In this document: positions 1 to 59,862 of the stretch, piece after piece
How the letters are laid out: each line of letters begins with the position of its first letter
How positions within the stretch are numbered: the first letter of the stretch is position 1
Translations under genes and position numbers: made by a program
Assembly: GCA_043818555.1 (NCBI GenBank)
Contig: JBDRFP010000019.1
Location: 1-59,862, forward strand
DNA from: a bacterium
Lineage (GTDB): Bacteria > Patescibacteriota > Patescibacteriia > UBA9934
DNA: 59,862 nucleotides
Reading direction: 5' to 3'
Notes under the pieces: model-generated
The model's database searches: none
The model's input: only the letters and a program-made list of their open reading frames with translations
What the model was told of the DNA's origin: nothing

Positions 1-1
1 C

Positions 2-664
2 AGCAACGGAAACACCGACACCGGCAAGACCGAAGTCGACCCTGTGGAAGCCTGGGCCGAAGTGACCATCAACGTCACCAAGCTCGGCGAGGAAGTGACC
101 GACACGGAAGTGCACGCCAACGGGCACTACACCGGTCCACCGGGCATTCCGCTTTCGGTCGCTGTCGACCCCGAAGACGGGACGCTCTACGAACTGAAGG
201 TCGGCGACCTGTCGACCACCAGCTCCGACGGCGTGCCCATCTACAACGACGGCACGCTCGACTGGGTGACTCCCGTCCAGGAGCGCGAGCTCTTCGACGG
301 CGACTCCGCTGAAGTCAACGCCTCGCTGAACCGCTACTTCGGTGGTGAGTACGAGTGCGTCCGCGACACCTACGTGTACGACGGCTCAGCCGAAGATTAC
401 AAGGGTGAGCACTACCGCCTCACCGAACTCGATCCGCAGTGGATCGAGGTAGAGGATGGCTACAAGGTGAAGGGCCAGGACGACCCTGGCATTGGCATCA
501 TGGACAACAATGACGAGATGCAGGTGGAAGGCGATCATCTGATCCTCCTCGGTGATGACGAAGTCTATATCCTGTCATCTGAGATCGGTCAAGACGAATT
601 CACAGCGACTTTCGTCGATCCCGATTTCAGCGTCAGAGTCCTCTACTGCGAACTCGCCGACTAG
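2..664 (+). CDS. hypothetical acidic protein, 5' end outside window (GC-rich cassette I1)
   Basis: Frame 2 is open from the window edge (no stop before GTG at 44). Codons are GC3-rich and the product is very Asp/Glu-rich. Stop TAG at 662-664 is followed by a hairpin plus T-run. No family recognised. Confidence 0.6.
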   Translation, partial: SNGNTDTGKTEVDPVEAWAEVTINVTKLGEEVTDTEVHANGHYTGPPGIPLSVAVDPEDGTLYELKVGDLSTTSSDGVPIYNDGTLDWVTPVQERELFDGDSAEVNASLNRYFGGEYECVRDTYVYDGSAEDYKGEHYRLTELDPQWIEVEDGYKVKGQDDPGIGIMDNNDEMQVEGDHLILLGDDEVYILSSEIGQDEFTATFVDPDFSVRVLYCELAD

Positions 665-678
665 GCAAGCTCGCACGA

Positions 679-713
679 CCCCTTTCCTGCGCAAGCGCAG
701 GACGGGGGTTTTT
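679..713 (+). terminator. intrinsic terminator of cassette I1
   Basis: cccc..cctgc-GCAA-gcagg..cgggg hairpin followed by TTTTT, directly after the stop codon. Confidence 0.7.
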
Positions 714-722
714 ACTTTGCCT

Positions 723-764
723 ATTCGTTCCCCCCTTTTCAAGGGGGGATTAAAGGGGGGTTAG
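723..764. repeat. K-family C/G-tract hairpin element, copy 1
   Basis: attcgttccccccttttcaaggggggattaaaggggggttag. Near-identical to 25568-25610, with an inverted copy at 25650-25690. Confidence 0.7.
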
Positions 765-770
765 CGTAAA

Positions 771-802
771 CAAAAAAGACACGGCAATCCATGTCTTTTT
801 TG
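771..802. terminator. bidirectional hairpin terminator between cassette I1 and the giant gene
   Basis: aaaaaagaca..tgtctttttt has an A-run and a T-run on either side, and lies 10 nt beyond the stop of the minus-strand giant ORF. Confidence 0.6.
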
Positions 803-811
803 TTTGTTATC

Positions 812-3800
812 TTAAGGCTCTACGTAGATTGCTCCGTCATAATATACCCATGGATCATTTGCTTCACTCAATATCGATGGCCACGTGAGATACGCACATT
901 CTGCATTTTGATCATCGTAACCAGTTGGAACACTCAGCGTATCCACATCATTCTCAAAGCATCCATTCGTTCCATCGTCTCCCAATGTACACACCCCAGT
1001 ACACCAACCCCAGTTGTCGCGGATATGCACACGAGGTTGGTAAACGCACTGGCCACTCTCAACACATGGGCTGTTTGTAATATGACCGTTTTCATCCTCC
1101 TCACAATAATCTCCTGCAATTGTCATGGTATTAATAACCGACTCGCTACAAGTGTAATTATGCTGGTAAGTGAAGTAATTCGGGTCGCAGGAAGATGCAG
1201 TCATGCCCCACTCGTCGGCAGTGTCGCAGTAGGACTCGGAATGAGAGTCATCGGTAAGACCGCGGTGGTTCTTGTAATAGTTATCCGAGTCAGACGATCC
1301 TGAATATCGCTCGCTTCCAGTAGCGTCACCCCAGTCAACAATTACTCGCCTGATTGGCAACTGATCCTTATCCGCGGCCGCAAAGAACTTCATAGTTGCT
1401 CGGTAATAACCTCCACTGGCAGTCAAATCACCGGCATTGGAAGATCCAACAGTTACCGCATTTTCATCTCCTTCTCTACAATAATTACCATAACAGTTAT
1501 CCAAATCCAGCGCCCAAACAGTAGGCGGACTGCCCTCGTCACGATTATCCCACTCTGTGTGGCCTCCAGATGTTGTTTCGCTGTAACTGCCAGTGTCGGC
1601 GCTGGACTCTGAGGTGTTCCCAGTAAGTCCGTCATCAAATTGCAATACTCCGAAAGCCCTAGCGAAAAGATCGGTAATAATTCCTGCAGTTGAAATAGTC
1701 GACACTTCTGATGCCCCAGCATCTGTCCAAACTCCAAATAGATCAAAGTCGTGCTCTCTTCTACCAGACTCGTTAACATTCACTTCGAAATCAATAAACG
1801 AACGCGCTTCAGGATCGGTCAAGCTTCCAACGGCCGTACCAGCAGAACAGCTATCAAAAGGCGTTGGTCCACTTGGAGGAGTTATTATTGCCCCTCCTGT
1901 TATTGTCCTTTCACAAGATGCTATTAATGGAGGTTCGGGATCTGTACCAGATGCAGCTTCGGACATCTTTTGCGATTTACCAAATGGCTGTGTGCCCGTG
2001 CTGTAATCGTAGGCAAAGTTTTCATCGGTTACATTCAGAGTGAATCCACTATTTGAACCAAGTAGCCTATCCGTATATGGAGCTGCAGAAATATTATCAC
2101 CTTCGTCGACAACAATGGTCTGCTTACACCCAACATAAATATTTGCATCTTGATCATAGTCATACCAACCGTCAGCCGCAGAATCGCTCAAATCAGTTTC
2201 GTCAATTAATGTCTCGGTAGGTGAAAAGCTGTACCCTCTAAAGTCTTCTTCCAACTCAATTCCATATGCCGTACAGCCCTGTACTGCGTTCGCTTGCTCA
2301 GTGAAGTCATCTTCATCTTCGTAGATATAGACATCGCCGGACCATACTAATTCATCATCTGTACTTGTTGAGTAATCATTTGCATCAGTAACTGTAAATA
2401 CATCAGTGAAATATTCTGGTGACCCAATTGTAGGAACGCATGCACCGTAGTCTCCATCAATATTTGAGTTCACGGGCACGCATACAAGTGGGCAGTCGTC
2501 GTCTTCTGTCCCTCTTCCCATACAGGCTCTGGTATAGCTCCCTTCATTCATCCCTGAATCCCACATTGGTCCTAGGATTGCGTAGTGCCCTGGAGGACAG
2601 GTGAATCTATAATTTTTTTCAACACACAATGCGTAAGTTTCTTCAACGCTACCGGGCGTTGTTCCTGAAGATGTACCAATCTGCTCAACACAGGCAATGT
2701 CTGCAGTAGTTTCCCAATCGGTGCCACTTCCCGAGTCTGCATTGCTAGCAGTAACATCGGCATAAACTCCAGTATAAATACAATATTCGGTCTGTCCCTC
2801 AAAGTAACCCGCCCCTGTGTACTTGGCGTACAAGTCGGTTGAACCGAGGAGCTGGTCGACTGGGAGCCAGGAGATGCAAGCGTTCTGGTCTGGATCGCCA
2901 AGGATGTTGATGCTAGAGTCGCGTTCCAAACAGTAGCCGTCGAGTCCGAAAAGACTATCCTCTTGCATAATTGGACTGCATTCGCCCCCGCTATCCGGGC
3001 AGCTTATTCCCTGAGTGCTGCAGAAAGCTCCATCAAGCGATCCTCCAGAACAAATCCCAAGCCTTCCACTTCCAAAACCGCTCCAATCGTCGACATCTGT
3101 GCTTGTATCCAGATGCAAGTATTTTGAACTTCCTCTAGTTGATAGTTTCTTATAGCTGCAATCACAATCCTCTCCGGGAGTGCAAATTTCTGCTTGTGCA
3201 AAACCGTATTTTTTATTATATGGCTGCCACGAACGCGTTGCCTCAGTGACGTCCTCGGTGGTTTCCAACTGTTCGGTTCCGCTACTATCTATATATGACT
3301 TAAACCACTCCTGCACAACTTCATTTCCAAACGGACTTGTTGATTCTGGATAAGCTCGGCAGATTTTGGTTTCTCCGAGTTCGGCATCGAATTCGCCGCC
3401 GTCAACAGAGACAACACAATTGCCTCGGTAGCAGGCGCCGGATTGTGTGATTGTTGATTCAAAACAAACGCCGGTTGAGCATACTCCGCTAATGCCACAC
3501 GCGCCTTCGTCAGTCGTACATACGCCCGCCAAACAGAACTCATCGGCCGTTTTGTCGCAGTCGCTGTCGCTTGAGCACAGGTCGGTTGTAGAATCGTAGC
3601 AACGACCAATCACACACTCTCCTTCCGAAGCTGAACAGTCGTCACTGTTTACACACGGCGCAATGCTGTTTTCGCAGTATCCAACATAACACGAATCCTG
3701 GAAACCTCCTTCGCACTGGCCCGCATTCAAGGCCAGGCGGTAGTCGTTTTCAGTCTGAGTGTCGCAGGTTAGCGAGCCGCTGCAGTCGGAGTCGGAATCG

Positions 3801-6800
3801 CACGGCAAATCTTCGTCTCCGCCACAGTATCCTCGTGGCGCAATATTCACCTGACTCAAATGCTGGACAGGATAGCTGTTTGGAATAGCATAACCTGAAT
3901 ACTCCTCGCCGTAGAAAGTTACATCGCGAGCCGAATATCGCTCAGCATCAAGCACTGCGACAGGATCCTCAACATCCCATTCGGAACAGAACGACTCGTC
4001 GCCGGCAGCCGCGTAATCGGTACAAAGATCGATGCCATCGCAAATTGTTTTGTAACTTGCCGTTGCTTCATCCCAAACCGTGAACGAACTGGAACATGTC
4101 AGCCACTCGCTACAAGCGCGGTCCTGGCTTACTTTAAGCACACGGTTGGTGTCGTTTTCGAGGCGAGTCACAGGCTCACACCGATCTCCTAAACTTGAAT
4201 CTGAACAAGTCACCGCCTGCGGGCTCCCAAAGATGAAAAATACTTCATCAAGACATGAGCCGTCTACAATATCTCCGGTAGGACCCTCATAACCCGGACA
4301 GTCGTCATCTGAGTAACACGACCCGCTAAGCTGATACAAGTCATTTATACTGTCAGCAGAATCTAATACTTCGCTATAATCTTCTGAACTTAACAAATTA
4401 TATTGGTGATAAGCGCACCTCTTTGCGCACAAGTCGACTTCCTCTCCGCCAGGCGTGGTAATGCTCGAGCGATTCGGATCGCTACAATCAATAGGATCTA
4501 CCAAATCGTACGCCGCATCGCCGAACAGGTCATTCGCGTGCTTGCTTGCAATGTAGGATGCGCTTGACTGGTAATCCAAACTTGTGTCGCCGGTTTCGTA
4601 GAATAAGGCACAACCTTTCTTCTGGCTTACCTGCCCATTACACTTCTGGGCCGAAAGCAAAGTATTTTCGTCCAAATTCTGATTATCGACAAAGAAGTAC
4701 GCCTCTCCGTCGGTTTCGCCGTAGAACTCATTGTCGTCAAAGTCCAAAAGGTCGCGGAACTCGCTGCAGCCATCGTACTCAGGGCCGCAGAGTCCTACCC
4801 AGCCTGCGTAGTCATCGTCCCCATTTCGCCAAAGCCCGGACAACTCGCCGCCAATCACATAACTTCCGCTTTCGATGTTGCACTCGCCTGCGCCGGCGTC
4901 GGCACAATCAGAATCTAGCACACAGGCCGCACTACTTTCCGAACATGTGCCGGTTCCATAGCAGAACTCACTTGTGCCCTCGCGGAACCATCCTCTGTAT
5001 GTAGCGTTGTTTAAGTTTTTGCCGTCTGAGTATTCGCAGACATGATTTTGCGGATCCTTAAAGTAGAAAATGCCTTCGTCTGTTGAATCAAACTCCTCGC
5101 AAAACAGCTCTTCAGATTCACAAAGCGTGTCGCTATACTCATCCGGGTCATCCACTAAATACGCGCTCTCCCAGGAATCAACAACCGATCGGTCGGCGCT
5201 GAAAATCGGCAAACCGAATTCGCTGCAGCCGGACGATGTTGAATCGCACTCAAATTCATCGCTCACAATAGCGTACACATCACGGTCAGCCTCAGCAACC
5301 TGAGTGTCGGCAGTATAGCTTAGGTGCGCCATAGCGCCGGTAAAGGCCGCTTCGGGAATGTAATAGTCAAGGTCAAACTGACATCCGGTGTTGCCTGAGA
5401 AAATAGTACAAATCTCCGGACTGCCGGTTTCGTATGCGGTGCCCGACGAGTCAGACATAGCGTAGCATGTGGTATTGGCAGTTGCCTCTGCGCCGGTTAG
5501 CGTTGAGCAAATCGCGTTGTATGTGGCCGCGTATTCTGTTTCGGTCTCGAATGAACGGAAGAACCCGGTACAACCGACCTGTGACTCATCGCAAAGGTTT
5601 GAGAATGATTTTATGTACGCGCTGGCACCGCCAACATCAATGTATTCCTGACATCCAAGTTGATACTGAGGCGATGACTCGCCTTCCAGGTTGCGGTCGC
5701 AGGTGGCAGGAGTTACCCATGAGTCCATTATTACCGTAATGTCGTCTTCGCCCTCGCGAAGCACTACATTGTCGATCCAGAATGTGACGCCACCGTCCGG
5801 TTCAAACACGAGCACTGTTCCGTTTCCAAAGTCCGGATAGTCGCTGGCGTTCATATCCATTGGCCCAAGCGAGTAGCGTTGCCACTCGTCCGTGAGTTCA
5901 ATGTCTTCGCCAAAGGCAATCAGGTTGCCACTGCTGTCAACATCAATATTTGGGGTGCCGGCAGTGTTTGCCGCAATGTCCCAGCCCACATCAATTCTGC
6001 CATCGCCCTTAGCCCAGAAAGTAAGAATGTAAGTTTTGCCTGTAAAGATATCATTTTCAAGCGTGCCGCAGTAGCGGTTCCCTTCGATCACCGTGCACTC
6101 AGCTCCAAGCGTGTCCGTGCCTGAAGCACAGCCGTCTTCGCCCGCGCAGGCGCTGCCGTAGTCGTAAAGGTGAGTCCAAATATTTGTTGTGCCTTCTGAT
6201 TTGAGCGAGTGGCCGTCGGTGGCGATTGAATCGTTTGAAAGAGTAACATTGACCGCGCTTGCCGCGTCCCAGCTGTCCAGCGTGTCGCTCTCGAATGTGT
6301 CGCGCAGAGCCGTGCGGCTGTTTCCGCTTCGTCCGCCGGTATAATTTCGGCAGCCATTTTCACTTTCCGCACATGTTTCCGACTCTTCGTTAAATCCATA
6401 ATACAGACACTCATTGGTTGAGGTATTAAAGAATCCGCCGGATCCTTCGCAGTTCTCCTGCCATGCCAAAGCATCTGCGCCGGCGACCGTGGTTTTGCGG
6501 TAAGTTACTGCCGCGTCGTTTATGCTCACAGTTTCTGACCACTGGCGATAATGAATTACACCGGCAGAGTCATAAAACTCGCGGCAATCTGGGTTGTCGA
6601 AAATGTCATCGTGCTGATCACAGTCTTCAGTGTCGCTTGCCAAATCACCAACCCACACTCCGCTGTCGTCGTAGCAGTTTATCCCTGAATCATCGGCTTT
6701 CCATGTCGTACAAGGCGCGTTGCCAGGGTCAGAATCGATTTCGCCAGACCCGCCATATACATAAGGAACGCTCAAATCCGACTCGAGCAAATTCCAAACT

Positions 6801-9800
6801 CTAAGCTGGAAACCTTCTTCGTCAGAGCCCTCCCAGGTGTAGAAAACCGCAGCCTGGTCGCTGTTGGTATTCTCGGCGGCCTGAGATTCGGTTACAGCGC
6901 CGCGTAGGTAAGTAAAGTATTCAACCTCTTCTGTTGCAAGGTTGGTAAATTCATCGCAGCCGATTGCGTCCTGGCTACAGCTATCGGCAGTGTCCGGAAT
7001 AAAGTAGATTGGGAATTCTCCGTCCGGCTCAAAGCGGGTCGCTTCCTGCTTATACGCGTCGTAGCCAACGCAACTTGCCGAGCACTGGTCCAGACTATTT
7101 ACAATTCCGAAAACCGTCGGGTCGCCGCTAACCGGCGTGTAAGCATTGCAACCTGCGTCGTTTTCCGTGCAAATCGGGGCAAAGCTGTCGCATTCGTCAG
7201 GGTCGTCGCTTTCGCCGGTACAGCCAAGGTACGCGGGTGGCAATTTTACATAGGTATAATCGAGGTCATCATAATCAACGCCGTAGCCGACATGCCACAC
7301 GCTGGCGTCTGCCTCCTGTTCCAGCTGAATGTCGTCAACCCACACATTCGTGGCATCCCCTGACTGACCAAGCTCTGCGCCGAATACGATTTCAGCGTGA
7401 ATAAGCGACGAAGAATCTGTGAGCCGCGGAGCTGTAAATATGCACTCAAAGCGCTCATAAGAATCGTTCTCCGGCTGCGCGCGGATAAGGAGCGCATTGT
7501 TGCCAAGCAAGGATGACATTTCACAATCACCCGTAAAGCTTGTGCCTGTCAAGTCAATTGTCGAAACTCCGTCAGCATCTGTGAGCACTACTGCGGCCTC
7601 GATGTAGGCACCGGTTGCGCCTTCTGGTTGCGCCGCAAAGAAAGTAAACGCGTAGAACCGGCTCTGACCAAGCGTAATTCCTTTTTGGTACACGTCGCCA
7701 AATCCTGTAGTGATCGCAGCGTCACCGGTTCGCGCAATGTCATCCGCAGTGCTATAGACAAACGAATCCCAATCAGTACTAAACCATGCGTCCGGCAAGT
7801 CGTCGCCGTTTGCGTCAACATCAAAAGTAGGATTTACCACCAGGTTAAGGTTAAGGTCTTCGTCGCGCTCAATAAGCTGTGTGCAGCCCGCGCTTTCAGA
7901 ATCGCAAGCCTCAATATTTGCATTAAAGTAAGCCCTCTCGCGGTAAGCTGTAATTTCCAATTCGGCCGTGGCAGTATTTGTAATCTCCGGCCAGTCAAAG
8001 TCGCCATCATCGTTTTCCTCCTTTACTGACGAGTACCAAAGACAGCCCACATTCCCCTCTCCGCATTCGCTTGCGTCAATAGATGCGGTCAGATAATCCA
8101 CTCCTTCGCCCTCGCGCGTATCAAAACTTTGGCAGCTCGCGTACTGTTCAGGACACGAATCGCCACGGAATCGCCATATATTCTTTTCGCGAACGCAGTA
8201 ACCGTACCCGCCATTGCAGTTTCCTTCATCATCCTCATCAATACAACTTTGGTAGTCGACACACTCTTCCGCGCGACTATCCACCCCGTTCGCCTCAAGC
8301 TGCTGGCCGTAAGCCAAAATCCTGCACTCGTGCTGCGGATACACAAGTATCCAATCCGGGTCGATTAAGTGACACCATGGGTGGTCGGAATCGATTTCAC
8401 TGTCGCTGTTGCAGTCGTCAAAACCGTCGATTACTTCCTGGAGCGTTATCGGACTTGATTCATCGTTCTGGTCTGAGTCTGCGGCGAGTTCCCAGCCGAC
8501 TGAAATGATTCTGGCTTTCCTGAGTTTTACCAGGTTGCCGTAACAGAAAGCATAGCGATAACAACTCTCATCCTGGTTGCGAGCCTTATCACGCGACGGA
8601 ATAAGCGCCCAGTCGCCACTAATATAGCCTTCGTCGATCGCTTCCTGCACGGTAAGCGGCGCCCCGGCGTCGGCAAGCGCAAGCGCGGAGGCAAATGTGG
8701 TGTTAATTACGCAGTTGTAAAGCCGTCTCTGCGCTATCCTAACGCCGGACGAGCAACTTGAAAATTCGCTCAGAAGATTAAAGTCCGTAACTTCGAGCGG
8801 AGTGAATGATTGCAGTGAGCTGTACGCCTCTCGTGCGCGCTCTGCCCGGTCGGCCAAAATGTAATCGTCATCAAATGGGTCCGGATCAAAATCTACCTCG
8901 AAAAGTCCGCTATAAATCCTGTCAGCCATTTCATTCAAAAGAGTGTTTGTAAATACCGAGCCTGCCATCACGCCGACCTGGAGGAGCGCGTCCGTATTCG
9001 ACATGAGCGCCTGTCCAATCTGGTTCGGCAAAGCTTTCTGCTGGTTGATCGTTGAGTAAAAATCGTCCTTTATAGTATCTGCCGGGGTTTCAATATTTCC
9101 GTTGATGTAATTAGCCACCCCTCGGAAACCGCTATCGTCAATGAATTGTGACAGTTTGGTATTGGCCTCGGTCATGGCCTTGCCAATGGTGTCGGAATAG
9201 AGCGTCATGCCGGCTGCAAATTCATTAATCTCCGGCTCCATGGTGGAAGACAAGGTGGACAGAACAAACTCGTTCCGCTCCTGCGGGTCTTCAAACTTGG
9301 CTTGTGTGTCCGCAAGGAAAGAACTCCAATTTCTTCGAATGTCGTTAAGGCCACAGGCATTATCAATTCCAAGCATATCCATATTCGGCACTGTGAGCTC
9401 TGGCCTTTCGTAGGCCCTTCTGAGCCCAACTCTGTAGGAAAGCAAAACATATGGATCGAGCGGCACACAAAGGTTGTATCCTTCAAGTAGTCCTCCGTCG
9501 ATATTTTCCTCATTGATTATACCTATTGCTTCATTTACTACGCTCATTCCCACATAGCGGAAATAATCTTCCGGCGGACGAGGATCAAAAAGCGGCAAGT
9601 CAGCGTCTCCGCCAGATGCAATATTCACGGCCGCATTGTAGGCTGCCGTGTTTGCAATGTAGGTCATGACATTGATGAGCGAGCTGGTGACGGTTGTCAC
9701 GAGCGCTTCTTTGAGTTTTGTTGCAACTCGCGACGCAATGTCTTTGCCTTGCTCGTATGTTATTGCAGCAACATCGGTAACCGGCAGCTGCGCATGCGCT

Positions 9801-9886
9801 TGCTTTGGAGCGAGCAACATGGAACCGCTCAGAAATACAAAAAACGCCAGAAGTATTATCCCTCGTTTTTTTGTGTTGTTGCGCAT
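812..9886 (-). CDS. giant (3,024 aa) secreted/surface Cys-rich protein with CBM-like and PKD-like modules
   Basis: Single uninterrupted 9,075-nt ORF with ATG at 9886. The N-terminus has a signal/anchor (KKRGIILLAFFVFLSGSMLLAPKQAHA). The protein is very rich in Cys, Asp and Glu. Two jelly-roll/CBM-like domain ends are present (NVWVDDIQLEQ, FWIDNVVLREG), and a PKD-like VDWGD..YQHNY lies near the C-terminus. Domain calls are motif-level only. Confidence 0.9.
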   Translation of the reverse strand: MRNNTKKRGIILLAFFVFLSGSMLLAPKQAHAQLPVTDVAAITYEQGKDIASRVATKLKEALVTTVTSSLINVMTYIANTAAYNAAVNIASGGDADLPLFDPRPPEDYFRYVGMSVVNEAIGIINEENIDGGLLEGYNLCVPLDPYVLLSYRVGLRRAYERPELTVPNMDMLGIDNACGLNDIRRNWSSFLADTQAKFEDPQERNEFVLSTLSSTMEPEINEFAAGMTLYSDTIGKAMTEANTKLSQFIDDSGFRGVANYINGNIETPADTIKDDFYSTINQQKALPNQIGQALMSNTDALLQVGVMAGSVFTNTLLNEMADRIYSGLFEVDFDPDPFDDDYILADRAERAREAYSSLQSFTPLEVTDFNLLSEFSSCSSGVRIAQRRLYNCVINTTFASALALADAGAPLTVQEAIDEGYISGDWALIPSRDKARNQDESCYRYAFCYGNLVKLRKARIISVGWELAADSDQNDESSPITLQEVIDGFDDCNSDSEIDSDHPWCHLIDPDWILVYPQHECRILAYGQQLEANGVDSRAEECVDYQSCIDEDDEGNCNGGYGYCVREKNIWRFRGDSCPEQYASCQSFDTREGEGVDYLTASIDASECGEGNVGCLWYSSVKEENDDGDFDWPEITNTATAELEITAYRERAYFNANIEACDSESAGCTQLIERDEDLNLNLVVNPTFDVDANGDDLPDAWFSTDWDSFVYSTADDIARTGDAAITTGFGDVYQKGITLGQSRFYAFTFFAAQPEGATGAYIEAAVVLTDADGVSTIDLTGTSFTGDCEMSSLLGNNALLIRAQPENDSYERFECIFTAPRLTDSSSLIHAEIVFGAELGQSGDATNVWVDDIQLEQEADASVWHVGYGVDYDDLDYTYVKLPPAYLGCTGESDDPDECDSFAPICTENDAGCNAYTPVSGDPTVFGIVNSLDQCSASCVGYDAYKQEATRFEPDGEFPIYFIPDTADSCSQDAIGCDEFTNLATEEVEYFTYLRGAVTESQAAENTNSDQAAVFYTWEGSDEEGFQLRVWNLLESDLSVPYVYGGSGEIDSDPGNAPCTTWKADDSGINCYDDSGVWVGDLASDTEDCDQHDDIFDNPDCREFYDSAGVIHYRQWSETVSINDAAVTYRKTTVAGADALAWQENCEGSGGFFNTSTNECLYYGFNEESETCAESENGCRNYTGGRSGNSRTALRDTFESDTLDSWDAASAVNVTLSNDSIATDGHSLKSEGTTNIWTHLYDYGSACAGEDGCASGTDTLGAECTVIEGNRYCGTLENDIFTGKTYILTFWAKGDGRIDVGWDIAANTAGTPNIDVDSSGNLIAFGEDIELTDEWQRYSLGPMDMNASDYPDFGNGTVLVFEPDGGVTFWIDNVVLREGEDDITVIMDSWVTPATCDRNLEGESSPQYQLGCQEYIDVGGASAYIKSFSNLCDESQVGCTGFFRSFETETEYAATYNAICSTLTGAEATANTTCYAMSDSSGTAYETGSPEICTIFSGNTGCQFDLDYYIPEAAFTGAMAHLSYTADTQVAEADRDVYAIVSDEFECDSTSSGCSEFGLPIFSADRSVVDSWESAYLVDDPDEYSDTLCESEELFCEEFDSTDEGIFYFKDPQNHVCEYSDGKNLNNATYRGWFREGTSEFCYGTGTCSESSAACVLDSDCADAGAGECNIESGSYVIGGELSGLWRNGDDDYAGWVGLCGPEYDGCSEFRDLLDFDDNEFYGETDGEAYFFVDNQNLDENTLLSAQKCNGQVSQKKGCALFYETGDTSLDYQSSASYIASKHANDLFGDAAYDLVDPIDCSDPNRSSITTPGGEEVDLCAKRCAYHQYNLLSSEDYSEVLDSADSINDLYQLSGSCYSDDDCPGYEGPTGDIVDGSCLDEVFFIFGSPQAVTCSDSSLGDRCEPVTRLENDTNRVLKVSQDRACSEWLTCSSSFTVWDEATASYKTICDGIDLCTDYAAAGDESFCSEWDVEDPVAVLDAERYSARDVTFYGEEYSGYAIPNSYPVQHLSQVNIAPRGYCGGDEDLPCDSDSDCSGSLTCDTQTENDYRLALNAGQCEGGFQDSCYVGYCENSIAPCVNSDDCSASEGECVIGRCYDSTTDLCSSDSDCDKTADEFCLAGVCTTDEGACGISGVCSTGVCFESTITQSGACYRGNCVVSVDGGEFDAELGETKICRAYPESTSPFGNEVVQEWFKSYIDSSGTEQLETTEDVTEATRSWQPYNKKYGFAQAEICTPGEDCDCSYKKLSTRGSSKYLHLDTSTDVDDWSGFGSGRLGICSGGSLDGAFCSTQGISCPDSGGECSPIMQEDSLFGLDGYCLERDSSINILGDPDQNACISWLPVDQLLGSTDLYAKYTGAGYFEGQTEYCIYTGVYADVTASNADSGSGTDWETTADIACVEQIGTSSGTTPGSVEETYALCVEKNYRFTCPPGHYAILGPMWDSGMNEGSYTRACMGRGTEDDDCPLVCVPVNSNIDGDYGACVPTIGSPEYFTDVFTVTDANDYSTSTDDELVWSGDVYIYEDEDDFTEQANAVQGCTAYGIELEEDFRGYSFSPTETLIDETDLSDSAADGWYDYDQDANIYVGCKQTIVVDEGDNISAAPYTDRLLGSNSGFTLNVTDENFAYDYSTGTQPFGKSQKMSEAASGTDPEPPLIASCERTITGGAIITPPSGPTPFDSCSAGTAVGSLTDPEARSFIDFEVNVNESGRREHDFDLFGVWTDAGASEVSTISTAGIITDLFARAFGVLQFDDGLTGNTSESSADTGSYSETTSGGHTEWDNRDEGSPPTVWALDLDNCYGNYCREGDENAVTVGSSNAGDLTASGGYYRATMKFFAAADKDQLPIRRVIVDWGDATGSERYSGSSDSDNYYKNHRGLTDDSHSESYCDTADEWGMTASSCDPNYFTYQHNYTCSESVINTMTIAGDYCEEDENGHITNSPCVESGQCVYQPRVHIRDNWGWCTGVCTLGDDGTNGCFENDVDTLSVPTGYDDQNAECAYLTWPSILSEANDPWVYYDGAIYVEP

Positions 9887-9915
9887 AGTTGTTTGCTTCT
9901 AACCTTGCAACCAAG

Positions 9916-9946
9916 ATAGGTCTTATAGGACCAATATGACCTATGG
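9916..9946. repeat. F-family word repeat (ataggtcc/ggaccaat)
   Basis: ataggtcttataggaccaatatgacctatgg is almost identical to 45769-45797. Related copies lie at 54491-54515 and 57959-57993. Confidence 0.7.
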
Positions 9947-9947
9947 G

Positions 9948-10036
9948 CAATAAATTCAGCTTTGCGTAAAAAATTCAGTTTGTCGTAATAAATCTCCGCT
10001 GGCCGGGCAATAAACCTCGTTTATCGCTAATAAACT
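9948..10036. repeat. C-family word array (aataaac units)
   Basis: Five spaced aataaa(c/t) words. The same word family forms inverted arrays at 15270-15432 and 30557-30695. Confidence 0.6.
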
Positions 10037-10711
10037 TTAGCTTCCCGATTCTTCCAGCATTTCCTCCAGTTGCCCCGACTCTTCCATGTCTGTCAGCACC
10101 TGATTGTAGATTGCCATAATTTCGTTGTCGCTGAGTTCATTTATTGTCTTTGCGTCAGCTCCGGAATCAATGAGCATTTGTCTTACTTCATCTGCTGACA
10201 CACCTTGCAGTAGACTCTGAATATCGTTGATTGTGTTGCTTGTATCTTCCACGGCGCCAAAAATGTTTTCCGTAACTGCCGTGCCCGGATTTATGCCGGT
10301 CGTGCCGTCTTCGTCATAGAGTGCCGACTCGCAGTCTGTACCGCGCGCGCAGACCGGGTCGTACCCTGCAGATAATTCGTCAGCGTCTGAGAAACCGTCG
10401 CCGTCAGTGTCTGCCAAATACGGACTGGTGCCGTAAGCGTATGTTTCGTCAAAGTCGCTAAGGCCGTCTTCGTCAGTGTCAGCGTTCTGCAGCGCTACCA
10501 TTTCCGCCATCTGATCTTCTTCACTAATAATATATTCAATTTCTGCCACTCCCAGATCAAACGGGTCGCTCAGATGACTGCCAACATAGAAAATTCCTAG
10601 CAGGAACGAAAGACCTCCCATCCCAATAACTAAAGCCAGCCCAGTTTTATGCTCATTGCTTAATGCGGGCTTGGTTTTGGTAATTAATACTCGTTGTTTC
10701 TCGCCTTTCAT
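10037..10711 (-). CDS. membrane-anchored protein with thrombospondin-type-3-like Ca-binding repeats
   Basis: ATG at 10711. One N-terminal TM segment (GLALVIGMGGLSFLLGIFYVG). DTDEDGLSDFDE and DTDGDGFSDADE match the DxDxDG repeat pattern. Lies immediately upstream of, and co-oriented with, the giant gene. Confidence 0.75.
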   Translation of the reverse strand: MKGEKQRVLITKTKPALSNEHKTGLALVIGMGGLSFLLGIFYVGSHLSDPFDLGVAEIEYIISEEDQMAEMVALQNADTDEDGLSDFDETYAYGTSPYLADTDGDGFSDADELSAGYDPVCARGTDCESALYDEDGTTGINPGTAVTENIFGAVEDTSNTINDIQSLLQGVSADEVRQMLIDSGADAKTINELSDNEIMAIYNQVLTDMEESGQLEEMLEESGS

Positions 10712-10799
10712 GGCAGTGGTATTATATCACAAATCGGGAGTAAGTAGATAGTAGATAGTAGTAAGTAGGCGACAAGCTTAAGTGCCCGAACTCTAACTT

Positions 10800-11582
10800 C
10801 TAAATTCTAGATTCTAAATTCTCCCACTCCCCAACAGACAACTCCTGAGCCCTCGCTTTTTCAGACAAGCCGATCTCGGAAAGGGCGTCTTTAACTTTCT
10901 CTGATGATGCAACGCGAGCTGCAGATAAATTCTTATGTAGCTGCTTCCTGCGTGATGAAAATCCGGCCTTGGCGATCTTGAGTAAAGCCTCGGCATGTTC
11001 GCGATCGACGCTGTCGATGATGTCGAGCTGCACAACGCTCGAGTCAACTTTTGGCTGCGGCCTGAATGATCCGGGCTTGACATTGAATAGTCGTTTCGGG
11101 TTTGTGTAAATTTGTATTGCAACCGATAGCAAACTCATCTCCCCTGCGCGCGCAAGCATTCTGTCGGCCACTTCTTTTTGTACCATTACTATCATGTGCG
11201 TTGGTCGAGCTGGTGACTTAAGCGCATTCATAATAATCGCATTCGCAGCATTGTACGGTAGATTTCCAACTAGCGCCCACGACGATCCTTTGGGAACTAG
11301 CTTACCATAATCAACTCGCGCAGCATCGGCCTGAATGATCTTGGTGTCTGCAAATCGAGCTTCCAAACCTGGGATCAGCTCCTTATCAGCCTCGACGAGT
11401 ACCAACTTTCTGTAGTTCTGTACCTTCTGTAGTTCTGTAACGATCTCTTCCGTCAGCGCCCCCTCCCCCGGCCCCACCTCAACAACAAAATCAACCGAAC
11501 TTAGATCGGCAGCTTTAACAATCTTCTTAACAACATTCTTATCTTTCAAAAAATGCTGCCCGTATGATTTTTTAGCTTGCAT
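10800..11582 (-). CDS. rsmA: 16S rRNA (adenine1518/1519-N6)-dimethyltransferase RsmA/KsgA
   Basis: YGQHFL motif and SAM-binding VVEVGPGEGALT. ATG at 11582 is preferred over the TTG at 11615, which overlaps the tsaC stop. Confidence 0.85.
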   Translation of the reverse strand: MQAKKSYGQHFLKDKNVVKKIVKAADLSSVDFVVEVGPGEGALTEEIVTELQKVQNYRKLVLVEADKELIPGLEARFADTKIIQADAARVDYGKLVPKGSSWALVGNLPYNAANAIIMNALKSPARPTHMIVMVQKEVADRMLARAGEMSLLSVAIQIYTNPKRLFNVKPGSFRPQPKVDSSVVQLDIIDSVDREHAEALLKIAKAGFSSRRKQLHKNLSAARVASSEKVKDALSEIGLSEKARAQELSVGEWENLESRI

Positions 11583-11607
11583 GTGAACTGTCAACTGTGA
11601 ACTCTCG

Positions 11608-12204
11608 TTACTCAATTAACACGCTCCCCTGCCTAATCACTTCCACCTCATCACCGACAATCTTAACTGTTGTCGACGGAGGTGACGCAGGCAAGTCGCC
11701 TCCATCAATAAACAAATCTGGCTTCTGGGGTCTATCTCTAAAATTTGCTTTTACATCGCGAACCGAGTAAACATCGCCGCTGCCCGACACATTCGCGCTT
11801 GTTGCCACTAAAGGTTTCCCGAGCTGATGAGTGAGGGTTGTTGCAAATGGGTGCGACGATACTCGAACAGACTGCGTGCCATCCTGACCGCAACGCTCAA
11901 CAATCGACGATCCTTCAGCTACCGGGGCGATTATGTTAAGCGCGCCAGGCCAAAATCGACTAGCAAGATCACGCGCAGCTTCGGACAAGTCGACAAAATC
12001 GCTCGCGCTATCAACCGACGGGATCAAAACCGGCAAACCCTTGCCACCTTCGCGGCCTTTAATTTCAAAAATACGGCTGACTGCCGATTCGTTTGTAGCA
12101 TCGCACCCAAGGCCGTAGGACGTTTCGGTTGGGAAAACCACCACACCTCCGCGCCGCAAAACCTTGAGCGCTTGTTCAATTTGTTCGCTTGTTATTTGAA
12201 GCAT
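11608..12204 (-). CDS. tsaC: L-threonylcarbamoyladenylate synthase, YrdC/TsaC type
   Basis: VVFPTETSYGLGCDA and IFEIKGR..GLPVLI are typical of the Sua5/YciO/YrdC domain. At 198 aa it is the single-domain form. Confidence 0.8.
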   Translation of the reverse strand: MLQITSEQIEQALKVLRRGGVVVFPTETSYGLGCDATNESAVSRIFEIKGREGGKGLPVLIPSVDSASDFVDLSEAARDLASRFWPGALNIIAPVAEGSSIVERCGQDGTQSVRVSSHPFATTLTHQLGKPLVATSANVSGSGDVYSVRDVKANFRDRPQKPDLFIDGGDLPASPPSTTVKIVGDEVEVIRQGSVLIE

Positions 12205-12337
12205 ACTTTCGCTGGAAATGAGCTGTTGAGAAAATAGAAAGTGGTAATGTAAAACAGAAAGAAGAAAATCGCTTTCGACAACTAATTTCTAATATCTTTT
12301 TTCTATTACGAATCTCCAATCTCCAAACAGCTACTTT

Positions 12338-13270
12338 TTATTGTAGGCGAGCCCGGTACCAATCTACCGTTCGGGCTAACCCGGTTTCTAAATCGACTTG
12401 CGGACTCCATTTCAATTCTTTCTTGGCCTTGCCAATATCTAACACAATGCATTTTAGAAGATCCTTAACATCGCGGCGATACTCAGGCTTGGCTTTCGAC
12501 CCTACCGCAGCGCTTACCATTTTATAGATTTTGTCAGTCCGAGTTTCAATGCCTGTTCCAACGTTTGCAAAACCAACATAGCTACTTTTACCAGCCTGTA
12601 CCAGCGCGTTCACAACATCGCCAACGTACACATAATCGCGCGTTGTCTTGCCATCATTGTTGATGAACGCTTTCTCACCCTTTAAAAGTCGGTTTGTGAA
12701 TACTGTGATTACGCCAGACTCGGCGCTCGAATCCTGCCGCGGCCCGTACACATTGCCAAATCGTAATGCGACCGTTGAGAGTCCTCGCTCGCGATTGAAA
12801 AAGTCCAAGTACCACTCACCCGCCAGCTTGCTGTAACCGTACGGCGTCATTGGCTTGGCGTCCATACTCTCGTTCACCGGCAACTTTTTCTGAATCCCGT
12901 ATGCCGCACAGCTGGACGCAAATACAAGTTTCTTTGCCTTGCTTGCCGAAGTCGCTTCGCAAACATTGATTGTGCCGAGGATATTATTGTCCGCATTCAT
13001 GACAGGTTCGCGTACGGATTCGCGGTCGTCAATATGAGCTGCAAGATGATACACCGCTTCAGGCTTGATCTTTTTAAACGCGCTCGCGAGCTTAGGGTCG
13101 CGAACATCCATGATCTGATATTTAACATGTCGATCGTTGATCTTCCGATTCTTGTCCGGCTTTTGTTTGTCGATCACAACAACTCGTTGACCATCCTTAA
13201 TCAGCGCCTCGACTAAGTGCGAGCCAATAAAACCCGAGCCGCCGGTTACAATTGATGTTTTGTTCTTCAT
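12338..13270 (-). CDS. NAD-dependent epimerase/dehydratase (GalE-like)
   Basis: Rossmann motif VTGGSGFIGSHL and catalytic YGYSK. 310 aa. Confidence 0.8.
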   Translation of the reverse strand: MKNKTSIVTGGSGFIGSHLVEALIKDGQRVVVIDKQKPDKNRKINDRHVKYQIMDVRDPKLASAFKKIKPEAVYHLAAHIDDRESVREPVMNADNNILGTINVCEATSASKAKKLVFASSCAAYGIQKKLPVNESMDAKPMTPYGYSKLAGEWYLDFFNRERGLSTVALRFGNVYGPRQDSSAESGVITVFTNRLLKGEKAFINNDGKTTRDYVYVGDVVNALVQAGKSSYVGFANVGTGIETRTDKIYKMVSAAVGSKAKPEYRRDVKDLLKCIVLDIGKAKKELKWSPQVDLETGLARTVDWYRARLQ

Positions 13271-13319
13271 ATAACGTTAGAATATCATTTTGTGTCGTCC
13301 GGCTCAACAGCCTTGCGAA

Positions 13320-13397
13320 GTGATTGAGTGATTTCTACGAGAGGCGAAAGTGATTGAGTGATTGAGTGAATCGAATCACTTAGTCACTTAATCACTG
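13320..13397. repeat. B-family word hairpin (gtgattgag / ctcaatcac)
   Basis: gtgattgagtgatt..gtgattgagtgattgagtgaatcg is followed by its inverted form cgaatcacttagtcacttaatcac. Family members lie at 26049-26086, 32446-32522, 52571-52614, 56829-56868 and 56936-56970. Confidence 0.75.
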
Positions 13398-13407
13398 GCG
13401 CGACAGG

Positions 13408-14532
13408 TTAATCACTCTTGTCTCCCGACTTTTCTGACGCCAATCTCCTTAGCTCCGCCTCAATAAACACGCCCAAATTGCCACCAAGCACCGCCTCAAC
13501 ATCCTGCACCTCAGCGTTCGTCCTATGATCTTTCACCATTTTATACGGATGCACTACATAGCTTCGAATTTGATTTCCCCACTCAGGCGACTTGTGTTTG
13601 CCCTTTAGCTCGTCGAGCTTTTCCGCGCGCTCCTCAAGCATCATTGTGTACAGGCGAGATTTCAAAACGCGCATGGCTGTTTCCTTATTCTGCTGTTGCG
13701 AGCGTTCGTTTTGGCAAGTCACAACCGTACTGGTTGGCGTGTGAGTTATTCGAACTGCCGAGTAAGTAGTGTTTACTCCCTGCCCTCCAGGACCGGACGA
13801 CATAAATGTGTCGATTCTTATGTCGTTTGGATCTAGCTCGATGTTTTGTTCATTCAGGTCGTCCAATTCCGGAATGACTTCTACAAGCGCAAAAGAAGTG
13901 TGCCGCATTTTCTCAGCATCGTAAGGCGAGATTCTGACAAGTCTATGAACGCCTGACTCAGTTTTTAAGTACCCGTACGCGCGGCGGCCTTTGACTGAAA
14001 AAGTTGCGCTCTTGATTCCGGCTTCCTCGCTCATGGACATGTCGAGCACGTCGACTTCCCAGTCCTGATTTTCCGCGTAACGCATCAGCATTCGCATGAG
14101 CATCTCTGCCCAGTCCATGGCGTCTGTTCCACCTGCGCCGGCGTGGATTGAGATTAGCGCGTTGCCGTTGTCAAACTCGCCAGAGAGTAGCATTGCGGTT
14201 TCAGCTTTGGCGAGCTTTGCTTCGATCTGACCGATCGTTGATTCAACATCGGCGATCGTAACCTGATCCCCCTCAGCCTCTGCGACTTCAAGAAGACTAA
14301 CAGCGTCGCCAACATCGTCGCGTAACTTGGTCCAAAGCGTTAGCTCATCTTTTAGCTGCGCAGCTTCTTGCGAAACCGCCTTAGCCTTGTTCTGGTCGCT
14401 CCAAAAATTCGGCCTGCCCATTTCTGTTTCCAAATCGTCGATCTTCTTAGCAACATCATCTAAACTCAAAACACCCCAAGCATCGTTGATCCTGGATTTG
14501 AGGTCTTCTAGTTGTTTTTGTAGAGCTGACAT
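13408..14532 (-). CDS. prfB: peptide chain release factor 2
   Basis: GGQ motif (SSGPGGQGVNTT) and the RF2-type block HRLVRISPYD..RHTSF. ATG at 14532 (MSALQKQLEDL). The reading frame is continuous, so no +1 frameshift is needed. Confidence 0.9.
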   Translation of the reverse strand: MSALQKQLEDLKSRINDAWGVLSLDDVAKKIDDLETEMGRPNFWSDQNKAKAVSQEAAQLKDELTLWTKLRDDVGDAVSLLEVAEAEGDQVTIADVESTIGQIEAKLAKAETAMLLSGEFDNGNALISIHAGAGGTDAMDWAEMLMRMLMRYAENQDWEVDVLDMSMSEEAGIKSATFSVKGRRAYGYLKTESGVHRLVRISPYDAEKMRHTSFALVEVIPELDDLNEQNIELDPNDIRIDTFMSSGPGGQGVNTTYSAVRITHTPTSTVVTCQNERSQQQNKETAMRVLKSRLYTMMLEERAEKLDELKGKHKSPEWGNQIRSYVVHPYKMVKDHRTNAEVQDVEAVLGGNLGVFIEAELRRLASEKSGDKSD

Positions 14533-14724
14533 AATGTGAGTGTAGCATTTCCTCCCCCTTCTGTCATCCTGAGGAGCTCGGCAATCTGGCAACTAAAATC
14601 CTTCGCTTAACGACAATCGCCCGCCTTGGATAGCAAGGGACAATCTCGCCACTGAGAGGCCAGGGGATGTATTTAATATAATCCTCTCCTGAAAAATGCT
14701 TAGATAATAAATAATTCGCAAAAA

Positions 14725-14760
14725 CAGTGACTTAAGGTCCGTACGGACCTTAAGTCACTG
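14725..14760. repeat. perfect 36-bp palindrome
   Basis: cagtgacttaaggtccgt / acggaccttaagtcactg is an 18+18 perfect inverted repeat. It lies between prfB and the DUF4870-like gene (both on the minus strand). Confidence 0.9.
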
Positions 14761-14848
14761 GGAATCAAAAACCATTTAAAACACGGATTTTAATAATTCG
14801 GTTTTGAATGTCCGAAACTGTAAGCTGGCAACCAATATACGGATATCT

Positions 14849-14916
14849 GCTAGGCTAGAAGGGCTAGAGAACCAAAAAGAGCTAGCTCAACTAGCTCTTC
14901 TAGCCCTACTAGCTCC
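14849..14916. repeat. D-family word hairpin (gctaga/gggcta)
   Basis: gctaggctagaagggctagag .. ctcttctagccctactagctcc. The related array at 18689-18735 and the same words inside the coding region near 19800-19850 belong to this family. Confidence 0.65.
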
Positions 14917-14925
14917 TTCGCAATA

Positions 14926-15255
14926 TCAAATCTTCAACTTCTTTGCGTACGCGCCAATGATTGGCATCTCCCAGTATTCACCGGCCAAAGCTTTTAAGAT
15001 TCCTCCGACTGCGAACACCAGCAAGATCAAATTAAGAACTAGAGCGGCCAACCAGCCAAGAATTGGAATGATCGCCAGGACCATATTAAGAACCATCACG
15101 CAGGCTTCGACTATGAACAGAACCAGACCCTGCTTGGCATGAAACTGCGCAAACTTGGAATTACGCGCGAGTAAAAGCGGGATAAAGCAGAGAACAAAAA
15201 CATAACCGACCGCTGCGATTACCTTGTTCTCTTGGATGTCTTTGTCTTGAGGCAT
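14926..15255 (-). CDS. small membrane protein, DUF4870-like
   Basis: 109 aa with 3 TM segments. The pattern IAAVGYVFVLCFIPLLLARNSKFAQFHAKQ resembles the DUF4870/Tic20-like family (from memory). Confidence 0.6.
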   Translation of the reverse strand: MPQDKDIQENKVIAAVGYVFVLCFIPLLLARNSKFAQFHAKQGLVLFIVEACVMVLNMVLAIIPILGWLAALVLNLILLVFAVGGILKALAGEYWEMPIIGAYAKKLKI

Positions 15256-15269
15256 AGGAAATAATTACG

Positions 15270-15432
15270 AGGTTTATTTTCAAAAAGCTAGGTTTATTAT
15301 CGAGGGGCTGAAGTTTATTGGCTGGCGACTTGGTTTATTATTCGTGTCGCGCGCTTAGAACAATAAACATCCGTTCTCTGACAAGAAACACTTGCTCCAG
15401 GCAATAAACTATGCAGGCTGACAATAAACTTT
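15270..15432. repeat. C-family inverted word array (ggtttatt x5 then aataaac x4)
   Basis: Spaced ggtttatt words are followed by spaced inverted aataaac words. This gives a long imperfect palindrome downstream of groEL. Confidence 0.7.
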
Positions 15433-15463
15433 GCTTACCGAAGATAATACCACAAAACGAGGC

Positions 15464-15488
15464 GCTTGCCCCGTTTTGTTTAGATCCG
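15464..15488 (-). terminator. groEL terminator
   Basis: aaaacgaggcgcttgccccgttttg is a hairpin with flanking A and T runs, about 40 nt beyond the groEL stop. Confidence 0.6.
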
Positions 15489-15525
15489 TGATCATCTGTT
15501 AATCCATCCGTGATCCTCCGTGGCA

Positions 15526-17570
<2,045 letters not shown>

Positions 17571-17639
17571 ACGATTCGATGGTTAATTCAGGCTGAACTT
17601 TAATCGATTTAAGAGAATTCGTCAAGCGATTAATTTGCA

Positions 17640-17715
17640 GGGAGGTTAAAGAGAGGTTATTGCGGAAAGCGAGGAGGTTAGGCCTGAAGCTGAAGAGGTT
17701 AAGAGAAGTTAAGGG
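17640..17715. repeat. G-family word array (gaggtta)
   Basis: ggaggttaaagagaggttat..gaggaggttagg..gaagaggttaagagaagttaagg. An inverted short copy lies at 39561-39588. The same word is used in the coding tail of nusA. Confidence 0.7.
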
Positions 17716-17718
17716 AAT

Positions 17719-17751
17719 AAAAACCCCGGCGCGATGCTTGATCGCTCCGGG
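17719..17751 (-). terminator. terminator of the CCCH-repeat gene (cassette I2)
   Basis: cccggagcgatc..gatcgcgccggg hairpin followed by a T-run on the minus strand, starting 7 nt after the stop. Confidence 0.7.
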
Positions 17752-17757
17752 ATTGAT

Positions 17758-18609
17758 TTAGGATCGTTTCTTTATCCTCCTAACAGGCGCCTGCACTGCG
17801 GCCCAGTCCTCCATCGGCTCCGGGCGGTTGTGCGACCTCCAACGTATGTAGTGACTAAAGCAAAGCATCTTAGAGCGTTTAGGCTCATCGCACTCAGACA
17901 CCAGGCACCTGGGAAAATCTTCCGGCAACTGAAATCCTTCCAACCTTCCACGCCTCCATTTGCCCTCATGCCTTTCGCAAAAGCCATTGGACCCATGAGG
18001 GCTGTCACAGCCAGGAACTTTGCAGCCTTCCTGATTTTCTCTGACAGGCCCCTGCGTCCTTGCCCACTCCTCACGCGGTTCAGGACGACCACCACTACGC
18101 CACCGCAAATAGTGCCCGGAGCAAAAACCGCTTGAGTCGTGTTCGCGATCGCAAACCGGAACCATGCAGCCAACACATTTTTCTTTTGGCCGCCACCTCT
18201 CTCTGGGCTCAGGACGCCCCTGCCTGTCCCATGCGCGATAGTGCTTGTGACAAAAACCTTCAGCTTGAAGCCCCAAATCGCAATCGTCCAGACTACATCT
18301 GGAATAATTGTCCGGCAAAGAAAAGCCTTGAAGAGTCCCTCTGAGCAACTTCTGAAAGTGCTTGATACAGAAACCAATGGAGTCGTGTGGATTATCACAC
18401 TCGGGAACTTTACAGCCCTTGCGCCGCTTATGCTTCTTGATCGGCTCCTGTGTCTTTGCCCACTCTTCACGAGGCTCAGGACTGCCATCTTTGTACCATC
18501 TTATATAGTGACTAGCGCAAAACCCTTTAGAACCATGATCTCTATCGCAAACCGGCACCATACAGCCAATGTACTTGATCGGACGGCCTCGTTTCTTTTT
18601 CTCGCACAA
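17758..18609 (-). CDS. protein made of six tandem CCCH zinc-ribbon-like modules (cassette I2)
   Basis: 283 aa with six units of the form C-x2-x-C-x8-9-(G)FC-x2-H(Y/F)..RW, arranged as (A-B-C)x2. TTG start at 18609 with GAGGTG upstream. A TTGACA-17-TAAGTT promoter lies upstream. Confidence 0.75.
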   Translation of the reverse strand: MCEKKKRGRPIKYIGCMVPVCDRDHGSKGFCASHYIRWYKDGSPEPREEWAKTQEPIKKHKRRKGCKVPECDNPHDSIGFCIKHFQKLLRGTLQGFSLPDNYSRCSLDDCDLGLQAEGFCHKHYRAWDRQGRPEPRERWRPKEKCVGCMVPVCDREHDSSGFCSGHYLRWRSGGRPEPREEWARTQGPVRENQEGCKVPGCDSPHGSNGFCERHEGKWRRGRLEGFQLPEDFPRCLVSECDEPKRSKMLCFSHYIRWRSHNRPEPMEDWAAVQAPVRRIKKRS

Positions 18610-18640
18610 ATTTCACCTCACTTTTAAAGATCGAGCGATA

Positions 18641-18669
18641 AACTTAGCAGGGATTGGAGGTTGTGTCAA
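18641..18669 (-). promoter_or_regulatory. sigma70-like promoter of cassette I2
   Basis: On the minus strand: TTGACA (18669-18664), 17-nt spacer, TAAGTT (18646-18641). Confidence 0.55.
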
Positions 18670-18688
18670 GAAAGTGGTAATCAAAAAA

Positions 18689-18735
18689 GCTAGAGGGGCT
18701 AATGGGGCTAATAGAGCTAGCTCCACTAGCTCTCT
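18689..18735. repeat. D-family word array
   Basis: gctagaggggctaatggggctaatagagctagctccactagctc. It starts at the stop codon of the O-antigen-ligase-like gene. Confidence 0.65.
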
Positions 18736-20024
18736 TCGCCTAACCGAACCGTCATCGCCATCACGTAGGCGATCAAGGCTAGCCCTGCCCAGCTGCTCCA
18801 AATGTAGTGGTCGAAAAATAATATTACAAGTACTGCGCTTCCCATCATAAAGGCCGTAACTGCGTCTGGATTTGGAAATCGTGCGTAGTTGATCTTGTCG
18901 ATTGTTCCGGCCCACCACAAAATCATAATTAATCCGACTACACCAATCTCGCCGATGATTAGCAGAACTACATTATGAACCGGCTGGTACTCCCACCACT
19001 CTCTGTCAGGATAAACCTCGGCGATGATTAACGGATAGTTCCCAAGTCCACGGCCAAACAGCCAGCTCGATCCTATGACAGATGGGAATTCCCGGTATTG
19101 AACTATGCGCTCGCTGACCGACCGTTGCTCCAAAATCGACGAAACATGGAGTCGCGACGCAACCAAAGGCGCGGTGATGGAAAACGCTAGAGCGAGGCCA
19201 ATGAAGATTATCGAAATTGGAACAACCAAGCGTCGAGCCTGAGCTGCGCTCTTATTAATAAGTACAAGCGCGCCAAGCGCTAGACCAAACATTATTCCAA
19301 GCCAGGCAGATCGTGAAAATGTAATTACCAAGCCAATGGTTGAAAGTACGCTCGCGATTCCCAGTAGCCATTTTTGACTTGTCGATTTTGTATGGTGCCA
19401 TAGGCCAACGATGCCTGCCAGTCCAACTGCCAGGTATCCGCCGAACACATTTGGATGTGAAAAGCTTCCATAGGCACGCATTATTCGCACACCTTCCAGG
19501 TCAACTACGGCCTCACCGAGTAGCTGAGCATCGCGTACGGCTAACCCGAGCAGAGTCGACTCGCCCGACCCGCCAGCGACAATCTGATAAACGCCCAACG
19601 CGACCGGTAGTATCAATCCAGCAGTAAATCCAATCATTACTCGCTTGAGCTTAACTTCCGGGTCGAGTAAAAGTAAAAACAACAACATTGCAAATCCTAA
19701 ATGCATAAGCTGCACCAAGGCGACCGGCTGGTTGGTCGCGTGCAGGATCGACAGGGCGGCGATGAATAAGATCAGGATGGTGCGGCGGAATATGGTCGAC
19801 TTGTGCAAGGGGGCTAGCGGAGCTAACCGAGCCAACCGAGCTATGGCAATCAGTAGCAAAAATACCTCAGTTGCGTACAAACTCAAAACTCCAAACTCAA
19901 ATACCTCCCCACTAATTAACTCAGTACCAAAAATCCATCGCGTTTGCCATGGAAGCAGAAAAAAGAAAATTGGCAATGCCCAGTTGGTAATTATTTTTTG
20001 TACTCGTTCTTGTCGACTCAGCAT
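18726..20024 (-). CDS. O-antigen ligase/Wzy_C-like polytopic membrane protein
   Basis: 432 aa with at least 10 TM segments. A central loop reads RAYGSFSHPNVFGGYLAVGL. Overlaps the upstream gene by 7 nt. Confidence 0.7.
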   Translation of the reverse strand: MLSRQERVQKIITNWALPIFFFLLPWQTRWIFGTELISGEVFEFGVLSLYATEVFLLLIAIARLARLAPLAPLHKSTIFRRTILILFIAALSILHATNQPVALVQLMHLGFAMLLFLLLLDPEVKLKRVMIGFTAGLILPVALGVYQIVAGGSGESTLLGLAVRDAQLLGEAVVDLEGVRIMRAYGSFSHPNVFGGYLAVGLAGIVGLWHHTKSTSQKWLLGIASVLSTIGLVITFSRSAWLGIMFGLALGALVLINKSAAQARRLVVPISIIFIGLALAFSITAPLVASRLHVSSILEQRSVSERIVQYREFPSVIGSSWLFGRGLGNYPLIIAEVYPDREWWEYQPVHNVVLLIIGEIGVVGLIMILWWAGTIDKINYARFPNPDAVTAFMMGSAVLVILFFDHYIWSSWAGLALIAYVMAMTVRLGEES

Positions 20025-20929
20025 ATTCGCATCCGATCACGAAGCGCAGAAGCGATTTCGGCCCTGCGATCGTTTTTATGAAATTTAAGCAAGTTGTTTC
20101 GTACTACAACGCAAGTGTCTTCGTTTGCGCGACCGCTTAAATCATCCGGCATCAACTTGCTCTGCAAAGACTCAGCCATGCGCTCCGATATTGGCAAGTA
20201 TGGCAGGCGCCATTTTGACCTAAAACGAGCCTGAAAGCTGCGCTGGCGAAGCTTGGCATTTGGAAGATCGCGCGCAGCCCAAGGATTTTGCAGCATAAAA
20301 TCTTCAAACACACCCGGCTGGCGTTCAAACACCGGAACGAGCGCTCGAATCCACATACTTAGATACGGATCGCTGTTGTCGATCTTCAGTGCTTCAAATC
20401 CAAACGCAGTAGGGTCTGCAAAAAAACTCACATCAACCGCATCACGCCCAGCCTCACCCGGACGCTGACGCATAAGGCGGAGCGGCGTAACAGCAAGAAG
20501 GCGCGCAGTCCAAACCCTGTCCTTGTCGGTAATAATAAACAAGTCAATGTCGCTCTCCGGTTTGGTGTAATGAAAAGCAAGCGTGTTGCAAAGTGCTATT
20601 GCTCGTACTTGAGGAATTCGCGTAAGGAAATTTAAAAGTCGACGAAGTTTTTTATACTTATCGACTGCGTTTAAGAATCGAGCGTGGCGCATGCGTACTT
20701 GATCGCCGACATTTCCATAATTTCCTGACAGACCAAAAAAACCGCTTTGAGACTCAATTTGGTTTTGCAGCCATTCAGATGAACCGAGCGCCCGAACAAC
20801 ATCGTCGAGCCGATATCTCTGACCCGGCCTAAGCATCCACTTCCAAACTTCAAAACTAGTTAACGGATAACCAAAATATGCAAAGTAGGCAATGGTGCGG
20901 TAAATTGATTTTTCTAAGTCAGTGATCAT
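20018..20929 (-). CDS. hypothetical protein, possible nucleotidyltransferase-fold
   Basis: 303-aa ORF with ATG at 20929. SDIDLFIITDKD resembles a minimal nucleotidyltransferase acidic motif. Translationally coupled to the ligase-like gene. Confidence 0.5.
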   Translation of the reverse strand: MITDLEKSIYRTIAYFAYFGYPLTSFEVWKWMLRPGQRYRLDDVVRALGSSEWLQNQIESQSGFFGLSGNYGNVGDQVRMRHARFLNAVDKYKKLRRLLNFLTRIPQVRAIALCNTLAFHYTKPESDIDLFIITDKDRVWTARLLAVTPLRLMRQRPGEAGRDAVDVSFFADPTAFGFEALKIDNSDPYLSMWIRALVPVFERQPGVFEDFMLQNPWAARDLPNAKLRQRSFQARFRSKWRLPYLPISERMAESLQSKLMPDDLSGRANEDTCVVVRNNLLKFHKNDRRAEIASALRDRMRIC

Positions 20930-20937
20930 AACAATTT

Positions 20938-21021
20938 TGTTACAGACCTACGAACTATACGAACCTACAGACCGACAAGCGCAATCAGTTCGTAAGTCTG
21001 TACAGTTTGTAGGTCTGTAAT
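20938..21021. repeat. E-family word hairpin (tacagacctac / gtaggtctgta)
   Basis: ttacagacctacgaactatacgaacctacagacc .. ttcgtaagtctgtacagtttgtaggtctgtaa. A related array lies at 47155-47200. Confidence 0.7.
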
Positions 21022-21028
21022 GGCATCG

Positions 21029-22045
21029 TCACTTGACCCTCAGCAACCGCTTTTCGATGAACGCCCTCCCGCGATCGAGCATTTGCGTAAGGCCAACCAG
21101 GATAAAGATCAAATCTCGTGCGCGAATGATGAGCGCAAACGCAACGGCACTAAGCGGGATTGAAAGCACTGTAAACACTGCCGCAAAACCGCCTTCATAA
21201 ATTCCAAGTCCAGCAGGGACAGGAAGTAGCAGCGCAACGCCAGGCAATGTGGCAACTAAGAATGCTTCAGCAAAACCAAAGCTTACTCCAAGAAAATGCG
21301 CAATGTAGAATACCTCCACAATCCTGAATGCAATCACAAATAATGAAAGAAGTGAAATGCCAACCAGCAGCCAGGGCTTGCCTGAGAGAAACTCGCTCAT
21401 CATGCCTTCGGTCTTTTTCAAACTATTTTCAAAACGCTTAAGCTTGCCAATCCTGTCGATTCTAAAAAATCGTAAAAGCGGAGTAAAAAATAGGCGCCCC
21501 CTGGCGATGATTACAAAAAATGAAATTATAATTGCAAGCGCTACTGCAAGTCCAACCAACACAATTGTAACCGACCCAACTGCAAGCCCGCCAAACATTG
21601 CGAGCGCAACGCCGGCCAGGATGAATGCTATGTAGGCGGCCAGCTCAAAAGCGACGTCGAGCACAACCGAGCTTGTGGCCTGTTTAAGTGGCACGCCCTC
21701 GGAAGCAAGCATAGCAATCCTCACAGGTTCGCCGCCGACCTGCGCGGCCGGAGTAAGGTAGCTTGCGGCGTAGCCACTCATTCGATTCATATACATTCGG
21801 ATAAGTGAAATGTGCTGCGACTTTGGGAGGTGGCGGTTTGTAATAATCTGCCAGCGCCAACTGTAAAAGATGAAGTTGAAAATCGATAAAGCTAAAAAAC
21901 CTAGGAACGGCAAAAAGCCAAATCGAGCAACGTGCTGGCTAATCTCGGCAAAGCCTTCACGATTAATAAGCCAAATAAAAATCGCCACGCCAAAAGCGAA
22001 TGACAATAGGATAAGACTCATTCGGATAGTTCTTGTTTTGATCAT
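21029..22045 (-). CDS. UPF0104 / lysylphosphatidylglycerol-synthase-TM-like (flippase-like) membrane protein
   Basis: About 338 aa with 8 TM segments. The N-terminal pattern FIWLINREGF..I and the RWQ motif fit the family. ATG at 22045 (MIKTRT) is preferred over the longer ORF. Confidence 0.6.
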   Translation of the reverse strand: MIKTRTIRMSLILLSFAFGVAIFIWLINREGFAEISQHVARFGFLPFLGFLALSIFNFIFYSWRWQIITNRHLPKSQHISLIRMYMNRMSGYAASYLTPAAQVGGEPVRIAMLASEGVPLKQATSSVVLDVAFELAAYIAFILAGVALAMFGGLAVGSVTIVLVGLAVALAIIISFFVIIARGRLFFTPLLRFFRIDRIGKLKRFENSLKKTEGMMSEFLSGKPWLLVGISLLSLFVIAFRIVEVFYIAHFLGVSFGFAEAFLVATLPGVALLLPVPAGLGIYEGGFAAVFTVLSIPLSAVAFALIIRARDLIFILVGLTQMLDRGRAFIEKRLLRVK

Positions 22046-22332
22046 GTAGTAGTATTGTAAACCATTCGAGCGTGTAGGCAAAGGAGCCTGCATCTCCTCA
22101 CCGACCTTCCGAGCACGCCTGGCTTTGGTAGAGCAGGAGTCAGGAATTGCATTTTGAACCCATTCGTATCCATTTAAAAACGAATGGAGTCCAAAATGCC
22201 CTGATGTATGCTCTACCTAATGCCGGGCGAGCGCAGGCAGTCGGAAGCAGTTTCTTTTCCCCATTTCTTTGCTGCTTCAAAGAAATGGGGGTGGGGGTCT
22301 GGGGTGGCGCCCCACCCCAGGGGCTTTTCGAA

Positions 22333-22377
22333 GAGATCCCTCGACTCACTGCATTCGCTCGGGATGGCGAGAAGGAC
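22333..22377. repeat. M-family REP-like element (gatccctcgact..tcgctcgggatgg)
   Basis: Shares a 12-mer and a 13-mer with 44772-44810. Related cctgaggagctc words lie at 14567-14578 and 51921-51932. Confidence 0.6.
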
Positions 22378-22468
22378 TCGAGATGGCGAGGGGTCATGCG
22401 ATCACAGAAACGGACATAAAAAACAGAGCCTTTCGACTCTGCTTGTTGCTACTGGATACTGACTACTT

Positions 22469-23212
22469 CTACTGGCTACTCTCGCTTTTCTCCTCCTTCG
22501 GCACTTTCAAAAATATCGAATAAAGCCCCACAGTTAACACCGTTGTCGCAAGCCAATAGAGCATTACTCCGCCAGGCAAAGAAGTTGAACCAATCATTAA
22601 CGTAATCGCCGGCATAAAGTAGAGCATCATTTTGTTCATTGACGCCATCATGTCTTCATCCTTTGCGCCCTCCTGATTTCGAAGCGACTTCATCGGCCGC
22701 TGGGTCATGGTCTTTTTAACTTGCACATACTGAGCAATGGCTGCGAGCACGGCAAGAGGAATTGAAATAAGCGACAAGTCTATTATTCCAAACGAAACCG
22801 GATTGATCATCTCAGGAGCCTGCACGAAGCTGTACAGGATGTCGGTGTGGACTTCGCCAAGTCCGTCGCGGAGCACGCGGAACAGCGCAATAAAAATCGG
22901 CAGCTGAATTAGAAGCGGCAGACACGAAGCAAGCGGATTCACATTGTGATCCTTGTACACAGACATTAATTCCTGAGCCATTTTTTCCTTGTCGTCCTTG
23001 TACTGTTCGCGAAGCTCTTTAATTTTTGGCTGTATGACCTGCATGTCCCGCTGAGACTTTAGCGATTTGTAAGTGAGCGGAAACAGGATCCCTTTTACGA
23101 TCAGTGTGATAGTAATGATCGCGAGTCCAATGTCGGCCACTGGCAAAACATCGTAGAGCCAAACAAGAAGGTTATAGAGCGGGATGTAAAAGATGGTGTT
23201 GAAAATTTCCAT
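22469..23212 (-). CDS. yidC: membrane protein insertase YidC (short form)
   Basis: 247 aa. The YidC/Oxa1 core is present (PLTYKSLKSQRDMQVIQPKIKELREQYKDD, NPLASCLPLLIQLPIFIALF). Confidence 0.9.
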   Translation of the reverse strand: MEIFNTIFYIPLYNLLVWLYDVLPVADIGLAIITITLIVKGILFPLTYKSLKSQRDMQVIQPKIKELREQYKDDKEKMAQELMSVYKDHNVNPLASCLPLLIQLPIFIALFRVLRDGLGEVHTDILYSFVQAPEMINPVSFGIIDLSLISIPLAVLAAIAQYVQVKKTMTQRPMKSLRNQEGAKDEDMMASMNKMMLYFMPAITLMIGSTSLPGGVMLYWLATTVLTVGLYSIFLKVPKEEKSESSQ

Positions 23213-23214
23213 AT

Positions 23215-24639
23215 TTATTTGTCTTCGCCTTGATCATCTTCGACTTTTGAGTCATCGTCATTGTCGCTGTCATCGTCCTTGACCTCCTCGCCTTCTGCAA
23301 TAACCTCTTCGCTTGTCGATATAACCTCCGCGTCCTCAGACTTAACCTCTTCGTCTGACATGATAACCTCTTCGCTTTCTGGCTTAACCTCCTCGTCCTT
23401 AACTCCCGCCTCACCATCTCCCTTCACGCTCACCTTCAACCCAACCAACTTGGCTGCAAGGCGAACATTCTGACCTCCCCGGCCAATAGCAAGCGAAAGC
23501 TGGTCTTCCGCAACTTCTGCGGTTGCCATTCCGGATGCATCATCAACAACTACGCTCTTTACTTTCGCAGGCGCAAGAGCTGCGGCAATAAATTCCTTAG
23601 GATCATCGCTCCATTCAATAACATCAATTTTTTCTCCCCCCAGTTCGTGGATGATTGTCTGAATGCGCACGCCGCGCTGGCCAATACAGGCGCCGATCGG
23701 ATCGATTGACTCATCGGTTGAAGCCACGGCAACTTTGGATCGCGACCCTGCTTCGCGGGCAATGCCCTTAATCTCCACAATGCCGTCGGCTACTTCGGGA
23801 ATTTCAACCTCGAAAAGAACCTGCACCAATTCACCGCTTGTTCTTGAAAGTGAAATCTGCGGTCCTCGTGTGCCAAGCGCAACTTCGCGCACAAACACTT
23901 TAATACGGTCGCCAGCGTTGTAGCGCTCGCCAGGAATTTGGTCATCCGGAGCAAGTATGCCAACGGTGCGGCCAATGTCGACAAGGACTACCCGTCCCTC
24001 ACGGCGCTGGACTGTGCCAATCAACACCTCGCCCTCCTGTTCCTTGTACTGACTAAAAATGATCTCGCGCTCGGCTTCGCGGAGCTTTTGTGTAATCACC
24101 TGTTTTGCGGTCATTGCGGCCATTCGCCCGAACTCGCCCGGAAGCGGCAGGTCTGTGCGAATAACATCGCCAATCTCCGCTCCGCTTTTTAGCACCTTGG
24201 CGTCAGAAATCATGATGTCGGTCTTTGGATTGAACTTTGGACCTTCATCTTCTAACTCTCCGTCCAGCTTGGTTTCAGAGGCTTCATTGGTTTCAGCTGT
24301 TCCCCTTTCACCTTTTTTTACTTTTTTCACCTCTCCAAAATCGAACCCCTTCTCCCTCGCCGACTTTTGAGCTTCAATCTCAGCCGCCTCCTCTGCCTGC
24401 ATCTCTCTCATCTTTTCAATCTCCTCTTCAGGAAGATCTTCAACAACGATTTTGACGTCTTCGAGTTTTACTTCGCCTGTTGATGGGTCGAACTCAGCTT
24501 CAATATTCTGAAGCTTGTTGCCATAGTCTTTTCTGTAAGCCGCGGCGAGCGCTGACTCGATTGTTTCGAGCACAGCTTCGTAGCTAAGACCTTTCTCTTC
24601 GCAAATTTGTTTTATTGCTGCTTCGATGTCAGATGCCAT
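23215..24639 (-). CDS. nusA: transcription termination/antitermination factor NusA with acidic low-complexity C-terminal tail
   Basis: S1 and KH regions are present (GEVLIGTVQRREGRVVLVDIG, DPIGACIGQRGVRIQ, LAIGRGGQNVRLA). ATG at 24639 (MASDIEAAIKQ). The last ~70 aa are EEV-rich repeats. Confidence 0.9.
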   Translation of the reverse strand: MASDIEAAIKQICEEKGLSYEAVLETIESALAAAYRKDYGNKLQNIEAEFDPSTGEVKLEDVKIVVEDLPEEEIEKMREMQAEEAAEIEAQKSAREKGFDFGEVKKVKKGERGTAETNEASETKLDGELEDEGPKFNPKTDIMISDAKVLKSGAEIGDVIRTDLPLPGEFGRMAAMTAKQVITQKLREAEREIIFSQYKEQEGEVLIGTVQRREGRVVLVDIGRTVGILAPDDQIPGERYNAGDRIKVFVREVALGTRGPQISLSRTSGELVQVLFEVEIPEVADGIVEIKGIAREAGSRSKVAVASTDESIDPIGACIGQRGVRIQTIIHELGGEKIDVIEWSDDPKEFIAAALAPAKVKSVVVDDASGMATAEVAEDQLSLAIGRGGQNVRLAAKLVGLKVSVKGDGEAGVKDEEVKPESEEVIMSDEEVKSEDAEVISTSEEVIAEGEEVKDDDSDNDDDSKVEDDQGEDK

Positions 24640-24765
24640 AAAATTATAAGTTAGAATTTGAAATTTAGAAGTTAGAATTGGTCTACTTAAGCAAGTAACT
24701 CGGCAAAAGCCGAGTCCAATAGTCAAAAAGATGATAACATGGCTTTTTGATTTTGGCAAGCGGGG

Positions 24766-24794
24766 TTGACAAAAACCCGGGTTTATGATAAATA
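24766..24794 (+). promoter_or_regulatory. sigma70-like promoter of cassette I3
   Basis: TTGACA (24766-24771), 17-nt spacer containing the palindrome aaacccgggttt, then TGaTAAATA (extended -10). AAGGAG SD at 24811-24816. Confidence 0.6.
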
Positions 24795-24821
24795 TCACCC
24801 GCACCTTAACAAGGAGACAGC

Positions 24822-25508
24822 ATGGAAATCCGCGCATACCTCAAAGAAGCGTCGTTTGGAGACCTGGAACACCGGCTCTACATCAACGGCATTCAAGTTC
24901 ATCTTGACTTAGGCCGACACTATGTGGTGATCAGCGGACCCGACCATCACGTTCCCAGAGTCCTCCGTGAGCACATCACGCATGCGACCTGCATGGCAAA
25001 GGTCGAAGTTCCCAGCTTCGTACCCAGACGAGCATTCTACGATGGGAATAACTGGAATGCCGAGGTGATGAAAGATGGAGACCGGCTAATCCTGGAGTTC
25101 TATGGGGTAACCGTGCGCAAACTACTATATGGCTGGGGTTATGTCCTCTCCGGCGAGTACGACAAGCATGCCGAGATCGCCGGGATCGACCAAGAGCTCG
25201 CGGAGAAAAAGCGCCAACTCGCCGATGTGTGTCGCGAGATCAAGATGGCCGACGAACTGCTCGAGGCTGTACGTGCCAACCTTGTCGACGCCAAGGTGGT
25301 CGGTAGCTCTACTGGCAAGGTCGACCGGATACCGCTGACCGATGAACAGAAAGCGAAACTTGGACGTCTGCGAACGGTGCTCGAAAACCGTGACTCCGAC
25401 ATCATCGAAAGTATCCGTCATCTCATGATGAATGTGTGCGATTGCGGATCTTTCCCTACGGGAAGCCTGCTCAAAGACCTGTGCCTACTGGTCGACGAGA
25501 ACCTCTAG
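24822..25508 (+). CDS. hypothetical protein (GC-rich cassette I3)
   Basis: 228-aa ORF with ATG 6 nt after AAGGAG. Codons are GC3-rich. A coiled-coil-like middle region is present (QELAEKKRQLADVCREIKMADELLEAV). No family recognised. Confidence 0.7.
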   Translation: MEIRAYLKEASFGDLEHRLYINGIQVHLDLGRHYVVISGPDHHVPRVLREHITHATCMAKVEVPSFVPRRAFYDGNNWNAEVMKDGDRLILEFYGVTVRKLLYGWGYVLSGEYDKHAEIAGIDQELAEKKRQLADVCREIKMADELLEAVRANLVDAKVVGSSTGKVDRIPLTDEQKAKLGRLRTVLENRDSDIIESIRHLMMNVCDCGSFPTGSLLKDLCLLVDENL

Positions 25509-25523
25509 TCGTCCGAACCTAAA

Positions 25524-25560
25524 CCCCGCATCGAGCTAAGCTCGACGCGGGGATTTTATT
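25524..25560 (+). terminator. terminator of cassette I3
   Basis: ccccgcatcgagc-taa-gctcgacgcgggg hairpin followed by attttattttt. Confidence 0.75.
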
Positions 25561-25567
25561 TTTCTTC

Positions 25568-25690
25568 ATTTCGTTCCCCACTTTTCAAAGGGGGATTAAA
25601 GGGGTGTTACTTGCTTTTAAGCGCTCCGCGATCGCATATCGGTAAACGCTAACCTCCCCTAACCCCTCCTTGAAAAGGAGGGGAGAACAT
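25568..25690. repeat. K-family elements, inverted pair (copies 2 and 3)
   Basis: 25568-25610 reads atttcgttccccacttttcaaagggggattaaaggggtgttac. 25650-25690 is the same element inverted (taacctcccctaacccctccttgaaaaggaggggagaac). Confidence 0.7.
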
Positions 25691-25694
25691 TTTA

Positions 25695-26048
25695 TCAACC
25701 TCCAACACCCTCCAAGTGGACAACCTCAAACGGATCATACACAATCGCGACAACATCAACTCGATATGGCACCCGCTTAAGATCGTTGACCGATAAATAC
25801 TGCTCGCCAACAGTTATTATCTTCTTGAGTTTCGCCGTGGTCACCGACTCTTCCGGGTATCCATAGTCAACACCGTGTCGAGCTTTCACCTCAACAAAAA
25901 CGATCTCATTGCCATCACGCGCAATAAGATCGACTTCTCCAATATTTGTTTTAAACTGCCGCTCCAGGATTTTAAATCCTTTTTCTTCGAGCATCTTGGC
26001 CGCTAGATCCTCTGCCTTGTCTCCAAATTTGCGTCGATCGTCGATCAT
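25695..26048 (-). CDS. yraN: YraN-family (UPF0102) endonuclease-like protein
   Basis: GEVDLIARDGNEIVFVEVKAR is the family signature. ATG at 26048; an alternative GTG at 26054 lies inside a B-family word. Confidence 0.8.
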   Translation of the reverse strand: MIDDRRKFGDKAEDLAAKMLEEKGFKILERQFKTNIGEVDLIARDGNEIVFVEVKARHGVDYGYPEESVTTAKLKKIITVGEQYLSVNDLKRVPYRVDVVAIVYDPFEVVHLEGVGG

Positions 26049-26082
26049 AATCACTCAATCGCTTAGCCATTCAATCACTCGA

Positions 26083-26493
26083 TCACTTTTTATTCTTCCG
26101 AGGCAAATACTTATTATACTCCGACCTCTTTGACTCCTCTTCTTTAATCTGCGGTACGATCACGCGCGCATAACGAATTATCATTACCAGCCAGTAGATT
26201 ACCCCGAACAACCAAACCAGGAACCAGAACCGGGCGCCGAGCAAATAGATCCCCTCAAATGTAAAGAAGAACCATGCCATGCCGAGTATCCCCATTGTTA
26301 TCAACATGCGACCGGCACTCTGGAAAGTCTTTTTTAAATGGCGGTCATCTTTTCTGTGGCGAGCGACAATGCGTACGACTGCGCCAATTATGACCATGAG
26401 GCCGAAGACCAGAAAAAATATCCGCTCGCTGGTAGCGGTAAGCGCTGTTGGCTCCATTGCAAACCAGAAGCCGAGTGTGAATAGATTGGACAT
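26083..26493 (-). CDS. hypothetical membrane protein
   Basis: 136 aa with 4 predicted TM helices and a basic C-terminus. No family recognised. Confidence 0.55.
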   Translation of the reverse strand: MSNLFTLGFWFAMEPTALTATSERIFFLVFGLMVIIGAVVRIVARHRKDDRHLKKTFQSAGRMLITMGILGMAWFFFTFEGIYLLGARFWFLVWLFGVIYWLVMIIRYARVIVPQIKEEESKRSEYNKYLPRKNKK

Positions 26494-26562
26494 ATTGAGA
26501 AACGGAGTAAGTAGTTAGTAGGAACTAGGTGATTACGATCTTAAAGCTCGCAACCGATTTCG

Positions 26563-27102
26563 TCAAGCGAAAGCGAAGATTAGACCCCAGTGGTGGTCGC
26601 CTGGGCTGAACTCGTCGACCATGAAGCATTTGTGCCGGCGGAACAGTGCCTCTGCAAGCGGCGGGTCGATTCTTTGCTCAGGCGCGAGCGGGTGTCTTGA
26701 TGATTTTGACCAGTCCACCATAATGACTCGTCCGGTTGGTTTTAGAAGTCTTCGAAGCTCTTTTACCATCTCACCCGGTTGACGCAGGCACCACATATTG
26801 TTCACCACGAACGCGTAATCAAGTGTGCCCTCATCAATACCAACTCCACCGCAACGCTCAAAATCGCCACGGACCGGCATCACATTTGAGTAACCGTGAA
26901 GACCTGCGCGCGAGCCCACCATAGAAAGTACAGCCGGGACCAAATCGACCGCATACACGCAACCTTCGCCTGCAACAGCTTGTGCGAGCGGCAAAACTAA
27001 ATGCCCGGTACGGCTCGGCCCAAATTCGGCCACATGCATACCTGGCTCAATGTTGATCGCGTCTAAAATTGACGCTGGATCTAAAAGTGAGTTGCCTGTC
27101 AT
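26563..27102 (-). CDS. class I SAM-dependent methyltransferase
   Basis: Motif I-like HVAEFGPSRTG and post-I/III LKPTGRVIMVDW. ATG at 27102, with an alternative TTG at 27111. Confidence 0.65.
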   Translation of the reverse strand: MTGNSLLDPASILDAINIEPGMHVAEFGPSRTGHLVLPLAQAVAGEGCVYAVDLVPAVLSMVGSRAGLHGYSNVMPVRGDFERCGGVGIDEGTLDYAFVVNNMWCLRQPGEMVKELRRLLKPTGRVIMVDWSKSSRHPLAPEQRIDPPLAEALFRRHKCFMVDEFSPGDHHWGLIFAFA

Positions 27103-27141
27103 ATTAGTCAAAAGTCTAAAGTCAGAAAGTCTAAAATCCCC

Positions 27142-27387
27142 CTAACGCTGTACGAGTGGCCCGAGCACCCACAGGATAAAATTGTCCCAAAGGTCGGTAA
27201 CTACCAATAGGCCGATTACGGCGATTGCTATACCTAGAAGTTTAAGAAAAAATCTTGTGCCGCCTCCGCCAAAGAATTTTTCAGCAAAGGCAACCCGTCC
27301 AATCATGGAAAGGAACCATGGAGTTTTGAAAACCATTAGGACTCCGAGCGCGGCAACTAATAGGCCGATAATAATGCGTCCGATCAT
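27142..27387 (-). CDS. small membrane protein
   Basis: 81 aa with 3 hydrophobic helices and an ATG start. No family recognised. Confidence 0.5.
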   Translation of the reverse strand: MIGRIIIGLLVAALGVLMVFKTPWFLSMIGRVAFAEKFFGGGGTRFFLKLLGIAIAVIGLLVVTDLWDNFILWVLGPLVQR

Positions 27388-27397
27388 ATTTTGTGAT

Positions 27398-27539
27398 TAA
27401 TGACCAAGGCCCGAATAACCAACCCCCAATAAATTCCCAATGTCCAATCCTCCAATTTTCGATCACACGCCAGTGCCCATCAATTGGTCATTAGGTATTG
27501 GATATTCATTGGTCATTGGGTTCTTGTGAATTGGTCATT
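27398..27539. repeat. A-family CCAAT/ATTGG palindromic element, copy A1
   Basis: The left arm is rich in ccaat words. The right arm is caattggtcattaggtattggatattcattggtcattgggttcttgtgaattggtcatt, which is conserved in A2-A5. Confidence 0.8.
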
Positions 27540-27625
27540 TTTACTTTCTCCCATTATGCCACGAATCGTCAGTTGGTAAAAGTCGGACATCATTAAAACC
27601 CCCAACGCGAGGTCGGAGGTTTTAA

Positions 27626-27702
27626 TGGTGGGCGTTGCAGGACTCGAACCTGCGACATCTTCCTTGTAAGGGAAGCGCTCTAGCCAACTGAGCTAAACGC
27701 CC
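27626..27702 (-). tRNA. tRNA-Val (anticodon TAC)
   Basis: Cloverleaf folded by hand. Acceptor gggcgtt/aacgccc, anticodon loop cTTACaa, T-loop ttcgagt, encoded CCA. Confidence 0.9.
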
Positions 27703-27822
27703 GCGTTTATCGCTAATCGACATTTCATCTTGCGGCAACACAATAACATATCTCCTCCGAAATGTCAATATCGCCCTCTATTCGTTGGTAGACGCTTTCA
27801 CCTTGAGGAGCAATGTCATATA

Positions 27823-28470
27823 ATGGATGATATGAGTAAGCCAAAGGGTAAAGTGAAAATTGAGTGGTCCCCTAATTTTGCGTATGCTATTGGATTATTG
27901 GTAACTGACGGTAGTCTGTCGTGCGATAGGCGTCATATTGACTTTACATCTAAGGACATCGAACTCATTAATCACATACAAAAAGCGCTCTGTATCCAAA
28001 ACAAGGTTGGCACAAAGGGTAGTGGACCTGATAAAACAAATAGATACTTCCGAGTCCAAATTGGCGACGTGTTGTTCTATCGATTTCTTGAAAAGACAGG
28101 TCTGACGCCAAACAAATCAAAAACCATCTCCGCGATTCAAGTTCCAAATGAATATTTTTTCGACTTCTTGCGTGGGTGCCTTGATGGCGATGGATGTTTC
28201 TACTCTTATTGGGATATGCGCTGGAGGTCAAGCTTTATGTTCTACACGGTATTTTGCTCTGCAAGTAAAGCGCACATAAACTGGCTGCAACAGGAAATCG
28301 AAACGCGCCTTAGAATCAAGGGCCATGTCTCCAAGGCTAAATCGCAATCAGTGTACCAGCTTAAGTACGCAAAGGCTGAGACCTTGACACTTTTACCTGT
28401 TTTGTATTATTCTTCTGACGTTCTCTGCTTAACGCGCAAACGCGAAAAGATAGAAAACGTGTTAGCTTAA
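27823..28470 (+). CDS. free-standing LAGLIDADG homing endonuclease
   Basis: Two LAGLIDADG motifs (YAIGLLVTDGSL and FLRGCLDGDGCF), giving a double-motif monomeric enzyme. ATG at 27823 is preferred. Lies between tRNA-Val and tRNA-Leu. Confidence 0.85.
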   Translation: MDDMSKPKGKVKIEWSPNFAYAIGLLVTDGSLSCDRRHIDFTSKDIELINHIQKALCIQNKVGTKGSGPDKTNRYFRVQIGDVLFYRFLEKTGLTPNKSKTISAIQVPNEYFFDFLRGCLDGDGCFYSYWDMRWRSSFMFYTVFCSASKAHINWLQQEIETRLRIKGHVSKAKSQSVYQLKYAKAETLTLLPVLYYSSDVLCLTRKREKIENVLA

Positions 28471-28476
28471 TAGAAA

Positions 28477-28563
28477 GCGCGAGTGGTGAAATTGGTATAC
28501 ACGCCAGCTTGAGGGGCTGGTGGGAGCAATCCCGTGGAGGTTCGAGTCCTCTCTCGCGCACCA
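28477..28563 (+). tRNA. tRNA-Leu (anticodon GAG)
   Basis: Class II tRNA with a long variable arm. Acceptor gcgcgag/ctcgcgc, anticodon loop ttGAGgg, encoded CCA. Confidence 0.9.
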
Positions 28564-28680
28564 TTCGAAAATCTCAGGCATAGCCCTCGATTTTCTCATG
28601 GCAAGCCATAAGGCCTGAGATTTTCGAATGTCCTGAGGATTCCGAAGTCTACGACTGAGAAATCCGAGGGACAGAAAGTC
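28564..28680. repeat. L-family trailer with nested inverted repeats (gaaaatctcagg words)
   Basis: A 16-bp perfect inverted repeat (28564-28579 / 28613-28628) interleaves with a second one (28584-28597 / 28657-28670). The first ~47 nt recur after tRNA-Leu(CAG) at 54678-54725. Confidence 0.75.
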
Positions 28681-28710
28681 TGATCTAACGATCGGGTTTT
28701 TTGTTTGGCG

Positions 28711-28739
28711 TTGACATCAAGGCCAACATATAATAACAT
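28711..28739 (+). promoter_or_regulatory. sigma70-like promoter of cassette I4
   Basis: TTGACA (28711-28716), 17-nt spacer, TAACAT (28734-28739). AGAGGAG SD at 28760-28766. Confidence 0.5.
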
Positions 28740-28770
28740 CGTCTCTCGTTCATTAAACAGAGGAGTAGCC

Positions 28771-29157
28771 ATGCCTGAATGGATCTTCGGAATCATTGTA
28801 GCGCTCAATGCCCTGACGGCCGTTTGTCTTGTACTCTTAGTGATCCTCTCGCTAGTACAAGCATTCATCACGCTAGTCGTATCGACAATTGCTACTATCA
28901 ACTCCGTTCTGTACCACAAGTACAAGTCTCGAGCCGGCAGAGTTGGTGGCTACACCTACTCCAAAGCAATCGAAATCGCTCGAGCAATGGAGCGCGGCGA
29001 CTACGATTCAATGCCGGATGCGCTATACGAGATCATGGTCATATCGGCCACCCTTGTCGACCATTGCGCCGGGGAAGCATCCAAGTTGCCACAAGACCAA
29101 CTCGAAGTCATCCTTGAAGAGCTCAACGAGGCTCTCATGGTACCTCGCATCTACTGA
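28771..29157 (+). CDS. hypothetical small membrane protein (cassette I4)
   Basis: 128 aa from ATG 28771, placed 5 nt after the SD. The N-terminal hydrophobic stretch WIFGIIVALNALTAVCLVLLVILSLVQAFITLVVSTIATI is followed by a soluble acidic tail. The longer ORF from 28705 is rejected. Confidence 0.6.
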   Translation: MPEWIFGIIVALNALTAVCLVLLVILSLVQAFITLVVSTIATINSVLYHKYKSRAGRVGGYTYSKAIEIARAMERGDYDSMPDALYEIMVISATLVDHCAGEASKLPQDQLEVILEELNEALMVPRIY

Positions 29158-29173
29158 ACGCATACCGTGCCCA

Positions 29174-29197
29174 AACGCCCCCGAGGGCGTTTTAATT
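29174..29197 (+). terminator. terminator of cassette I4
   Basis: aacgccc-ccga-gggcgtt hairpin followed by ttaattt. Confidence 0.65.
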
Positions 29198-29258
29198 TAC
29201 AAAAAACAGGCCGGGGCCCGGGACTAGAAACTATGACTGTAACAATTACTATGACAAC

Positions 29259-30008
29259 CTAAAATTTTCTCCCCTTGCCGGTGATTACTTTTATCTGCTT
29301 AGGCAGAGTCTGGATCTTGAATTCACGAGACTCGATAACTTCGCCGTCGATTGTTAAGCTCATCATTTCCGGCGATGTAATGGTCGCTTCAACAACTGGC
29401 ACAATGCTTGCTGTAACTTTCTTTTTACCAATCCATGACCGGCCCTGTACGCGCACAACAATTTCCAGCCGGCCGTCAGTTGGGTTTGCCGCTCTTACAT
29501 CATCATCAGGCAAAGCCAAATTTCTAATCTCAATCGAATTGCGCTTAATCGGCGAGAGCTTAAAATTTCCGTCGCAAATAATAATCGGCGCCACTGCATT
29601 TTCTATTTTCACAGTATGTAAAAAACTGTTTCCATTTACAGCGCCTGTGTCGAGCTCCTCTAAAATACGCGCAGAAAGAACATCGCATGCAGCCACCCCC
29701 AAGGGCACCCCAAGGATGTCTGCCATACGATTTGTGCCAACGCCTCCGATCGGGATCACAGCGAGCGCCGCGCCCGTGTCTGCGGCAGCGTCGATCACCT
29801 TTCTAAAAGTTGAATCGTTCCCAACCGCCACAACCGTATTTGCGCCCTTGCGAACTTCATCGCGAATCAGCTCGCGCGCGTCGCGAAAAAGAGCAAGCCG
29901 CGCAATCTTGCCGCTAATCCCCAAGTCGGTCAGCCGGGTCTCAATCAGAGAAAGTTCTCGCTCGAACTTGGGATCCTGGATGTATTCGTCGTAAACGTAG
30001 TAGTACAT
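29259..30008 (-). CDS. diacylglycerol/lipid kinase catalytic-domain protein (YegS/LCB5-like)
   Basis: VVAVGNDSTFRKVID and AVIPIGGVGTNRMADILG match the DAGK_cat pattern. ATG at 30008. Confidence 0.7.
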   Translation of the reverse strand: MYYYVYDEYIQDPKFERELSLIETRLTDLGISGKIARLALFRDARELIRDEVRKGANTVVAVGNDSTFRKVIDAAADTGAALAVIPIGGVGTNRMADILGVPLGVAACDVLSARILEELDTGAVNGNSFLHTVKIENAVAPIIICDGNFKLSPIKRNSIEIRNLALPDDDVRAANPTDGRLEIVVRVQGRSWIGKKKVTASIVPVVEATITSPEMMSLTIDGEVIESREFKIQTLPKQIKVITGKGRKF

Positions 30009-30018
30009 GTTCAAAATT

Positions 30019-30130
30019 TCCAATTACCAAGTAACCAATGACCAATGAATCCCCAATGCGCAATGGCCAATTGGAGATTGGGTATTGGATATTCATTGGG
30101 AATTGGGCGATTGATCATTGGTCATTATCA
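30019..30130. repeat. A-family element, copy A2
   Basis: ccaattaccaagtaaccaatgaccaatgaatccccaatg .. attggatattcattgggaattggg..gatcattggtcatt. The right end supplies the last codons and the stop of the bactofilin gene. Confidence 0.8.
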
Positions 30131-30489
30131 GCCTCCTGATCTTCAGGCACCTTAACATCGCGGCCGTCCATGGTGACTTTCCCATTTACCTGCGCGCCCG
30201 GGCTAACCGAAAGCACACTCGCCGTAATGTCGCCAATCATCTTAGCGCTCTCTAAGAGCTCAAGCCGACCAGAGACCTGGACATTGCCACGAATCTCGCC
30301 GGACACAATGGCATTTTCCGCAACAACATCAGCCCTGATTTTCGAATCTTCACCAACGCGCAAGTCGCCGGCTGTCTGAACATTACCGGTTACATCGCCT
30401 TCAATAATAACATCGCCTGAACTTATAAAATCCCCCTCAACGCGCACGCCGTGCGCAATTATTGTTTCTGCCCCTGTTTGTTTAGCCAT
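30115..30489 (-). CDS. bactofilin-family cytoskeletal protein
   Basis: 124 aa of the beta-helical repeat pattern GDFISSGDVIIEGDVTGNVQTAGDLRVGEDSKIRADVVAENAIVSGEIRGNV. Confidence 0.8.
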   Translation of the reverse strand: MAKQTGAETIIAHGVRVEGDFISSGDVIIEGDVTGNVQTAGDLRVGEDSKIRADVVAENAIVSGEIRGNVQVSGRLELLESAKMIGDITASVLSVSPGAQVNGKVTMDGRDVKVPEDQEADNDQ

Positions 30490-30556
30490 AATAAATTTTT
30501 TATTTCATGATGATTTTAGTACATTGCTACCTATTTTGGCAATAGCTGGTTGACAG

Positions 30557-30695
30557 GGCTTATTATCGAGTCACAAGGTTTATAGTAGAAAGCGAGGTTT
30601 ATTATGAATCACGATTGTTTATTATTCTAAAAACAAGGCTTATTTCAATAAACCTTGCCCTCAGACAATAAACCTCAGCTTCGCGGCAATAAACA
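30557..30695. repeat. C-family inverted word array
   Basis: Spaced g(g/c)ttatt words are followed by aataaac words. The architecture is the same as 15270-15432. Confidence 0.7.
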
Positions 30696-30731
30696 TACGC
30701 TCTTTGACATTAACCTCGTCTCCCAAGTCCC

Positions 30732-32444
30732 CTACATCTCCTCAACCGCCTCAATCGTTAACATCTCCATTGAGTTCTTAAGCGCCTGTCGTACCGAATC
30801 GATCAGCGCGAGCCGCGCAGCCGTTCCGGCCTTGTCATCCTCATCGATCACTTTAACCTCATGATAGTACTCGGCAAACAGCTTTGCCGTCTCAAACGCC
30901 CAGGCCGCAACTGTCGACACCTGGTAGTTTGTACCAACCTTCATAACAACCAACGGAAGATCGGACAGCTTGCGAACCAAGTCCTGCGAATACTTATCGT
31001 TGAGCTTTGATGAATCGATCTTTGGCTTAACGCGGGTCTTCTTCTTGATGCTCTCAATGCGCGCAATCGTGTAGAGAATGTACGGGCCGGTAAACCCGTC
31101 AAACGACAGCGCCTCCTTCATATCAAATGTAATAATCGACTTTGGATCCTGCTTGAGCATTGCAAAGGCAATCGAAGCGTGGGCAATTTTGCGCGCCGTT
31201 TCGGTAATCTTTTTCTCTGACCAATCCTTATGACGCTTTTTTGTTTCCTTTACAAGCTGGATTACCATTTTATTTCGAAGCTGATCATATGTAACCACAT
31301 TACCGCTACGCGAAGCCATCGCGCCTTCGGGCAGAGTTACCATGTCGTAGGCAATGTGTACCATTTTCTTAGGAAACCCGGCTCGCTTCATTGCGGCAAA
31401 CAACTGTTTAAAATACAGCGACTGGCGAACATCCACCACAAACAACTGTCTGTCAGGCCTGTAGTCCTTGTCCTTTTTCATTGCAAGCGCCAGCTCCTTT
31501 GTTGCGTACAGGGCAGCTCCGTCTGACTTGAGGATTAGAAACGCGCCAAGGCCCTCATCTTCAAGATCGATTATTGTTGCGCCCTCGCTCTTTTTTGCCA
31601 CCCCGTCGGTCAGAAGCTTTTTTGCCAGTTCCTTACCCGACTTTTCAACTTCGCTCTCAAAATACCACTTGTCCGGATCCACTCCCAGCTCACCAAAAAT
31701 CTGCCTGAACGACTCAAGCGACCACTCACGCGTCTCTTTCCAAAGCTTTACCAAATCCTCGTCGCCTTCTTCCAGCTTTCGCTGAACTTCAGCAATCTCC
31801 TCCTTTGCCTCCGGCTTCTGATCAACATAGCTGCTGGCCTTTGCGTAAATCTTGCCAAGCGTTTCCGCCCTCTTTTCCTTTGGTACTTCTTTGTCGCCCT
31901 GAAACTTTTTGTAACCCCAAAGCGCCCTTGCAACATGATTGCCAACATCGCCAATATAGGTTGCCCCAACAACATCGTAGCCGTTTGCGCGAAGCAGGTT
32001 AATTACCGCCTGGCCAAGCAACGCATTTCGTACATGGCCAACATGAAAAGCTTTGTGCGTGTTCGGCTGAGCATAGTCAACGATAATTTTTGTGCCCTTC
32101 CCCAGCGCAGCCTCCCCATATTCGCCTTTGCGTAGCTTAACATCTTCAAGCACCTGCTCGGCAAATTTCCGATTATCAAAAGTAAAGTTCACATATGGCC
32201 CGGCTGATGTAATCTTTTCAATCATCTTGCCCGGCCCGATCTTTGCTGCAAGCTCTGTGGCAATTTCAGCCGGATTCCGTTTCTTGCCTTTTGCCAAATC
32301 AAAACAAGGGAACGCAATGTCCCCGAGTTTTTTATTTGGCGGAGATTCAAGCATATCCGCCGTAACAGTAAAACCTTTGCCAATCGCTTTTTTAAGCTTG
32401 GTAATGATTTCGTCGAGCGCGAGTTGTTTAGCGTATTTTTCCAT
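30732..32444 (-). CDS. argS: arginine--tRNA ligase
   Basis: Class I HIGH-like block (PNTHKAFHVGHVRNALLG), the DALR anticodon-binding C-terminus, and the family-typical final M. ATG at 32444. Confidence 0.9.
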   Translation of the reverse strand: MEKYAKQLALDEIITKLKKAIGKGFTVTADMLESPPNKKLGDIAFPCFDLAKGKKRNPAEIATELAAKIGPGKMIEKITSAGPYVNFTFDNRKFAEQVLEDVKLRKGEYGEAALGKGTKIIVDYAQPNTHKAFHVGHVRNALLGQAVINLLRANGYDVVGATYIGDVGNHVARALWGYKKFQGDKEVPKEKRAETLGKIYAKASSYVDQKPEAKEEIAEVQRKLEEGDEDLVKLWKETREWSLESFRQIFGELGVDPDKWYFESEVEKSGKELAKKLLTDGVAKKSEGATIIDLEDEGLGAFLILKSDGAALYATKELALAMKKDKDYRPDRQLFVVDVRQSLYFKQLFAAMKRAGFPKKMVHIAYDMVTLPEGAMASRSGNVVTYDQLRNKMVIQLVKETKKRHKDWSEKKITETARKIAHASIAFAMLKQDPKSIITFDMKEALSFDGFTGPYILYTIARIESIKKKTRVKPKIDSSKLNDKYSQDLVRKLSDLPLVVMKVGTNYQVSTVAAWAFETAKLFAEYYHEVKVIDEDDKAGTAARLALIDSVRQALKNSMEMLTIEAVEEM

Positions 32445-32445
32445 A

Positions 32446-32522
32446 GTGACAATAGTGATTGAGTGATTTAACAGTGAGCAAAAGTGACTGAGTGATTTAG
32501 TCACTTAACCACTTAATCACTG
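32446..32522. repeat. B-family word hairpin
   Basis: gtgacaatagtgattgagtgattta..gtgactgagtgatttagtcacttaaccacttaatcac. Confidence 0.7.
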
Positions 32523-32537
32523 CTCGCTTGCCGCCAA

Positions 32538-33746
32538 TCACTTCAAAAGTCTTACAAACTGTCTTTTGCCGCGTTGCAGAATAATCCCCTTTTCCGATCC
32601 AGCCAACTTAGTTTCTGCGTCGGCAATCACCTCGCCGTCGAGCTTAATAGCGTTCTGCTCAAGTAGCCGCTTGGCTTCACTTTTAGAGCTCGCGAGCTTG
32701 GAATCAACCAGCACATCTACAACATTCGCGCTTTTACCAAGCCTGAATTCAGGGATATCTTTCGGAGCGTCATGTCGGCGGAACACTGAATCAAAATGCT
32801 TAGCCGCCTCAGTAGCCGCCTTCTTGCCGTGGTACTCTTCGACAATTGTTAGCGCCAGCCTTTCCTTAACGTCGCGCGGGTTCATACCTTTATTCATTGC
32901 CAACTTCATTCCGTTCACCTCCTCCATGGGCACATCGGTCGCCAGCTCAAAGTATGGCAGGATCATTTCATCTGACATTGCCATGATTTTTCCGTACATT
33001 TCTTCCGGCGTGTCAGAAAGTGGAATAAACCCGGCTTCGGTCTTGCTCATCTTTTTACCCTCGCTTGTTGTAAGAAGCTTCATTGTGAGCACCATCTTTT
33101 CTTTTTGCTTCATCGCCTTCATTAATGTGCGACCTGCAAGCATGTTAAACATTTGATCCGACCCACCGACTTCCAGATCTACATCCATTGCTACCGAGTC
33201 GTAACCTTGCATAAGCGGGTAAAGAAATTCGTGCAAGTAAATTGGTTTGCCTTCTTTCATACGGCGTTCAAACATATCGCGCTCGCCCATCTGCTGAACT
33301 GTAAAATGACTAGCAAGCTCCACTACATCTCCAAAATTGAGTTTACCAAGCCACTTGTGGTTGAACATGATCTTTGCAGGATTCTTGCCGGTGAAAGACA
33401 AAATCTTCGACGCCTGCTTTTTGTAAGTAGCTGCATTTTTCAAAACCTGTTTTTGGGTCAGTTTGGTGCGGGCCGCGTCCTTGTCCGTTGGGTCGCCGAT
33501 CATGCCGGTGAACGAACCAATCAAAATAATCACTTCGTGGCCAAGATCCTGGAGCTGCTTAATCTTGCGCAACTGAATTGCATGCCCAATGTGCAAGTGC
33601 TCACCGGTTGGATCAATGCCAACATAAAGCCTCAGGCGCTTGCCTGATTTTAACGCGTCCTCAAGCATTTTGCGTTTTGGATAAATCTCCTCTACGCCAC
33701 GCGTAAGGATTTGTTCGATCTTGTCTTTTTTTGTGCTAGTCCTCAT
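32538..33746 (-). CDS. tyrS: tyrosine--tRNA ligase
   Basis: HIGH (LHIGHAIQL), KMSKS (KMSKT) and a C-terminal S4-like domain. ATG at 33746. The ORF extension to 33806 is a translated A-repeat. Confidence 0.9.
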   Translation of the reverse strand: MRTSTKKDKIEQILTRGVEEIYPKRKMLEDALKSGKRLRLYVGIDPTGEHLHIGHAIQLRKIKQLQDLGHEVIILIGSFTGMIGDPTDKDAARTKLTQKQVLKNAATYKKQASKILSFTGKNPAKIMFNHKWLGKLNFGDVVELASHFTVQQMGERDMFERRMKEGKPIYLHEFLYPLMQGYDSVAMDVDLEVGGSDQMFNMLAGRTLMKAMKQKEKMVLTMKLLTTSEGKKMSKTEAGFIPLSDTPEEMYGKIMAMSDEMILPYFELATDVPMEEVNGMKLAMNKGMNPRDVKERLALTIVEEYHGKKAATEAAKHFDSVFRRHDAPKDIPEFRLGKSANVVDVLVDSKLASSKSEAKRLLEQNAIKLDGEVIADAETKLAGSEKGIILQRGKRQFVRLLK

Positions 33747-33767
33747 AGTTTTCTGTAAACGTTGAAT

Positions 33768-33874
33768 TTCCAATGACCAAGTAACCAATTCCCAATGAAC
33801 TCCCAATATTTAATTCTCAATTGGACATTGCGCGTTGGTTATTCATTGGTTATTGGGTTCTTGTGAATTGGTCA
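33768..33874. repeat. A-family element, copy A3
   Basis: tccaatgaccaagtaaccaattcccaatgaactcccaat .. caattggacattg..attcattggttattgggttcttgtgaattggtca. The right end contains the valS stop codon. Confidence 0.8.
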
Positions 33875-36532
33875 TTTAGGCAAATTGCTTATCTCGTCTT
33901 TGATTTTAATCGCCTGCTCTTTTGCCTCTGCCAGTCTTTCTTTGTCTGCTTCAACAACATCGGCGGGAGCATTCTTTACAAAGTCCTCATTGCCAAGCTT
34001 CTTTTCTAATGATCCCATGTATTGCTCTACATCTGCAAGTTCTTTTTCCAGTTTCTTTCGCTCAGCGGCAAAGTCAACCAGGTCTCCAAGAGGAATGTAA
34101 ATCTGAACCGAGCCGACAACCATTGCAACCGATCCGTCCGCACGCGCAACTTTGTCTTCAAATGTTAATTCACCGGCCTTGGCGAGCGTTTTAATAACCT
34201 GTTCATGATCCTTAAGATCGCCACCGTTTGAGATGATTACATCGACCTTCTTTCCGGGCGTTACCTTGTAGCGAGCGCGAGCGTTACGGATTGCGCCTAC
34301 AACACCTTGAAGCTGATCAAACGCTTCACGGTCAGCCTTTTTGAGCTTTGCTCCTACCTCCGGCCACTTTGCGACAATTAACATCCCGGAATCAAACTGC
34401 TTGTAGATCTCCTCAGTAACAAACGGCATAAACGGATGCCACATAACAAGCAGCCGCTCCAGAATGTAGAGCAAAATCTTATCGTTTGACTCACCAATTT
34501 GAGTCTTGGCAATCTCCACATACCAATCCGCAAACTCACTCCAAGTAAAATCGCGAAGCATTTCGCCCGCGAGCGAGAACTCATACTTTTCCATGTGCTC
34601 GGTGACTTTTTCGACAACCTCTGAGAATCGTCCAAGTATCCAGCGGTCAGCGAGCGTGACAGCTCCTACGTTTTCTACGGCTCCTACATTTTCTACGTTC
34701 ATGAAAACAAAACGAGAAATATTCCACAGCTTGTTTGTGAAATTCCTAAAACTGTCAATTTTGTCCTGCGATAGTCTTGTGTCGTTTCCCGGAGTCGACC
34801 CTATCATCAACGCCAACCTTGTAGCGTCTGCGCCAAACTTTTTAACGCTATCGAGCGGGTCAACCACATTATCAAGCGACTTGGACATTTTTCTCCCCTG
34901 CTCATCGCGAACAAGCCCGTGCAAATACACCTGGCGGAAAGGAACTTCGCCAGTGGCATAAGTTGTCATTAAAATCATTCGTGCAACCCAGAAGAAAATA
35001 ATATCGTAACCAGTTTCCAAAACATTATTTGGATGGTAAAGGTTGAAATCTTCAGAATCGTTAGGCCAGCTCAAAGTTGAAAAAGTCCAGAGCCCGGAAC
35101 TAAACCACGTGTCCAGTGTATCCGAATCTTGTTCCCATCCTTCGCCCTCAGGAGATTCAACGCCAACATACACTTCATCGTTCCTGTACCAAACCGGAAC
35201 TCTGTGTCCGTACCAAATCTGACGACTAATGTTCCAATCGCGCAAGTTATCAATCCAGTGGAAGTATGTTTTGTTAAACCTGTCAGGGATTATTTCAATC
35301 TGATCCGTGCGCACAACATGCTGCATGAGTTCTTTGAGCGTAACATTCTGACCGTTTTTGATCCCCTCAATTGGCGAATGCTTTGAAGCTCGGAATTTGA
35401 ACGGCTTGTTAACATCAATAAACCACTGAACCTTTGGAAGCGGCTCAACAGCAGTGCCACAGCGGTAGCAGATCGATAAATTCTGAGGCGAATCTTCAAC
35501 AGATTCCATTAGCCCTTGCGACTCGAGCCAGTCGACCACTTTGGACCTAGCTTCCTCAACGGTTAGTCCGTTAAAGTCTTCTCCCGCTCGATCTGTCATT
35601 AGTCCGTCTTCACCGATCACTTTGATAAATCCCAAATTATTTTTTCGAGCCATCTCTTCATCTATCTTGCTATGAGCTGGCGTAACTCCAAGCGCGCCCG
35701 TTCCAAACTCAGCACTCACTTCTTCGTCTGCGATCACCTTAATCGTGAGCGGGCCTCCGGCAAACTCAACATTGAACTCTTTACCAATAAATTCTTTGTA
35801 CCGCTTGTCGGTCGGATTGACAGCAACCGCAGTGTCACCAAGCTTCGTTTCCGGTCGAGTCGTTGAAATTGAAATCGGAAAATCTTTGTCGTATTTAAAT
35901 GTGTAGAGCTTAGCTGTTTTCTCTTCGTGCTCAACCTCATCGTCAGCTAGTGTTGACTTACAACGCGGGCACCAGTTAATAACTCGGTCACCGCGATAAA
36001 TCAAACCGTCGTCATACATCATTTTGAAAACCGTCCGTACCGCAAGCGACCTGGCGTCATCGAGCGTGTATGCCTCCCGAGTCCAATCAAGTGACGCTCC
36101 CATCTTCTTAGTTTGATGGATGATGGTGTCGTGACTTTCAGACGCAAACTTCTCAACTCGCTTCAAAAACTCTTCACGTCCAAGCTCGTGCCGAGGATCT
36201 TTCATGCCGTCAGCAATAAGCAGCTTCTCAACCTTTGCCTGAGTTGCAATGGCGGCATGGTCGGTTCCGGGAATCCACAAAGCGCGCTTCCCTCGCAGAC
36301 GCGCAAAGCGAATCATTGCGTCTTCAATGGCAAGCATTACCGCATGGCCAATGTGAAGCGTGCCGGTAACATTTGGTGGTGGCAAAACAATGGTAAACGC
36401 CTCAACCCGATCTTTAAGATCTGGCAGGTTCTCAGGAGTAAAATACCCGCTCTTCTCCCAAGCGGCGTAAATCTTGTCTTCAATCTTCCCTGCGTCAAAA
36501 GACTTAGGGATAGCGCTTTTGTCTTCAGTCAT
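33872..36532 (-). CDS. valS: valine--tRNA ligase
   Basis: HIGH (TLHIGHAVMLAIED), KMSKS (KMSKSLDN), the CP1 editing region and a C-terminal coiled coil. ATG at 36532. Confidence 0.95.
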   Translation of the reverse strand: MTEDKSAIPKSFDAGKIEDKIYAAWEKSGYFTPENLPDLKDRVEAFTIVLPPPNVTGTLHIGHAVMLAIEDAMIRFARLRGKRALWIPGTDHAAIATQAKVEKLLIADGMKDPRHELGREEFLKRVEKFASESHDTIIHQTKKMGASLDWTREAYTLDDARSLAVRTVFKMMYDDGLIYRGDRVINWCPRCKSTLADDEVEHEEKTAKLYTFKYDKDFPISISTTRPETKLGDTAVAVNPTDKRYKEFIGKEFNVEFAGGPLTIKVIADEEVSAEFGTGALGVTPAHSKIDEEMARKNNLGFIKVIGEDGLMTDRAGEDFNGLTVEEARSKVVDWLESQGLMESVEDSPQNLSICYRCGTAVEPLPKVQWFIDVNKPFKFRASKHSPIEGIKNGQNVTLKELMQHVVRTDQIEIIPDRFNKTYFHWIDNLRDWNISRQIWYGHRVPVWYRNDEVYVGVESPEGEGWEQDSDTLDTWFSSGLWTFSTLSWPNDSEDFNLYHPNNVLETGYDIIFFWVARMILMTTYATGEVPFRQVYLHGLVRDEQGRKMSKSLDNVVDPLDSVKKFGADATRLALMIGSTPGNDTRLSQDKIDSFRNFTNKLWNISRFVFMNVENVGAVENVGAVTLADRWILGRFSEVVEKVTEHMEKYEFSLAGEMLRDFTWSEFADWYVEIAKTQIGESNDKILLYILERLLVMWHPFMPFVTEEIYKQFDSGMLIVAKWPEVGAKLKKADREAFDQLQGVVGAIRNARARYKVTPGKKVDVIISNGGDLKDHEQVIKTLAKAGELTFEDKVARADGSVAMVVGSVQIYIPLGDLVDFAAERKKLEKELADVEQYMGSLEKKLGNEDFVKNAPADVVEADKERLAEAKEQAIKIKDEISNLPK

Positions 36533-36680
36533 AGATGAACCTAGTTTAGCGAATTTGGTATAAAAAATCAATCTCCCAAGCCGCGCGTCACTGAGAGACG
36601 AGCAATTTAACTACATTCATATTAGCTATACTTCGCAAACAAAAATCACTCGTCACTGAGAGACGAGTGATTTGATAATT

Positions 36681-37823
36681 TTAATGGCTGGCTGTGAGCT
36701 GCTCGCGAACATGTGTGATAACACGGCGCTCAGCCTCAACAATGTCTTCAACATCCAGGCGAAGCCTTGCCTGCTCGCGCGTACCAATGGCTTTAAATGG
36801 CGCGCCAAGGTAAAGCGCGTCAAACGGACGCTCAGCATGAAGTATTACACTAATGTGACCGTCTTTGTGCTCATAAAACACCGCGGCAACTTTAGCTTCA
36901 GGCGAACTGGAAATTAACTCGTCAATTACATTTTCAAGCGCCTGCTCATCAGCGCCTGCATTTGCAAAATCCTGGCGTGTAATTAGCGTCCACACAACCG
37001 AATGCTTTGGGTCAGACTTCAACCGGGCAAGCGCGCGCCCCCACAGGCGTAAAGTTTCAACCGAACGCGTCTTGTAGAGCTTTTCAACAATTTCATCACG
37101 CCTTGCGCCTCGGCCCATCAGATCGCCCGCCACCGACAAGGTCTTTGGAGTTACATTTGGAGATCGGAAACTTTTAGTTTTGAAAATCATCCCGGTCAAG
37201 AAAAATGTAGCCACTTCTTCATCAACCAAATCCTTGTCGATCTGGTTAAATAAATGATGGCACACTTCGCTGCAAGCAACCGCGTTAATGTCGACCAGGT
37301 TAATCTGCCCAAAATGGTCATTGGCATTTGAATGGTCAATGTTTATGATCGGGGTGTTTAGAAAAAAATCCTGATAGTTTTTGTAAAGGCCGCCAAGGCT
37401 ATCAAGGTCAGCCGACCCAATAGTCAAAATTAAATCGTAGCGGTACTGGTCAGAGCTAATCTTCACATCGTTCAGGTTCCACTCACCGGTTTTTGGAATG
37501 ATGTGGATGCGCAGCTCGTCGTCGTCATGATCATAAGAAAGTTCGTCGATTTTTGCATGCTTTGAGTTGACATGAAAAGTTAGTTTGCGAATATTTGGAA
37601 GGTCGCCGCGAATTGGAGTTTTGTGATTTAAAAAATCAAGCGACTTTGGCGCTATACCGCCCGAACCTGCAATCTCGACCGGTTTCTGGAGCTTGGTTAG
37701 TAGCGTTGCGCATCCAAAAGCCGCAGAAAAATCGTCTACGTTTGCGTTTTCACCCAGGATAATAATCGGACGCCTTGCCCGCTCGAGTGATGTTAAAAAT
37801 TGTTCGTGTGTAGTGAGTGCCAT
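36681..37823 (-). CDS. DHH/DHHA1-like phosphoesterase (NrnA-like), catalytic motifs degenerate
   Basis: Overall NrnA-like length and layout. NIDHSNAN sits at the DHH position, and no clear DxD or GGGH motif is present. ATG at 37823. Confidence 0.6.
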   Translation of the reverse strand: MALTTHEQFLTSLERARRPIIILGENANVDDFSAAFGCATLLTKLQKPVEIAGSGGIAPKSLDFLNHKTPIRGDLPNIRKLTFHVNSKHAKIDELSYDHDDDELRIHIIPKTGEWNLNDVKISSDQYRYDLILTIGSADLDSLGGLYKNYQDFFLNTPIINIDHSNANDHFGQINLVDINAVACSEVCHHLFNQIDKDLVDEEVATFFLTGMIFKTKSFRSPNVTPKTLSVAGDLMGRGARRDEIVEKLYKTRSVETLRLWGRALARLKSDPKHSVVWTLITRQDFANAGADEQALENVIDELISSSPEAKVAAVFYEHKDGHISVILHAERPFDALYLGAPFKAIGTREQARLRLDVEDIVEAERRVITHVREQLTASH

Positions 37824-38091
37824 GTAGCTGCATGTTAAGGACCTCCTTTCCTCCAAGCAGCCTGCCCGGTAGTACAACTTTGAATATAGTGTTTACCGGA
37901 AAAGCTTTTTAGAATTATTGGACAAGCACGATCAACCTTATCGACATATCCATAATCCGAATTGCTGACAACACAATTGAAAGCTTTCAAAGTTGTCCGA
38001 CCGGGCATGAGGGGAAGGGATTAGCTTACTATGGGGTGCCGATTCCGTCAAGGGGATAGATGAGATGGCAAAACTTTGATACAATACCTCC

Positions 38092-39561
38092 ATGACTGGA
38101 GGATTTTTAATTCAGTACGCAAACCGCGCCACAACACCGGAGTATCGTGTTGCTACTTTTGTGGCCGGAGAACCTCGGCTGACTTGGGTGTCGCTGTTTT
38201 TTGATAATTTTCCACAGGCCGATGTTTACTTAGTCGGTGGAACGCTTCGCGATGTACTCCTCGGCATGATCCCAACCGACATCGACATTGTTGTCCGCAA
38301 TGTTCCGCTTAAAAAACTTCAGGGCTGGCTAATGTCGCACGGCGCTGCTGACTTTGTGGGCAAACGCTTTGGCACATTTAAGTTTGCTCCTCACGGAACT
38401 GCCGGACAATTGCCGCTCGACATTGCTCACCCTCGAAAAGAGTTTCTTTCACCTGTTCACAAGAGCGGCCGCAGCAGTATGGAAGTAGAGTACGACTCTC
38501 ACTTGCCGATCAAAAAAGACCTTGCTCGTCGAGATTTCACAATCAACGCAATGGCCTACGACATTAGAACCGGCCATTTAATCGATCCGTACGACGGCTT
38601 GGTCGACCTTCAATCCGGACTTATTTGCGCAGTGCTAAATCCTGCACAGCGATTCTTTGAAGACGCTACACGCATGCTCCGCGGCCTGCGTTTTGCAAGT
38701 CAGCTTGGATTTTCAATAGAGGCCGACACCTGGGAGGCGCTTAAGAATAATCTACCACTTTTGAATAATACCGACATAACTGACGAAGGCACACACGCCT
38801 ATGTTGTGCCGCGCGAGGCGATTGGCAAAGAGTTCCTGCTCGGTTACAATGCGCATCCGACTCACACCTTGGAACTTTGGAAACATGCCGGCGCTTTAGA
38901 GATGTTCATGCCCGCCATTGCCGATTTGGAAAACATTGTTTTGCGTGATGGCTCTAGCGCGTGGACAAAAACCTTACAAGTCCTTCATCTTTTGAATAAA
39001 CCTTCACTTTTGTTTGAGCATGGTTTAGAAAAACCGTCGCCGACCGCGCTGGTGGCAGCGCTTTCGAGCTTTGTTGATGGCAACGCAAGCAAGCTGGCAT
39101 TTGATGTTTGCAAAAAATTATATTTCCACCAATTCCCTTCCGGCCACCGGGCTGAAGTTGATTGTAAAAATGTTTTGTGGATTTTGGATCACTTGTACGA
39201 TTTTGATGAAATCAATCCGGCCAGTATGCGGCCAAGTGTGTTTGAGAAGATGTTCTGTTCCATGCGTGGGAGTGATTTGTTGTTGCTGATGCACGCCGTG
39301 TTTATTGCGTCTGGGTCGCATTCACTTTCACGCGAAAGGCTCCATGTTGCTTTGCGGATTGCAAATAAAATGTGTCATTTTGAAGGCGGACATGCGCGCG
39401 CAACCAAGTTGATTAGCGGAGCTGACATTTCCGCGCTTGGCGTACCAACCGGGCCGGTTTACCGAGATTTGATGGAGCAGGTTAGGGATGCTCAGTTGGC
39501 TGGAAAGATTTCAAACAAAAAAGAAGCGTTAGAGCTTCTGCGTGATTTAATCTCTAAATAA
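38092..39561 (+). CDS. cca: CCA-adding enzyme / poly(A) polymerase-family tRNA nucleotidyltransferase
   Basis: VYLVGGTLRDVLLG..DIDIVV and RRDFTINAMAY head-domain motifs. 489 aa. Confidence 0.85.
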   Translation: MTGGFLIQYANRATTPEYRVATFVAGEPRLTWVSLFFDNFPQADVYLVGGTLRDVLLGMIPTDIDIVVRNVPLKKLQGWLMSHGAADFVGKRFGTFKFAPHGTAGQLPLDIAHPRKEFLSPVHKSGRSSMEVEYDSHLPIKKDLARRDFTINAMAYDIRTGHLIDPYDGLVDLQSGLICAVLNPAQRFFEDATRMLRGLRFASQLGFSIEADTWEALKNNLPLLNNTDITDEGTHAYVVPREAIGKEFLLGYNAHPTHTLELWKHAGALEMFMPAIADLENIVLRDGSSAWTKTLQVLHLLNKPSLLFEHGLEKPSPTALVAALSSFVDGNASKLAFDVCKKLYFHQFPSGHRAEVDCKNVLWILDHLYDFDEINPASMRPSVFEKMFCSMRGSDLLLLMHAVFIASGSHSLSRERLHVALRIANKMCHFEGGHARATKLISGADISALGVPTGPVYRDLMEQVRDAQLAGKISNKKEALELLRDLISK

Positions 39562-39586
39562 CCCTCAACCTCTCTTAACCTCCCTC

Positions 39587-39612
39587 AAATTCCCTTGTGG
39601 GATTTTATTTTT
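39587..39612 (+). terminator. cca terminator
   Basis: aaattccc-ttgt-gggatttt hairpin followed by a T-rich run. Confidence 0.6.
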
Positions 39613-39650
39613 GCAAACAAATAACCCCGCATCCTGTTACAGATGCGGGG
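39613..39650 (-). terminator. terminator of cassette I5
   Basis: ccccgcatc / gatgcgggg is a 9-bp stem (39625-39650), followed on the minus strand by ttatttgtttgc. Confidence 0.75.
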
Positions 39651-39671
39651 TCGAACGACTTGACGACGACC

Positions 39672-39833
39672 TCAGGCCGCCGCCTGCTCCTCCGGCGCTT
39701 CCGCGCCGGCGATGAGGCCGTTGATCACGGCCGCTGCCGCGACGGAGGCGAGATCCTCGTCTTCGTAGAGAGCGAAGAACTCGTCGTAGAACAGGGAAAT
39801 AATGAGGTCGCCGATGGTTGTTCCGGTGGGCAT
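39672..39833 (-). CDS. small acidic protein, 53 aa (cassette I5, gene 3)
   Basis: ATG at 39833 lies 5 nt after GGAGGG (alternative ATG at 39845). Codons are GC3-rich (MPTGTTIGDLIISLFYDEFFALYEDEDLASV..). The stop is followed by the terminator. Below the ORF-track length cutoff. Confidence 0.5.
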   Translation of the reverse strand: MPTGTTIGDLIISLFYDEFFALYEDEDLASVAAAAVINGLIAGAEAPEEQAAA

Positions 39834-39886
39834 AATGCCCTCCATTTTTTGGGGTTAAGACTCCGCTGAGTGGTCGATCGAATCAG

Positions 39887-39943
39887 GTCACCCGGTGATG
39901 GACGGAGACAACGCGTAAAACGCGAAGTCCGTCACCGGGTGAC
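39887..39943. promoter_or_regulatory. 17-bp inverted repeat (operator-like or 5'-UTR hairpin) upstream of I5 gene 3
   Basis: gtcacccggtgatggac (39887-39903) and its complement gtccgtcaccgggtgac (39927-39943) match at 16/17. Each half contains the near-palindrome GTCACCnGGTGAC. Confidence 0.6.
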
Positions 39944-40017
39944 GAATCATCGACCGCTCGGCGTAGTCCCCAATCCCATGCAAGCACAGGATTGGGAGAC
40001 GGATGTCGGAGAGAGCG

Positions 40018-40611
40018 CTAGGAGTCGCCCTTGGTCGGGCCGGTCAGGAGCGGGATCCGTTTCTGTCCGTCGATCGCCCGCTTACGCAGGTTCTCGCTGG
40101 GCGAGAATCGAACCAGAACCTTGTGCTCAGCCAAGTCCAGCTCAGCGTTGCCGTCGGTCCAGAGGCCGGTTCCCTCCATCTTCTCAATGACCATCCCGAG
40201 CGCCATCACCTCGGAATATCGGAGGTTGGGCCTCGGTGGAATGAAGTCCTGGACTTCGATCTCCACGTACTGCTCGGTCGGAACCCACTCGCGCATGATT
40301 GTCACGCTCACATACGCGATCATCTTCTCGGCCATCTCCTTCACCTCTTCCTGCAGCTGGCGCCGCCTCCACAGTTCCTTGATGGCAGGAGCCACCAGGA
40401 GCATCTGGATCACCTCATCGAAGATGACGAGGGTGAGGAAGTCCCAGATATGGCTGAGCCCGGGGATAAGACCCATGAGCTCAAGGGCGATGAAGATGAT
40501 TGCGTTGATGAAGATCCACGTCTGAAGCGCAGCAGTAGACCTCTGCTTCCAGAATTCAGTAGCCACCCAGGCCACGAACTCCCTGGCGTTCTCTTTTGCA
40601 CTTGGCGCCAT
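40018..40611 (-). CDS. hypothetical membrane protein, 197 aa (cassette I5, gene 2)
   Basis: ATG at 40611 lies 5 nt after AAGGAGG. Two N-terminal TM helices are followed by a soluble C-domain. Codons are GC3-rich. No family recognised. Confidence 0.7.
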   Translation of the reverse strand: MAPSAKENAREFVAWVATEFWKQRSTAALQTWIFINAIIFIALELMGLIPGLSHIWDFLTLVIFDEVIQMLLVAPAIKELWRRRQLQEEVKEMAEKMIAYVSVTIMREWVPTEQYVEIEVQDFIPPRPNLRYSEVMALGMVIEKMEGTGLWTDGNAELDLAEHKVLVRFSPSENLRKRAIDGQKRIPLLTGPTKGDS

Positions 40612-40665
40612 TGGCACCTCCTTTTTTTTGTTTTGAATTTTTGACTCCGCTAAATTGTCGACGAT

Positions 40666-40705
40666 GTCACTTGGTGCCGGACGATGTAGTCCGACACCGA
40701 GTGAC
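40666..40705. promoter_or_regulatory. 17-bp inverted repeat upstream of I5 gene 2, paralogous to 39887-39943
   Basis: gtcacttggtgccggac and gtccgacaccgagtgac match at 15/17. The flanking gactccgct..gtcga and gacgaat.gtcgac..ctcggc blocks are shared with the other module. Confidence 0.6.
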
Positions 40706-40730
40706 GAATTGTCGACTTCTCGGCAGAGAC

Positions 40731-40748
40731 CTGGAGCGGCCGCTCCAG
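40731..40748. repeat. perfect 18-bp palindrome ctggagcggccgctccag
   Basis: Read directly from the sequence. Lies in the I5 gene 1 / gene 2 intergenic region. Confidence 0.9.
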
Positions 40749-40880
40749 ATACTCAGCGGTTCTGGGAAGAACTTATTGAAGTGTCGATTCTGCAATCAAC
40801 CTCTCAATGAGTTCCCCGTACCAGACTTCCAGCTTGCGCTAGAAATGGGTACGGGGACGCTTTAACTTGAAGGAGCGGGG

Positions 40881-41900
40881 CTAGACGAACGCGCCGTCGA
40901 CGGACTGCCACCAGGACCGGGGCCGGCGGCCGCCTTCGTGGCGAGCCCACTGAGGACCGCGCCAGTTGCGCTCGACGGGCTTGCGAGACCCGTCGTCGCT
41001 GCAGTACTCCAGCTCGCGCTGGCGCAACTGCTCGGAAACGATCTCGGCGTCGAGCATGCGCTCGATTGCCTCGATCGTGTCCTCCACGATGACCTCGGGA
41101 TTGTGCCTCAGCCGACCGAAGTCGACGCCGAAGTCGTAGTCCCAGAGCTCGTCGGGCTCGTAGTCGTAGTCCTCGTCCAGGTCGTAGTCGTCCCACTCGA
41201 GGGCTCTGTCGAGGACATAGTCCTCGTCGTCGTCCAGGGCGTTGAGCGCTTCACAGCAGGAGTCGCGTCGCGACTCCTGCTGCAAAAGCGTCTCTTCGGC
41301 CTCGTAGTCCCATTCCTCGGCTTCGGCTTGCGCCTTGGCCTCGGCCTCCATGTCCTCGAAGACGGCCCAGGGGTCGGTGTCCTCGATCATGTCGGCGTTG
41401 GGCTCGACGCGGATACGAGCGCCCTTGTGGCGGGCCCACTGGGGACCGCGCCAGTGTCGCTCGGCCGGAGGGTCATCGCACTTGCCCTCCCACTGACTGT
41501 TCCGCTCGTCGAGCTTGCGCTCGGCTCGAGCAGAGAGTCGACGCTCGATGTCGTCGATCTCGGCCTCGCAGTCGTCGTCTTCGCTCTCCTCGTACATGTC
41601 GGCCATGTCGTTGTAGCGGTCGAGGCCGTGGTCTTCGTACTCATCGCTGTCGTCCCAGACTTCGATCTCCTCGTCGCTCGGCGCCACCATGTCCTGGTAG
41701 TGATCATTGAGCATGTGGAAACCGACTTCATCGATCGGGATCCAGTTGCGCTCCGGGTCGTCGACGCGCATGTCCTCGGACGGACCCAGGAGGTTTTCCC
41801 AGGCCCAGTCTTCGAGGTCAAGTGCGTTGGCATCGCCAACGGGCAGCGCCCCGGACTCGGACGAATGGAACTCGCGGCCTTCTGCTCCAGAATTGAGCAT
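40881..41900 (-). CDS. highly acidic repeat protein, 339 aa (cassette I5, gene 1)
   Basis: ATG at 41900 lies 7 nt after AAGGAG. GC3 bias is strong. Asp/Glu/Trp-rich, with a duplicated ER(H/N)WRGPQWARH(K/E)G motif. The ORF-track extension to 42083 is a translated A-repeat. Confidence 0.75.
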   Translation of the reverse strand: MLNSGAEGREFHSSESGALPVGDANALDLEDWAWENLLGPSEDMRVDDPERNWIPIDEVGFHMLNDHYQDMVAPSDEEIEVWDDSDEYEDHGLDRYNDMADMYEESEDDDCEAEIDDIERRLSARAERKLDERNSQWEGKCDDPPAERHWRGPQWARHKGARIRVEPNADMIEDTDPWAVFEDMEAEAKAQAEAEEWDYEAEETLLQQESRRDSCCEALNALDDDEDYVLDRALEWDDYDLDEDYDYEPDELWDYDFGVDFGRLRHNPEVIVEDTIEAIERMLDAEIVSEQLRQRELEYCSDDGSRKPVERNWRGPQWARHEGGRRPRSWWQSVDGAFV

Positions 41901-42044
41901 GTCCTGTCTCCTTGGTTGTTTTTTTATTGAAGTTAAGAAAACTATTTTGACTCTTTTACAAGCCATGTTTGTGGTCTTTCTAAAGCCGCAATCATGGATT
42001 GTAAATGCTATCTGTTTGGGAACCGACCGATACAATGTAGCTAA

Positions 42045-42153
42045 TGTCCAATCCCCAATTATCAATTCCCAATGAATTCCCAATTCCCAATCTCCAATTG
42101 GTCATTGTGCATTGGATATTCATTGGTTATTGGGTGCTTGTGAATTGATCATT
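42045..42153. repeat. A-family element, copy A4
   Basis: tgtccaatccccaattatcaattcccaatgaattcccaattcccaatctccaattggtcattgtgcattggatattcattggttattgggtgcttgtgaattgatcatt. Confidence 0.8.
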
Positions 42154-42420
42154 TAATGAGCCAACAAAATGCCACACTTTGGCTCTTCTGATGGAGAAAG
42201 CGGTTTATGCCTAATCACAGAAAGCCCAAAATGTGGCTTTTTCTTACAGCCCGATGAAATCAGGCTAACTCTCTCCCCAGAAAGTATTGAATTGTAAGCT
42301 TCAATTTAACACTAATACTATACCACATTTTGACGATTTTGTCAAGACCTAAACCTACTGAATTCCGCCAAACTTAGCAAAATTAACTTTACTAATCCTA
42401 GCCACTTTTCAGCCCAACGA

Positions 42421-42490
42421 GACAACCCTAAAGGTTCAGAAACCTTGAGGGTTGCGCGTCCAGAGTTCAGAAATCTTGAGGGTTGTCTGG
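42421..42490. repeat. J-family word hairpins (aaccttgagggttg)
   Basis: gacaaccctaaaggttcagaaaccttgagggttg..cagagttcagaaatcttgagggttgtc. A related perfect hairpin lies at 44017-44048. Confidence 0.7.
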
Positions 42491-42496
42491 CACTTC

Positions 42497-42525
42497 TTGA
42501 TCTTTCGCCCGCAAAAGTGTAGTAT
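42497..42525 (+). promoter_or_regulatory. candidate promoter of tRNA-Ile
   Basis: TTGATC, 17-nt spacer, TAGTAT, ending 27 nt upstream of the tRNA 5' end. Confidence 0.45.
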
Positions 42526-42552
42526 ACTGAATCACAAGGATTAGTAGCTGAT

Positions 42553-42629
42553 GGGTGTGTAGCTCAGTTGGTCAGAGCGCGGAGCTTATACCTCCGTGGT
42601 CGATGGTTCGAGTCCATCCACACCCACCA
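42553..42629 (+). tRNA. tRNA-Ile (anticodon TAT)
   Basis: Acceptor gggtgtg/cacaccc, anticodon stem cggag/ctccg, loop cTTATac, T-loop ttcgagt, encoded CCA. Confidence 0.8.
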
Positions 42630-42810
42630 GGTGCTTAGCCGAATATGCATATATTATCAATATTTCTACTAATAATAGCGCTGACCTTGGAATTCAAGGG
42701 ACTGCGCACAAAAGACTGGGATTTTATTTATGGCGGTATGGCTTTGTTTTTTGCCGCTGTGGGTACTGGTATGATTAGCTTATTCATTTTCCAAACACTT
42801 TACTAAAAGT

Positions 42811-43116
42811 ATGCCTAGTGGTACAACTTCGAAAAGGCTACATTACACCTATGTACTTCGGAGTAACAAAGACGGTAAAAACTACGTAGGCTACTCTCCT
42901 TTATTGCTGAGCGCCTTTTACAGCATAGCTCAGGAAAAGCTGTATCGACGCAACACAGAAGGCCGTTGAAGTTGATTTATCTAGAGGTATGTTTATCCAA
43001 GGTTGACGCCCTGCGTCGTGAGAAGTATTTAAAAACCACCGACGGGAGAAAATTCTTGTCCAAACGTTTAAAAGATTACTACGGTCCACACACTAATTCG
43101 AAGTTGTCCCACTAGG
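42811..43116 (+). pseudogene. GIY-YIG nuclease gene, frameshifted
   Basis: Relative to 52042-52353 it has 19 substitutions and one 1-nt deletion (ctctgcc to ctctcc), by hand alignment. The frame runs into TGA after about 53 codons. Confidence 0.75.
42814..43116 (+). mobile_element. TIR-bounded GIY-YIG element, copy 1 (decayed)
   Basis: 20-bp terminal inverted repeats cctagtggtacaacttcgaa / ttcgaagttgtcccactagg (19/20). TATG is present on both flanks (42810-42813 and 43117-43120). Confidence 0.75.
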
Positions 43117-43117
43117 T

Positions 43118-43549
43118 ATGGAAGACGCCCTCGGCTATACGCTGTTGGTAACCATGTTCTGGTTTCCAATATACTGGATATTCGGCGGCGTCTTTTTTGC
43201 TACTGTAGCGATCTTTAAAATCATCAAGTTACGCAAAGCCCGATTCAGTTGTTTGTTCACAGTGCTAACCGCCGGAGCAGCCTACGCAGCAGCGCGCGCC
43301 GGAATGATGTATGGCGAGCGGCAAATAACCGAATGCCTGGAACAAGCTGACGGATTCTTCAATGCGATCGCCAGTGTAATTGCATGCGGGGTTCTAGAGC
43401 TGTCACTCGCCGGGCTTGTAGGATTCCTGCTGTTGCTAGTTGCCGGTTTTGCAGCTTTGTTTGTATCGCGCTCAGGAAACGGTTCATGGATTGATGCTGA
43501 CTTTGGCCTGAAGCAAGAAGTGGCAGAGGAGATTGAGTTTGAGGAATAA
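43118..43549 (+). CDS. hypothetical membrane protein
   Basis: 143 aa with 4 TM helices and an acidic C-terminus. Its ATG is part of the right-hand TATG flanking the GIY-YIG element. Confidence 0.6.
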   Translation: MEDALGYTLLVTMFWFPIYWIFGGVFFATVAIFKIIKLRKARFSCLFTVLTAGAAYAAARAGMMYGERQITECLEQADGFFNAIASVIACGVLELSLAGLVGFLLLLVAGFAALFVSRSGNGSWIDADFGLKQEVAEEIEFEE

Positions 43550-43565
43550 GTTTAAAGAAATAAAA

Positions 43566-43598
43566 CAAAAAACTCCGTACATCAGTACGGGGTTTTTT
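43566..43598. terminator. bidirectional terminator
   Basis: aaaaaactccgtac-atca-gtacggggtttttt lies between the + strand membrane-protein gene and the minus-strand tRNA-Val. Confidence 0.7.
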
Positions 43599-43674
43599 GG
43601 TGGGTGTGAGAGGACTCGAACCTCTGACCTCTTCGATGTCAACGAAACGCTCTAACCAGCTGAGCTACACACCC
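43598..43674 (-). tRNA. tRNA-Val (anticodon GAC)
   Basis: Acceptor gggtgtg/cacaccc, anticodon loop ttGACat, T-loop ttcgagt, encoded CCA. Confidence 0.9.
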
Positions 43675-43730
43675 AGGATCGTCATTATTGTATGTTTTGA
43701 CCACGCTGCTGTCAAGAGACGGTACGATCA

Positions 43731-43766
43731 AAATAAAACCCCCGCGACCTTAAACGGTACGCGGGG
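43731..43766 (-). terminator. terminator of cassette I6
   Basis: ccccgcgtacc..ggtcgcggggg hairpin followed by a T-run on the minus strand. It overlaps the stop of the 76-aa ORF. Confidence 0.65.
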
Positions 43767-43980
43767 AAGGTTCGGGCAAGCGGAACATGTGCACGACGAC
43801 AGTAGATGCGCTGATGAAAAAGATTAGAACAGCCAATCCTGCCCAGCATACTGTGAGCACCACGATGCCGGTTGACAGACAGGTAGTTTTGATCGGCAGA
43901 AGAAGAAAGAACTTGAAAGCGCGTCTTTTGCGCGAGGGCGGCCTGCAAAGCCGCTGGATAATCCTTGAACGAATTCCCAC
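43750..43980 (-). CDS. small basic/hydrophobic membrane protein, 76 aa (cassette I6, gene 2)
   Basis: GTG at 43980 lies 3 nt after AAGGAGGT. A basic N-terminus is followed by a ~40-aa hydrophobic stretch. Confidence 0.5.
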   Translation of the reverse strand: MGIRSRIIQRLCRPPSRKRRAFKFFLLLPIKTTCLSTGIVVLTVCWAGLAVLIFFISASTVVVHMFRLPEPSPRTV

Positions 43981-44016
43981 GGTACCTCCTTACGAGAACC
44001 TTAGCAGAAAATAAAT

Positions 44017-44048
44017 CAACCTTCAAGGTTTCTGAACCTTGAAGGTTG
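44017..44048. repeat. J-family perfect hairpin
   Basis: caaccttcaaggtt-tctg-aaccttgaaggttg has a 14-bp perfect stem. It lies between the two genes of cassette I6. Confidence 0.85.
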
Positions 44049-44059
44049 CGATCGGCGCC

Positions 44060-44689
44060 TTACGCGGCCCAAAGGCTCGCGTCCGGCAGCTCCACGTAAA
44101 GCATGCCATGCATGGTCGACACGCGGCGGAGATACCCAGCCTGCGTGAGTACGTAGAGAATCTCGGAAGTCGGTACAACAATGTTGAACCTGGCATCGTG
44201 TTCTGGCCCAGAGATAAGCGTGGAAAGACACGCAAGCTGTTCACCCTCCTTGCCGTCGCTCACGAACACGCCCATATACCCACGCTCAGGAAACTTAACT
44301 GCCCCGCCGGGCTCGACTCCGAGCTGCACCAAGGCGCAGTGCAGAAGTCCTGTGCCAATCGGCTTGGCCTCCACGAAATGGCGTAAGAACTTCTGGAACA
44401 TTGGCCGAAACACGCCGTACCAAGTTCCCTTCGGCCTTACAATCGCCTCGGCCGCAATCGCTTCGCGCAACAGCGCCTCGCAACTCACGCCCTCCAGGTC
44501 CACACGCATCCCCCCTTCCTGCGCATACAGGCAAAGCGTGCCGTCGACTTCTATGTAGTCGACCTCCACGTGCGGATGAAAACAGTTTACGCCGCCAATC
44601 GGCGAATCTGCATTGCTATTTATGCCCACCGGTTGCGCCGGTACCACACCATCCCTGAACTTCACCTCTGTAATCACTCCATCGCTCAT
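44060..44689 (-). CDS. hypothetical protein, 209 aa (cassette I6, gene 1)
   Basis: ATG at 44689 lies 5 nt after AGGAGGT. Codons are GC3-rich. The ORF-track extension to 44896 is rejected. No family recognised. Confidence 0.7.
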   Translation of the reverse strand: MSDGVITEVKFRDGVVPAQPVGINSNADSPIGGVNCFHPHVEVDYIEVDGTLCLYAQEGGMRVDLEGVSCEALLREAIAAEAIVRPKGTWYGVFRPMFQKFLRHFVEAKPIGTGLLHCALVQLGVEPGGAVKFPERGYMGVFVSDGKEGEQLACLSTLISGPEHDARFNIVVPTSEILYVLTQAGYLRRVSTMHGMLYVELPDASLWAA

Positions 44690-44714
44690 CTTTACCTCCT
44701 TCTGATGGCTGAAT

Positions 44715-44743
44715 AATGTATCACTTTCCGCCGAATTTGTCAA
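44715..44743 (-). promoter_or_regulatory. sigma70-like promoter of cassette I6
   Basis: On the minus strand: TTGACA (44743-44738), 17-nt spacer, TACATT (44720-44715). Confidence 0.55.
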
Positions 44744-44771
44744 TCCCAACCCCGCCATCTCAAGAATATGC

Positions 44772-44810
44772 GAGAGATCCCTCGACTTGCCTTCGGCTCG
44801 CTCGGGATGG
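44772..44810. repeat. M-family REP-like element
   Basis: gagagatccctcgacttgccttcggctcgctcgggatgg shares its end blocks with 22333-22377. Confidence 0.6.
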
Positions 44811-44862
44811 ATAAGGTGAGAGAAATTTGTCAACGGCAGGTATATTATGCCATACTCAGGGC

Positions 44863-45771
44863 ATGAAAACGATAAAAATAGACACAACTGAACCAACTAG
44901 GCTGGATAAGGCTGTTTCTGACAGGCTCGAGCTTAGCCGGTCGCAGATTCAAAAAGCTATTAAGTCTGGGCAGATTTTGGTTGACGGGATTCCAGCCAAA
45001 GTTAGTGAACGAGTTACTGCTGAAAATAAAATCGAATACGACCCAAAGATTCTCAAACCTAAGGCAAAATCAAAAAAGAAGCCGCCGAAGCTCAAGATAA
45101 TCTACGAAGACGACGATGTGATTGCGATCAACAAACCATCTGGATTGCTAGTACATGAAACTGAAACAAGTACCGACCCTACTCTGGTCGATTCCCTGCT
45201 CGAGTACAACAAGTCGATTGCGAGCGTTGGCGACGACCCTAAGCGAGCCGGAATCGTTCACCGACTCGACAAAGAAGTGTCCGGCGTTATGATTGCGGCA
45301 AAAACCCAGGAAGCGTTCGAACATCTAAAACAACACTTCAAGGATCGTAAAGTTGAAAAGCACTACACCGCTCTTGTGTTTGGCGTGATGGAAGATGAAC
45401 ATGGCACAATCGACCTTCCGATTTCGCGTTCAAAAACTCATGGTGGTAGAATGGCTGCTCGCCCAACTGGCCAAGAAGGCCGTAAAGCTGTAACTCACTT
45501 TGAAGTCACTGAGCGGTTCAACCACCACACTCTGCTGGATGTAAAAATCGAAACCGGACGCACTCACCAAATCCGCGTTCATTTGTTTTCGCAAGGCTAC
45601 CCAATTGTTGGCGACAAGATTTACAAACAAAGAGGTCAAAAGCACGCAAAGATCGACCGCATCTTTTTGCACTCGCGCGAGCTAACAATTAAGCTCCCAA
45701 GTGGCGAAACCAAAACCTTCTCCGCGCCAATCCCTGCAAAACTTAAAGACTTCTTGAAAACGATAAAATAG
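44863..45771 (+). CDS. rluD: RluA-family 23S rRNA pseudouridine synthase (RluD-like, with S4 domain)
   Basis: N-terminal S4-like domain (RLDKAVSD..SRSQIQKAIKSGQILVDG) and catalytic HRLDKEVSGVMIAAKT. ATG at 44863. Confidence 0.85.
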   Translation: MKTIKIDTTEPTRLDKAVSDRLELSRSQIQKAIKSGQILVDGIPAKVSERVTAENKIEYDPKILKPKAKSKKKPPKLKIIYEDDDVIAINKPSGLLVHETETSTDPTLVDSLLEYNKSIASVGDDPKRAGIVHRLDKEVSGVMIAAKTQEAFEHLKQHFKDRKVEKHYTALVFGVMEDEHGTIDLPISRSKTHGGRMAARPTGQEGRKAVTHFEVTERFNHHTLLDVKIETGRTHQIRVHLFSQGYPIVGDKIYKQRGQKHAKIDRIFLHSRELTIKLPSGETKTFSAPIPAKLKDFLKTIK

Positions 45772-45797
45772 GTCCCATAGGACCAATACGACCTATG
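45769..45797. repeat. F-family word repeat
   Basis: ataggtcccataggaccaatacgacctatg. Its last three bases are the start codon of the downstream kinase gene. Confidence 0.7.
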
Positions 45798-55010: not shown

Positions 55011-56822
55011 ATGATAGAAAAAAAGACTGCCCCGCGCAGTGGAGCAAGACGCTCCCGAAAGCGCAGAGCCCGACCGGGACAAAACAAAAAAAACCAACAG
55101 CCAAAAACCCCTTTTAAGAAAACGGCTGTCAAAACATTTCACGCGCCTACCGGAGACAAGGTGCGCGTAATGGCTCTTGGCGGGCTTGAAGAAGTCGGAC
55201 GCAACTGTACTCTGATTGAGTACAAAAACGACATTATCCTTATTGACATGGGGCTGCAGTTCCCAGAAGAGGATATGCCCGGCGTTGACTACATTATCCC
55301 AAACATGAGCTACCTCAAGGGCAAGGAAAAAAATGTTCGCGGCGTGATTATTACTCACGGACACCTAGACCACATTGGCGCAATTCCTCACACAGTGCCA
55401 AGCATTGGCAACCCGCCGGTTTATGCGCTCCCGATTTCGGCAGGAATCATTAAAAGGCGTCAGACCGACTTCCAGAGCTCAAAGGTAAATGTTAAAAATA
55501 TCGAAGCTACCTCTGTATTGAAGCTCGGAGCTTTTAAGGTTCACTTCTTCCACATTAATCACAACATACCTGACTCTGTCGGAATTATTGTGGAAACCCC
55601 GGCAGGAATTATTGTGCACACCGGTGACTGGAAATTCGACTACCACCCGGTAGGAACCCAGCCGGCTGACTTTCACAAGATTGCATCGCTCGGGGCTGCG
55701 GGCGTGCTGCTTCTAATGGGAGACTCTACTAACGCTCCGTCGCCCGGACATCAGACTTCGGAAAAAGTGATTGGCGAAGAGCTCAGGGGCATACTTGAAA
55801 AGGCCAAGGGGCGCGTGATAATCGGAACCTTTTCTTCACTGCTCTCGCGCGTTAAACAAATCATTGAAATCTCCGAACAGCTTGGCCGCAAGGTGGCGCT
55901 CGATGGATACTCAATGAAAACAAACGTTGAAATTGCGCGAGAACTTGGATACATCCATGTGAGCTCAAAAACACTGATCCCAATCGATAGTATCCGCAAC
56001 CACCCCGACGACAAAGTAACAATAATCTGTACCGGAGCTCAGGGCGAAAGGCGCGCTGCGCTGACGCGGATTGCAAACGACGAGCACCGCGACATTAAAA
56101 TCAAACCCGGAGACACTGTAATCTTCTCAAGCTCAATTGTGCCTGGAAACGAGCGGTCGGTTCAGCGCCTTAAGGATACGTTCTACAGAAAGAAAGCGAT
56201 TGTGCTGCATAAAGACATTCTTGACGTTCACGCCGGCGGCCATGCAAAAAAAGAAGACATCAAGCTAATGCTCTCGCTCATGAAGCCAAAGTACTACATG
56301 CCGATTGAGGGCAATCACTTCCTACTTTGTGAAAACGCAGAGGTCGCCTATGAAATGGGCTGGAAGCAAAATGAGGTCTTTGTTGCAGACAACGGCCAGG
56401 TCGTGGAGCTTTGGAAGGACAGCAAAGGCGGAAGCGCGCGACTAACCAACGAGAAGGTGCCGACAGATTACATATTTGTGGACGGCCTTGGAGTTGGAGA
56501 TGTGTCGCAGGTGGTTCTGCGCGACCGCAAGGTGCTTGCCGAAGACGGGATGGTGATGGTGATTGTGCAGGTCAGGCGTCAAAGTGGCAAGCTGGTCGGC
56601 ATGCCCGACATTGTAAGCCGTGGGTTCGTGCATATGAAGGAGAACAAAAAACTCATTAACGAAACCCGAAGCCTTGTACAAAAACTGATGGTTGACAACG
56701 ACCCCAAATCGCAAGCAGACCCGTCAAACATCCGCAACAATATCCGCGATGAAGTTGGAAAATTCTTGTTCAAAAAAACCGAACGCAGGCCAATGATACT
56801 GCCGGTTGTGATTGAAGTTTAA
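55011..56822 (+). CDS. rnj: ribonuclease J
   Basis: Metallo-beta-lactamase HGHLDHIGA, a beta-CASP region, and the RNase J C-terminal domain. A basic ~40-aa N-terminal extension is present. Confidence 0.9.
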   Translation: MIEKKTAPRSGARRSRKRRARPGQNKKNQQPKTPFKKTAVKTFHAPTGDKVRVMALGGLEEVGRNCTLIEYKNDIILIDMGLQFPEEDMPGVDYIIPNMSYLKGKEKNVRGVIITHGHLDHIGAIPHTVPSIGNPPVYALPISAGIIKRRQTDFQSSKVNVKNIEATSVLKLGAFKVHFFHINHNIPDSVGIIVETPAGIIVHTGDWKFDYHPVGTQPADFHKIASLGAAGVLLLMGDSTNAPSPGHQTSEKVIGEELRGILEKAKGRVIIGTFSSLLSRVKQIIEISEQLGRKVALDGYSMKTNVEIARELGYIHVSSKTLIPIDSIRNHPDDKVTIICTGAQGERRAALTRIANDEHRDIKIKPGDTVIFSSSIVPGNERSVQRLKDTFYRKKAIVLHKDILDVHAGGHAKKEDIKLMLSLMKPKYYMPIEGNHFLLCENAEVAYEMGWKQNEVFVADNGQVVELWKDSKGGSARLTNEKVPTDYIFVDGLGVGDVSQVVLRDRKVLAEDGMVMVIVQVRRQSGKLVGMPDIVSRGFVHMKENKKLINETRSLVQKLMVDNDPKSQADPSNIRNNIRDEVGKFLFKKTERRPMILPVVIEV

Positions 56823-56870
56823 GCCTGAAGTGATTGAGTTATTGAGTGGTTGAGTAATTAAGTAAAGCGA

Positions 56871-56897
56871 AAGACGAGTCGGAAGGCTCGTTTTTTG
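56871..56897 (+). terminator. rnj terminator
   Basis: aagacgag-tcggaagg-ctcgtttttt hairpin plus T-run, flanked by B-family word arrays at 56829-56868 and 56936-56970. Confidence 0.65.
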
Positions 56898-56977
56898 CTT
56901 ATAAACTCTTATTGTTGCTATAATATCGCTATGGCAACTCAGTCACTAAATCACTCAGTCACTAAATCACTTCTGAT

Positions 56978-57958
56978 ATGCGCGTACTGACCGGAATCCA
57001 ACCAACTAACATCCTCCACATCGGCAACCTTTTTGGCGCGCTTATTCCCGCTACCGAACTTCAACGAGACAATGACGTCTTTATGATGATCGCTGACTAC
57101 CATGCGATTACCGTCCCACAGAGCCCGGAGGATTTGCGAGACAATATACTTTTCACCACTGCGGCCTATATCGCGGCCGGCATTGACCCAAAGCGAACGG
57201 TGCTGTTCCAGCAGTCACAGGTGTCCGCGCACACCGAGCTTGGCTGGATCCTCCAGTGCTCTGCCCGCATGGGCGAGGCTGAGCGGATGACTCAGTTCAA
57301 AGACAAGGCGCGAGGCAAGGCGGAAAATGTTTCAGTCGGTCTATTTACATACCCGGTTTTGATGGCTGCTGATATTTTACTTTACGGAACAGAAGTTGTG
57401 CCGGTTGGCGCTGATCAAAAACAGCATGTTGAACTTGCGCGCGACTTGGCGGAAAGGTTTAACCGTGACTTTGGCGACACATTCGTTGTTCCGGAGCCGA
57501 TGATTAAAACCCATGGTGCCCGTTTAAAGTCACTTAGCGACCCAGAAGTAAAAATGAGCAAAAGCGCTGCCAGCTCAAAAAGTTTTATTTCAATAATGGA
57601 CACTGCCGACATCATTGCCAAGAAGATTCGCTCAGCAGTAACTGATTCAGAACCCGGCGTACGCGTGGATGACAATCGGCTAGGGCTTTTAAACCTGCTT
57701 ACCATTTACAGCCTTGTAACAGAAGAAACTATGACCAGCGTTGCAGAACGCTACGACGGCAAAGGCATTAAAGACCTGAAAGACGACTTAGCCGAGGCGC
57801 TCGCGATGTACTTGGTGCCACTTCAGGCAGAGATTAAAGGGTTGATGGAAAACCGCGACGAGCTGGTAGATATTATTAGAATTGGTTCAGAGGCTGCAGC
57901 CGAGGTGGCGAACAAGAAACTAACAGATGTAAAAAATAAGCTTGGCATCGCATTTTGA
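56978..57958 (+). CDS. trpS: tryptophan--tRNA ligase
   Basis: GIQPTNILHIGNLFGAL (HIGH-type) and KMSKS. 326 aa. Confidence 0.95.
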   Translation: MRVLTGIQPTNILHIGNLFGALIPATELQRDNDVFMMIADYHAITVPQSPEDLRDNILFTTAAYIAAGIDPKRTVLFQQSQVSAHTELGWILQCSARMGEAERMTQFKDKARGKAENVSVGLFTYPVLMAADILLYGTEVVPVGADQKQHVELARDLAERFNRDFGDTFVVPEPMIKTHGARLKSLSDPEVKMSKSAASSKSFISIMDTADIIAKKIRSAVTDSEPGVRVDDNRLGLLNLLTIYSLVTEETMTSVAERYDGKGIKDLKDDLAEALAMYLVPLQAEIKGLMENRDELVDIIRIGSEAAAEVANKKLTDVKNKLGIAF

Positions 57959-58009
57959 GTCCTATAGGTCAAATTTATCCAATGGGACCTATTTCAATAT
58001 AAAGCCTGC

Positions 58010-58038
58010 TTGACAAAGCGGGTTTTATATTTTAGACT
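58010..58038 (+). promoter_or_regulatory. sigma70-like promoter of cassette I7
   Basis: TTGACA (58010-58015), 17-nt spacer, TAGACT (58033-58038). The -35 element lies in the loop of the trpS terminator-like hairpin aaagcctgc..gcgggtttt. Confidence 0.5.
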
Positions 58039-58110
58039 CTCCCTATCGCCCTCCCGGGGGAAGGCGATACAACGGTCAGTCCCCAACAACCAGCTGCAAA
58101 AGGTGTAGTA

Positions 58111-58743
58111 GTGGAAACCTCCCGCCAACCTCCCGCCTCCTCATTCGATGGAGGCTCGACCGCTTCTCCTGGCCACCCGGCCACAGCCCCGCGTTCATTG
58201 CGCCATACGCAAACGCCCCGAGACCGCCGCGATGTGCTCTCCAAGGCCATCCGCGACAAGATCGGCGACGGCGCGAAGATCGACTGCAAGACCGGGGCCA
58301 TGCTCGCGATCACGGTCAAGATGGTCGAGCTGTTCGGCTACGACGGGAAAAGCATGGATGCGCTCGAAACCTTCGCCGATCGCGCAATGGGTCACGAGTT
58401 CAGGAACCTGGACGAATTCGCCAGTGCTCTCCCCGACCTCGGCCCGGCGCAGGCCCTGGTGCTCAAGAACCGACTTCATGTCCTGCCCGCAACCGAACCT
58501 GGCAGCGTGCAGGCCGCAATGGCAAACTTCGTCGAGAGGTTCGCCGTGCGGTACCCTGACGCCATCGCCCTTTGGGAGCGCGCACTCGACCGCATCGCAA
58601 GCGGCGAGATCGCCAACCACGCCGCGCTCGCGAGGGCGCTGCCCGTGTACTTCCAGAACACGTGCCTGGCAGATGGAGAGCTCACTGCCGCAAGCAGCCG
58701 CGCCTTTCACGGCAACGGCCGCAAGCTCCAGTCTCTGATCTAG
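58111..58743 (+). CDS. hypothetical protein, 210 aa (GC-rich cassette I7)
   Basis: GTG at 58111 follows AAGGTG. Among three overlapping long ORFs, this frame has the strongest GC3 bias. A terminator follows. No family recognised, and the start is uncertain. Confidence 0.6.
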   Translation: METSRQPPASSFDGGSTASPGHPATAPRSLRHTQTPRDRRDVLSKAIRDKIGDGAKIDCKTGAMLAITVKMVELFGYDGKSMDALETFADRAMGHEFRNLDEFASALPDLGPAQALVLKNRLHVLPATEPGSVQAAMANFVERFAVRYPDAIALWERALDRIASGEIANHAALARALPVYFQNTCLADGELTAASSRAFHGNGRKLQSLI

Positions 58744-58761
58744 CCGACCCGCTCGGCACCC

Positions 58762-58790
58762 GTGCCCCCAGACGCAAGTCCGGGGGCATT
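58762..58790 (+). terminator. terminator of cassette I7
   Basis: gcccccagac-GCAA-gtccgggggc hairpin followed by atttatt. Confidence 0.7.
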
Positions 58791-58795
58791 TATTA

Positions 58796-58824
58796 TTGAC
58801 AAAATCGACCAAATATGCTATTAT
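58796..58824 (+). promoter_or_regulatory. rnpB promoter
   Basis: TTGACA (58796-58801), 17-nt spacer, TATTAT (58819-58824). This places the TSS about 7 nt downstream, at the 5' strand of P1. Confidence 0.6.
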
Positions 58825-59014
58825 TCACGAGTTCAGGAAACAAGACAATCGCTTCAAGCTTGGCTTGATGAGGAAAGTCCGAACACCGCATGCGTGGTAA
58901 CGCGCATGTAAAAAAGAGCGTTGCTAACGGCAACCGGGCGAGTGTAATTTGAGGAATTAGATCTATTCCTTGATAGCGTGAAGCCTAGGGAAAGTGCCAC
59001 AGAGACAATACTAA

Positions 59015-59165
59015 CCAGTGCTTCGCACTGGAATGATCAATGACCGAATATTCAATCTCCAATGAATACCCAATGTTTAATAACCAATGAAAATTGGGAA
59101 TTGAGAATTGGAAATTCATAGAGAATTGAAACTTGGAAATTGGACATTCCGATGCGGAGCATCGG
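59015..59165 (+). repeat. A-family-derived insert 1 inside rnpB (P12 position)
   Basis: 151 nt, bounded by the hairpins ccagtgc-ttc-gcactgg and ccgatgc-gga-gcatcgg. The core consists of ccaat / attgg words. Confidence 0.85.
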
Positions 59166-59317
59166 TGAAACGTGAAAAGTTCGATGGTGTCGCTTGCGGC
59201 TACATCGATCGCCCCGTGGTGACGCGGTGGCGTGGTAAACCCACTCTGGTGAAAGAGCAAATTTGGTAGCTCGATTGAGGCGTCTGGCAACAGGCGTCCT
59301 AGACAAATGATTGTCAG

Positions 59318-59468
59318 CCAGTGCTTCGCACTGGAATGCTCAATGACTAAACATCCAATCTCCAATGAATCCCCAATGTCCAATAACCAATTAAGATTGG
59401 GAATTGAGAATTGGAAATTCATTGGGAATTGGAACTTGGAAATTGGACATTCCGATGCGGAGCATCGG
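59318..59468 (+). repeat. A-family-derived insert 2 inside rnpB (between the P2 and P4 3' strands)
   Basis: 151 nt, with 13 substitutions and no indels relative to insert 1 (hand alignment). It shares ccaatgaatccccaatg and attcattgggaattgg with intergenic copy A2. Confidence 0.85.
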
Positions 59469-59508
59469 CCTACAGAATTCGGCTTATTCGTTTCCTGAAC
59501 ATCAAAAA

Positions 59509-59535
59509 AACTCACGCAAGTGAGTTCTTTTGTTT
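59509..59535 (+). terminator. rnpB terminator
   Basis: aaaaaactcac-GCAA-gtgagttcttttg. Confidence 0.7.
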
Positions 59536-59540
59536 ATAAA

Positions 59541-59574
59541 GAAATTCCCCACACCTTCTTGCGAAGGTGTGGGG
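59541..59574 (-). terminator. terminator of cassette I8
   Basis: ccccacaccttc-GCAA(rc)-gaaggtgtgggg is a 12-bp stem, followed by aatttcttt on the minus strand. Confidence 0.75.
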
Positions 59575-59590
59575 AAGAGAACGCAGGAGA

Positions 59591-59862
59591 TCAGGTCACA
59601 GGTACTACTACACTCCCGCGGGAGACAACGCCATCGCACGAGTTCCTGACCTCAACGTGATTGGCGCTTAAGCTAGGCTGCGAGAAGCCGAACCAGCCCG
59701 CGTCGGGCGCGCTGACCTCGTCGTAACGCGAGCCTGGCAGATCTACGCCATGGTGTCGGAGAACTTTCTCGTGCTCAACCGGCAGGTGGAGGCCTTCGCA
59801 GGTAACGAGTCCATACTCGTCGTCCGCGTGGTTGTCCATCCACCAGGCGACCGTGTGGTCGG
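59591..59862 (-). CDS. hypothetical protein, N-terminus possibly outside window (GC-rich cassette I8)
   Basis: The frame stays open to the window edge beyond the ATG at 59839. Codons are GC3-rich. The stop at 59591 is followed by the terminator. No family recognised. Confidence 0.55.
   Translation of the reverse strand, partial: DHTVAWWMDNHADDEYGLVTCEGLHLPVEHEKVLRHHGVDLPGSRYDEVSAPDAGWFGFSQPSLSANHVEVRNSCDGVVSRGSVVVPVT

Follow-up and report, generated by a model that had tools for sequence, protein, structure and literature searches.

The window, i.e., the whole stretch of DNA analysed here, is one complete contig of 59,862 bp from an ultra-small bacterium of an Uhrbacteria-like lineage of the Patescibacteria, and it raises the question of how short, self-contained GC-rich units came to lie scattered among its housekeeping genes. 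A first-pass annotation had listed at least eight such cassettes and read them as recent, repeated acquisitions from a high-GC source. On balance, the GC-rich stretches are probably accessory transcription units specific to this lineage and subject to a lasting push towards GC, and not recent foreign DNA. The cassettes and their parts are as follows.

C1, 1-713, plus strand: open reading frame (ORF) 2-664, a 3' part open at the contig start; terminator at about 676-713 with a GCAA loop.
C2, 17719-18669, minus strand: promoter 18669-18641; ORF 17758-18609 (283 aa); terminator at about 17722-17752.
C3, 24766-25560, plus strand: promoter 24766-24794; SD site; ORF 24822-25508 (228 aa); terminator 25524-25560; divergent from nusA.
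C4, 28711-29200, plus strand: promoter 28711-28739; ORF 28771-29157 (128 aa); terminator; immediately after tRNA-Leu(gag).
C5 promoter and leader, 41901-42345, minus strand: promoter 42345-42317, TTGACA-17-TATAGT with a TG extension; leader of 417 nt.
C5 operon, 39620-41900, minus strand: three genes; terminator 39623-39652; convergent with the CCA-enzyme gene.
C5a, 40881-41900, minus strand: 339 aa, net charge -68, two NWRGPQWARH motifs.
C5b, 40018-40611, minus strand: 197 aa, membrane protein.
C5c, 39672-39833, minus strand: 53 aa, acidic.
C6, 43725-44743, minus strand: promoter 44743-44715 (TTGACA-17-TACATT); hairpin 44017-44048; terminator; between rluD and tRNA-Val(gac).
C6a, 44060-44689, minus strand: 209 aa.
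C6b, 43750-43980, minus strand: 76 aa, membrane protein.
C7, 58010-58795, plus strand: promoter 58010-58038; ORF 58111-58743 (210 aa, GTG start); terminator at about 58752-58795; between trpS and the rnpB promoter.
C8, 59545-59862, minus strand: ORF 59591-59860, a 3' part open at the contig end; terminator 59545-59576 with a GCAA loop.

The hand counts of 60-nt lines on which the compositional claim had been based (45/60, 39/60, and 28/60) were exact, but six of the eight stretches, not all of them, are truly GC-rich. Compared with a backbone G+C of 0.480 (the window minus the eight reported stretches), the values of 1-713 (0.599), 39613-41915 (0.604), 43731-44743 (0.548), 58010-58790 (0.636), and 59541-end (0.606) were above those of all backbone windows of equal size, and that of 24766-25560 (0.537) was reached in 0.6% of them. 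The two stretches that had been called weaker, 17719-18669 (C2; 0.518, reached in 5.6% of backbone windows) and 28711-29197 (C4; 0.503, reached in 27%), are indistinguishable from the backbone. The strong GC3 bias claimed for the cassette ORFs likewise held in part: relative to 33 backbone genes (0.507 ± 0.039), it was pronounced in C1 (0.78), C5a (0.84), C5b (0.80), C5c (0.81), C7 (0.79), and C8 (0.72), with z = 5.5-8.7, and intermediate in C3 (0.65, z = 3.7) and C6a (0.68), with z = 3.7-4.4, but C2 (0.54, z = 0.9), C4 (0.60, z = 2.3), and C6b (0.58) did not exceed z = 2.3. The GC step starts directly past the -10 box and stops at the terminator; the GC-rich domain is the transcribed region. 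Cassette proteins contain less lysine (3.2 vs. 5.8% in the backbone) and isoleucine (4.7 vs. 6.4%) and more arginine (6.1 vs. 4.9%), and the untranslated parts of the cassettes have a G+C of 0.51-0.67 vs. 0.45 for all non-coding DNA; the pressure is thus regional and does not act at the codon level.

The cassettes share a promoter class with stable RNA genes of the window. The pattern TTGACA-N17-TANNNT was found eight times against 0.38 expected, and these sites precede C2, C4, C5, C6, and C7 together with two tRNA-Val genes and rnpB; the promoter of C3 is the variant TTGACA-N17-TAAATA. With this variant counted, it was correct that five of six cassettes carry a TTGACA-N17 promoter, but the supposed exception, 39613-41915, also has a consensus promoter, on the minus strand 417 nt upstream of the first C5 gene. 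AAGGAG-type SD sites are visible, and every cassette end shows a hairpin-plus-T terminator, as described earlier, with GCAA loops in C1, C7, and C8; four cassette terminators were the top-ranked matches of a terminator scan. The location of cassettes beside tRNA genes and rnpB was also confirmed. Each unit is insulated: a sigma-70 consensus promoter and a strong ribosome-binding site precede one to three short ORFs, which an intrinsic terminator closes off. As the promoters are of the class driving tRNA genes and rnpB, they are presumably strong, and possession of its own promoter, SD site, and terminator should make the expression of a cassette independent of adjoining housekeeping operons. 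The layout is matched by a member of the C1 family in an unrelated groundwater genome, where TTGACA-N17-TATTCT and a hairpin with T-run frame the gene. The first ~190 nt of the C5 leader are conserved in the Ca. Uhrbacteria relative L003; the fold z was -4.1, and the leader matched none of the Rfam families. Long imperfect hairpins separate the genes of the C5 operon.

As had been stated, the proteins of the GC-rich cassettes belong to no recognisable family, in that Pfam, PHROG, and PADLOC gave no match. The C1 ORF, whose product is acidic (net charge -38), corresponds to the C-terminal ~210 aa of predicted lipoproteins that are 230-310 aa long and form a family of about 35 clusters (lipobox N-termini in P0009, P0010, and P0015); its AF2 model is all-beta (pLDDT 81), and a structural search with it returned no significant match. 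The C8 ORF encodes the C-terminal 89 aa of a ~250-280-aa protein family of about 18 clusters, one of which is named "Patescibacteria group bacterium." C4 has a membrane segment at its N-terminus, and C2 comprises seven Cys-rich modules in tandem. C3 had no homologue besides itself among 1.84 billion representative proteins, and C7 had a single distant one, P0016, with the N-terminus ME(T/S)SRQ common to both, so that nothing shows either cassette to be old. In all, an exhaustive phmmer search yielded 62 non-self homologues spread over five families, and every named one is from Patescibacteria or Ca. Uhrbacteria.

A comparison with relatives, covering short pieces from a few of them, revealed that the two largest cassettes are not confined to this contig. 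An orthologous C6 unit is present at the corresponding place in L003 and L004; in L003 it is flanked by rluD and tRNA-Val, its promoter shares the TACATT -10 box, and it contains, besides a terminator, genes for a homologue of C6a (42% identity) and for a small membrane protein. The C5 unit of L003 is found beside tRNA-Ile, where a matching promoter and the ~190-nt leader accompany genes for an acidic protein with QWARH and for a homologue of C5b (E = 2e-28); the protein in the position of C5a has short motifs in common with C5a and no more. Orthologues of C5b were identified in L003, L009, L010, and L011, and those of C5c in L001 and L010, where they adjoin the 3' end of the CCA-enzyme gene; in L010, C5b is located there as well. 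Identity between the window and L003 is 32-42% for cassette proteins and 52-87% for flanking housekeeping proteins, whereas recent shared import would predict the reverse. At such divergence, saturation of synonymous sites is expected, with GC3 close to its equilibrium. GC3 of the C5 and C6 genes of L003 is 0.53-0.78 vs. 0.33 for its backbone, and all genomes sampled show an excess (backbone 0.33-0.59, cassettes 0.53-0.91). That of C5b over its own backbone was +0.29, +0.30, +0.27, and +0.29 in four genomes (logit difference 1.14-1.35; the backbone estimates for L010 and L011 come from two genes each), and that of C6a was +0.17 and +0.20. This near constancy over any backbone indicates a local force towards GC atop the genome-wide mutation bias. 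Conserved synteny at like GC thus contradicts the proposed recent acquisition for C5 and C6.

Not all cassettes behave in this way. In the C1 family, GC3 is 0.78 on a backbone of 0.51, 0.82 on one of 0.37, and 0.91 on one of about 0.5; at the C5a position it is 0.84 and 0.78. Neither series tracks the backbone, and their absolute GC3 would fit better with a shared GC-rich pool. Cassettes might then be continually replaced from higher-GC Patescibacteria, or their unseen plasmids or phages, by natural transformation followed by homologous recombination via conserved flanks (tRNA genes, rnpB, housekeeping genes), with the GC excess being a donor signature that is incompletely ameliorated and constantly renewed. 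Consistent with such replacement, the most GC-rich families have a similar absolute GC3 (0.78-0.91) on any backbone, the span of backbone GC3 within the clade (0.33-0.59) allows for richer lineages, and cassette codon and amino-acid usage resembles that of an ordinary high-GC genome. Gene turnover does occur in the intergenic slots beside RNA genes, as the presence/absence comparison called for earlier made evident: L001 and L011 have nothing in the rluD slot, where L002 carries an unrelated GC-rich gene of 211 aa, L002 alone has an occupied L19/uvrA slot, and different relatives carry different unrelated GC-rich genes beside tRNA genes or rnpB. The contig breaks within two cassettes are also consistent with strain-level variability. 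However, the constant excesses of C5b and C6a are unexpected from a single pool, and orthologues more diverged than their flanks, with promoters and leader conserved at the junctions, point to long residence. In addition, none of the few contexts fetched for family members was uniformly GC-rich, and IMG/VR scans with three cassette families found none in viral contigs. Replacement from such a pool therefore appears rather unlikely.

The source proposed originally lay outside the phylum, in an actinobacterial host or its phages, with morons or promoterless cassettes taken up recently and recurrently behind resident promoters. The abrupt GC jump between -10 box and terminator, codon usage like that of high-GC bacteria, and the near absence of homologues that would fix the age of C3 and C7 accord with this proposal. 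The CCCH motif of C2, cited in its favor, does match the Cys module of phage HNH proteins: C2 matches HNH-endonuclease PHROGs, but over their Cys-rich N-terminal part only, Pfam detects no HNH domain in it, and its weak matches to actinophage HNH genes came from a library composed mostly of actinophages. Moreover, C2, the sole phage-linked cassette, is of ordinary composition. The ten other cassette proteins, concatenated for tblastn, had no match in 50,697 phage and 72,556 plasmid records; together with the Patescibacteria-only homologues, the synteny of GC-rich C5 and C6, and the faster divergence of cassette proteins than of the backbone, this makes an outside donor quite improbable.

Equally doubtful is selection on transcript or translation, by which very high expression would favor GC- or C-ending codons or a GC-rich, stable mRNA. 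The near-consensus promoters common to cassettes, tRNA genes, and rnpB, the coincidence of transcribed region and GC-rich domain, the strong preference for NNC over NNT codons (TTC 0.89, ATC 0.77, AAC 0.79), and a sense-strand third-position C of 0.45 vs. 0.31 for G could all be so explained. Against this, the classical highly expressed genes of the window are not GC3-rich (groEL 0.46, groES 0.46, L19 0.48), and the G-ending codons also favored for K, E, and Q, with the amino-acid shift, signify general GC pressure and not optimal codons. Finally, an assembly chimera or contamination, which might be suspected of a metagenomic contig whose two ends both cut GC-rich ORFs (C1 and C8), is barely conceivable given that resident-type promoters, SD sites, and terminators stand exactly at the borders and that the arrangements recur in independent NCBI, Logan, ENA, and JGI assemblies (C6 in L003/L004, C5 in L003/L010, and the C1 family in L005-L008).

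The cassettes resemble several known systems without conforming to any. The comparison with phage morons made initially is apt as regards the self-contained layout, in which a lone ORF or a short operon brings its own promoter and an intrinsic terminator, and as regards deviant composition, accessory nature, and mostly obscure function. Unlike morons, the cassettes lie outside any prophage, between housekeeping and RNA genes and syntenic across diverged genomes, and the phage collections searched contain none of the GC-rich families. Among the scanned ORFs of the window, all long ones included, none encodes an integrase or transposase, and no prophage structural, integrase, or repressor gene was found in the window or the relatives examined, in agreement with the earlier statement; the window does contain two homing-endonuclease-type ORFs, one LAGLIDADG and one GIY-YIG. 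Groundwater Patescibacteria have been reported to possess hundreds of genomic islands (PMC12455944), and with tRNA-linked islands and islets, including these, the cassettes share deviant accessory DNA at tRNA genes and variable presence among relatives. In contrast to islands, they measure only 0.3-2.7 kb, lack an integrase and a duplicated tRNA 3' end, and in several cases are old and syntenic with a steady GC excess instead of amelioration. Integron cassettes and CALINs (attC clusters without integrase) are likewise modular small ORFs of mostly obscure function, and the C5 intergenic hairpins recall them; however, the cassettes here each bring a promoter and a terminator and are scattered, not arrayed, and neither an intI gene nor shared attC-type core sites were recognised among them.

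If the cassettes are indeed lineage-specific units, high G+C would be a lasting trait of this fast-evolving gene class, and GC-biased gene conversion, at loci that evolve fast and are prone to recombination, would be the preferred candidate cause. For bacteria, the GC3 differences linked to recombination reportedly amount to only a few percentage points, against 17-45 here. The gene-specific shift described by Lassalle et al. (2015; PMC4450053) similarly peaks at third codon positions, has no explanation in optimal codons, and overlies an AT-biased mutation background, but the cassette effect is much larger and limited to a small accessory class. Inheritance of the units would be mixed, partly vertical, as with C5 and C6, and partly by gain, loss, and replacement, and they may fill a limited number of permissive intergenic slots beside RNA genes and at operon ends. 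M23 peptidoglycan hydrolases are encoded in GC-rich units of two relatives, L002 and L005. To judge by their composition and by the signal peptides and membrane segments present, the cassette products look like envelope or interaction proteins and not enzymes, and would include an all-beta predicted lipoprotein (the C1 family), small membrane proteins (C4, C5b, and C6b), and very acidic soluble proteins (C5a and C5c).

The window is a complete metagenomic contig of 59,862 bp with an overall GC content of 0.49. Pfam scans of the ORFs checked, every long one included, identified its backbone as a typical reduced housekeeping set comprising groES/EL, RF1, KsgA, YidC, NusA, ArgRS, TyrRS, ValS, the CCA-adding enzyme, RluD, Cmk, L19, UvrA, a T4SS-type pilin, RNase J, TrpRS, SecG and a giant protein of 3,024 aa. 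The RNA genes are rnpB and five tRNA genes, and an integrase domain was absent from every ORF scanned. The nearest genomes found were Patescibacteria MAGs, the closest being a Candidatus Uhrbacteria assembly (L003; UvrA 87% identical, RluD 66%). Set among these genes are eight cassettes:

C1, 1-713: 3' portion of a gene truncated by one contig end
C2, 17719-18669: ORF 17758-18609, minus strand
C3, 24766-25560: promoter TTGACA-N17-TAAATA
C4, 28711-29197: product with membrane segments
C5, 39613-41915, minus strand: operon of C5a (40881-41900), C5b (40018-40611) and C5c (39672-39833)
C5 promoter, 42345-42317, minus strand
C5 promoter with conserved part of the leader, 42120-42345, minus strand
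C6, 43731-44743: genes C6a and C6b
C7, 58010-58790: gene with a single related protein cluster
C8, 59541-end: 3' portion of a gene truncated by the other contig end

All eight had been described in the first-pass annotation as GC-rich, C2 and C4 as weaker, and its hand counts of G+C proved exact on recount. With the eight stretches removed, the GC content of the window is 0.480; five of the stretches exceed every equal-length backbone window, and C3 lies within the top 0.6% of such windows. Six of the islands are thus real, whereas the remaining two, C2 and C4, fall inside the backbone distribution for windows of their length. Backbone GC3 is 0.507 ± 0.039 (n = 33 genes), from which C1 (0.78), C5a (0.84), C5b (0.80), C5c (0.81), C7 (0.79) and C8 (0.72) deviate strongly, C3 (0.65) and C6a (0.68) moderately, and C2, C4 and C6b not at all. 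Tetranucleotide distances ranked the cassettes broadly as GC3 did.

The cassette anatomy of promoter, Shine-Dalgarno sequence and terminator was borne out by motif counts, the sequence itself and a terminator scan. TTGACA-N17-TANNNT occurs at eight sites in the window against 0.38 expected, namely before C2, C4, C5, C6 and C7, and before two tRNA-Val genes and rnpB. Every unit has an AAGGAG-type ribosome site and a GC-rich hairpin followed by a T-run, and four cassette terminators held the top places in the scan. No clear promoter had been noted for C5; one is present 417 nt upstream of C5a, and it was overlooked because the genes lie on the minus strand at that distance from it. Behind this near-consensus promoter, approximately 190 nt of the leader are highly conserved with L003 (12714-12900) and fold well (z = -4.1), with no Rfam family matched; the element may act as a regulatory leader of the C5 operon or be a small RNA as yet unnamed. 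The spacers between the C5 genes (39834-40017 and 40612-40880, minus strand) contain long imperfect hairpins and, 25-35 nt ahead of the following start codon, a GCGGAG motif, which is shared with the unit at the same place in another relative (L001, 11867-11976 and 12310-12420). A further motif of about 45 nt, TTCGTTCCCCNCTTTTCAARGGGGGATTAAAGGGG, has only two copies in the window (716-765 and 25562-25608), each directly 3' of a GC-rich cassette terminator (C1 and C3), and may represent either a repeat of the genome or a border common to cassettes.

The relatives compared are fragments of a few genomes, none of which spans the slots of C3 and C7. In L003, whose backbone GC3 is 0.33, the C6 unit lies between rluD and tRNA-Val, as it does in the window, and has a TTGACA-N17-TACATT promoter followed by a C6a homologue (42% identity) with its terminator, then a small membrane protein and a second terminator. 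Next to tRNA-Ile of the same assembly, the promoter found at window position 42345 recurs with the conserved leader, downstream of which are encoded an acidic protein of 396 aa containing a QWARH motif and then a C5b homologue (E = 2e-28). In L010, homologues of C5b and C5c, with one more ORF between them, abut the CCA-enzyme gene at its 3' end; L001 has at this place a GC-rich three-gene unit, the last gene of which is a C5c homologue. Other slots turn over: that at rluD is vacant in L001 and L011 and is taken in L002 by an unrelated GC-rich gene of 211 aa, that between L19 and uvrA is occupied in L002 only, and GC-rich M23 peptidase units are found in L002 and L005. Cassette orthologues are 32-42% identical, compared with 52-87% for flanking housekeeping proteins. 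A C1-family gene was recovered from four independent groundwater assemblies with the promoter-hairpin-SD-ORF-terminator layout seen in the window, which argues against chimeric junctions.

In all seven related genome pieces with a measurable backbone, cassette genes were GC-richer than their own backbone, with backbone GC3 ranging over 0.33-0.59 and cassette GC3 over 0.53-0.91. The GC3 excess of C5b was +0.29 in the window, +0.30 in L003, and +0.27 and +0.29 in L010 and L011, where the backbone is represented by two genes each, and its logit difference from the backbone was 1.14-1.35; for C6a the excess was +0.17 and +0.20. Given the low identity of the orthologues, synonymous sites should be saturated and GC3 should therefore be at an equilibrium, one shifted GC-wards relative to the backbone. 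Both C-ending and G-ending codons are raised in the cassettes, amino acid usage has moved away from K, I, N and F toward R, D, E, P and W, and the untranslated parts are GC-richer too; the GC pressure on the cassettes is regional, not codon-specific.

We conclude that the cassettes are accessory transcription units that evolve fast and are specific to a lineage of Uhrbacteria-like Patescibacteria. They occupy a small number of permissive slots next to RNA genes that are prone to rearrangement; some are inherited and others replaced, and a lasting local force would hold them GC-rich. The preferred candidate for its cause is GC-biased gene conversion at recombination-prone loci (cf. PMC4450053). 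The effect at the cassettes is much larger than that reportedly seen for GC-biased gene conversion in bacteria. That strongly promoted, fast-evolving accessory genes, probably with envelope or host-interaction roles, form a distinct compositional compartment in Uhrbacteria-like Patescibacteria, kept approximately 0.2-0.45 GC3 above the rest of the genome over the long term by a gene-specific force and not by import, is put forward tentatively, as a possibility about which we have considerable doubt. On this reading the force might come from hotspots of gene conversion located next to RNA genes, or from selection on the DNA or the transcript. A bolder variant, in which cassette composition would be tuned for use inside a GC-rich host cell, is not favoured.

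The main rival to such a local force is the continual replacement of cassettes out of a GC-richer pool within the clade. Because the GC3 of the C1 family and of the C5a position does not track the backbone, this pool provides the better fit for these most GC-rich families; fresh imports out of one pool should, however, share an absolute GC3 and not an excess. Recent import from an actinobacterial host or its phages, as originally suggested for the cassettes, is contradicted for C5 and C6 by their relatives, which have syntenic orthologues that have diverged further than the genes beside them, and it lacks support for the remaining cassettes. After one ancient transfer, amelioration should by now be complete. 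In reduced genomes, islands of deviant composition are routinely taken as recent horizontal transfer and, in episymbionts, also as clues to the host. This shortcut fails for these cassettes because the GC-rich genes hold their positions in relatives, with backbones almost 0.2 GC3 apart and a steady excess. Expression-linked codon bias was rejected, as groEL, groES and L19, classical examples of high expression, show the GC3 of the backbone, and so was transcription-associated mutation skew, the sense strand being C-rich and not G- or T-rich, the opposite of the usual skew.

Among known systems, phage morons likewise have their own promoter and terminator around one or a few ORFs, but they reside inside prophage or phage genomes, whereas the Pfam scans of the ORFs checked here showed only housekeeping genes. 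Integron cassettes and CALINs form promoterless tandem arrays served by a common Pc promoter with intI nearby; the present cassettes are scattered over 60 kb with a promoter each and no integrase domain in the ORFs scanned. Integron cassettes also end at the 3' side in an attC site, an imperfect palindrome with R''/L''-L'/R' boxes. Here, imperfect hairpins with GCGGAG occur between the C5 genes only, the other cassettes ending in plain terminators, and no attC-type RYYYAAC/GTTRRRY pair was recognised on inspection. Integron cassettes were rejected on the restriction of these hairpins and motifs to C5, the absence of intI and the promoter of each unit. Integrase-mediated tRNA-linked islands combine a tyrosine or serine integrase with a second, directly repeated copy of the tRNA 3' end on their distal side. 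No integrase was found among the ORFs scanned here; among the largest 20 of at least 60 repeat families, those derived from tRNA (D14 and D19) were the tRNA genes themselves.

Several other elements were observed in the window and in L003. The block of tRNA-Ile, a small membrane protein and tRNA-Val(gac) between the C5 and C6 slots (window 42553-43674; L001 13208-14112; L002 11786-12595; L003 11114-12194) is inverted or rearranged among relatives, and tRNA-Val(gac) in the window is flipped with respect to L003. Many intergenic spacers (e.g., 27398-27552, 30014-30139, 33764-33889, 42041-42166, 51754-52003, 13315-13396, 32450-32521 and 56825-56971) are built from short 'word' repeats that recur periodically, among them CCAAT/ATTGG-type units, AGTGATTGAGTGATT and AGGTTTATTAT, in both orientations and with copies across the whole contig. 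The same CCAAT-type words make up two 151-nt direct repeats, 91% identical (59015-59165 and 59318-59468), within rnpB (58833-59502, plus strand), which at 670 nt compared with the 367 positions of the Rfam model looks like an expansion inside the gene. A GIY-YIG nuclease ORF of 103 aa (52042-52353, plus strand) has a frameshifted, 93%-identical copy beside tRNA-Ile (42807-43120); this pair (42807-43120/52038-52352) was rejected as the template and variable repeats of a DGR, its differences not being adenine-specific. ORF 27730-28470 (plus strand; GC 0.42) weakly resembles LAGLIDADG (E = 5e-6; 27.1 bits, the Pfam cutoff being 22.5) and is flanked by tRNA-Val(tac) and tRNA-Leu(gag); since these tRNA genes are only 98 nt apart in L001, it looks like a homing-endonuclease insertion. 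In L003, bAvd and reverse-transcriptase genes of a diversity-generating retroelement (1539-2994) adjoin the T4SS-pilin gene and a GC-rich ORF (275-1045; GC3 0.71); a reverse transcriptase is absent from the corresponding place in the window.

The GC-rich cassette ORFs had no match in Pfam, PHROGs or PADLOC, and their homologues likewise gave no functional lead. Ten cassette proteins, without C2, were concatenated into one tblastn query, which returned nothing from 50,697 phage records or from plasmid records. Exact-match look-ups of TrpRS and C3 likewise gave no record. A word-indexed protein search with the 1,749-aa concatenate was also empty, and with C6a alone it gave only a self-match; the former reflects a limit of the method, as exhaustive phmmer against 1.84 billion representative proteins later gave families for C1 (~35 clusters), C8 (~18), C5b (7), C6a (3) and C7 (1), and none for C3. 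Homologues with a name all belong to Patescibacteria or Ca. Uhrbacteria. IMG/VR scans with the C5b, C1 and C8 families gave no match, and a single metagenome scan with the C5b family found only three short loci. C1-family N-termini are lipoprotein signal peptides, and AF2 predicts an all-beta fold for C1 (pLDDT 81), with no significant PDB match or structural relative and only a generic beta-sandwich similarity to viral proteins. The C8-family model (pLDDT 54.5) was too poor a query for structure search, and neither the C8 nor the C6a family gave a match in PDB profile searches. Membrane segments are found in C5b, C4 and C6b, and a very acidic composition in C5a (net charge -68) and C5c. The products are probably envelope or host-interaction proteins, as predicted from these sequences. 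C2 encodes seven tandem Cys-rich modules (C..C..(G)FC..HY.RW..G) that match only the N-terminal Cys-rich part of phage HNH-endonuclease PHROGs (e.g., positions 6-80 of 171); Pfam found no HNH catalytic domain, which speaks against an HNH endonuclease, and C2 may be a free-standing, zinc-finger-like DNA-binding array.

If the pattern holds more widely, island callers that rely on GC would report too much transfer in genomes of the candidate phyla radiation (CPR), and 'foreign' composition would be unsafe for host inference. Small genomes of this kind would then also offer a clean natural system in which a local GC force, be it gene conversion or selection, can be measured against a known mutational background. 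For the lineage itself, the cassettes provide a compact list of specific proteins that are probably highly expressed and are candidates for envelope or host-interaction factors.

Follow-up and report, generated by a model that had tools for sequence, protein, structure and literature searches.

The intergenic DNA of a small-genome groundwater bacterium of the Uhrbacteria group (CPR/Patescibacteria) carries arrays of short degenerate words, confirmed here as real. We interpret them, with moderate confidence, as slippage-built, self-folding repeats of a MITE/STRR-like kind that would have proliferated in this lineage, with family C at least probably kept by selection on its core. The window analyzed is the entire 59.9-kb contig.

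Enrichment and Anatomy of the Arrays

Sequence print, TRF and word maps placed word arrays and their inverted counterparts where the original prediction had reported them. Exact intergenic 7-mers recurring within 80 nt reach 66/kb in direct and 50/kb in inverted orientation, compared to ~8/kb in shuffles. Against dinucleotide shuffles, 432 direct repeats were observed versus 69 ± 15 and 314 inverted ones versus 69 ± 16, well above what composition alone would give by chance, a possibility that had been proposed for checking. Direct repeats are also ~2.3-fold and inverted repeats ~4.7-fold more frequent in intergenic than in coding DNA. By the same index, the E. coli control has 3 direct and 38 inverted repeats per kb; direct stutter is ~20-fold higher in the window, while the density of inverted repeats is alike. 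Arrays had been expected in most gene gaps. Of the 39 that measure 50 nt or more, 16 pass p ≤ 0.01 for direct repeats, 15 do so for inverted ones and 22 for either, so that 'most' amounts to a little over half. They recur in consistent places, namely the DNA directly 3' of a stop codon, leaders, and the stretch ahead of a promoter. Tandem units are 100% identical in places (TRF), which points to local word amplification and, for adjacent units, to recent slippage. The expectation that a direct array followed by its inverted copy gives a long hairpin, to be checked by folding against shuffles, suits many arrays (predicted folds, z of -3 to -7.6), but others are not significant and several are direct only. 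The GC-rich cassettes bear palindromes of their own, unlike the arrays.

Every array combines an invariant core of 5–7 nt with a variable linker, at periods of 7/11, 8 or 20–21 nt. The units are nnCCAAT in family A, AGTGAtTn in family B (AGTGAtT conserved, final position free) and AATAAAC each 19–21 nt in family C. Inverted arms are usually balanced, so that cores pair and linkers stay unpaired; in the A hairpin the paired CCAAT cores are separated by unpaired dinucleotide linkers with 11 different values. Across 27 C units, identity is 0.79–1.00 at the seven core positions versus 0.24–0.41 at flanking positions. Cores are identical across units, copies and species, whereas linkers drift to random.

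Family A and the RNase P RNA

The word CCAATNNCCAAT was found 18 times versus 0.14 expected, and alignment and blastn resolved seven homologous A copies, in agreement with the earlier description of A as a MITE/REP-like, small dispersed palindromic element. The palindrome at 27398..27545 (alignment, blastn, CCAATNNCCAAT matches) has nnCCAAT arms and a 29-nt insert in its loop. Two elements were located by alignment at gene ends: the one at 30018..30130 fills the bactofilin-to-DAGK gap and provides the bactofilin stop codon (TGA) through its terminal AATGACCAATGA, and the one at 33768..33880, between ValRS and TyrRS, likewise provides the TGA stop of ValRS, inside its terminal AATGACC. Alignment and blastn located two more, at 42044..42155 and at 51752..51995; the centre of the latter is split by a ~120-nt insert and a GIY-YIG ORF lies 47 nt downstream. 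The two copies previously noticed in rnpB are real: the 670-nt gene holds two 141-nt modules, 91% identical, both on the plus strand. The first (59020..59160; cmscan alignment, blastn) occupies the P12 loop and is laid out as small hairpin, CCAAT/ATTGG hairpin and small hairpin, while the second (59323..59463; cmscan, blastn) lies between the 3' strands of P2 and P1, at the P19 position. These positions are peripheral and the RNA is otherwise complete (126 bits, cmscan). The A ends show no target-site duplication, and none of the 137 other loci examined contains the family.

Family B and the Remaining Families

For family B, GTGATTGAG was found 7 times versus 0.6 expected. Between the prfA stop and an epimerase promoter (13315..13420; word maps; fold z -7.6/-5.2), five direct AGTGAtTn 8-mers precede four inverted ones, with non-complementary spacers of 12–14 nt. 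The same architecture at 32448..32545 takes up the gap between TyrRS and ArgRS as far as the ArgRS start (ATG), and the orthologous gap of the relative L011 holds a B-like array. At 56825..56975 (TRF, word maps) the arms 56829–56863 and 56937–56971 enclose a U-tract terminator together with an extended -10 promoter. The RNase J gene occupies 55011–56822. B words in direct orientation only occur at 52568..52615 (word search) and at 26045..26095 (28-nt gap upstream of a UPF0102 gene; word search, blastn).

The D arrays were recognized by eye: GCTAG words stand direct and then inverted at 14845..14920 (word map), the array at 18685..18730 has AGAGCTAGCTCnACTAGCTCT in common with position 14879, and L012 bears words related to D at the site orthologous to the second. 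The E palindrome at 20936..21024 (TACAGACC... / ...GGTCTGTA; word map; fold z -6 to -7) makes up essentially the whole 99-nt junction between the LPG-synthase gene and a 303-aa gene; in L012, L014 and L016 this junction measures at most 11 nt and the site is empty. Direct arrays at 47060..47196 (TRF, word map), AGAAGAC-type on the left and E-like TTTGTAGGTTTGTAAC on the right, flank a bidirectional terminator. The G array (17640..17715), TAACCTC x5 on the sense strand at spacings of 10/21/21/11 nt, lies just upstream of the groES -35, and G-like words occur 3' of the CCA-adding enzyme gene (39562..39592; word search, blastn). Two local heptamer arrays, AGTAGAT x4 and TCTAAAT x4, lie at 10742..10822 (TRF), which also contains the word of a TTCTAA-type stutter in the nusA 5' leader (24640..24679; TRF, blastn). 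Finally, blastn matched the L hairpin in a tRNA-Leu trailer (28564..28632) to a homologous trailer at 54678–54720, and the J hairpins (42418..42490) to a homologous hairpin at 44012–44050.

The claim that word families recur across loci stands for A, B, C, D, F, J, K and L, where F, J, K, L and a TTCTAA family were recovered by local alignment; for E, G and M the matches between loci are degenerate, with exact words not above chance. Similarly, the view of all non-A families as locally amplified words applies only in part. Some arrays, e.g. G, are local slippage arrays, but B, D, E, J, K and L are, like A, dispersed homologous elements, and C is kept at orthologous sites.

Family C and Comparison with Relatives

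Fourteen of the 24 AATAAAC/GTTTATT 7-mers in the window fall in three arrays with 20–21-nt spacing. In the 5' leader of a DUF4870 gene (15262..15440), downstream of a conserved TGGTATTAT extended -10, GTTTATT x4 is followed by AATAAAC x4 at 20–21 nt. The array that separates the bactofilin promoter from the ArgRS stop (30548..30722) has five words plus three to four at 19–21 nt, and a single arm of four to five words at ~20 nt lies upstream of a 3024-aa ORF (9945..10036). The closest relative, compared over ~25 kb, keeps C arrays at two orthologous sites, with cores much better kept than spacers. In alignments anchored on the cores, the first pair is identical at 55/71 core versus 38/88 spacer positions (p = 1e-5), and the other, whose alignment includes a unit-sized gap, at 48/64 versus 51/116. 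The phasing of 20–21 nt (two helical turns) is preserved at both loci. Together with the lone arm, these conserved cores and their phasing argue for selection on the word itself, and the best reading is that family C at least is probably maintained in this way. Such selection would imply a sequence-specific reader, most simply a DNA-binding protein that could align on phased or contiguous sites.

Over one syntenic block, intergenic fraction and stutter index go from 12% and 66/kb in the window to 6% and 16/kb in L016. Relatives bear palindrome families of their own and the dominant family differs from one related genome to another; E, G, AACGTT and other words are shared between them and the window, at different loci, and E and G words turn up again in arrays of the closest relative. 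Several relatives have hairpins or stutters of different sequence at the same UTR positions, and the same gaps in L011, L014 and L016 are without the window's hairpins, which are thus not essential. The comparison of orthologous gaps suggested with the original prediction revealed array units gained and lost between species, and a filled versus empty site for E.

Origin and Persistence

In the origin that we favor, short-period repeats would have spread through the intergenic DNA and made it longer. Slippage of replication on the core may create and resize tandem arrays in place, as identical adjacent units and the gain and loss of units between species suggest. Additionally, whole mirror-image arrays (~90–120 nt; A, B, D, E, J, K) would be copied to new sites as non-autonomous MITE/STRR-type elements, to which the homologous copies at unrelated loci, the filled and empty sites and the insertions at stop codons and in rnpB loops all point. 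The two arms can fold on each other, as DNA or RNA, and this may be why the arrays persist: the flanks of an insertion would be brought back together, so that an operon or RNase P RNA that contains one would hardly be disturbed. Pfam searches of the window returned no transposase, RAYT or DNA-binding protein. Concerning the contiguous A and B arrays, survivorship could mimic selection, as an array would go on slipping, and remain recognizable, for as long as its cores are intact. Consistent placement and the two conserved C arrays also fit a primary functional role and not a parasitic origin.

It is possible, if unlikely, that the arrays act as RNA, as intercistronic, 3'-UTR or 5'-UTR hairpins that would shield mRNA ends from exonucleases, as RNase III processing sites or in translation coupling; as context for the last variant, the genome seems to use few Shine-Dalgarno sites. 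For many arrays the predicted fold is far more stable than that of shuffles (z -4 to -7.6), several span the whole co-directional gap between one gene's stop codon and the next start codon, the A modules are certainly transcribed within rnpB, the sense strand of the C array at 30548 is predicted to be 14 kcal/mol more stable (12 G-U pairs), and UTR hairpins or stutters recur in position, with different sequences, among relatives. However, strand preference is inconsistent (14/22 hairpins are sense-stabler and 8/22 antisense-stabler; the mean of -1.7 kcal/mol is not significant), linkers and spacers are left without pairs although pairing them would be the easy route to stability, and all rungs share one word, which structure alone does not demand. 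Moreover, single-arm arrays occur (C at 9945, G, B at 52568 and 26045), the arms of 56825–56975 lie in different transcripts with a terminator and a promoter between them, and hairpins are missing from the same gaps in three relatives. More doubtful still is that all families form protein-binding lattices on dsDNA (operators or architectural sites), occupied cooperatively as ribbon-helix-helix proteins occupy contiguous heptads of mixed orientation, with palindromes as a by-product of symmetric complexes. The sharp 5–7-bp cores among free linkers, the same word in both orientations, as dsDNA sites would show, the lone arms, the two orthologous sites that keep C arrays, the helical phasing of C (19–21 bp) and of G (10/21/21/11 bp) just upstream of the groES -35, and the precedent of pSM19035 omega/ParB on heptad arrays (PMC9499535) speak for this reading. 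Nevertheless, at least 5–10 different words would each call for a protein of their own where the genome has few regulators, Pfam searches of the window gave no candidate, A copies within rnpB and over stop codons look inserted and not regulatory, the dominant family changes between related genomes, and periods of 7–8 bp are not helically phased.

The role as intrinsic transcription terminators that had been suggested is very improbable. Their hairpin form, and the position of many of them 3' of a gene, would suit it, but the arrays are AT-rich with periodic internal loops and no U-tract, some sit in 5' leaders or divergent gaps, and canonical GC-stem and U-tract terminators adjoin or separate the arrays, some inside or beside them (~56868–56895, 47110–47145, 15452–15479, 22421–22444, 29170–29195). 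Hardly credible, finally, is a reading of the spaced C arrays as TIGR- or CRISPR-type guide-RNA arrays. CPR bacteria do have TIGR systems (PMC12045711), and short conserved repeats here alternate with variable 12–14-nt spacers; yet Pfam searches of the window found no Nop-domain (Tas) or Cas protein, and the unit has 20–21 nt with a single 7-nt repeat, against 36 nt with paired edge/loop repeats and UG/CCA boxes in TIGR. C arrays also reverse orientation midway, comprise only 4–9 units and have housekeeping genes on either side, in orthologous places in two species and with spacers partly conserved.

Comparison with Known Systems

Cyanobacterial STRRs are tandem degenerate heptamers of unexplained function, restricted to non-coding DNA. 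STRR1 reportedly reads CCCCA(A/G)T, a description credited to Mazel et al. in 1990. The window also has tandem degenerate heptamers in non-coding DNA only, and the STRR analogy proves stronger than first supposed: the A core is CCAAT, often CCCCAAT as in the Nostoc heptamer, and sits within rnpB. Nostoc repeats are CCCCAAT/GGGGATT (PMC4692102), and Vioque (1997), as cited in PMC2858038, places STRRs inside rnpB of heterocystous cyanobacteria; like them, the A repeats lie inside RNase P RNA, at P12. Repeats likewise occupy the same gene pairs in related species, varying in length and sequence. The host, however, is a CPR bacterium and not a cyanobacterium, the heptamers form balanced inverted arms of a ~110-nt dispersed element, several unrelated word families stand side by side, and rnpB has two modules. 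The GGGAATC heptameric SSRs of Xanthomonas (PMC4692102) are similarly over-represented in intergenic DNA, with some inverted pairs and with position conserved but length variable between close species, and polymerase slippage was proposed as their origin, as here. They differ as a single G-rich word with quadruplex potential, whereas the window has numerous words, AT-rich to neutral in composition, with periods that extend to 21 nt and with palindromic copies at dispersed sites.

Bacterial MITEs and small palindromes (Nezha, Correia, RUP, ERIC, BOX; reviewed in PMC3184786) share the length of ~100–150 nt, mutually inverted ends, a stable predicted fold, many intergenic copies, filled and empty sites between relatives, and copies within transcripts and at gene ends. 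Here, in contrast, the elements show no target-site duplication and lack a known cognate IS, their arms are stuttered along the full length instead of ending in unique terminal inverted repeats, and single arms and in-situ growth occur. Omega, the ribbon-helix-helix ParB of pSM19035, binds heptad arrays (->-><-->-><-<-) and needs at least four contiguous heptads (PMC9499535); the likeness is one of architecture only, namely contiguous 7-bp words, mixed direct and inverted, with at least four units per array. Differences are the dozens of chromosomal arrays, the several words, the location of some inside an RNA gene and that no RHH protein was identified. The short palindromic selfish repeats that bloat organelle genomes of green algae (Volvox, Dunaliella; PMC2670323, PMC3017802) have likewise multiplied between the genes of an otherwise compact genome, in one lineage only, while close relatives stay compact; they differ in being organellar and in their sequences. 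Overall, the arrays of the window recall the cyanobacterial heptamer repeats, long known and unexplained, and one family among them looks selectively maintained.

The host contig

The window is one entire contig of 59,862 bases. Its housekeeping proteins match Candidatus Uhrbacteria/Patescibacteria MAGs most closely, with ArgRS, GroEL and the epimerase 74, 82 and 69% identical to GCA_030688135.1, respectively, and its gene order is common to several relatives across more than 20 kb. It encodes five tRNAs and one bacterial type-A RNase P RNA, which is 670 nt long against 367 positions in the Rfam consensus. A tRNA-Ile (42553-42629) carries the anticodon TAT (UAU), and a UAU anticodon for AUA is uncommon in bacteria. 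A 3024-aa ORF without Pfam domain (812-9886) occupies the same position in relatives (ORFs of 2930-2990 aa). A free-standing LAGLIDADG-type ORF (27730-28470) lies between tRNA-Val and tRNA-Leu, and a similar one sits beside a tRNA at locus L010 of the closest relative (6274-6912). Many starts have no recognisable Shine-Dalgarno (e.g., 30011, 30489, 32444, 24636, 13270, 17169), the epimerase appears leaderless with a -10 element 8 nt ahead of its ATG, and extended -10 promoters (TGnTATAAT-like) are kept between window and relative. The window sequence is present in four groundwater/biofilm metagenome runs at about 2x depth with no differences. A search for RNA runs with the organism and an exact-protein lookup with its epimerase gave no match.

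Repeated words in the intergenic regions

The genomes of CPR/Patescibacteria are considered streamlined and poor in repeats. The original observation, that most gaps between genes contain arrays of recurring short words, is real: the arrays were present at the stated positions on direct reading of the gaps, and they are more structured than had been noticed. Tandem Repeats Finder (TRF) returned 74 rows in the window, chiefly of period 7-11 and chiefly within gaps. Exact 7-mers recurring within 80 nt were counted against dinucleotide-preserving shuffles, giving 432 direct recurrences in intergenic DNA (shuffles, 69 ± 15) and 314 inverted ones (shuffles, 69 ± 16), with a density 2.3-fold (direct) and 4.7-fold (inverted) that of coding DNA. 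With curated gene starts there are 66 direct and 50 inverted recurrences per kb of intergenic DNA, about 8 being expected. In an E. coli control (50 kb) the densities were 3 per kb (direct) and 38 per kb (inverted); as it is low in direct but not in inverted recurrences, what is unusual in the window is the direct stutter of locally repeated words and the inverted repeats that are themselves built of stutters. Arrays had been attributed to most gaps, and of the 39 gaps that measure 50 nt or more, 22 are indeed significant (p ≤ 0.01), although this is only slightly above half.

Recurrence of the word families was studied by all-against-all gap comparison and a de novo 7-mer census of the window. 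Family A has seven copies, with CCAATNNCCAAT found 18 times against 0.14 expected, and family B (13315, 32448, 56825, 52568 and 26045) has seven occurrences of GTGATTGAG against 0.6 expected. The three arrays of family C (9945, 15262 and 30548) hold 14 of the 24 AATAAAC/GTTTATT 7-mers. An excess over chance was thus confirmed for A and B but not by exact-word counts for D, E, F, G, J and M. Local alignment recovered D, F and J where such counts had failed, D as a stretch of about 22 nt common to both its loci, while E, G and M have degenerate cross-locus matches within the window. K, L, J and F were also recovered as recurring families, likewise a TTCTAA family (10792/24662), and L is the duplicated trailer of two tRNA-Leu genes. 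The K motif (724-763, 25570-25609 and, inverted, 25648-25690) reads CCCCCC-TTTTCAA-GGGGGG-ATTAAA-GGGGGG, with a single C-run able to pair with either G-run. It lies in convergent gaps beside terminators, matched no family in Rfam, and has a K-like counterpart in the gap downstream of GroEL in a further relative (L014). Another dispersed family is a GC-rich double hairpin (CCCCTGGGGTGG..CCACCCCAGACCCCCA..CATTTCTTTG..CAAAGAAATGGGG), located at ~22230-22310 in the window and at a different locus in the closest relative (L138, ~2280-2350).

Every family follows one grammar, an invariant core joined to a free linker. The A unit is nnCCAAT, commonly (C/T)CCCAAT, with 63 cores in eight segments, 11 different linker dinucleotides and a core spacing of 7 nt (18 times) or 11 nt (12 times); period-7 arrays were called by TRF at 30015-30048, 42048-42099, 51755-51814 and 59396-59451. 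The B unit is AGTGAtTn, its final position being free, and the C unit is a sharp AATAAAC 7-mer every 19-21 nt. Across 27 C units, pairwise identity reaches 0.79-1.00 within the seven-position core and 0.24-0.41, equal to random, at every flanking position. A typical array runs for 4-5 units one way and then 3-5 reversed, so that in single-strand folds core pairs with core, leaving the linkers as symmetric internal loops (2x2 in A, ~12x13 in C). Many of these hairpins fold far better than shuffled controls (z -4 to -7.6), the C ladders reaching a z of only -2.5 in two of three. One-armed arrays also exist: G, C at 9945, B at 52568 and 26045, and 10742-10822. In the G array, which lies upstream of the groES -35, the words are spaced at 10/21/21/11 nt. 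The G word, as TAACCTC, also occurs at 21-nt spacing in a 21/42-nt tandem repeat within the NusA C-terminal coding region (23282-23395). A coding or peptide-repeat reading of the arrays was discarded, because periods of 7, 8 and 20/21 nt break the reading frame.

The A element

The seven A copies align across about 110 nt with the ends AATGACCAAT...ATTGGTCATT, and those at 27398 and 51752 have extra DNA at the palindrome centre. Two copies overlap gene ends, where the terminal AATGACCAATGA supplies the stop codon: bactofilin ends in ...ADNDQ* in the window and ...ADSE* in the relative, and the end of ValRS is also inside an A element. The rnpB gene holds two A-type modules of 141 nt, 91% identical to each other, one in the P12 loop (an insert of ~130 nt in the cmscan alignment) and one flanked by the 3' strands of P2 and P1. 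Apart from these inserts the catalytic core is complete (126 bits). All copies share the contig orientation and flanking transcription varies, hence their orientation relative to transcription is not fixed. The family was absent from the 137 other loci fetched, relatives included. A small GIY-YIG nuclease ORF is present twice (42811-43117 and 52042-52353), downstream of A elements at distances of about 650 and 47 nt, respectively. Identity between the two is 94% and spans precisely the ORF, from its ATG to its end; the first copy has a 1-nt deletion (frameshift), and the pair look like a free-standing mobile nuclease gene. Since the shared homology starts exactly at the ATG and excludes the element, linkage with A was rejected and only the association is noted.

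Comparison with relatives

The syntenic block compared runs from a methyltransferase through NusA-YidC, GroES-GroEL and PrfA-epimerase-Sua5-RsmA to the giant ORF. Gaps in it are long and repeat-filled in the window and in GCA_030688135.1 (L010, L012, L138), and 3-90 nt long in another relative (L016). Intergenic fraction and direct stutter are 12% and 66/kb in the window, 16-18% and 44-48/kb in the closest relative, and 6% and 16/kb in L016. The LPG-synthase gene and its downstream neighbour overlap or are separated by no more than 11 nt in L012, L014 and L016, whereas 99 nt lie between them in the window, essentially the E palindrome, a filled site against empty ones. The reverse is seen at Sua5/RsmA (476 nt in the relative, an overlap in the window), and the 762-nt PrfA/epimerase gap of the relative is a large insertion without window counterpart. 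The dominant palindromes differ genome by genome, yet several words appear in both genomes at different loci, namely E (GTAGGTCTGTAAC), G (TAACCYC), AACGTT, a D-like GCTAG and the CCCCTGGGGTGG... element. Orthologous gaps were compared to see, as proposed at the outset, whether words expand or contract, and a C array of the relative contains a 40-nt unit duplication. This duplication, together with perfectly identical adjacent units, shows that arrays still lengthen and shorten by slippage. The corresponding gaps of more distant relatives lack the hairpins, which are therefore not essential to those operons.

In the closest relative, several gaps (L010 1-95 and 3395-3490, L012/L138 ends) contain a 128-nt MITE peculiar to it (TTGAATTACGAAACTCG...CGAGTTTCGTAATTCAA), one copy of which lies inside a C array; this MITE appears to split the relative's assembly into contigs. 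Upstream of prfA lies a hairpin (14725-14760 in the window, ~905-940 in L138) whose centre, GTCCGTACGGAC, is invariant and whose outer stem differs in sequence between the two genomes with pairing kept. It is a putative conserved structured element or palindromic binding site.

Conservation of the C arrays

Both mirrored C arrays are found at orthologous sites of the closest relative, one from ArgRS to bactofilin and one in the leader from a conserved extended -10 (TGGTATTAT / TGGTATAAT) to the DUF4870 gene. Phasing is the same and unit number about equal, the 128-nt MITE sitting in a spacer of one of them. In the first array 55 of 71 core columns are identical between species, against 38 of 88 in the spacers (Fisher p = 1e-5); in the second the figures are 48/64 and 51/116, with a unit-sized gap in the alignment that overstates the contrast. 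Because the spacers of one array are mutually unrelated, whole-unit homogenisation cannot explain the identical cores, and the word itself is constrained. The constraint goes beyond folding, since a hairpin needs no uniform 7-mer per rung and the 9945 array is single-armed. The C and G arrays share a spacing of two helical turns, as proteins arranged in a lattice along a single DNA face would require. No binding protein was found among the window ORFs. A metagenome scan with AATAAAC-N12-14-AATAAAC-N12-14-AATAAAC returned mostly satellites and AT-rich DNA of unrelated organisms, with no recognisable further CPR C arrays among the matches listed.

Relationship to known repeat classes

Three known classes come closest: the STRR (short tandemly repeated repetitive) heptamers of cyanobacteria, the heptamer SSRs found between genes in Nostoc and Xanthomonas, and the MITEs of bacteria. 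The STRR analogy drawn originally is well founded. STRRs are tandem degenerate heptanucleotides in non-coding DNA, as A is, and the STRR1 type unit (CCCCAAT / GGGGATT) is matched by the CCAAT core of A in its common (C/T)CCCAAT form; the Nostoc repeats are GGGGA(T/C)T (PMC4692102). They may also sit in the RNase P RNA gene and lengthen P12, and in heterocystous cyanobacteria they have been recorded within rnpB (Vioque 1997, as cited in PMC2858038); the window rnpB is alike, with a second module near its 3' end. The STRR host, however, is a (heterocystous) cyanobacterium, whereas proteins and synteny place the window in Uhrbacteria/Patescibacteria. Like MITEs, A has terminal inverted repeats, a small non-coding body and many copies (seven, of ~110 nt), and the E palindrome gives filled against empty sites in relatives (L012, L014 and L016 empty). 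Unlike MITEs, the five intergenic A copies have no target-site duplication, their flanks sharing no direct repeat. Pfam revealed no cognate IS or transposase with A ends within the 60-kb window. The arrays are consequently not classed as members of either group, STRR failing on the host and MITE on the duplication and, within the window, the cognate IS.

REP/BIME elements are GC-rich palindromes of 20-40 nt with a GTAG/CGTC head and a RAYT gene, whereas the window arms measure 40-60 nt, are AT-rich to neutral and begin with AATGACC, AGTGATT and similar; no Y1 transposase was found within the window. The at least four contiguous short repeats, direct or inverted, of RHH-type heptad operators are present in A and B (4-5 units per arm), with no RHH protein in the window. 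The RHH protein omega binds mixed-orientation heptad arrays (PMC9499535), which may serve as an architectural precedent for lattice reading, not as evidence. For the greater part, the finding is the CPR equivalent of a repeat class already known but still without explanation. A GC-rich block (39597-42083; GC 59% vs ~48% elsewhere) of ORFs without Pfam hits has a cassette-like layout and no relation to the word arrays. Two consecutive ORFs in it are each followed by a homologous near-perfect palindrome of 90-115 nt (39860-39975, DNA fold z -7.3; 40657-40720, z -5.7).

Probable origin and possible functions

The arrays are most likely the product of a lineage-specific proliferation of short-word repeats built by slippage, one part of which would be small self-complementary elements copied to new sites. 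Fold-back could bring a stop codon back beside the start codon that follows it, or reunite both flanks of an rnpB loop, and the elements may be tolerated because their flanks are re-approximated in this way. The cores are kept better than neutral decay would allow, most clearly in C, which suggests that they are read sequence-specifically, whether by a host protein or by a mobilising enzyme.

Hairpins acting in RNA stability, processing or coupling offer an unlikely alternative. The C array at 30548 has a strong sense-strand preference and 12 G-U pairs. Strand asymmetry of folding was used as a test for RNA-level selection: over 22 hairpins the sense strand is stabler in 14 and weaker in 8, and the mean difference of -1.7 kcal/mol is not significant. 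With similar reservation, the cores can be read as a cis-acting code, C forming a lattice for polymerising sequence-specific proteins or a mobilising enzyme and G and B maybe alike; that protein lattices are the primary function of all families is more doubtful still. Intrinsic termination, a role that had been proposed, is very improbable and was rejected, since the arrays are without U-tracts and ordinary GC-stem terminators with U-tracts are present apart from them; at 56825-56975, B arms flank such a terminator together with an extended -10 promoter. TIGR arrays do occur in CPR bacteria, with an adjacent Nop-domain Tas and 36-nt units in which edge and loop repeats (UG...CCA) accompany two spacers (PMC12045711). 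The C arrays have units of 19-21 nt with one 7-nt word, a midway inversion and no effector genes in the window, where no Nop domain was found either, and we regard a TIGR- or CRISPR-like identity as the least credible reading and have rejected it.

One CPR lineage is seen here with an intergenic share of about 12%, to which short-word repeats contribute much, and with a 670-nt RNase P RNA, next to a syntenic relative with gaps of 3-90 nt. This contrast is a natural before/after comparison of repeat origin and cost. We know of no accepted explanation for STRR repeats, and the CCCCAAT-type heptamer and rnpB location, shared with an unrelated phylum, point to a common mechanistic cause. For annotation, such arrays lengthen false ORF starts, provide stop codons and confuse assembly graphs. 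The phased, conserved C arrays are the part most worth experiment: their sharp 7-mer, two-turn phasing and cross-species conservation make them a concrete candidate for a novel system of protein-DNA recognition that can be put to the test. If the lattice reading is true, it would mean repeat-based control or insulation of housekeeping operons in a regulator-poor CPR bacterium, and would give a handle on the general role of STRR-type repeats.

What the first reader, a model, noticed from the sequence alone, without database searches (positions are those of the whole stretch)
39613..41915. Cassette I5: three-gene GC-rich module (acidic repeat protein, membrane protein, 53-aa acidic peptide) with internal regulatory duplications
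This is the largest and most GC-rich island, with 75% G+C in one counted 60-nt line.

Gene 1 (339 aa) is extremely Asp/Glu/Trp-rich. It carries two copies of ER(H/N)WRGPQWARH(K/E)G, each followed by a basic patch. Such charge patterns recall DNA-mimic or anti-restriction-type proteins, but that is only an analogy. Gene 2 (197 aa) has two N-terminal TM helices and a soluble domain. Gene 3 is a 53-aa acidic peptide missed by the ORF track.

Each gene has its own SD. Genes 2 and 3 are each preceded by a homologous ~90-nt leader, and the unit ends in a strong terminator. None of the three products matches a family I know.

The combination of a small peptide, a membrane protein and an acidic protein under duplicated operator-like sites fits a self-regulated accessory system (toxin/immunity, exclusion or anti-defence). 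Its function is open.
Basis: partly seen in the sequence, partly recalled or inferred. Interest (0 to 1): 0.7.

Follow-up and report, generated by a model that had tools for sequence, protein, structure and literature searches.

The report
Mosaic GC-rich gene islet in Patescibacteria-like genome
Three real, GC-rich genes sit together in a bacterial chromosome of lower GC content, but they are not a conserved three-part system: the last is a widespread unnamed small protein, and the other two are near-orphan genes added in front of it behind a copied RNA-hairpin leader.

Summary
Three minus-strand genes are present: g1 41900-40881 (339 aa), g2 40611-40018 (197 aa) and g3 39833-39672 (53 aa). 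Each has a Shine-Dalgarno site. Their GC3 is 0.80-0.84 against 0.47-0.56 in host genes. The leaders before g2 and g3 are homologous long hairpins, and the unit ends in a strong intrinsic terminator.

The three-gene system reading is not supported, because the genes never co-occur elsewhere.
- g3 belongs to an unnamed family of about 55-aa acidic helical-hairpin proteins, most ending in Ala-Ala. There are 29 protein clusters and 64 metagenome loci.
- In 23 of 41 informative loci a g3 homologue lies just upstream of a ~487-aa protein. In genomes that look like Patescibacteria it stands alone.
- In this lineage g3 is a resident gene convergent on the CCA-adding enzyme gene (window, L002, L025).
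- g1 has one distant relative among 1.84 billion representatives, in another GC-rich islet of a Patescibacteria-like genome. g2 has none.
- A leader hairpin ending in GCGGAG is shared by five genes in the three related genomes.

My best reading is a mosaic accessory operon at a variable hotspot, with orphan genes recruited behind copies of the g3 leader. Function remains inferred. Interest is moderate.

The parts
40881..41900 (-). g1: 339-aa acidic, Trp-rich protein. It has an N-terminal ~70-aa domain followed by two divergent repeats, each ending in ER(H/N)WRGPQWARH(K/E)G plus a basic patch.
   Evidence: ORF, SD site and GC3 of 0.84. Internal repeat. Only a self-hit in 5.8e9 proteins. One distant relative, P0032, among 1.84e9 representatives.
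41682..41885 (-). g1 N-terminal domain (residues 6-73), the only part shared with P0032.
   Evidence: BLASTP 43% identity over 72 aa, E 2e-12 pairwise; phmmer E 6e-7 library-wide.
41421..41462 (-). g1 motif copy 1, ERHWRGPQWARHKG (residues 147-160).
   Evidence: (D4)
40932..40973 (-). g1 motif copy 2, ERNWRGPQWARHEG (residues 310-323).
   Evidence: (D4)
40643..40728 (-). Leader hairpin before g2 (paralogue of the g3 leader). Its 3' arm ends in AGCGGAGTC, 31 nt before the ATG.
   Evidence: (-48.3 kcal/mol, z -7.8)
40731..40856 (-). Two further hairpins in the g1-g2 spacer. One has a 9-bp stem, CCCCGTACC...GGTACGGGG (40856-40814). The other is the 18-bp perfect palindrome CTGGAGCGGCCGCTCCAG (40748-40731).
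   Evidence: Read; folded.
40018..40611 (-). g2: 197-aa protein with two N-terminal hydrophobic helices and a predicted helix plus small alpha/beta C-terminal part. It is an orphan.
   Evidence: self-hit only; GC3 0.80; AF2 pLDDT 54.6, unreliable
39859..39970 (-). Leader hairpin before g3. The basal stem GACTACGCCGAG / CTCAGCGGAGTC is conserved in L002 and L025. The apical extension carries the GTCACCNGGTGAC palindromes.
   Evidence: I4, I8; -69.1 kcal/mol, z -7.5
39672..39833 (-). g3: 53-aa acidic helical-hairpin protein ending in AAA. It is a member of an unnamed small-protein family.
   Evidence: AF2 with family alignment gives pLDDT 82, helices 7-23 and 26-44.
39613..39652 (-). Intrinsic terminator: 12-bp stem, 7 G-C pairs, then a T-run. 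It closes the unit and faces the convergent CCA-enzyme gene (38092-39561, +).
41955..42005 (-). AT-rich 20-bp hairpin followed by AGAGTCAAAA, upstream of g1. Its architecture loosely resembles the g2 and g3 leaders.
   Evidence: (I5)
42317..42345 (-). Near-consensus sigma-70 promoter TTGACA-17-TATAGT with an extended -10, 417 nt upstream of g1. It is the only candidate promoter for the unit.
42063..42155 (.). Copy of a host dispersed repeat that marks the upstream flank as host DNA. The other copies are at 27481-27540, 30035-30105, 33818-33878, 51934-51990, 59100-59148 and 59362-59431.

Best explanation
This is a mosaic accessory islet at a variable hotspot, not a conserved three-gene system. 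The host is a cellular bacterium that is probably a member of Patescibacteria (CPR), and the hotspot lies between the CCA-adding enzyme gene and tRNA genes.

Shown:
- The three genes are real coding sequences whose codon usage is foreign to the host.
- g3 belongs to a widespread unnamed family of ~55-aa acidic two-helix proteins with a disordered tail that usually ends in Ala-Ala.
- In this lineage g3 is a resident gene, convergent on the CCA gene in three genomes. It is preceded there by a hairpin whose 3' arm ends in GCGGAG, 22-38 nt before the start codon.
- g1 and g2 are specific to this lineage. L002 carries two different small genes at the same place.
- g2 is preceded by a diverged copy (74%) of the g3 leader. 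In L002 the gene ahead of g3 also has a hairpin-GCGGAG leader.

Inferred:
- New genes from a GC-rich flexible gene pool that circulates among Patescibacteria-like genomes are recruited upstream of g3, each behind a copy of its leader.
- g1, g2 and g3 are then transcribed as one mRNA from a host-type promoter upstream of g1 and stopped at the terminator.
- The intercistronic hairpins act at the RNA level, as processing, stability or attenuation elements that set the relative output of each cistron.
- g3 is a small cytoplasmic adaptor or regulator that works with a membrane protein and is turned over through its C-terminal Ala-Ala. In many other bacteria that membrane protein is the ~487-aa protein encoded directly downstream. 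Here g2 may hold that role by position only.
- The role of g1 is unknown.
For: Coding status and foreign composition:
- GC3 is 0.84, 0.80 and 0.82, against 0.47-0.56 for nine host genes including GroEL.
- TTC is used at 100% against 29% in host genes, ATC at 88% against 32%, GTC at 47% against 11%.

Host:
- The window encodes a release factor, GroEL, NusA, ArgRS, ValRS, UvrA, TrpRS and RNase P RNA.
- The closest CCA-enzyme relatives are MAGs, one of them labelled Patescibacteria.

Hotspot and mosaic structure:
- L003 has no island after the CCA gene.
- L002 has a 1.5-kb GC-rich island with different genes plus a g3 homologue.
- L025 has g3 alone, again next to the CCA gene.

g3 family:
- There are 29 clusters and 64 metagenome loci.
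- 23 of 41 informative loci have the ~487-aa partner on the same strand within 500 nt.
- 43 of 63 complete C-termini end in AA.
- The AF2 model is a helical hairpin with pLDDT 82.

Leader:
- The intergenic stretches ahead of g2 and g3 align at 74% identity.
- z-scores of the folds are about -7.6.
- GCGGAG is invariant in five of five leaders from three genomes.
- The C-G to U-A and A-U to U-G changes between the two window copies keep the stem on the sense strand (read).

g1 and g2:
- The only relative of g1 lies in another GC-rich islet (64-72% GC in a ~51% GC genome) of a genome that encodes DUF4012.
- g2 has no relative.

Boundaries: host-specific dispersed repeats flank the unit.

Background: genomic islands are already documented as common in Patescibacteria (PMC12455944).
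Against: - No transcript data exist, so operon structure and RNA-level action of the hairpins are inferred.
- The only sigma-70-like promoter found is 417 nt upstream of g1.
- The apical part of the g3 leader contains perfect GTCACCNGGTGAC palindromes, which could equally be protein-binding sites.
- g3 keeps a high GC3 in three genomes whose CCA enzymes are only 54-58% identical. This is hard to reconcile with simple old vertical inheritance without amelioration. Repeated replacement, or some unknown constraint, would be needed.
- No donor was identified. g1 and g2 have no homologues in high-GC organisms either.
- hhalign finds no similarity between g2 and the ~487-aa partner, so the idea that g2 substitutes for it is positional only.
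- The adaptor and degron roles proposed for g3 rest on conservation of the C-terminal AA and on gene neighbourhood, not on any test.
Confidence: 0.5

Rival explanations
1. This is a dedicated three-component accessory system (toxin/immunity, exclusion or anti-defence) under its own operators. On this reading the small acidic g3 or the acidic g1 neutralises a membrane-acting g2, and a repressor binds the palindromes.
For: - The three genes are tightly linked and lie in one orientation.
- The set combines a small acidic protein, a membrane protein and a very acidic protein.
- Each arm of the g3 leader holds a perfect 13-15-bp palindrome.
- The C-terminal Ala-Ala of g3 is compatible with a labile antitoxin-like partner.
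Against: - The genes never co-occur elsewhere.
- g3 homologues are mostly paired with an unrelated ~487-aa protein or stand alone behind strong promoters.
- There are no PADLOC, PHROG or Pfam hits.
- None of the three proteins has a recognisable DNA-binding domain that could bind the 'operators'.
- The palindromes within each arm are degraded in the g2 copy, while complementarity between the arms is kept.
Confidence: 0.1
2. The hairpins are recombination sites, or the ends of small mobile elements, rather than RNA regulators. They could be integron-like attC sites or MITE-type elements with CTCCGC...GCGGAG termini. The islet would then be a cassette array assembled by site-specific recombination.
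For: - Each gene is bounded by long imperfect hairpins.
- Only the hairpin bases (CTCYGC / GCGGAG) are conserved between genomes, while the apical parts differ in sequence and length.
- Gene content at the same site is mosaic between genomes.
Against: - No integrase or transposase lies in or near the islet.
- The attC R''/R' consensus (RYYYAAC / GTTRRRY, from my own knowledge) is not visible in the sequence of the hairpins.
- The element is not dispersed elsewhere in the 60-kb window.
- It is absent from the viral and metagenome scans at the exact-pattern level.
- Its fixed distance to the start codons suggests a role tied to expression.
Confidence: 0.1
3. The islet is a remnant of a phage or other mobile element, and its genes are early or moron-type genes of that element.
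For: - g3 homologues occur on two contigs in IMG/VR (L023 and L024, 55-61% GC), within rows of small genes in the same orientation.
- tRNA genes and a GIY-YIG-like ORF lie next to the hotspot.
- The cargo is made of orphan genes.
Against: - There are no PHROG hits for g1-g3, or for the neighbours of the g3 homologues on the IMG/VR contigs.
- There is no integrase and no att-like direct repeat.
- g1 and g2 are absent from viral contigs.
- Most g3 homologues lie among housekeeping genes.
Confidence: 0.1
4. The GC-rich stretch is an assembly chimera from another, GC-rich organism.
For: There is a sharp compositional contrast, and g1 and g2 have no homologues.
Against: - The adjacency of g3 and the CCA gene recurs in three independently assembled genomes.
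- The leader motif is shared among these genomes.
- A host-specific dispersed repeat lies between the islet and the tRNA gene.
- Several other single-gene GC-rich islets, each behind an AT-rich promoter, occur in the same contig and in related contigs.
Confidence: 0.02

Closest known systems
Genomic islands and horizontally acquired islets in Patescibacteria (PMC12455944)
   Same: - It is accessory DNA with deviant composition, at a site that varies between related genomes, next to tRNA genes.
- The cargo is of unknown function.
- The only detectable relative of g1 lies in another Patescibacteria-like genome. This fits that paper's finding that most transfers are within Patescibacteria.
   Different: - It is only about 2.3 kb, with no integrase or other mobility gene.
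- It is GC-richer than the host, whereas foreign DNA is usually AT-richer (my own knowledge).
- One of its three genes is a long-standing resident of the locus.
Intercistronic REP-type or stem-loop mRNA elements that set differential expression within operons (for example the malE-malF REP; my own knowledge)
   Same: Long, stable hairpins lie between cistrons of one transcription unit and are duplicated within the unit.
   Different: - The hairpins are much longer (84-112 nt).
- They sit at a fixed distance upstream of the next start codon.
- They carry an invariant GCGGAG.
- They are not dispersed through the genome.
- Their function has not been tested.
Integron gene cassettes with attC sites
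   Same: Promoterless genes lie in one orientation, separated by imperfect hairpins. Gene content is mosaic between genomes.
   Different: - There is no integron integrase.
- The conserved R''/R' boxes are absent.
- The hairpins are homologous in sequence and tied to the downstream start codons.
Small labile partner proteins with C-terminal Ala-Ala degrons (ssrA-like tags, some antitoxins and adaptors; my own knowledge)
   Same: g3 and 68% of its family end in Ala-Ala after a disordered acidic tail of variable length.
   Different: Proteolysis has not been shown. The family has no sequence or significant fold match to any known antitoxin or adaptor.
Zinc-binding anti-sigma (ZAS) factors and ECF sigma region 4, as a possible kinship of the ~487-aa partner of the g3 family
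   Same: The partner alignment shows a VFRxHYGDGxSLExL...GLR stretch and an HxxxCxxC motif, followed by a hydrophobic segment (compared with my own knowledge of these families).
   Different: - Only one of five members gives even a weak Sigma70_r4_2 hit (E 0.078).
- There is no PDB or NCBIfam match.
- The window encodes no such partner.
DNA-mimic anti-restriction proteins (Ocr, ArdA)
   Same: g1 is strongly acidic (30% Asp+Glu, pI 4.1).
   Different: There is no sequence match in Pfam, PHROGs, PADLOC or PDB sequences. g1 also carries basic, Trp-rich motifs. The resemblance is in composition only.

Membership tests
g3 small-protein family (unnamed; alignment A3) | Conserved core (T)LG(E/D)LIxxxYxE(F/Y)xxxYx(D/N)E(D/E)LAxxAxAAxIN over about 36 residues | tested here: met
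   Profile search E 2.9e-22 for the window protein. Identity to 27 other clusters is 43-61%. hmmsearch gives E 1.2e-21.
g3 small-protein family (unnamed; alignment A3) | Two-helix hairpin followed by a short disordered acidic tail that ends in Ala-Ala | tested here: met
   The AF2 model has helices 7-23 and 26-44, pLDDT 82. The window protein ends ...EEQAAA, and 43 of 63 homologues end in AA.
g3 small-protein family (unnamed; alignment A3) | Partner gene of ~487 aa (A4) directly downstream on the same strand | tested here: not met
   The window has no A4 hit anywhere. The partner is present in 23 of 41 informative loci and absent in Patescibacteria-like loci.
Horizontally acquired genomic island | Composition and codon usage deviate from the host | tested here: met
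   GC3 is 0.80-0.84 against 0.47-0.56 in host genes, and codon usage is sharply different.
Horizontally acquired genomic island | Presence or absence varies among related genomes at a syntenic site | tested here: met
   L003 is empty at this site, L002 has different cargo, and L025 has g3 only.
Horizontally acquired genomic island | Mobility genes (integrase or transposase) or flanking direct repeats | tested here: not met
   No such ORFs lie in or beside the islet, and there are no flanking direct repeats.
Integron cassette array | IntI tyrosine recombinase with an attI site nearby | tested here: inconclusive
   The ORFs scanned beside the islet give no recombinase hit, but not every ORF of the 60-kb window was scanned.
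Integron cassette array | attC sites with RYYYAAC...GTTRRRY boxes | tested here: not met
   By inspection of the sequence against the consensus recalled from my own knowledge, the hairpin bases are CTCYGC / GCGGAG and the attC boxes are absent. No formal attC model was run.
Known anti-phage defence or toxin-antitoxin systems | Match to a PADLOC or Pfam component model | tested here: not met
   There are no hits at E <= 0.1.
Known anti-phage defence or toxin-antitoxin systems | Conserved co-occurrence of the component genes | tested here: not met
   No other locus carries two of the three genes.
Rfam cis-regulatory RNA families | Covariance-model match at or above the gathering score | tested here: not met
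   Only tRNAs and RNase P pass the gathering score in the window. The permissive scan of 39500-42300 gives only sub-threshold microRNA-type hairpin matches.
Intrinsic (Rho-independent) terminator | G+C-rich stem-loop followed by a T-run, downstream of the last gene | tested here: met
   39652..39623: 12 pairs, 7 of them G-C, with tail ATTTGTTTGC; -27 kcal/mol.

The most novel reading that the evidence does not exclude
Patescibacteria-like genomes may draw on a distinct GC-rich pool of orphan genes, with GC3 of 0.8-0.9 against about 0.5 in the host and no homologues among billions of proteins. These genes would be captured at a few hotspots by a mechanism centred on the leader. On this reading the hairpin-GCGGAG element upstream of the resident g3 gene is both the recruitment site and the expression signal for incoming genes. 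g3 itself would be a conserved, protease-controlled adaptor that couples such cargo, or in other bacteria a sigma/anti-sigma-like membrane protein, to a cellular target.
Probability: 0.12. Interest if true: 0.7.

Novelty: new member of a known kind. Interest (0 to 1): 0.4.

Why it matters
If the reading holds, three things are worth following up.

1. **A new small-protein family.** It is widespread, unnamed and unannotated, about 55 aa, with a helical hairpin and a C-terminal Ala-Ala. In many bacteria it has a fixed ~487-aa membrane partner. This is a concrete, testable pair for people who study small proteins and transmembrane signalling.

2. **An unusual pattern of gene acquisition.** In this Patescibacteria-like clade the orphan genes are GC-richer than the genome. 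They sit behind AT-rich promoters of host type, or behind copied structured leaders. This bears on how reduced symbiont genomes acquire and express new genes.

3. **A conserved leader element.** The hairpin-GCGGAG element is found in front of five genes in three distantly related genomes and is a candidate cis-regulatory RNA.

None of this is a new kind of system yet. The three-gene unit itself is specific to this lineage, and its function is unknown.

Tried and rejected
- **Exact-sequence look-ups** of g1 and g2 found no record.
- **Leader pattern in collections.** The viral scan gave one hit (L001), which lies inside the coding region of an ORF next to a terminase-like gene and has none of the rest of the leader. 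I rejected it as chance. The metagenome scan gave no hits.
- **g2 structure.** The AF2 single-sequence model had pLDDT 54.6, too poor for a fold search.
- **g3 fold search.** Foldseek of the g3 model against the PDB gave nothing below E 4. ECF-sigma and PhyR chains appear among the weak hits, but a helical hairpin is too generic to read anything into this.
- **The 489-aa CCA enzyme as the family's ~487-aa partner.** I tested whether the convergent CCA enzyme is the counterpart of the partner protein. There is no similarity, so the equal length is a coincidence.
- **g1 or g2 as divergent partners.** hhalign probability is 0.2% for each. BLASTP found nothing either.
- **Other L002 island genes against g1 and g2** showed no similarity.
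- **Leader upstream of g3 homologues in other lineages.** It is absent there.
- **A loose CTCYGC...GCGGAG pattern as a dispersed repeat** is not specific: 13 hits against about 6 in shuffled sequence, and nothing resembling the leaders elsewhere.
- **RNAalifold on a MAFFT alignment of the five leaders** was uninformative, because the apical parts differ in length. I did not build a covariance model.
- **Codon selection as the cause of high GC3.** I rejected this because GroEL has a GC3 of only 0.465.
- **The long antisense ORFs** (40938-41930 + and 40003-40644 +) are by-products of the GC-rich coding strand.
- **Literature.** One of the two searches timed out.

Full report
**1. The observation**

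All three genes lie on the minus strand.
- g1 is 41900..40881 and encodes 339 aa.
- g2 is 40611..40018 and encodes 197 aa.
- g3 is 39833..39672 and encodes 53 aa.
- Each is preceded by a Shine-Dalgarno site 5-7 nt from the ATG: AAGGAG, AAGGAGG and GGAGGG.

The GC-rich stretch also produces long ORFs on the opposite strand, 330 and 213 aa. GC by codon position identifies the minus-strand frames as coding. GC1/GC2/GC3 are 0.71/0.38/0.84, 0.58/0.37/0.80 and 0.67/0.44/0.82.

g1 contains 30% Asp+Glu and 4.4% Trp and has a pI of 4.1.
- It carries ERHWRGPQWARHKG at residues 147-160 and ERNWRGPQWARHEG at residues 310-323.
- Each motif is followed by a basic patch.
- The two motifs close a longer internal repeat, residues 73-162 against 221-325, 35% identity.

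g2 has two hydrophobic segments, at about residues 25-50 and 55-78.

The intergenic stretches ahead of g2 and g3 align at 74% identity.
- A leader-specific 22-mer occurs only at those two places in the window, against 0 expected.
- Both leaders fold as long imperfect hairpins, -48.3 and -69.1 kcal/mol, with z-scores of -7.8 and -7.5.

A 12-bp G+C-rich stem followed by a T-run at 39652..39623 ends the unit.

**2. Context**

The window is a cellular bacterial chromosome. It encodes a release factor, GroEL, NusA, ArgRS, ValRS, UvrA, TrpRS, five tRNAs and RNase P RNA.

The CCA-adding enzyme gene (38092-39561, +) converges on g3. Its closest relatives among GTDB species genomes are two MAGs at 54% identity. 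One is labelled Patescibacteria (L002) and the other 'uncultured Gammaproteobacteria' (L003). I therefore treat the host as probably Patescibacteria. This rests on the label of L002 and on typical gene content, such as a protein with a T4SS-pilin domain.

Host genes have GC3 of 0.47-0.56, and GroEL has 0.465. The islet uses TTC at 100% against 29% in host genes, ATC at 88% against 32%, GTC at 47% against 11%, and CCC at 44% against 7%. The composition is foreign and is not explained by codon bias linked to high expression.

The 200 nt upstream of g1 are 37.5% GC. They include a copy of a repeat dispersed through the host contig. This, together with the synteny described below, excludes a chimeric assembly.

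**3. Homology**

g1 and g2 found only themselves among 5.8 billion proteins. None of the three proteins matches Pfam, NCBIfam, PHROGs, PADLOC or PDB sequences.

An exhaustive phmmer search of g1 against 1.84 billion cluster representatives found one relative, P0032 (282 aa).
- It shares only the N-terminal ~70 residues: 43% identity, E 6e-7 library-wide and 2e-12 pairwise.
- Like g1, it has a basic, Trp-containing C-terminus.
- It lies in another genome of about 51% GC with typical Patescibacteria content, including DUF4012. There it sits inside another GC-rich islet of 64-72% GC, next to unrelated orphan genes.
- That locus has no g3 homologue.

g3 is different. It is 53% identical over 36 residues to the last gene of a GC-rich islet that follows the CCA gene in L002.

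A profile of the two sequences retrieved 29 protein clusters of 51-110 aa.
- The core is (T)LGELIxxLYEEYLxxYGDEDLASVATAATINDLL.
- It is followed by a variable acidic tail.

A metagenome scan added 64 loci.
- 43 of 63 complete proteins end in Ala-Ala.
- With the family alignment, AF2 predicts a two-helix hairpin with pLDDT 82.
- Foldseek finds nothing significant.

**4. What accompanies g3 elsewhere**

In genomes of 44-76% GC the g3 homologue lies directly upstream, on the same strand, of a ~486-491-aa protein with no Pfam domain.
- With a profile of five such proteins, 23 of 41 informative metagenome loci show this pairing.
- Three more have the partner nearby, and 15 lack it.

The partner alignment shows a stretch that resembles sigma region 4, an HxxxCxxC motif and a hydrophobic segment. 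Only one of the five proteins gives even a weak Sigma70_r4_2 hit (E 0.078). This remains a lead from memory, not a test.

The window encodes no such partner, and g1 and g2 are unrelated to it.

In low-GC loci that look like Patescibacteria (L053, L032, L082, L087) g3 stands alone behind a near-consensus TTGACA-N17-TAnAAT promoter. It is again GC-richer than its surroundings.

Two IMG/VR contigs also carry homologues. Neighbouring ORFs there give no PHROG hit, so the viral nature of those contigs is unconfirmed.

**5. The locus in the window's own lineage**

L025 is a third relative (CCA enzyme 58% identical). It also has g3 (74% identical) convergent on the CCA gene, but with no g1 or g2. L002 has two different small genes ahead of g3. 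L003 has no g3, only a small GC-rich membrane ORF at that site.

So g3 is the resident gene, and the genes upstream of it are replaceable.

The g3 leaders of the window, L002 and L025, the g2 leader of the window and the leader of the gene before g3 in L002 share four features.
- All contain a hairpin whose 5' base reads CTCYGC-like.
- Its 3' base reads (A/G)GCGGAG.
- It lies 22-38 nt before the start codon.
- GCGGAG is invariant in five of five leaders.

The apical parts differ in length and sequence. The long apical extension with the GTCACCNGGTGAC palindromes is specific to the window, and it is present in both window copies.

Between those two copies, one stem pair changed from C-G to U-A and another from A-U to U-G. 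Pairing between the arms is kept on the sense strand, while the palindrome within each arm decays (read). I take this as weak evidence (n=2) for an RNA hairpin rather than a protein operator.

The element is not dispersed elsewhere in the window. It matches no Rfam family and was not found by exact pattern in the viral or metagenome collections.

**6. Interpretation**

The unit is best read as a mosaic accessory operon built at a variable hotspot.
- The resident small gene g3 has a structured leader.
- Two lineage-specific, near-orphan genes (g1, g2) were added upstream, g2 behind a copy of the g3 leader.
- The whole is probably transcribed from a host-type promoter. The only candidate found is TTGACA-17-TATAGT at 42345..42317.
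- Transcription would stop at the intrinsic terminator.

The idea of a dedicated three-component toxin/immunity, exclusion or anti-defence system is therefore not supported, although it is not excluded.

The functional statements are inferences from conservation and gene neighbourhood only:
- that g3 is a small adaptor turned over through its C-terminal Ala-Ala;
- that it works with a membrane protein;
- that the hairpins act as RNA processing or stability elements.

One tension remains unresolved. g3 keeps a high GC3 (0.64-0.82) in three genomes whose CCA enzymes are only 54-58% identical. Simple vertical inheritance with amelioration does not predict this. Repeated replacement from a GC-rich pool shared among Patescibacteria-like genomes would fit. 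That pool is also suggested by the location of g1's only relative, and by the report that most transfers into Patescibacteria come from other Patescibacteria (PMC12455944).

**7. Novelty and score**

Genomic islands in Patescibacteria are documented, so the kind is known. What is new here is the cargo, the unnamed g3 family with its ~487-aa partner, and the conserved hairpin-GCGGAG leader.

I rate the finding as a new member of a known kind, with interest 0.4. The most novel reading that the evidence does not exclude is leader-centred capture of a GC-rich orphan gene pool, with g3 as a conserved adaptor. I give it a probability of about 0.12.

Noticed in passing
window 58833-59502 (+): The RNase P RNA (class A) match spans 670 nt for a 367-nt model. 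Two copies of the host dispersed repeat (59100-59148, 59362-59431) lie inside it, so the gene appears to carry repeat insertions.
   Followed up: partly
window 27481-27540, 30035-30105, 33818-33878, 42063-42155, 51934-51990, 59100-59148, 59362-59431: A dispersed repeat family of about 60-90 nt, rich in GGGAATT/CCAATTG-like heptamers and 84-95% identical between copies, lies in intergenic regions of the host genome.
   Followed up: partly
window 42427-42455, 42461-42486, 44017-44040: A short REP-like hairpin, CAACCYTNAAGGTTCAGAAACCTTGARGGTTG, is repeated near the tRNA-Ile gene and directly after the stop codon of another GC-rich gene. It may be a host terminator or repeat element.
   Followed up: no
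window 44-664 (+), 44060-44692 (-), 58111-58743 (+): Three further single-gene GC-rich islets (GC3 0.78, about 0.64 and 0.79) have no Pfam match. The one at 44060-44692 has its own TTGACA-N17-TACATT promoter and an AGGAGG site, and its product ends ...LWAA.
   Followed up: partly
window 42553-42629 (+) and 42811-42969 (+): A tRNA-Ile with anticodon TAT, which is uncommon in bacteria, borders the hotspot. It is followed by a short ORF that starts like a GIY-YIG nuclease (...YTYVLRSNKDGKNYVGYS). The tRNA-Ile is inverted relative to tRNA-Val when compared with L002 and L003.
   Followed up: no
L004 6001-7761, L010 6001-7809, L012 939-2766, L013 3918-5620, L016 5564-7356: A conserved two-gene module occurs in other bacteria: a g3-family small protein followed by a ~487-aa protein with a stretch resembling sigma region 4, an HxxxCxxC motif and a hydrophobic segment. 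It has no Pfam, NCBIfam or PDB match and is often near ComF-like, PHP and SCP2 genes.
   Followed up: partly
L018 6762-9717: Another Patescibacteria-like genome has a GC-rich islet with a 287-aa orphan gene (71% GC), a 45-aa ORF and the g1 relative P0032. It is followed by a host-composition gene with a PaaX_M/Cas2-like domain.
   Followed up: partly
L003 9510-9695 (+) and L025 4263-4472 (-): In two relatives a small GC-rich ORF with a hydrophobic core (61 and 69 aa), probably a membrane protein, sits immediately after the CCA-enzyme gene on the same strand. This is the same spot where the window has its terminator and g3.
   Followed up: no
window 812-9886 (-): A 3024-aa Cys-, Asp- and Gly-rich protein with an N-terminal hydrophobic, signal-peptide-like stretch occupies 15% of the contig. 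It is probably a giant surface protein.
   Followed up: no

What the first reader, a model, noticed from the sequence alone, without database searches (positions are those of the whole stretch)
58829..59503. RNase P RNA nearly doubled in size by two 151-nt copies of the genome's CCAAT/ATTGG repeat element
All hallmarks of a type-A RNase P RNA are present and pair correctly: P1, P2, P4 with GAGGAAAGUCCGAA / ACAGAAUUCGGCUUAU (including an AA/UU covariation relative to E. coli GG/CC), GUGCCACAGAGACAA, GGUAAACCCAC, and P18 with a GCAA loop. The gene spans ~675 nt, whereas the usual size is ~330-400 nt.

The excess is two insertions of exactly 151 nt (59015-59165 and 59318-59468). They differ by only 13 substitutions and no indels. 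Each is bounded by a 7-bp hairpin at both ends (ccagtgc-ttc-gcactgg and ccgatgc-gga-gcatcgg) around a long imperfect ccaat/attgg palindrome. They share 16-17-nt identical strings with intergenic A-family copy A2. Removing both leaves ~373 nt.

Insert 1 occupies the P12 position. Insert 2 sits between the 3' strands of P2 and P4, close to the catalytic core. From memory, some lineages have helix P19 at that position.

One substitution pair looks compensatory (tTcaat/attgAa versus tCcaat/attgGa). The only precedent I know is STRR repeats in P12 of heterocystous cyanobacteria. A repeat element landing twice in an essential ribozyme, once next to the core, is unusual.
Basis: partly seen in the sequence, partly recalled or inferred. 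Interest (0 to 1): 0.8.

Follow-up and report, generated by a model that had tools for sequence, protein, structure and literature searches.

The report
RNase P RNA gene with two IVS-like inserts
The RNase P RNA gene of an uncultured Uhrbacteria (CPR) bacterium really carries two 151-nt hairpin inserts, and these have the same conserved "capped hairpin" design as inserts found in 23S rRNA and other RNase P RNA genes of related bacteria, so the essential ribozyme is probably made as a long precursor that is trimmed or cut into pieces.

Summary
Rfam RF00010 aligns end to end at 58833-59502 (126 bits). Two 151-nt insertions (59015-59165, 59318-59468) differ by 13 substitutions and no indels. One sits at P12 and one at P19.

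The organism is a Candidatus Uhrbacteria (Patescibacteria/CPR). rnpB from 18 relatives is about 360-520 nt and lacks these inserts, so they are not ancestral helices.

The interpretation needs revision. Only the inner 117 nt belongs to the genome's dispersed CCAAT/ATTGG palindrome family (71-81% identity to five intergenic copies). The two 17-nt terminal hairpins, CCRRYGC-TTC-GCRYYGG and CCGAYGC-GGA-GCRTCGG, are absent from the intergenic copies.

The same two caps bound AT-rich palindromic inserts in three other CPR-like rnpB genes (P12, P12, P16/17). They also occur at variable-helix tips of 23S rRNA genes, including the classical IVS sites in helices 25 and 45. All instances have the same orientation relative to the host RNA.

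The inserts are therefore members of a capped, IVS-like cassette class that has not been described in the papers I could search. The best mechanistic reading is inferred, not shown. The gene is co-transcribed from its own promoter to its terminator. Each insert folds as an independent rod at a peripheral helix. The AU-rich rod is probably excised, as in 23S IVSs and the Thermodesulfatator indicus P12 expansion.

The parts
58796..58824 (+). sigma-70-type promoter of rnpB (TTGACA, 17-nt spacer, TG-TATTAT)
   Evidence: Matches 11 of 12 consensus positions with an extended -10 TG. It lies 8 nt upstream of the covariance-model start.
58833..59502 (+). RNase P RNA gene (rnpB), bacterial type A, 670 nt including the two inserts
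   Evidence: RF00010 at 126 bits, E 3.1e-38, model positions 1-367. It is syntenic with rnpB downstream of trpS in Uhrbacteria relatives.
59015..59165 (+). Insert 1: capped palindromic cassette replacing the P12 hairpin
   Evidence: Placed in P12 by the covariance model. Relatives have a 5-20 bp P12 at this site. Folds alone at -62.5 kcal/mol, z -9.6.
59015..59031 (+). 5' cap of insert 1 (CCAGTGC-TTC-GCACTGG)
   Evidence: A 7-bp hairpin flush with the host sequence ACTAA. The same cap type is present in 15 other instances.
59032..59148 (+). 117-nt core of insert 1, a member of the dispersed CCAAT/ATTGG palindrome family
   Evidence: 71-75% identical to the five intergenic copies, in register.
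59149..59165 (+). 3' cap of insert 1 (CCGATGC-GGA-GCATCGG)
   Evidence: Flush with the host sequence TGAAACGTGAAAAG (J12/13).
59318..59468 (+). Insert 2: capped palindromic cassette at the P19 position (between P2-3' and P4-3')
   Evidence: Placed by the covariance model. Relatives have 0-18 nt here, often a 7-bp hairpin with a GCAA loop. Folds alone at -68.6 kcal/mol, z -9.1. Caps are at 59318-59334 and 59452-59468; the core is 59335-59451.
59509..59535 (+). intrinsic terminator of rnpB
   Evidence: 7-bp stem with a GCAA loop, followed by CTTTTGTTTA.
27396..27541 (.). uncapped intergenic copy of the CCAAT/ATTGG palindrome (about 25-nt filler in the centre)
30012..30128 (.). uncapped intergenic copy (117 nt)
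   Evidence: lies between co-directional minus-strand ORFs
33762..33878 (.). uncapped intergenic copy (117 nt)
42039..42155 (.). uncapped intergenic copy (117 nt)
51752..51993 (.). uncapped intergenic copy split by a filler of about 120 nt at the palindrome centre

Best explanation
The locus is the functional type-A RNase P RNA gene of a Candidatus Uhrbacteria (CPR) bacterium. The native short P12 and P19 hairpins have each been replaced by one copy of a 151-nt 'capped hairpin cassette'.

A cassette has three parts:
- a 17-nt GC-rich 5' hairpin (CCRRYGC-TTC-GCRYYGG);
- an AT-rich palindromic interior, here the genome's own 117-nt CCAAT/ATTGG repeat;
- a 17-nt 3' hairpin (CCGAYGC-GGA-GCRTCGG).

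The same caps, in the same orientation, bound inserts in other CPR rnpB genes and at variable-helix tips of CPR 23S rRNA genes, including the classical helix-25 and helix-45 IVS sites. The inserts therefore belong to an IVS-like class that colonises structural-RNA genes. They are not a chance landing of an ordinary intergenic repeat. The two copies most likely arose when one capped unit was copied within the gene.

How it works (inferred):
- The whole 670-nt gene is transcribed from its own promoter to its own terminator.
- Each cassette folds on its own into a rod of about 60 bp that projects from a peripheral helix, so the catalytic core can fold normally.
- The AU-rich distal rod is then probably removed by a double-strand-specific or AU-specific RNase. 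The precedents are 23S IVSs cut by RNase III and the T. indicus P12 expansion.
- This would leave a two- or three-piece RNase P RNA. Its new ends would be clamped or protected by the GC-rich caps, either as a cap-cap duplex or as two terminal hairpins that block RNase J and 3' exonucleases.

Shown: gene identity, insert anatomy, homology, absence in relatives, the cap class, orientation bias and cap covariation. Inferred: excision, fragmentation and the role of the caps.
For: - Gene identity and insert positions. Promoter and terminator bracket both inserts.
- rnpB of 16 relatives is 358-517 nt, and two more have P4-to-P4 distances of 327 and 332 nt. P12 is short and P19 is 0-18 nt in relatives.
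- The cores are homologous to five intergenic copies that lack caps. CCAAT clusters are absent from 20 relatives' loci.
- Cap class: 16 instances (about 13 distinct), flush with host RNA sequence. They occur in rnpB of L017/L179 (P12), L182 (P12) and L106 (P16/17; RF00010 85.8 bits, E 1.9e-26). They also occur in 23S rRNA genes confirmed by Rfam LSU.
- The 5' cap was not part of the search pattern, yet it is present in every CPR-type instance.
- Local cap hairpins are paired in 100% of 182 cells. Four pairs covary, and 0 of 500 shuffles reach this.
- All 15 instances tested have the TTC-loop cap 5' and the GGA-loop cap 3' on the host RNA's sense strand, although both strands were searched. The sense RNA folds better than the antisense in 13 of 15, by about 8 kcal/mol on average. 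This points to an RNA-level constraint.
- Precedents: short non-intron inserts at CPR 23S IVS sites are 'probably IVS cleaved by RNase III' (PMC11270868). The T. indicus P12 expansion, with a GC-rich lower stem and an A/U-rich distal part, is excised in vivo and gives a fragmented but functional P RNA (PMC9945441). E. coli M1 RNA has been reconstituted from halves split in P12 (cited in PMC9945441).
- RNase J is encoded in the window.
Against: - There are no transcript data, so excision and fragmentation are entirely by analogy. The rods could simply be retained.
- No RNase III gene was seen in the sequence held, but this is only 60 kb of the genome.
- A 34-nt 3' fragment carrying the P4 3' strand would have to stay bound through P1 and P4 only.
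- The 3' cap was fixed by my search pattern, so its conservation is partly ascertainment, and cassettes with divergent 3' caps were missed.
- RNAfold prefers the cap-cap duplex to local cap hairpins by about 6 kcal/mol. Covariation favours the local hairpins. The cap conformation is therefore unresolved.
- The perfect self-complementarity of each cap could instead reflect DNA-level recognition.
- The window sequence comes from one metagenome contig only.
Confidence: 0.6

Rival explanations
1. The inserts are retained. They are permanent expansion segments, and the mature RNase P RNA is a single molecule of about 670 nt with two long rods projecting from P12 and P19. The caps serve only as GC clamps that nucleate independent folding of the rod and insulate the core.
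For: P12 and P19 are peripheral helices of variable length (PMC12974513). Each insert folds autonomously with z about -9. All 13 substitutions between the copies preserve the rod. Large helix extensions have been noted in CPR P RNAs (PMC8172020). From my own knowledge, cyanobacterial STRR-containing P12 helices are retained and the RNA is active (Vioque 1997).
Against: Sister cassettes sit at the 23S helix-25 and helix-45 sites, where IVSs are excised in other bacteria (PMC11270868). The only experimentally studied long AU-rich P12 expansion is excised (PMC9945441). A mere GC clamp would not need conserved sequence, conserved loops or self-complementarity within each cap.
Confidence: 0.35
2. 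The 151-nt unit, hairpins included, is simply the genome's dispersed mobile repeat, and it landed twice, independently, in rnpB.
For: The cores are homologous to the intergenic family, and seven copies lie in 60 kb.
Against: None of the five intergenic copies has the caps, and cap heptamers occur as hairpins only in rnpB. The two rnpB copies are far closer to each other (89% core, identical caps and length) than to any other copy (71-81%). The caps are shared with inserts whose interiors are unrelated, in other genomes.
Confidence: 0.15
3. The caps act at the DNA level. They would be recognition hairpins or palindromic binding sites of a transposase or homing enzyme (for example an IS200/IS605-type or RAYT HUH enzyme, or a GIY-YIG nuclease) that moves the cassette. 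The RNA consequences would be incidental.
For: Each cap is a perfect 7+3+7 palindrome with covariation, as in REP and IS200/IS605 end hairpins. The same 19-mer forms a REP-like family in many high-GC metagenome contigs. GIY-YIG genes lie next to two uncapped repeats. Recurrent occupation of the same site (P12 in three lineages) fits site-specific homing.
Against: There is no conserved target tetranucleotide 5' of the left end and no target-site duplication. Orientation is strictly the same relative to the host RNA, and the sense strand folds better. No transposase gene was seen near any instance. The cassettes replace host hairpins rather than simply interrupting them.
Confidence: 0.2
4. The extra helices are ancestral, lineage-specific elements of Uhrbacteria RNase P RNA, or the locus is a pseudogene or an assembly artefact.
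For: The window is a single metagenome contig. Contigs often break or mis-join at repeats.
Against: Eighteen relatives lack the inserts. Sister taxa L015 and L016 lack the cassette that L017 has. Both inserts are flanked on both sides by correct rnpB core sequence, and they differ at 13 positions. All conserved core regions, the promoter and the terminator are intact. The L017 cassette is reproduced in a second record, L179.
Confidence: 0.03

Closest known systems
Intervening sequences (IVS) of bacterial 23S rRNA (helices 9, 25 and 45; excised by RNase III without religation), and the short non-intron 'ISs' reported at the same sites in CPR 23S rRNA (Tsurumaki et al. 2024, PMC11270868)
   Same: Both are extended stem-loops that replace the tip of a host helix. 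Both are distributed sporadically among close relatives. They occupy the same sites: sister cassettes of the rnpB inserts sit in the H25 and H45 tips. Neither has an ORF or an intron signature.
   Different: The host here is RNase P RNA, not rRNA. The conserved 17-nt hairpin caps and the sharing of one cassette type between 23S rRNA and rnpB are not described in that paper, which has no occurrence of 'hairpin', 'palindrom' or 'RNase P'. Excision has not been shown here.
P12 expansion segment of Thermodesulfatator indicus RNase P RNA (Schencking et al. 2023, PMC9945441)
   Same: Both are long P12 extensions with a stable lower stem and an A/U-rich distal part inside an otherwise canonical type-A RNA. 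In T. indicus the segment is excised in vivo, giving a fragmented, functional P RNA. That is the behaviour predicted here.
   Different: T. indicus has a single expansion, with no reported relation to dispersed repeats or to rRNA inserts and no capped architecture. Here there is a second copy at P19, which would give three pieces.
STRR heptanucleotide repeats in helix P12 of heterocystous cyanobacteria (Vioque 1997, NAR 25:3471; reference seen in PMC2858038, content from my own knowledge)
   Same: In both, a genome-wide short repeat builds a longer P12. The arms here show a weak heptamer periodicity, ATTGGAA/CCAAT (TRF score 42), which recalls STRR1 (CCCCAAT).
   Different: STRRs are tandem heptamers without caps, are restricted to P12 and belong to a different phylum. 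Here the unit is a discrete 117-nt palindrome with conserved caps, and it is also present at P19.
Prokaryotic MITE- or REP-type palindromic repeats (for example ERIC, Correia elements, RPEs)
   Same: The uncapped 117-nt CCAAT/ATTGG copies are dispersed intergenic imperfect palindromes, often between co-directional genes.
   Different: No target-site duplication or transposase was identified. The capped derivatives are confined, as far as seen, to structural-RNA genes and share their caps across genomes.
Diverged RNase P RNAs of CPR genomes (Lui et al. 2021, PMC8172020)
   Same: That work reports CPR P RNAs with 'large extensions of helices' and models that score below Rfam thresholds. The L106 rnpB behaves this way.
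   Different: It gives no analysis of what the extensions are, and makes no link to repeats or to rRNA inserts.

Membership tests
Bacterial RNase P RNA, type A (Rfam RF00010) | Covariance-model score at or above the gathering threshold, over the full model | tested here: met
   126 bits against 100, model positions 1-367, E 3.1e-38
Bacterial RNase P RNA, type A (Rfam RF00010) | Conserved core: P4 strands GAGGAAAGUCCG / ACAGAAnnCGGCUUA, the J11/12 sequence ACAGAGA, and P1-P18 paired as in the model | tested here: met
   Alignment. The same motifs are invariant across 17 Uhrbacteria rnpB.
Bacterial RNase P RNA, type A (Rfam RF00010) | Catalytic activity on pre-tRNA | not testable with these tools
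   Needs an in vitro or complementation assay.
rRNA-type intervening sequence (IVS) | An extended stem-loop that replaces the tip of a host helix and is absent from close relatives | tested here: met
   L017 compared with L015 and L016
rRNA-type intervening sequence (IVS) | Located in 23S rRNA at helix 9, 25 or 45 | tested here: not met
   The window's inserts are in rnpB. Sister cassettes with the same caps are in 23S H25 and H45 tips.
rRNA-type intervening sequence (IVS) | Excised from the primary transcript by RNase III without religation | not testable with these tools
   No transcript data. No RNase III motif in the held sequence, which is uninformative.
Dispersed palindromic repeat / MITE | Multiple dispersed homologous copies in the same genome | tested here: met
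   Five intergenic copies plus two cores in 60 kb, 71-89% identical
Dispersed palindromic repeat / MITE | Target-site duplication at the insertion | tested here: not met
   The flanks are TAA|..|TGA and CAG|..|CCT, with no duplication.
Dispersed palindromic repeat / MITE | A cognate transposase in the genome | not tested
   Only 60 kb of the genome is available.
IS200/IS605-type PATE or REP/RAYT element | Hairpins at both ends | tested here: met
   7+3+7 hairpins at both ends, 100% paired in 13 instances
IS200/IS605-type PATE or REP/RAYT element | A conserved target tetra- or pentanucleotide immediately 5' of the left end | tested here: not met
   The left flanks differ: TAA, CAG, TAG, CTG, AAG, GCG, CAT and others.
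Cyanobacterial STRR insertion in P12 | Tandem heptanucleotide repeats | tested here: inconclusive
   Only a weak period-7 signal (71% matches, score 42) inside a palindrome
Group I / group II intron | A match to the intron covariance models | tested here: not met
   Only sub-threshold miRNA-precursor (generic hairpin) hits at E<=1
T. indicus-type excised P12 expansion | A long P12 with a stable base and an A/U-rich distal part | tested here: met
   GC-rich caps and a 65-70% AT interior
T. indicus-type excised P12 expansion | Excision in vivo | not testable with these tools
   Needs northern blots, RACE or RNA-seq.

The most novel reading that the evidence does not exclude
The two conserved caps define a dedicated, sequence-specific 'safe-insertion' cassette of CPR bacteria. 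A single cellular activity would recognise the cap pair in transcripts of any structural RNA (23S rRNA, RNase P RNA, possibly others) and remove the interior. The caps would remain as end-protecting hairpins or a clamp. Essential RNAs such as RNase P RNA would then exist naturally in three pieces, and genome-specific palindromic repeats could ride inside the cassette without harm.
Probability: 0.3. Interest if true: 0.85.

Novelty: new variant of a known kind. Interest (0 to 1): 0.66.

Why it matters
RNase P RNA is an essential, ancient ribozyme. A natural gene carrying two 151-nt foreign hairpins, one of them between P2 and P4, tests how much peripheral load or fragmentation the fold tolerates.

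The link found here matters more. The same capped cassette occurs in rnpB and at the 23S rRNA IVS sites of several CPR lineages. This suggests that one mobility or processing system underlies the unusually insertion-rich structural RNAs of CPR bacteria.

It also gives a concrete sequence handle, the two 17-nt caps, with three uses:
- finding all such inserts;
- correcting rnpB and rRNA annotation in CPR genomes, where models fall below threshold;
- looking for the responsible nuclease.

Finally, it predicts a second natural case, after T. indicus, of a fragmented bacterial RNase P RNA, and the first in three pieces.

Tried and rejected
- An exact-protein look-up of the window's TrpRS to find the source contig or sister strains found nothing on record.
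- The closest relative by TrpRS (81% identity, L201) is a 2.2-kb contig that ends before any rnpB. The order in which the two inserts were acquired could therefore not be dated.
- The next relatives, L202 and L203, have insert-free rnpB.
- Rfam at the gathering threshold missed the L106 rnpB. A permissive search recovered it.
- A permissive Rfam scan of the inserts gave only generic miRNA-hairpin hits, which rules out introns and known motifs.
- The IS200/IS605-type target rule and target-site duplications were examined and not found.
- An RNase III signature motif was not found in the held sequences. This is uninformative.
- I considered the cap sequences as the native P12 stem of the lineage. 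I rejected this because the same caps occur at P19, at P16/17 and in 23S rRNA.
- I considered a bulge-helix-bulge motif of the archaeal intron type. I rejected it because the cap-cap duplex has only 1-nt symmetric mismatches 10 bp apart.
- Vioque 1997 could not be opened.
- Most of the 120 metagenome pattern hits belong to an unrelated-looking high-GC REP-like family and were set aside.
Full report
**1. Observation**

The Rfam scan of the whole window gives one RNase P hit. RF00010 (bacterial class A) matches 58833-59502 on the + strand at 126 bits (gathering score 100), E 3.1e-38, covering model positions 1-367.

The alignment shows the conserved P4 strands, the J11/12 sequence ACAGAGACAA, GGUAAACCC and P18. 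It also shows two long unaligned insertions. The first is in the apical part of P12. The second lies in the stretch between the 3' strand of P2 and the 3' strand of P4, which is the P19 position.

The two insertions, 59015-59165 and 59318-59468, are both 151 nt. They align without gaps and differ at 13 positions. Both begin with CCAGTGC-TTC-GCACTGG and end with CCGATGC-GGA-GCATCGG.

Each folds alone into one hairpin of about 60 bp. The energies are -62.5 and -68.6 kcal/mol, with z-scores of -9.6 and -9.1 against dinucleotide shuffles. Of the 13 differences:
- five are in unpaired positions;
- one pair is compensatory (38/115, U-A to C-G);
- three are wobble-compatible;
- none breaks the rod.

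A near-consensus promoter (TTGACA, 17-nt spacer, TG-TATTAT; 58796-58824) lies 8 nt upstream. An intrinsic terminator (59509-59535) follows directly. Both inserts are therefore inside one transcription unit.

The only corrections are 670 nt rather than about 675, and 368 nt rather than about 373 without the inserts.

**2. Organism and relatives**

The upstream genes are a family-5 solute-binding protein, RNase J and TrpRS. The TrpRS places the window among Candidatus Uhrbacteria (Patescibacteria/CPR). The best identity in one-genome-per-species contigs is 70%, and 81% in the large protein collection.

rnpB lies downstream of trpS in these relatives. Sixteen relatives have RF00010 hits of 358-517 nt. 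Two further relatives have P4-to-P4 distances of 327 and 332 nt.

In the alignment of 17 rnpB sequences, P12 of relatives is a short hairpin of 5-20 bp. It sits directly between ...ACAGAGACAATACTA(G/A) and (T)GAAA(C/G)GTGAAAAG. The P19 position holds 0-18 nt, often a 7-bp hairpin with a GCAA loop.

The window's inserts are therefore not ancestral helices. At both sites a native short hairpin has been replaced.

**3. Relation to the dispersed repeat**

The window contains five other CCAAT/ATTGG palindromes, at about 27396-27541, 30012-30128, 33762-33878, 42039-42155 and 51752-51993. Their unit is 117 nt, which is exactly the length of the insert interiors (59032-59148 and 59335-59451).

The interiors align with them in register. 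Identity is 71-81%, and alignment scores are 40-58 against 6-8 +/- 2.5 for shuffles. None of the 20 relatives' loci has such clusters, so the family is specific to this genome.

The 17-nt terminal hairpins are absent from all five intergenic copies. The cap heptamers form hairpins nowhere else in the window. The two rnpB cores are closer to each other (89%) than to any other copy.

**4. The caps define a wider class**

One relative, L017, has a 100-nt P12 with the same architecture. It reads CCGGCGC-CCC-GCGCCGG, then a 66-nt unrelated caag/cttg palindrome, then CCGACGC-GGA-GCGTCGG. Its sister taxa L015 and L016 have a 17-nt P12. L017 is reproduced in a second record, L179.

I scanned metagenome contigs for TTCCGAYGCGGAGCRTCGG. 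Many hits are a high-GC REP-like family with the form CTCGTT-CCGACGC-GGA-GCGTCGG-AACGAG.

A low-GC subset has the hairpin at the 3' end of an AT-rich palindrome. In every such case a 5' hairpin, CCRRYGC-TTC-GCRYYGG, sits at the other end. That 5' hairpin was not part of the search pattern.

The hosts of these cassettes are:
- 23S rRNA genes, confirmed by Rfam LSU hits. From the flanking conserved sequence, read against my memory of E. coli 23S, the sites are the tip of helix 25 (L107, L168, L169/L184, L186), the tip of helix 45 (L126, L174), the helix-63 region (L091, L152), near nt 200 (L088) and near nt 630 (L136).
- Two more rnpB genes. L182 has a 104-nt cassette in P12, at exactly the same junction ACTAA|CC...GG|CTAAAGGTGAAAAG. 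L106 is a 617-nt rnpB (85.8 bits, E 1.9e-26) with a 115-nt cassette at the P16/P17 tip.

The interiors range from 28 to 138 nt, are 60-79% AT, and are unrelated between genomes.

**5. What the caps tell us**

I analysed 13 distinct instances. The two local cap hairpins are paired in 100% of 182 cells, with compensatory changes at four pairs. In the 5' cap, 3/15 is G-C or A-U, 4/14 is G-C, A-U or G-U, and 5/13 is U-A or C-G. None of 500 shuffles reaches this.

The alternative is a cap-cap duplex that continues the rod. It is paired in 90.8% of cells, with recurrent mismatches at 13/38 and 14/37. One caveat applies: the 3' cap was fixed by the search pattern.

RNAfold prefers the duplex by about 6 kcal/mol. 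Both conformations are therefore plausible, but the self-complementarity of each cap is clearly maintained.

All 15 instances tested have the same orientation relative to the host RNA, although both strands were searched. The sense RNA folds better than the antisense in 13 of 15, by about 8 kcal/mol on average.

I found no conserved target sequence and no target-site duplication. The inserts match no Rfam family beyond generic hairpins.

Together these results favour a constraint acting on the transcript. A DNA-level role for the palindromic caps is not excluded.

**6. Mechanism**

*Shown.* The gene is intact and expressed as one unit. The inserts are autonomous rods at P12 and P19. P19 is a helix of variable length stacking on P2 (PMC12974513).

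*Inferred.* The AU-rich rods are removed after transcription. The grounds are:
- Sister cassettes sit at the classical 23S IVS sites, where RNase III excision without religation is the rule. Tsurumaki et al. [quoted passage not shown]
- The only long AU-rich P12 expansion studied experimentally, in T. indicus, is excised in vivo and leaves a fragmented, functional P RNA (PMC9945441).
- Ribozyme activity has been reconstituted from M1 RNA halves split in P12 (cited in PMC9945441).

The caps would then do one of two things. They could clamp the pieces as a GC-rich duplex of about 20 bp. Or they could form terminal hairpins that protect the new 3' and 5' ends from exonucleases. RNase J is encoded next door.

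The main rival is simple retention of the rods as expansion segments. I put excision at roughly 50-55% and retention at 35-40%.

**7. Origin of the two copies**

The two copies have identical caps and identical length, and they are each other's nearest relatives. No capped copy exists elsewhere in the window. One capped unit copied from one site to the other is therefore more parsimonious than two independent landings of the uncapped intergenic repeat.

How a cassette replaces a host hairpin is unknown. The recurrence at P12 in three lineages with different interiors suggests either site-specific homing or exchange by recombination through the invariant flanks.

**8. Comparison and novelty**

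Several components are already known: IVSs in 23S rRNA, short non-intron inserts in CPR 23S rRNA, helix extensions in CPR P RNAs (PMC8172020), STRR repeats in cyanobacterial P12, and the excised T. indicus P12 expansion.

Three points are absent from the papers I could search:
- the conserved two-cap architecture;
- its sharing between rnpB and 23S rRNA across CPR lineages;
- a double insertion, including P19, that nearly doubles a bacterial rnpB, with an interior recruited from the genome's own dispersed palindrome.

I therefore rate this as a new variant of a known kind, of moderate to high interest.

**9. Limits**

- The window is a single metagenome contig.
- Only 60 kb of the genome was seen.
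- The cassette census depends on an exact 19-mer and was truncated at 120 hits.
- 23S helix assignments rest on my reading of conserved flanks.
- There are no expression data.

Noticed in passing
window 42807-43120 and 52038-52352: Two 93-94% identical repeats of about 315 nt encode a 103-aa GIY-YIG protein (PF01541, E 5e-12). Each lies just downstream of an uncapped CCAAT/ATTGG palindrome (42039-42155 and 51752-51993). This may be a mobile GIY-YIG cassette associated with the repeat family.
   Followed up: partly
window 51812-51931 and 27456-27480: Two intergenic CCAAT palindromes carry unrelated filler exactly at the centre of the palindrome, about 120 nt (GC-rich) and about 25 nt. The apex of the hairpin may itself be an insertion site.
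   Followed up: no
window 58001-58800, 40001-42000 and 59540-59862: GC-rich islands (58-60% against about 48%) flank rnpB and another repeat copy. The 210-aa ORF 58111-58743 has no Pfam hit. It has a 33%-identical, also GC-rich, 201-aa homologue at the same place after trpS in the closest relative, L201.
   Followed up: partly
L081-L200 (for example L084, L100, L110, L123, L171, L181): Many high-GC metagenome contigs carry a REP-like hairpin with the same 19-mer as the CPR 3' cap, extended to a 13-bp stem (CTCGTT-CCGACGC-GGA-GCGTCGG-AACGAG). It is often preceded by a second hairpin, GGGACGC-RGA-GCGTCC. L110 and L181 have tandem 122-nt arrays of it. Any relation to the CPR caps is unknown.
   Followed up: partly
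L106 3358-3974 (- strand): This 617-nt rnpB scores below the Rfam gathering score (85.8 against 100). Besides the capped cassette at P16/17, it has a 57-nt P3 extension, almost no P12, and an uncapped insert of about 100 nt at P19.
   Followed up: partly
L099 about 590-680: In a low-GC contig, a GGA-loop cap is followed 23 nt later by a TTC-loop cap (GCGGCGC-TTC-GCGCCGG) in an apparently intergenic position. This may be a cassette, or two cassette ends, outside an RNA gene.
   Followed up: no
window 59396-59451 (and the arms of both inserts): The arms of the palindrome show weak heptamer periodicity (ATTGGAA, about 8 copies, TRF score 42; CAAT spacing of 7, 7, 11, 7). This recalls the cyanobacterial STRR1 unit CCCCAAT.
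   Followed up: partly
window 724-763 and 25570-25609; 28469-28608 and 54583-54722: Two other repeats are present. One is a 40-nt G/C-run hairpin-like repeat (93% identical). The other is a 140-nt duplication (81% identical) that includes a tRNA gene and its flank.
   Followed up: no
window 59545-59576 (- strand): A strong 14-bp terminator-like hairpin on the minus strand lies immediately after the rnpB terminator. Together they form a bidirectional terminator region between rnpB and the GC-rich downstream segment.
   Followed up: no
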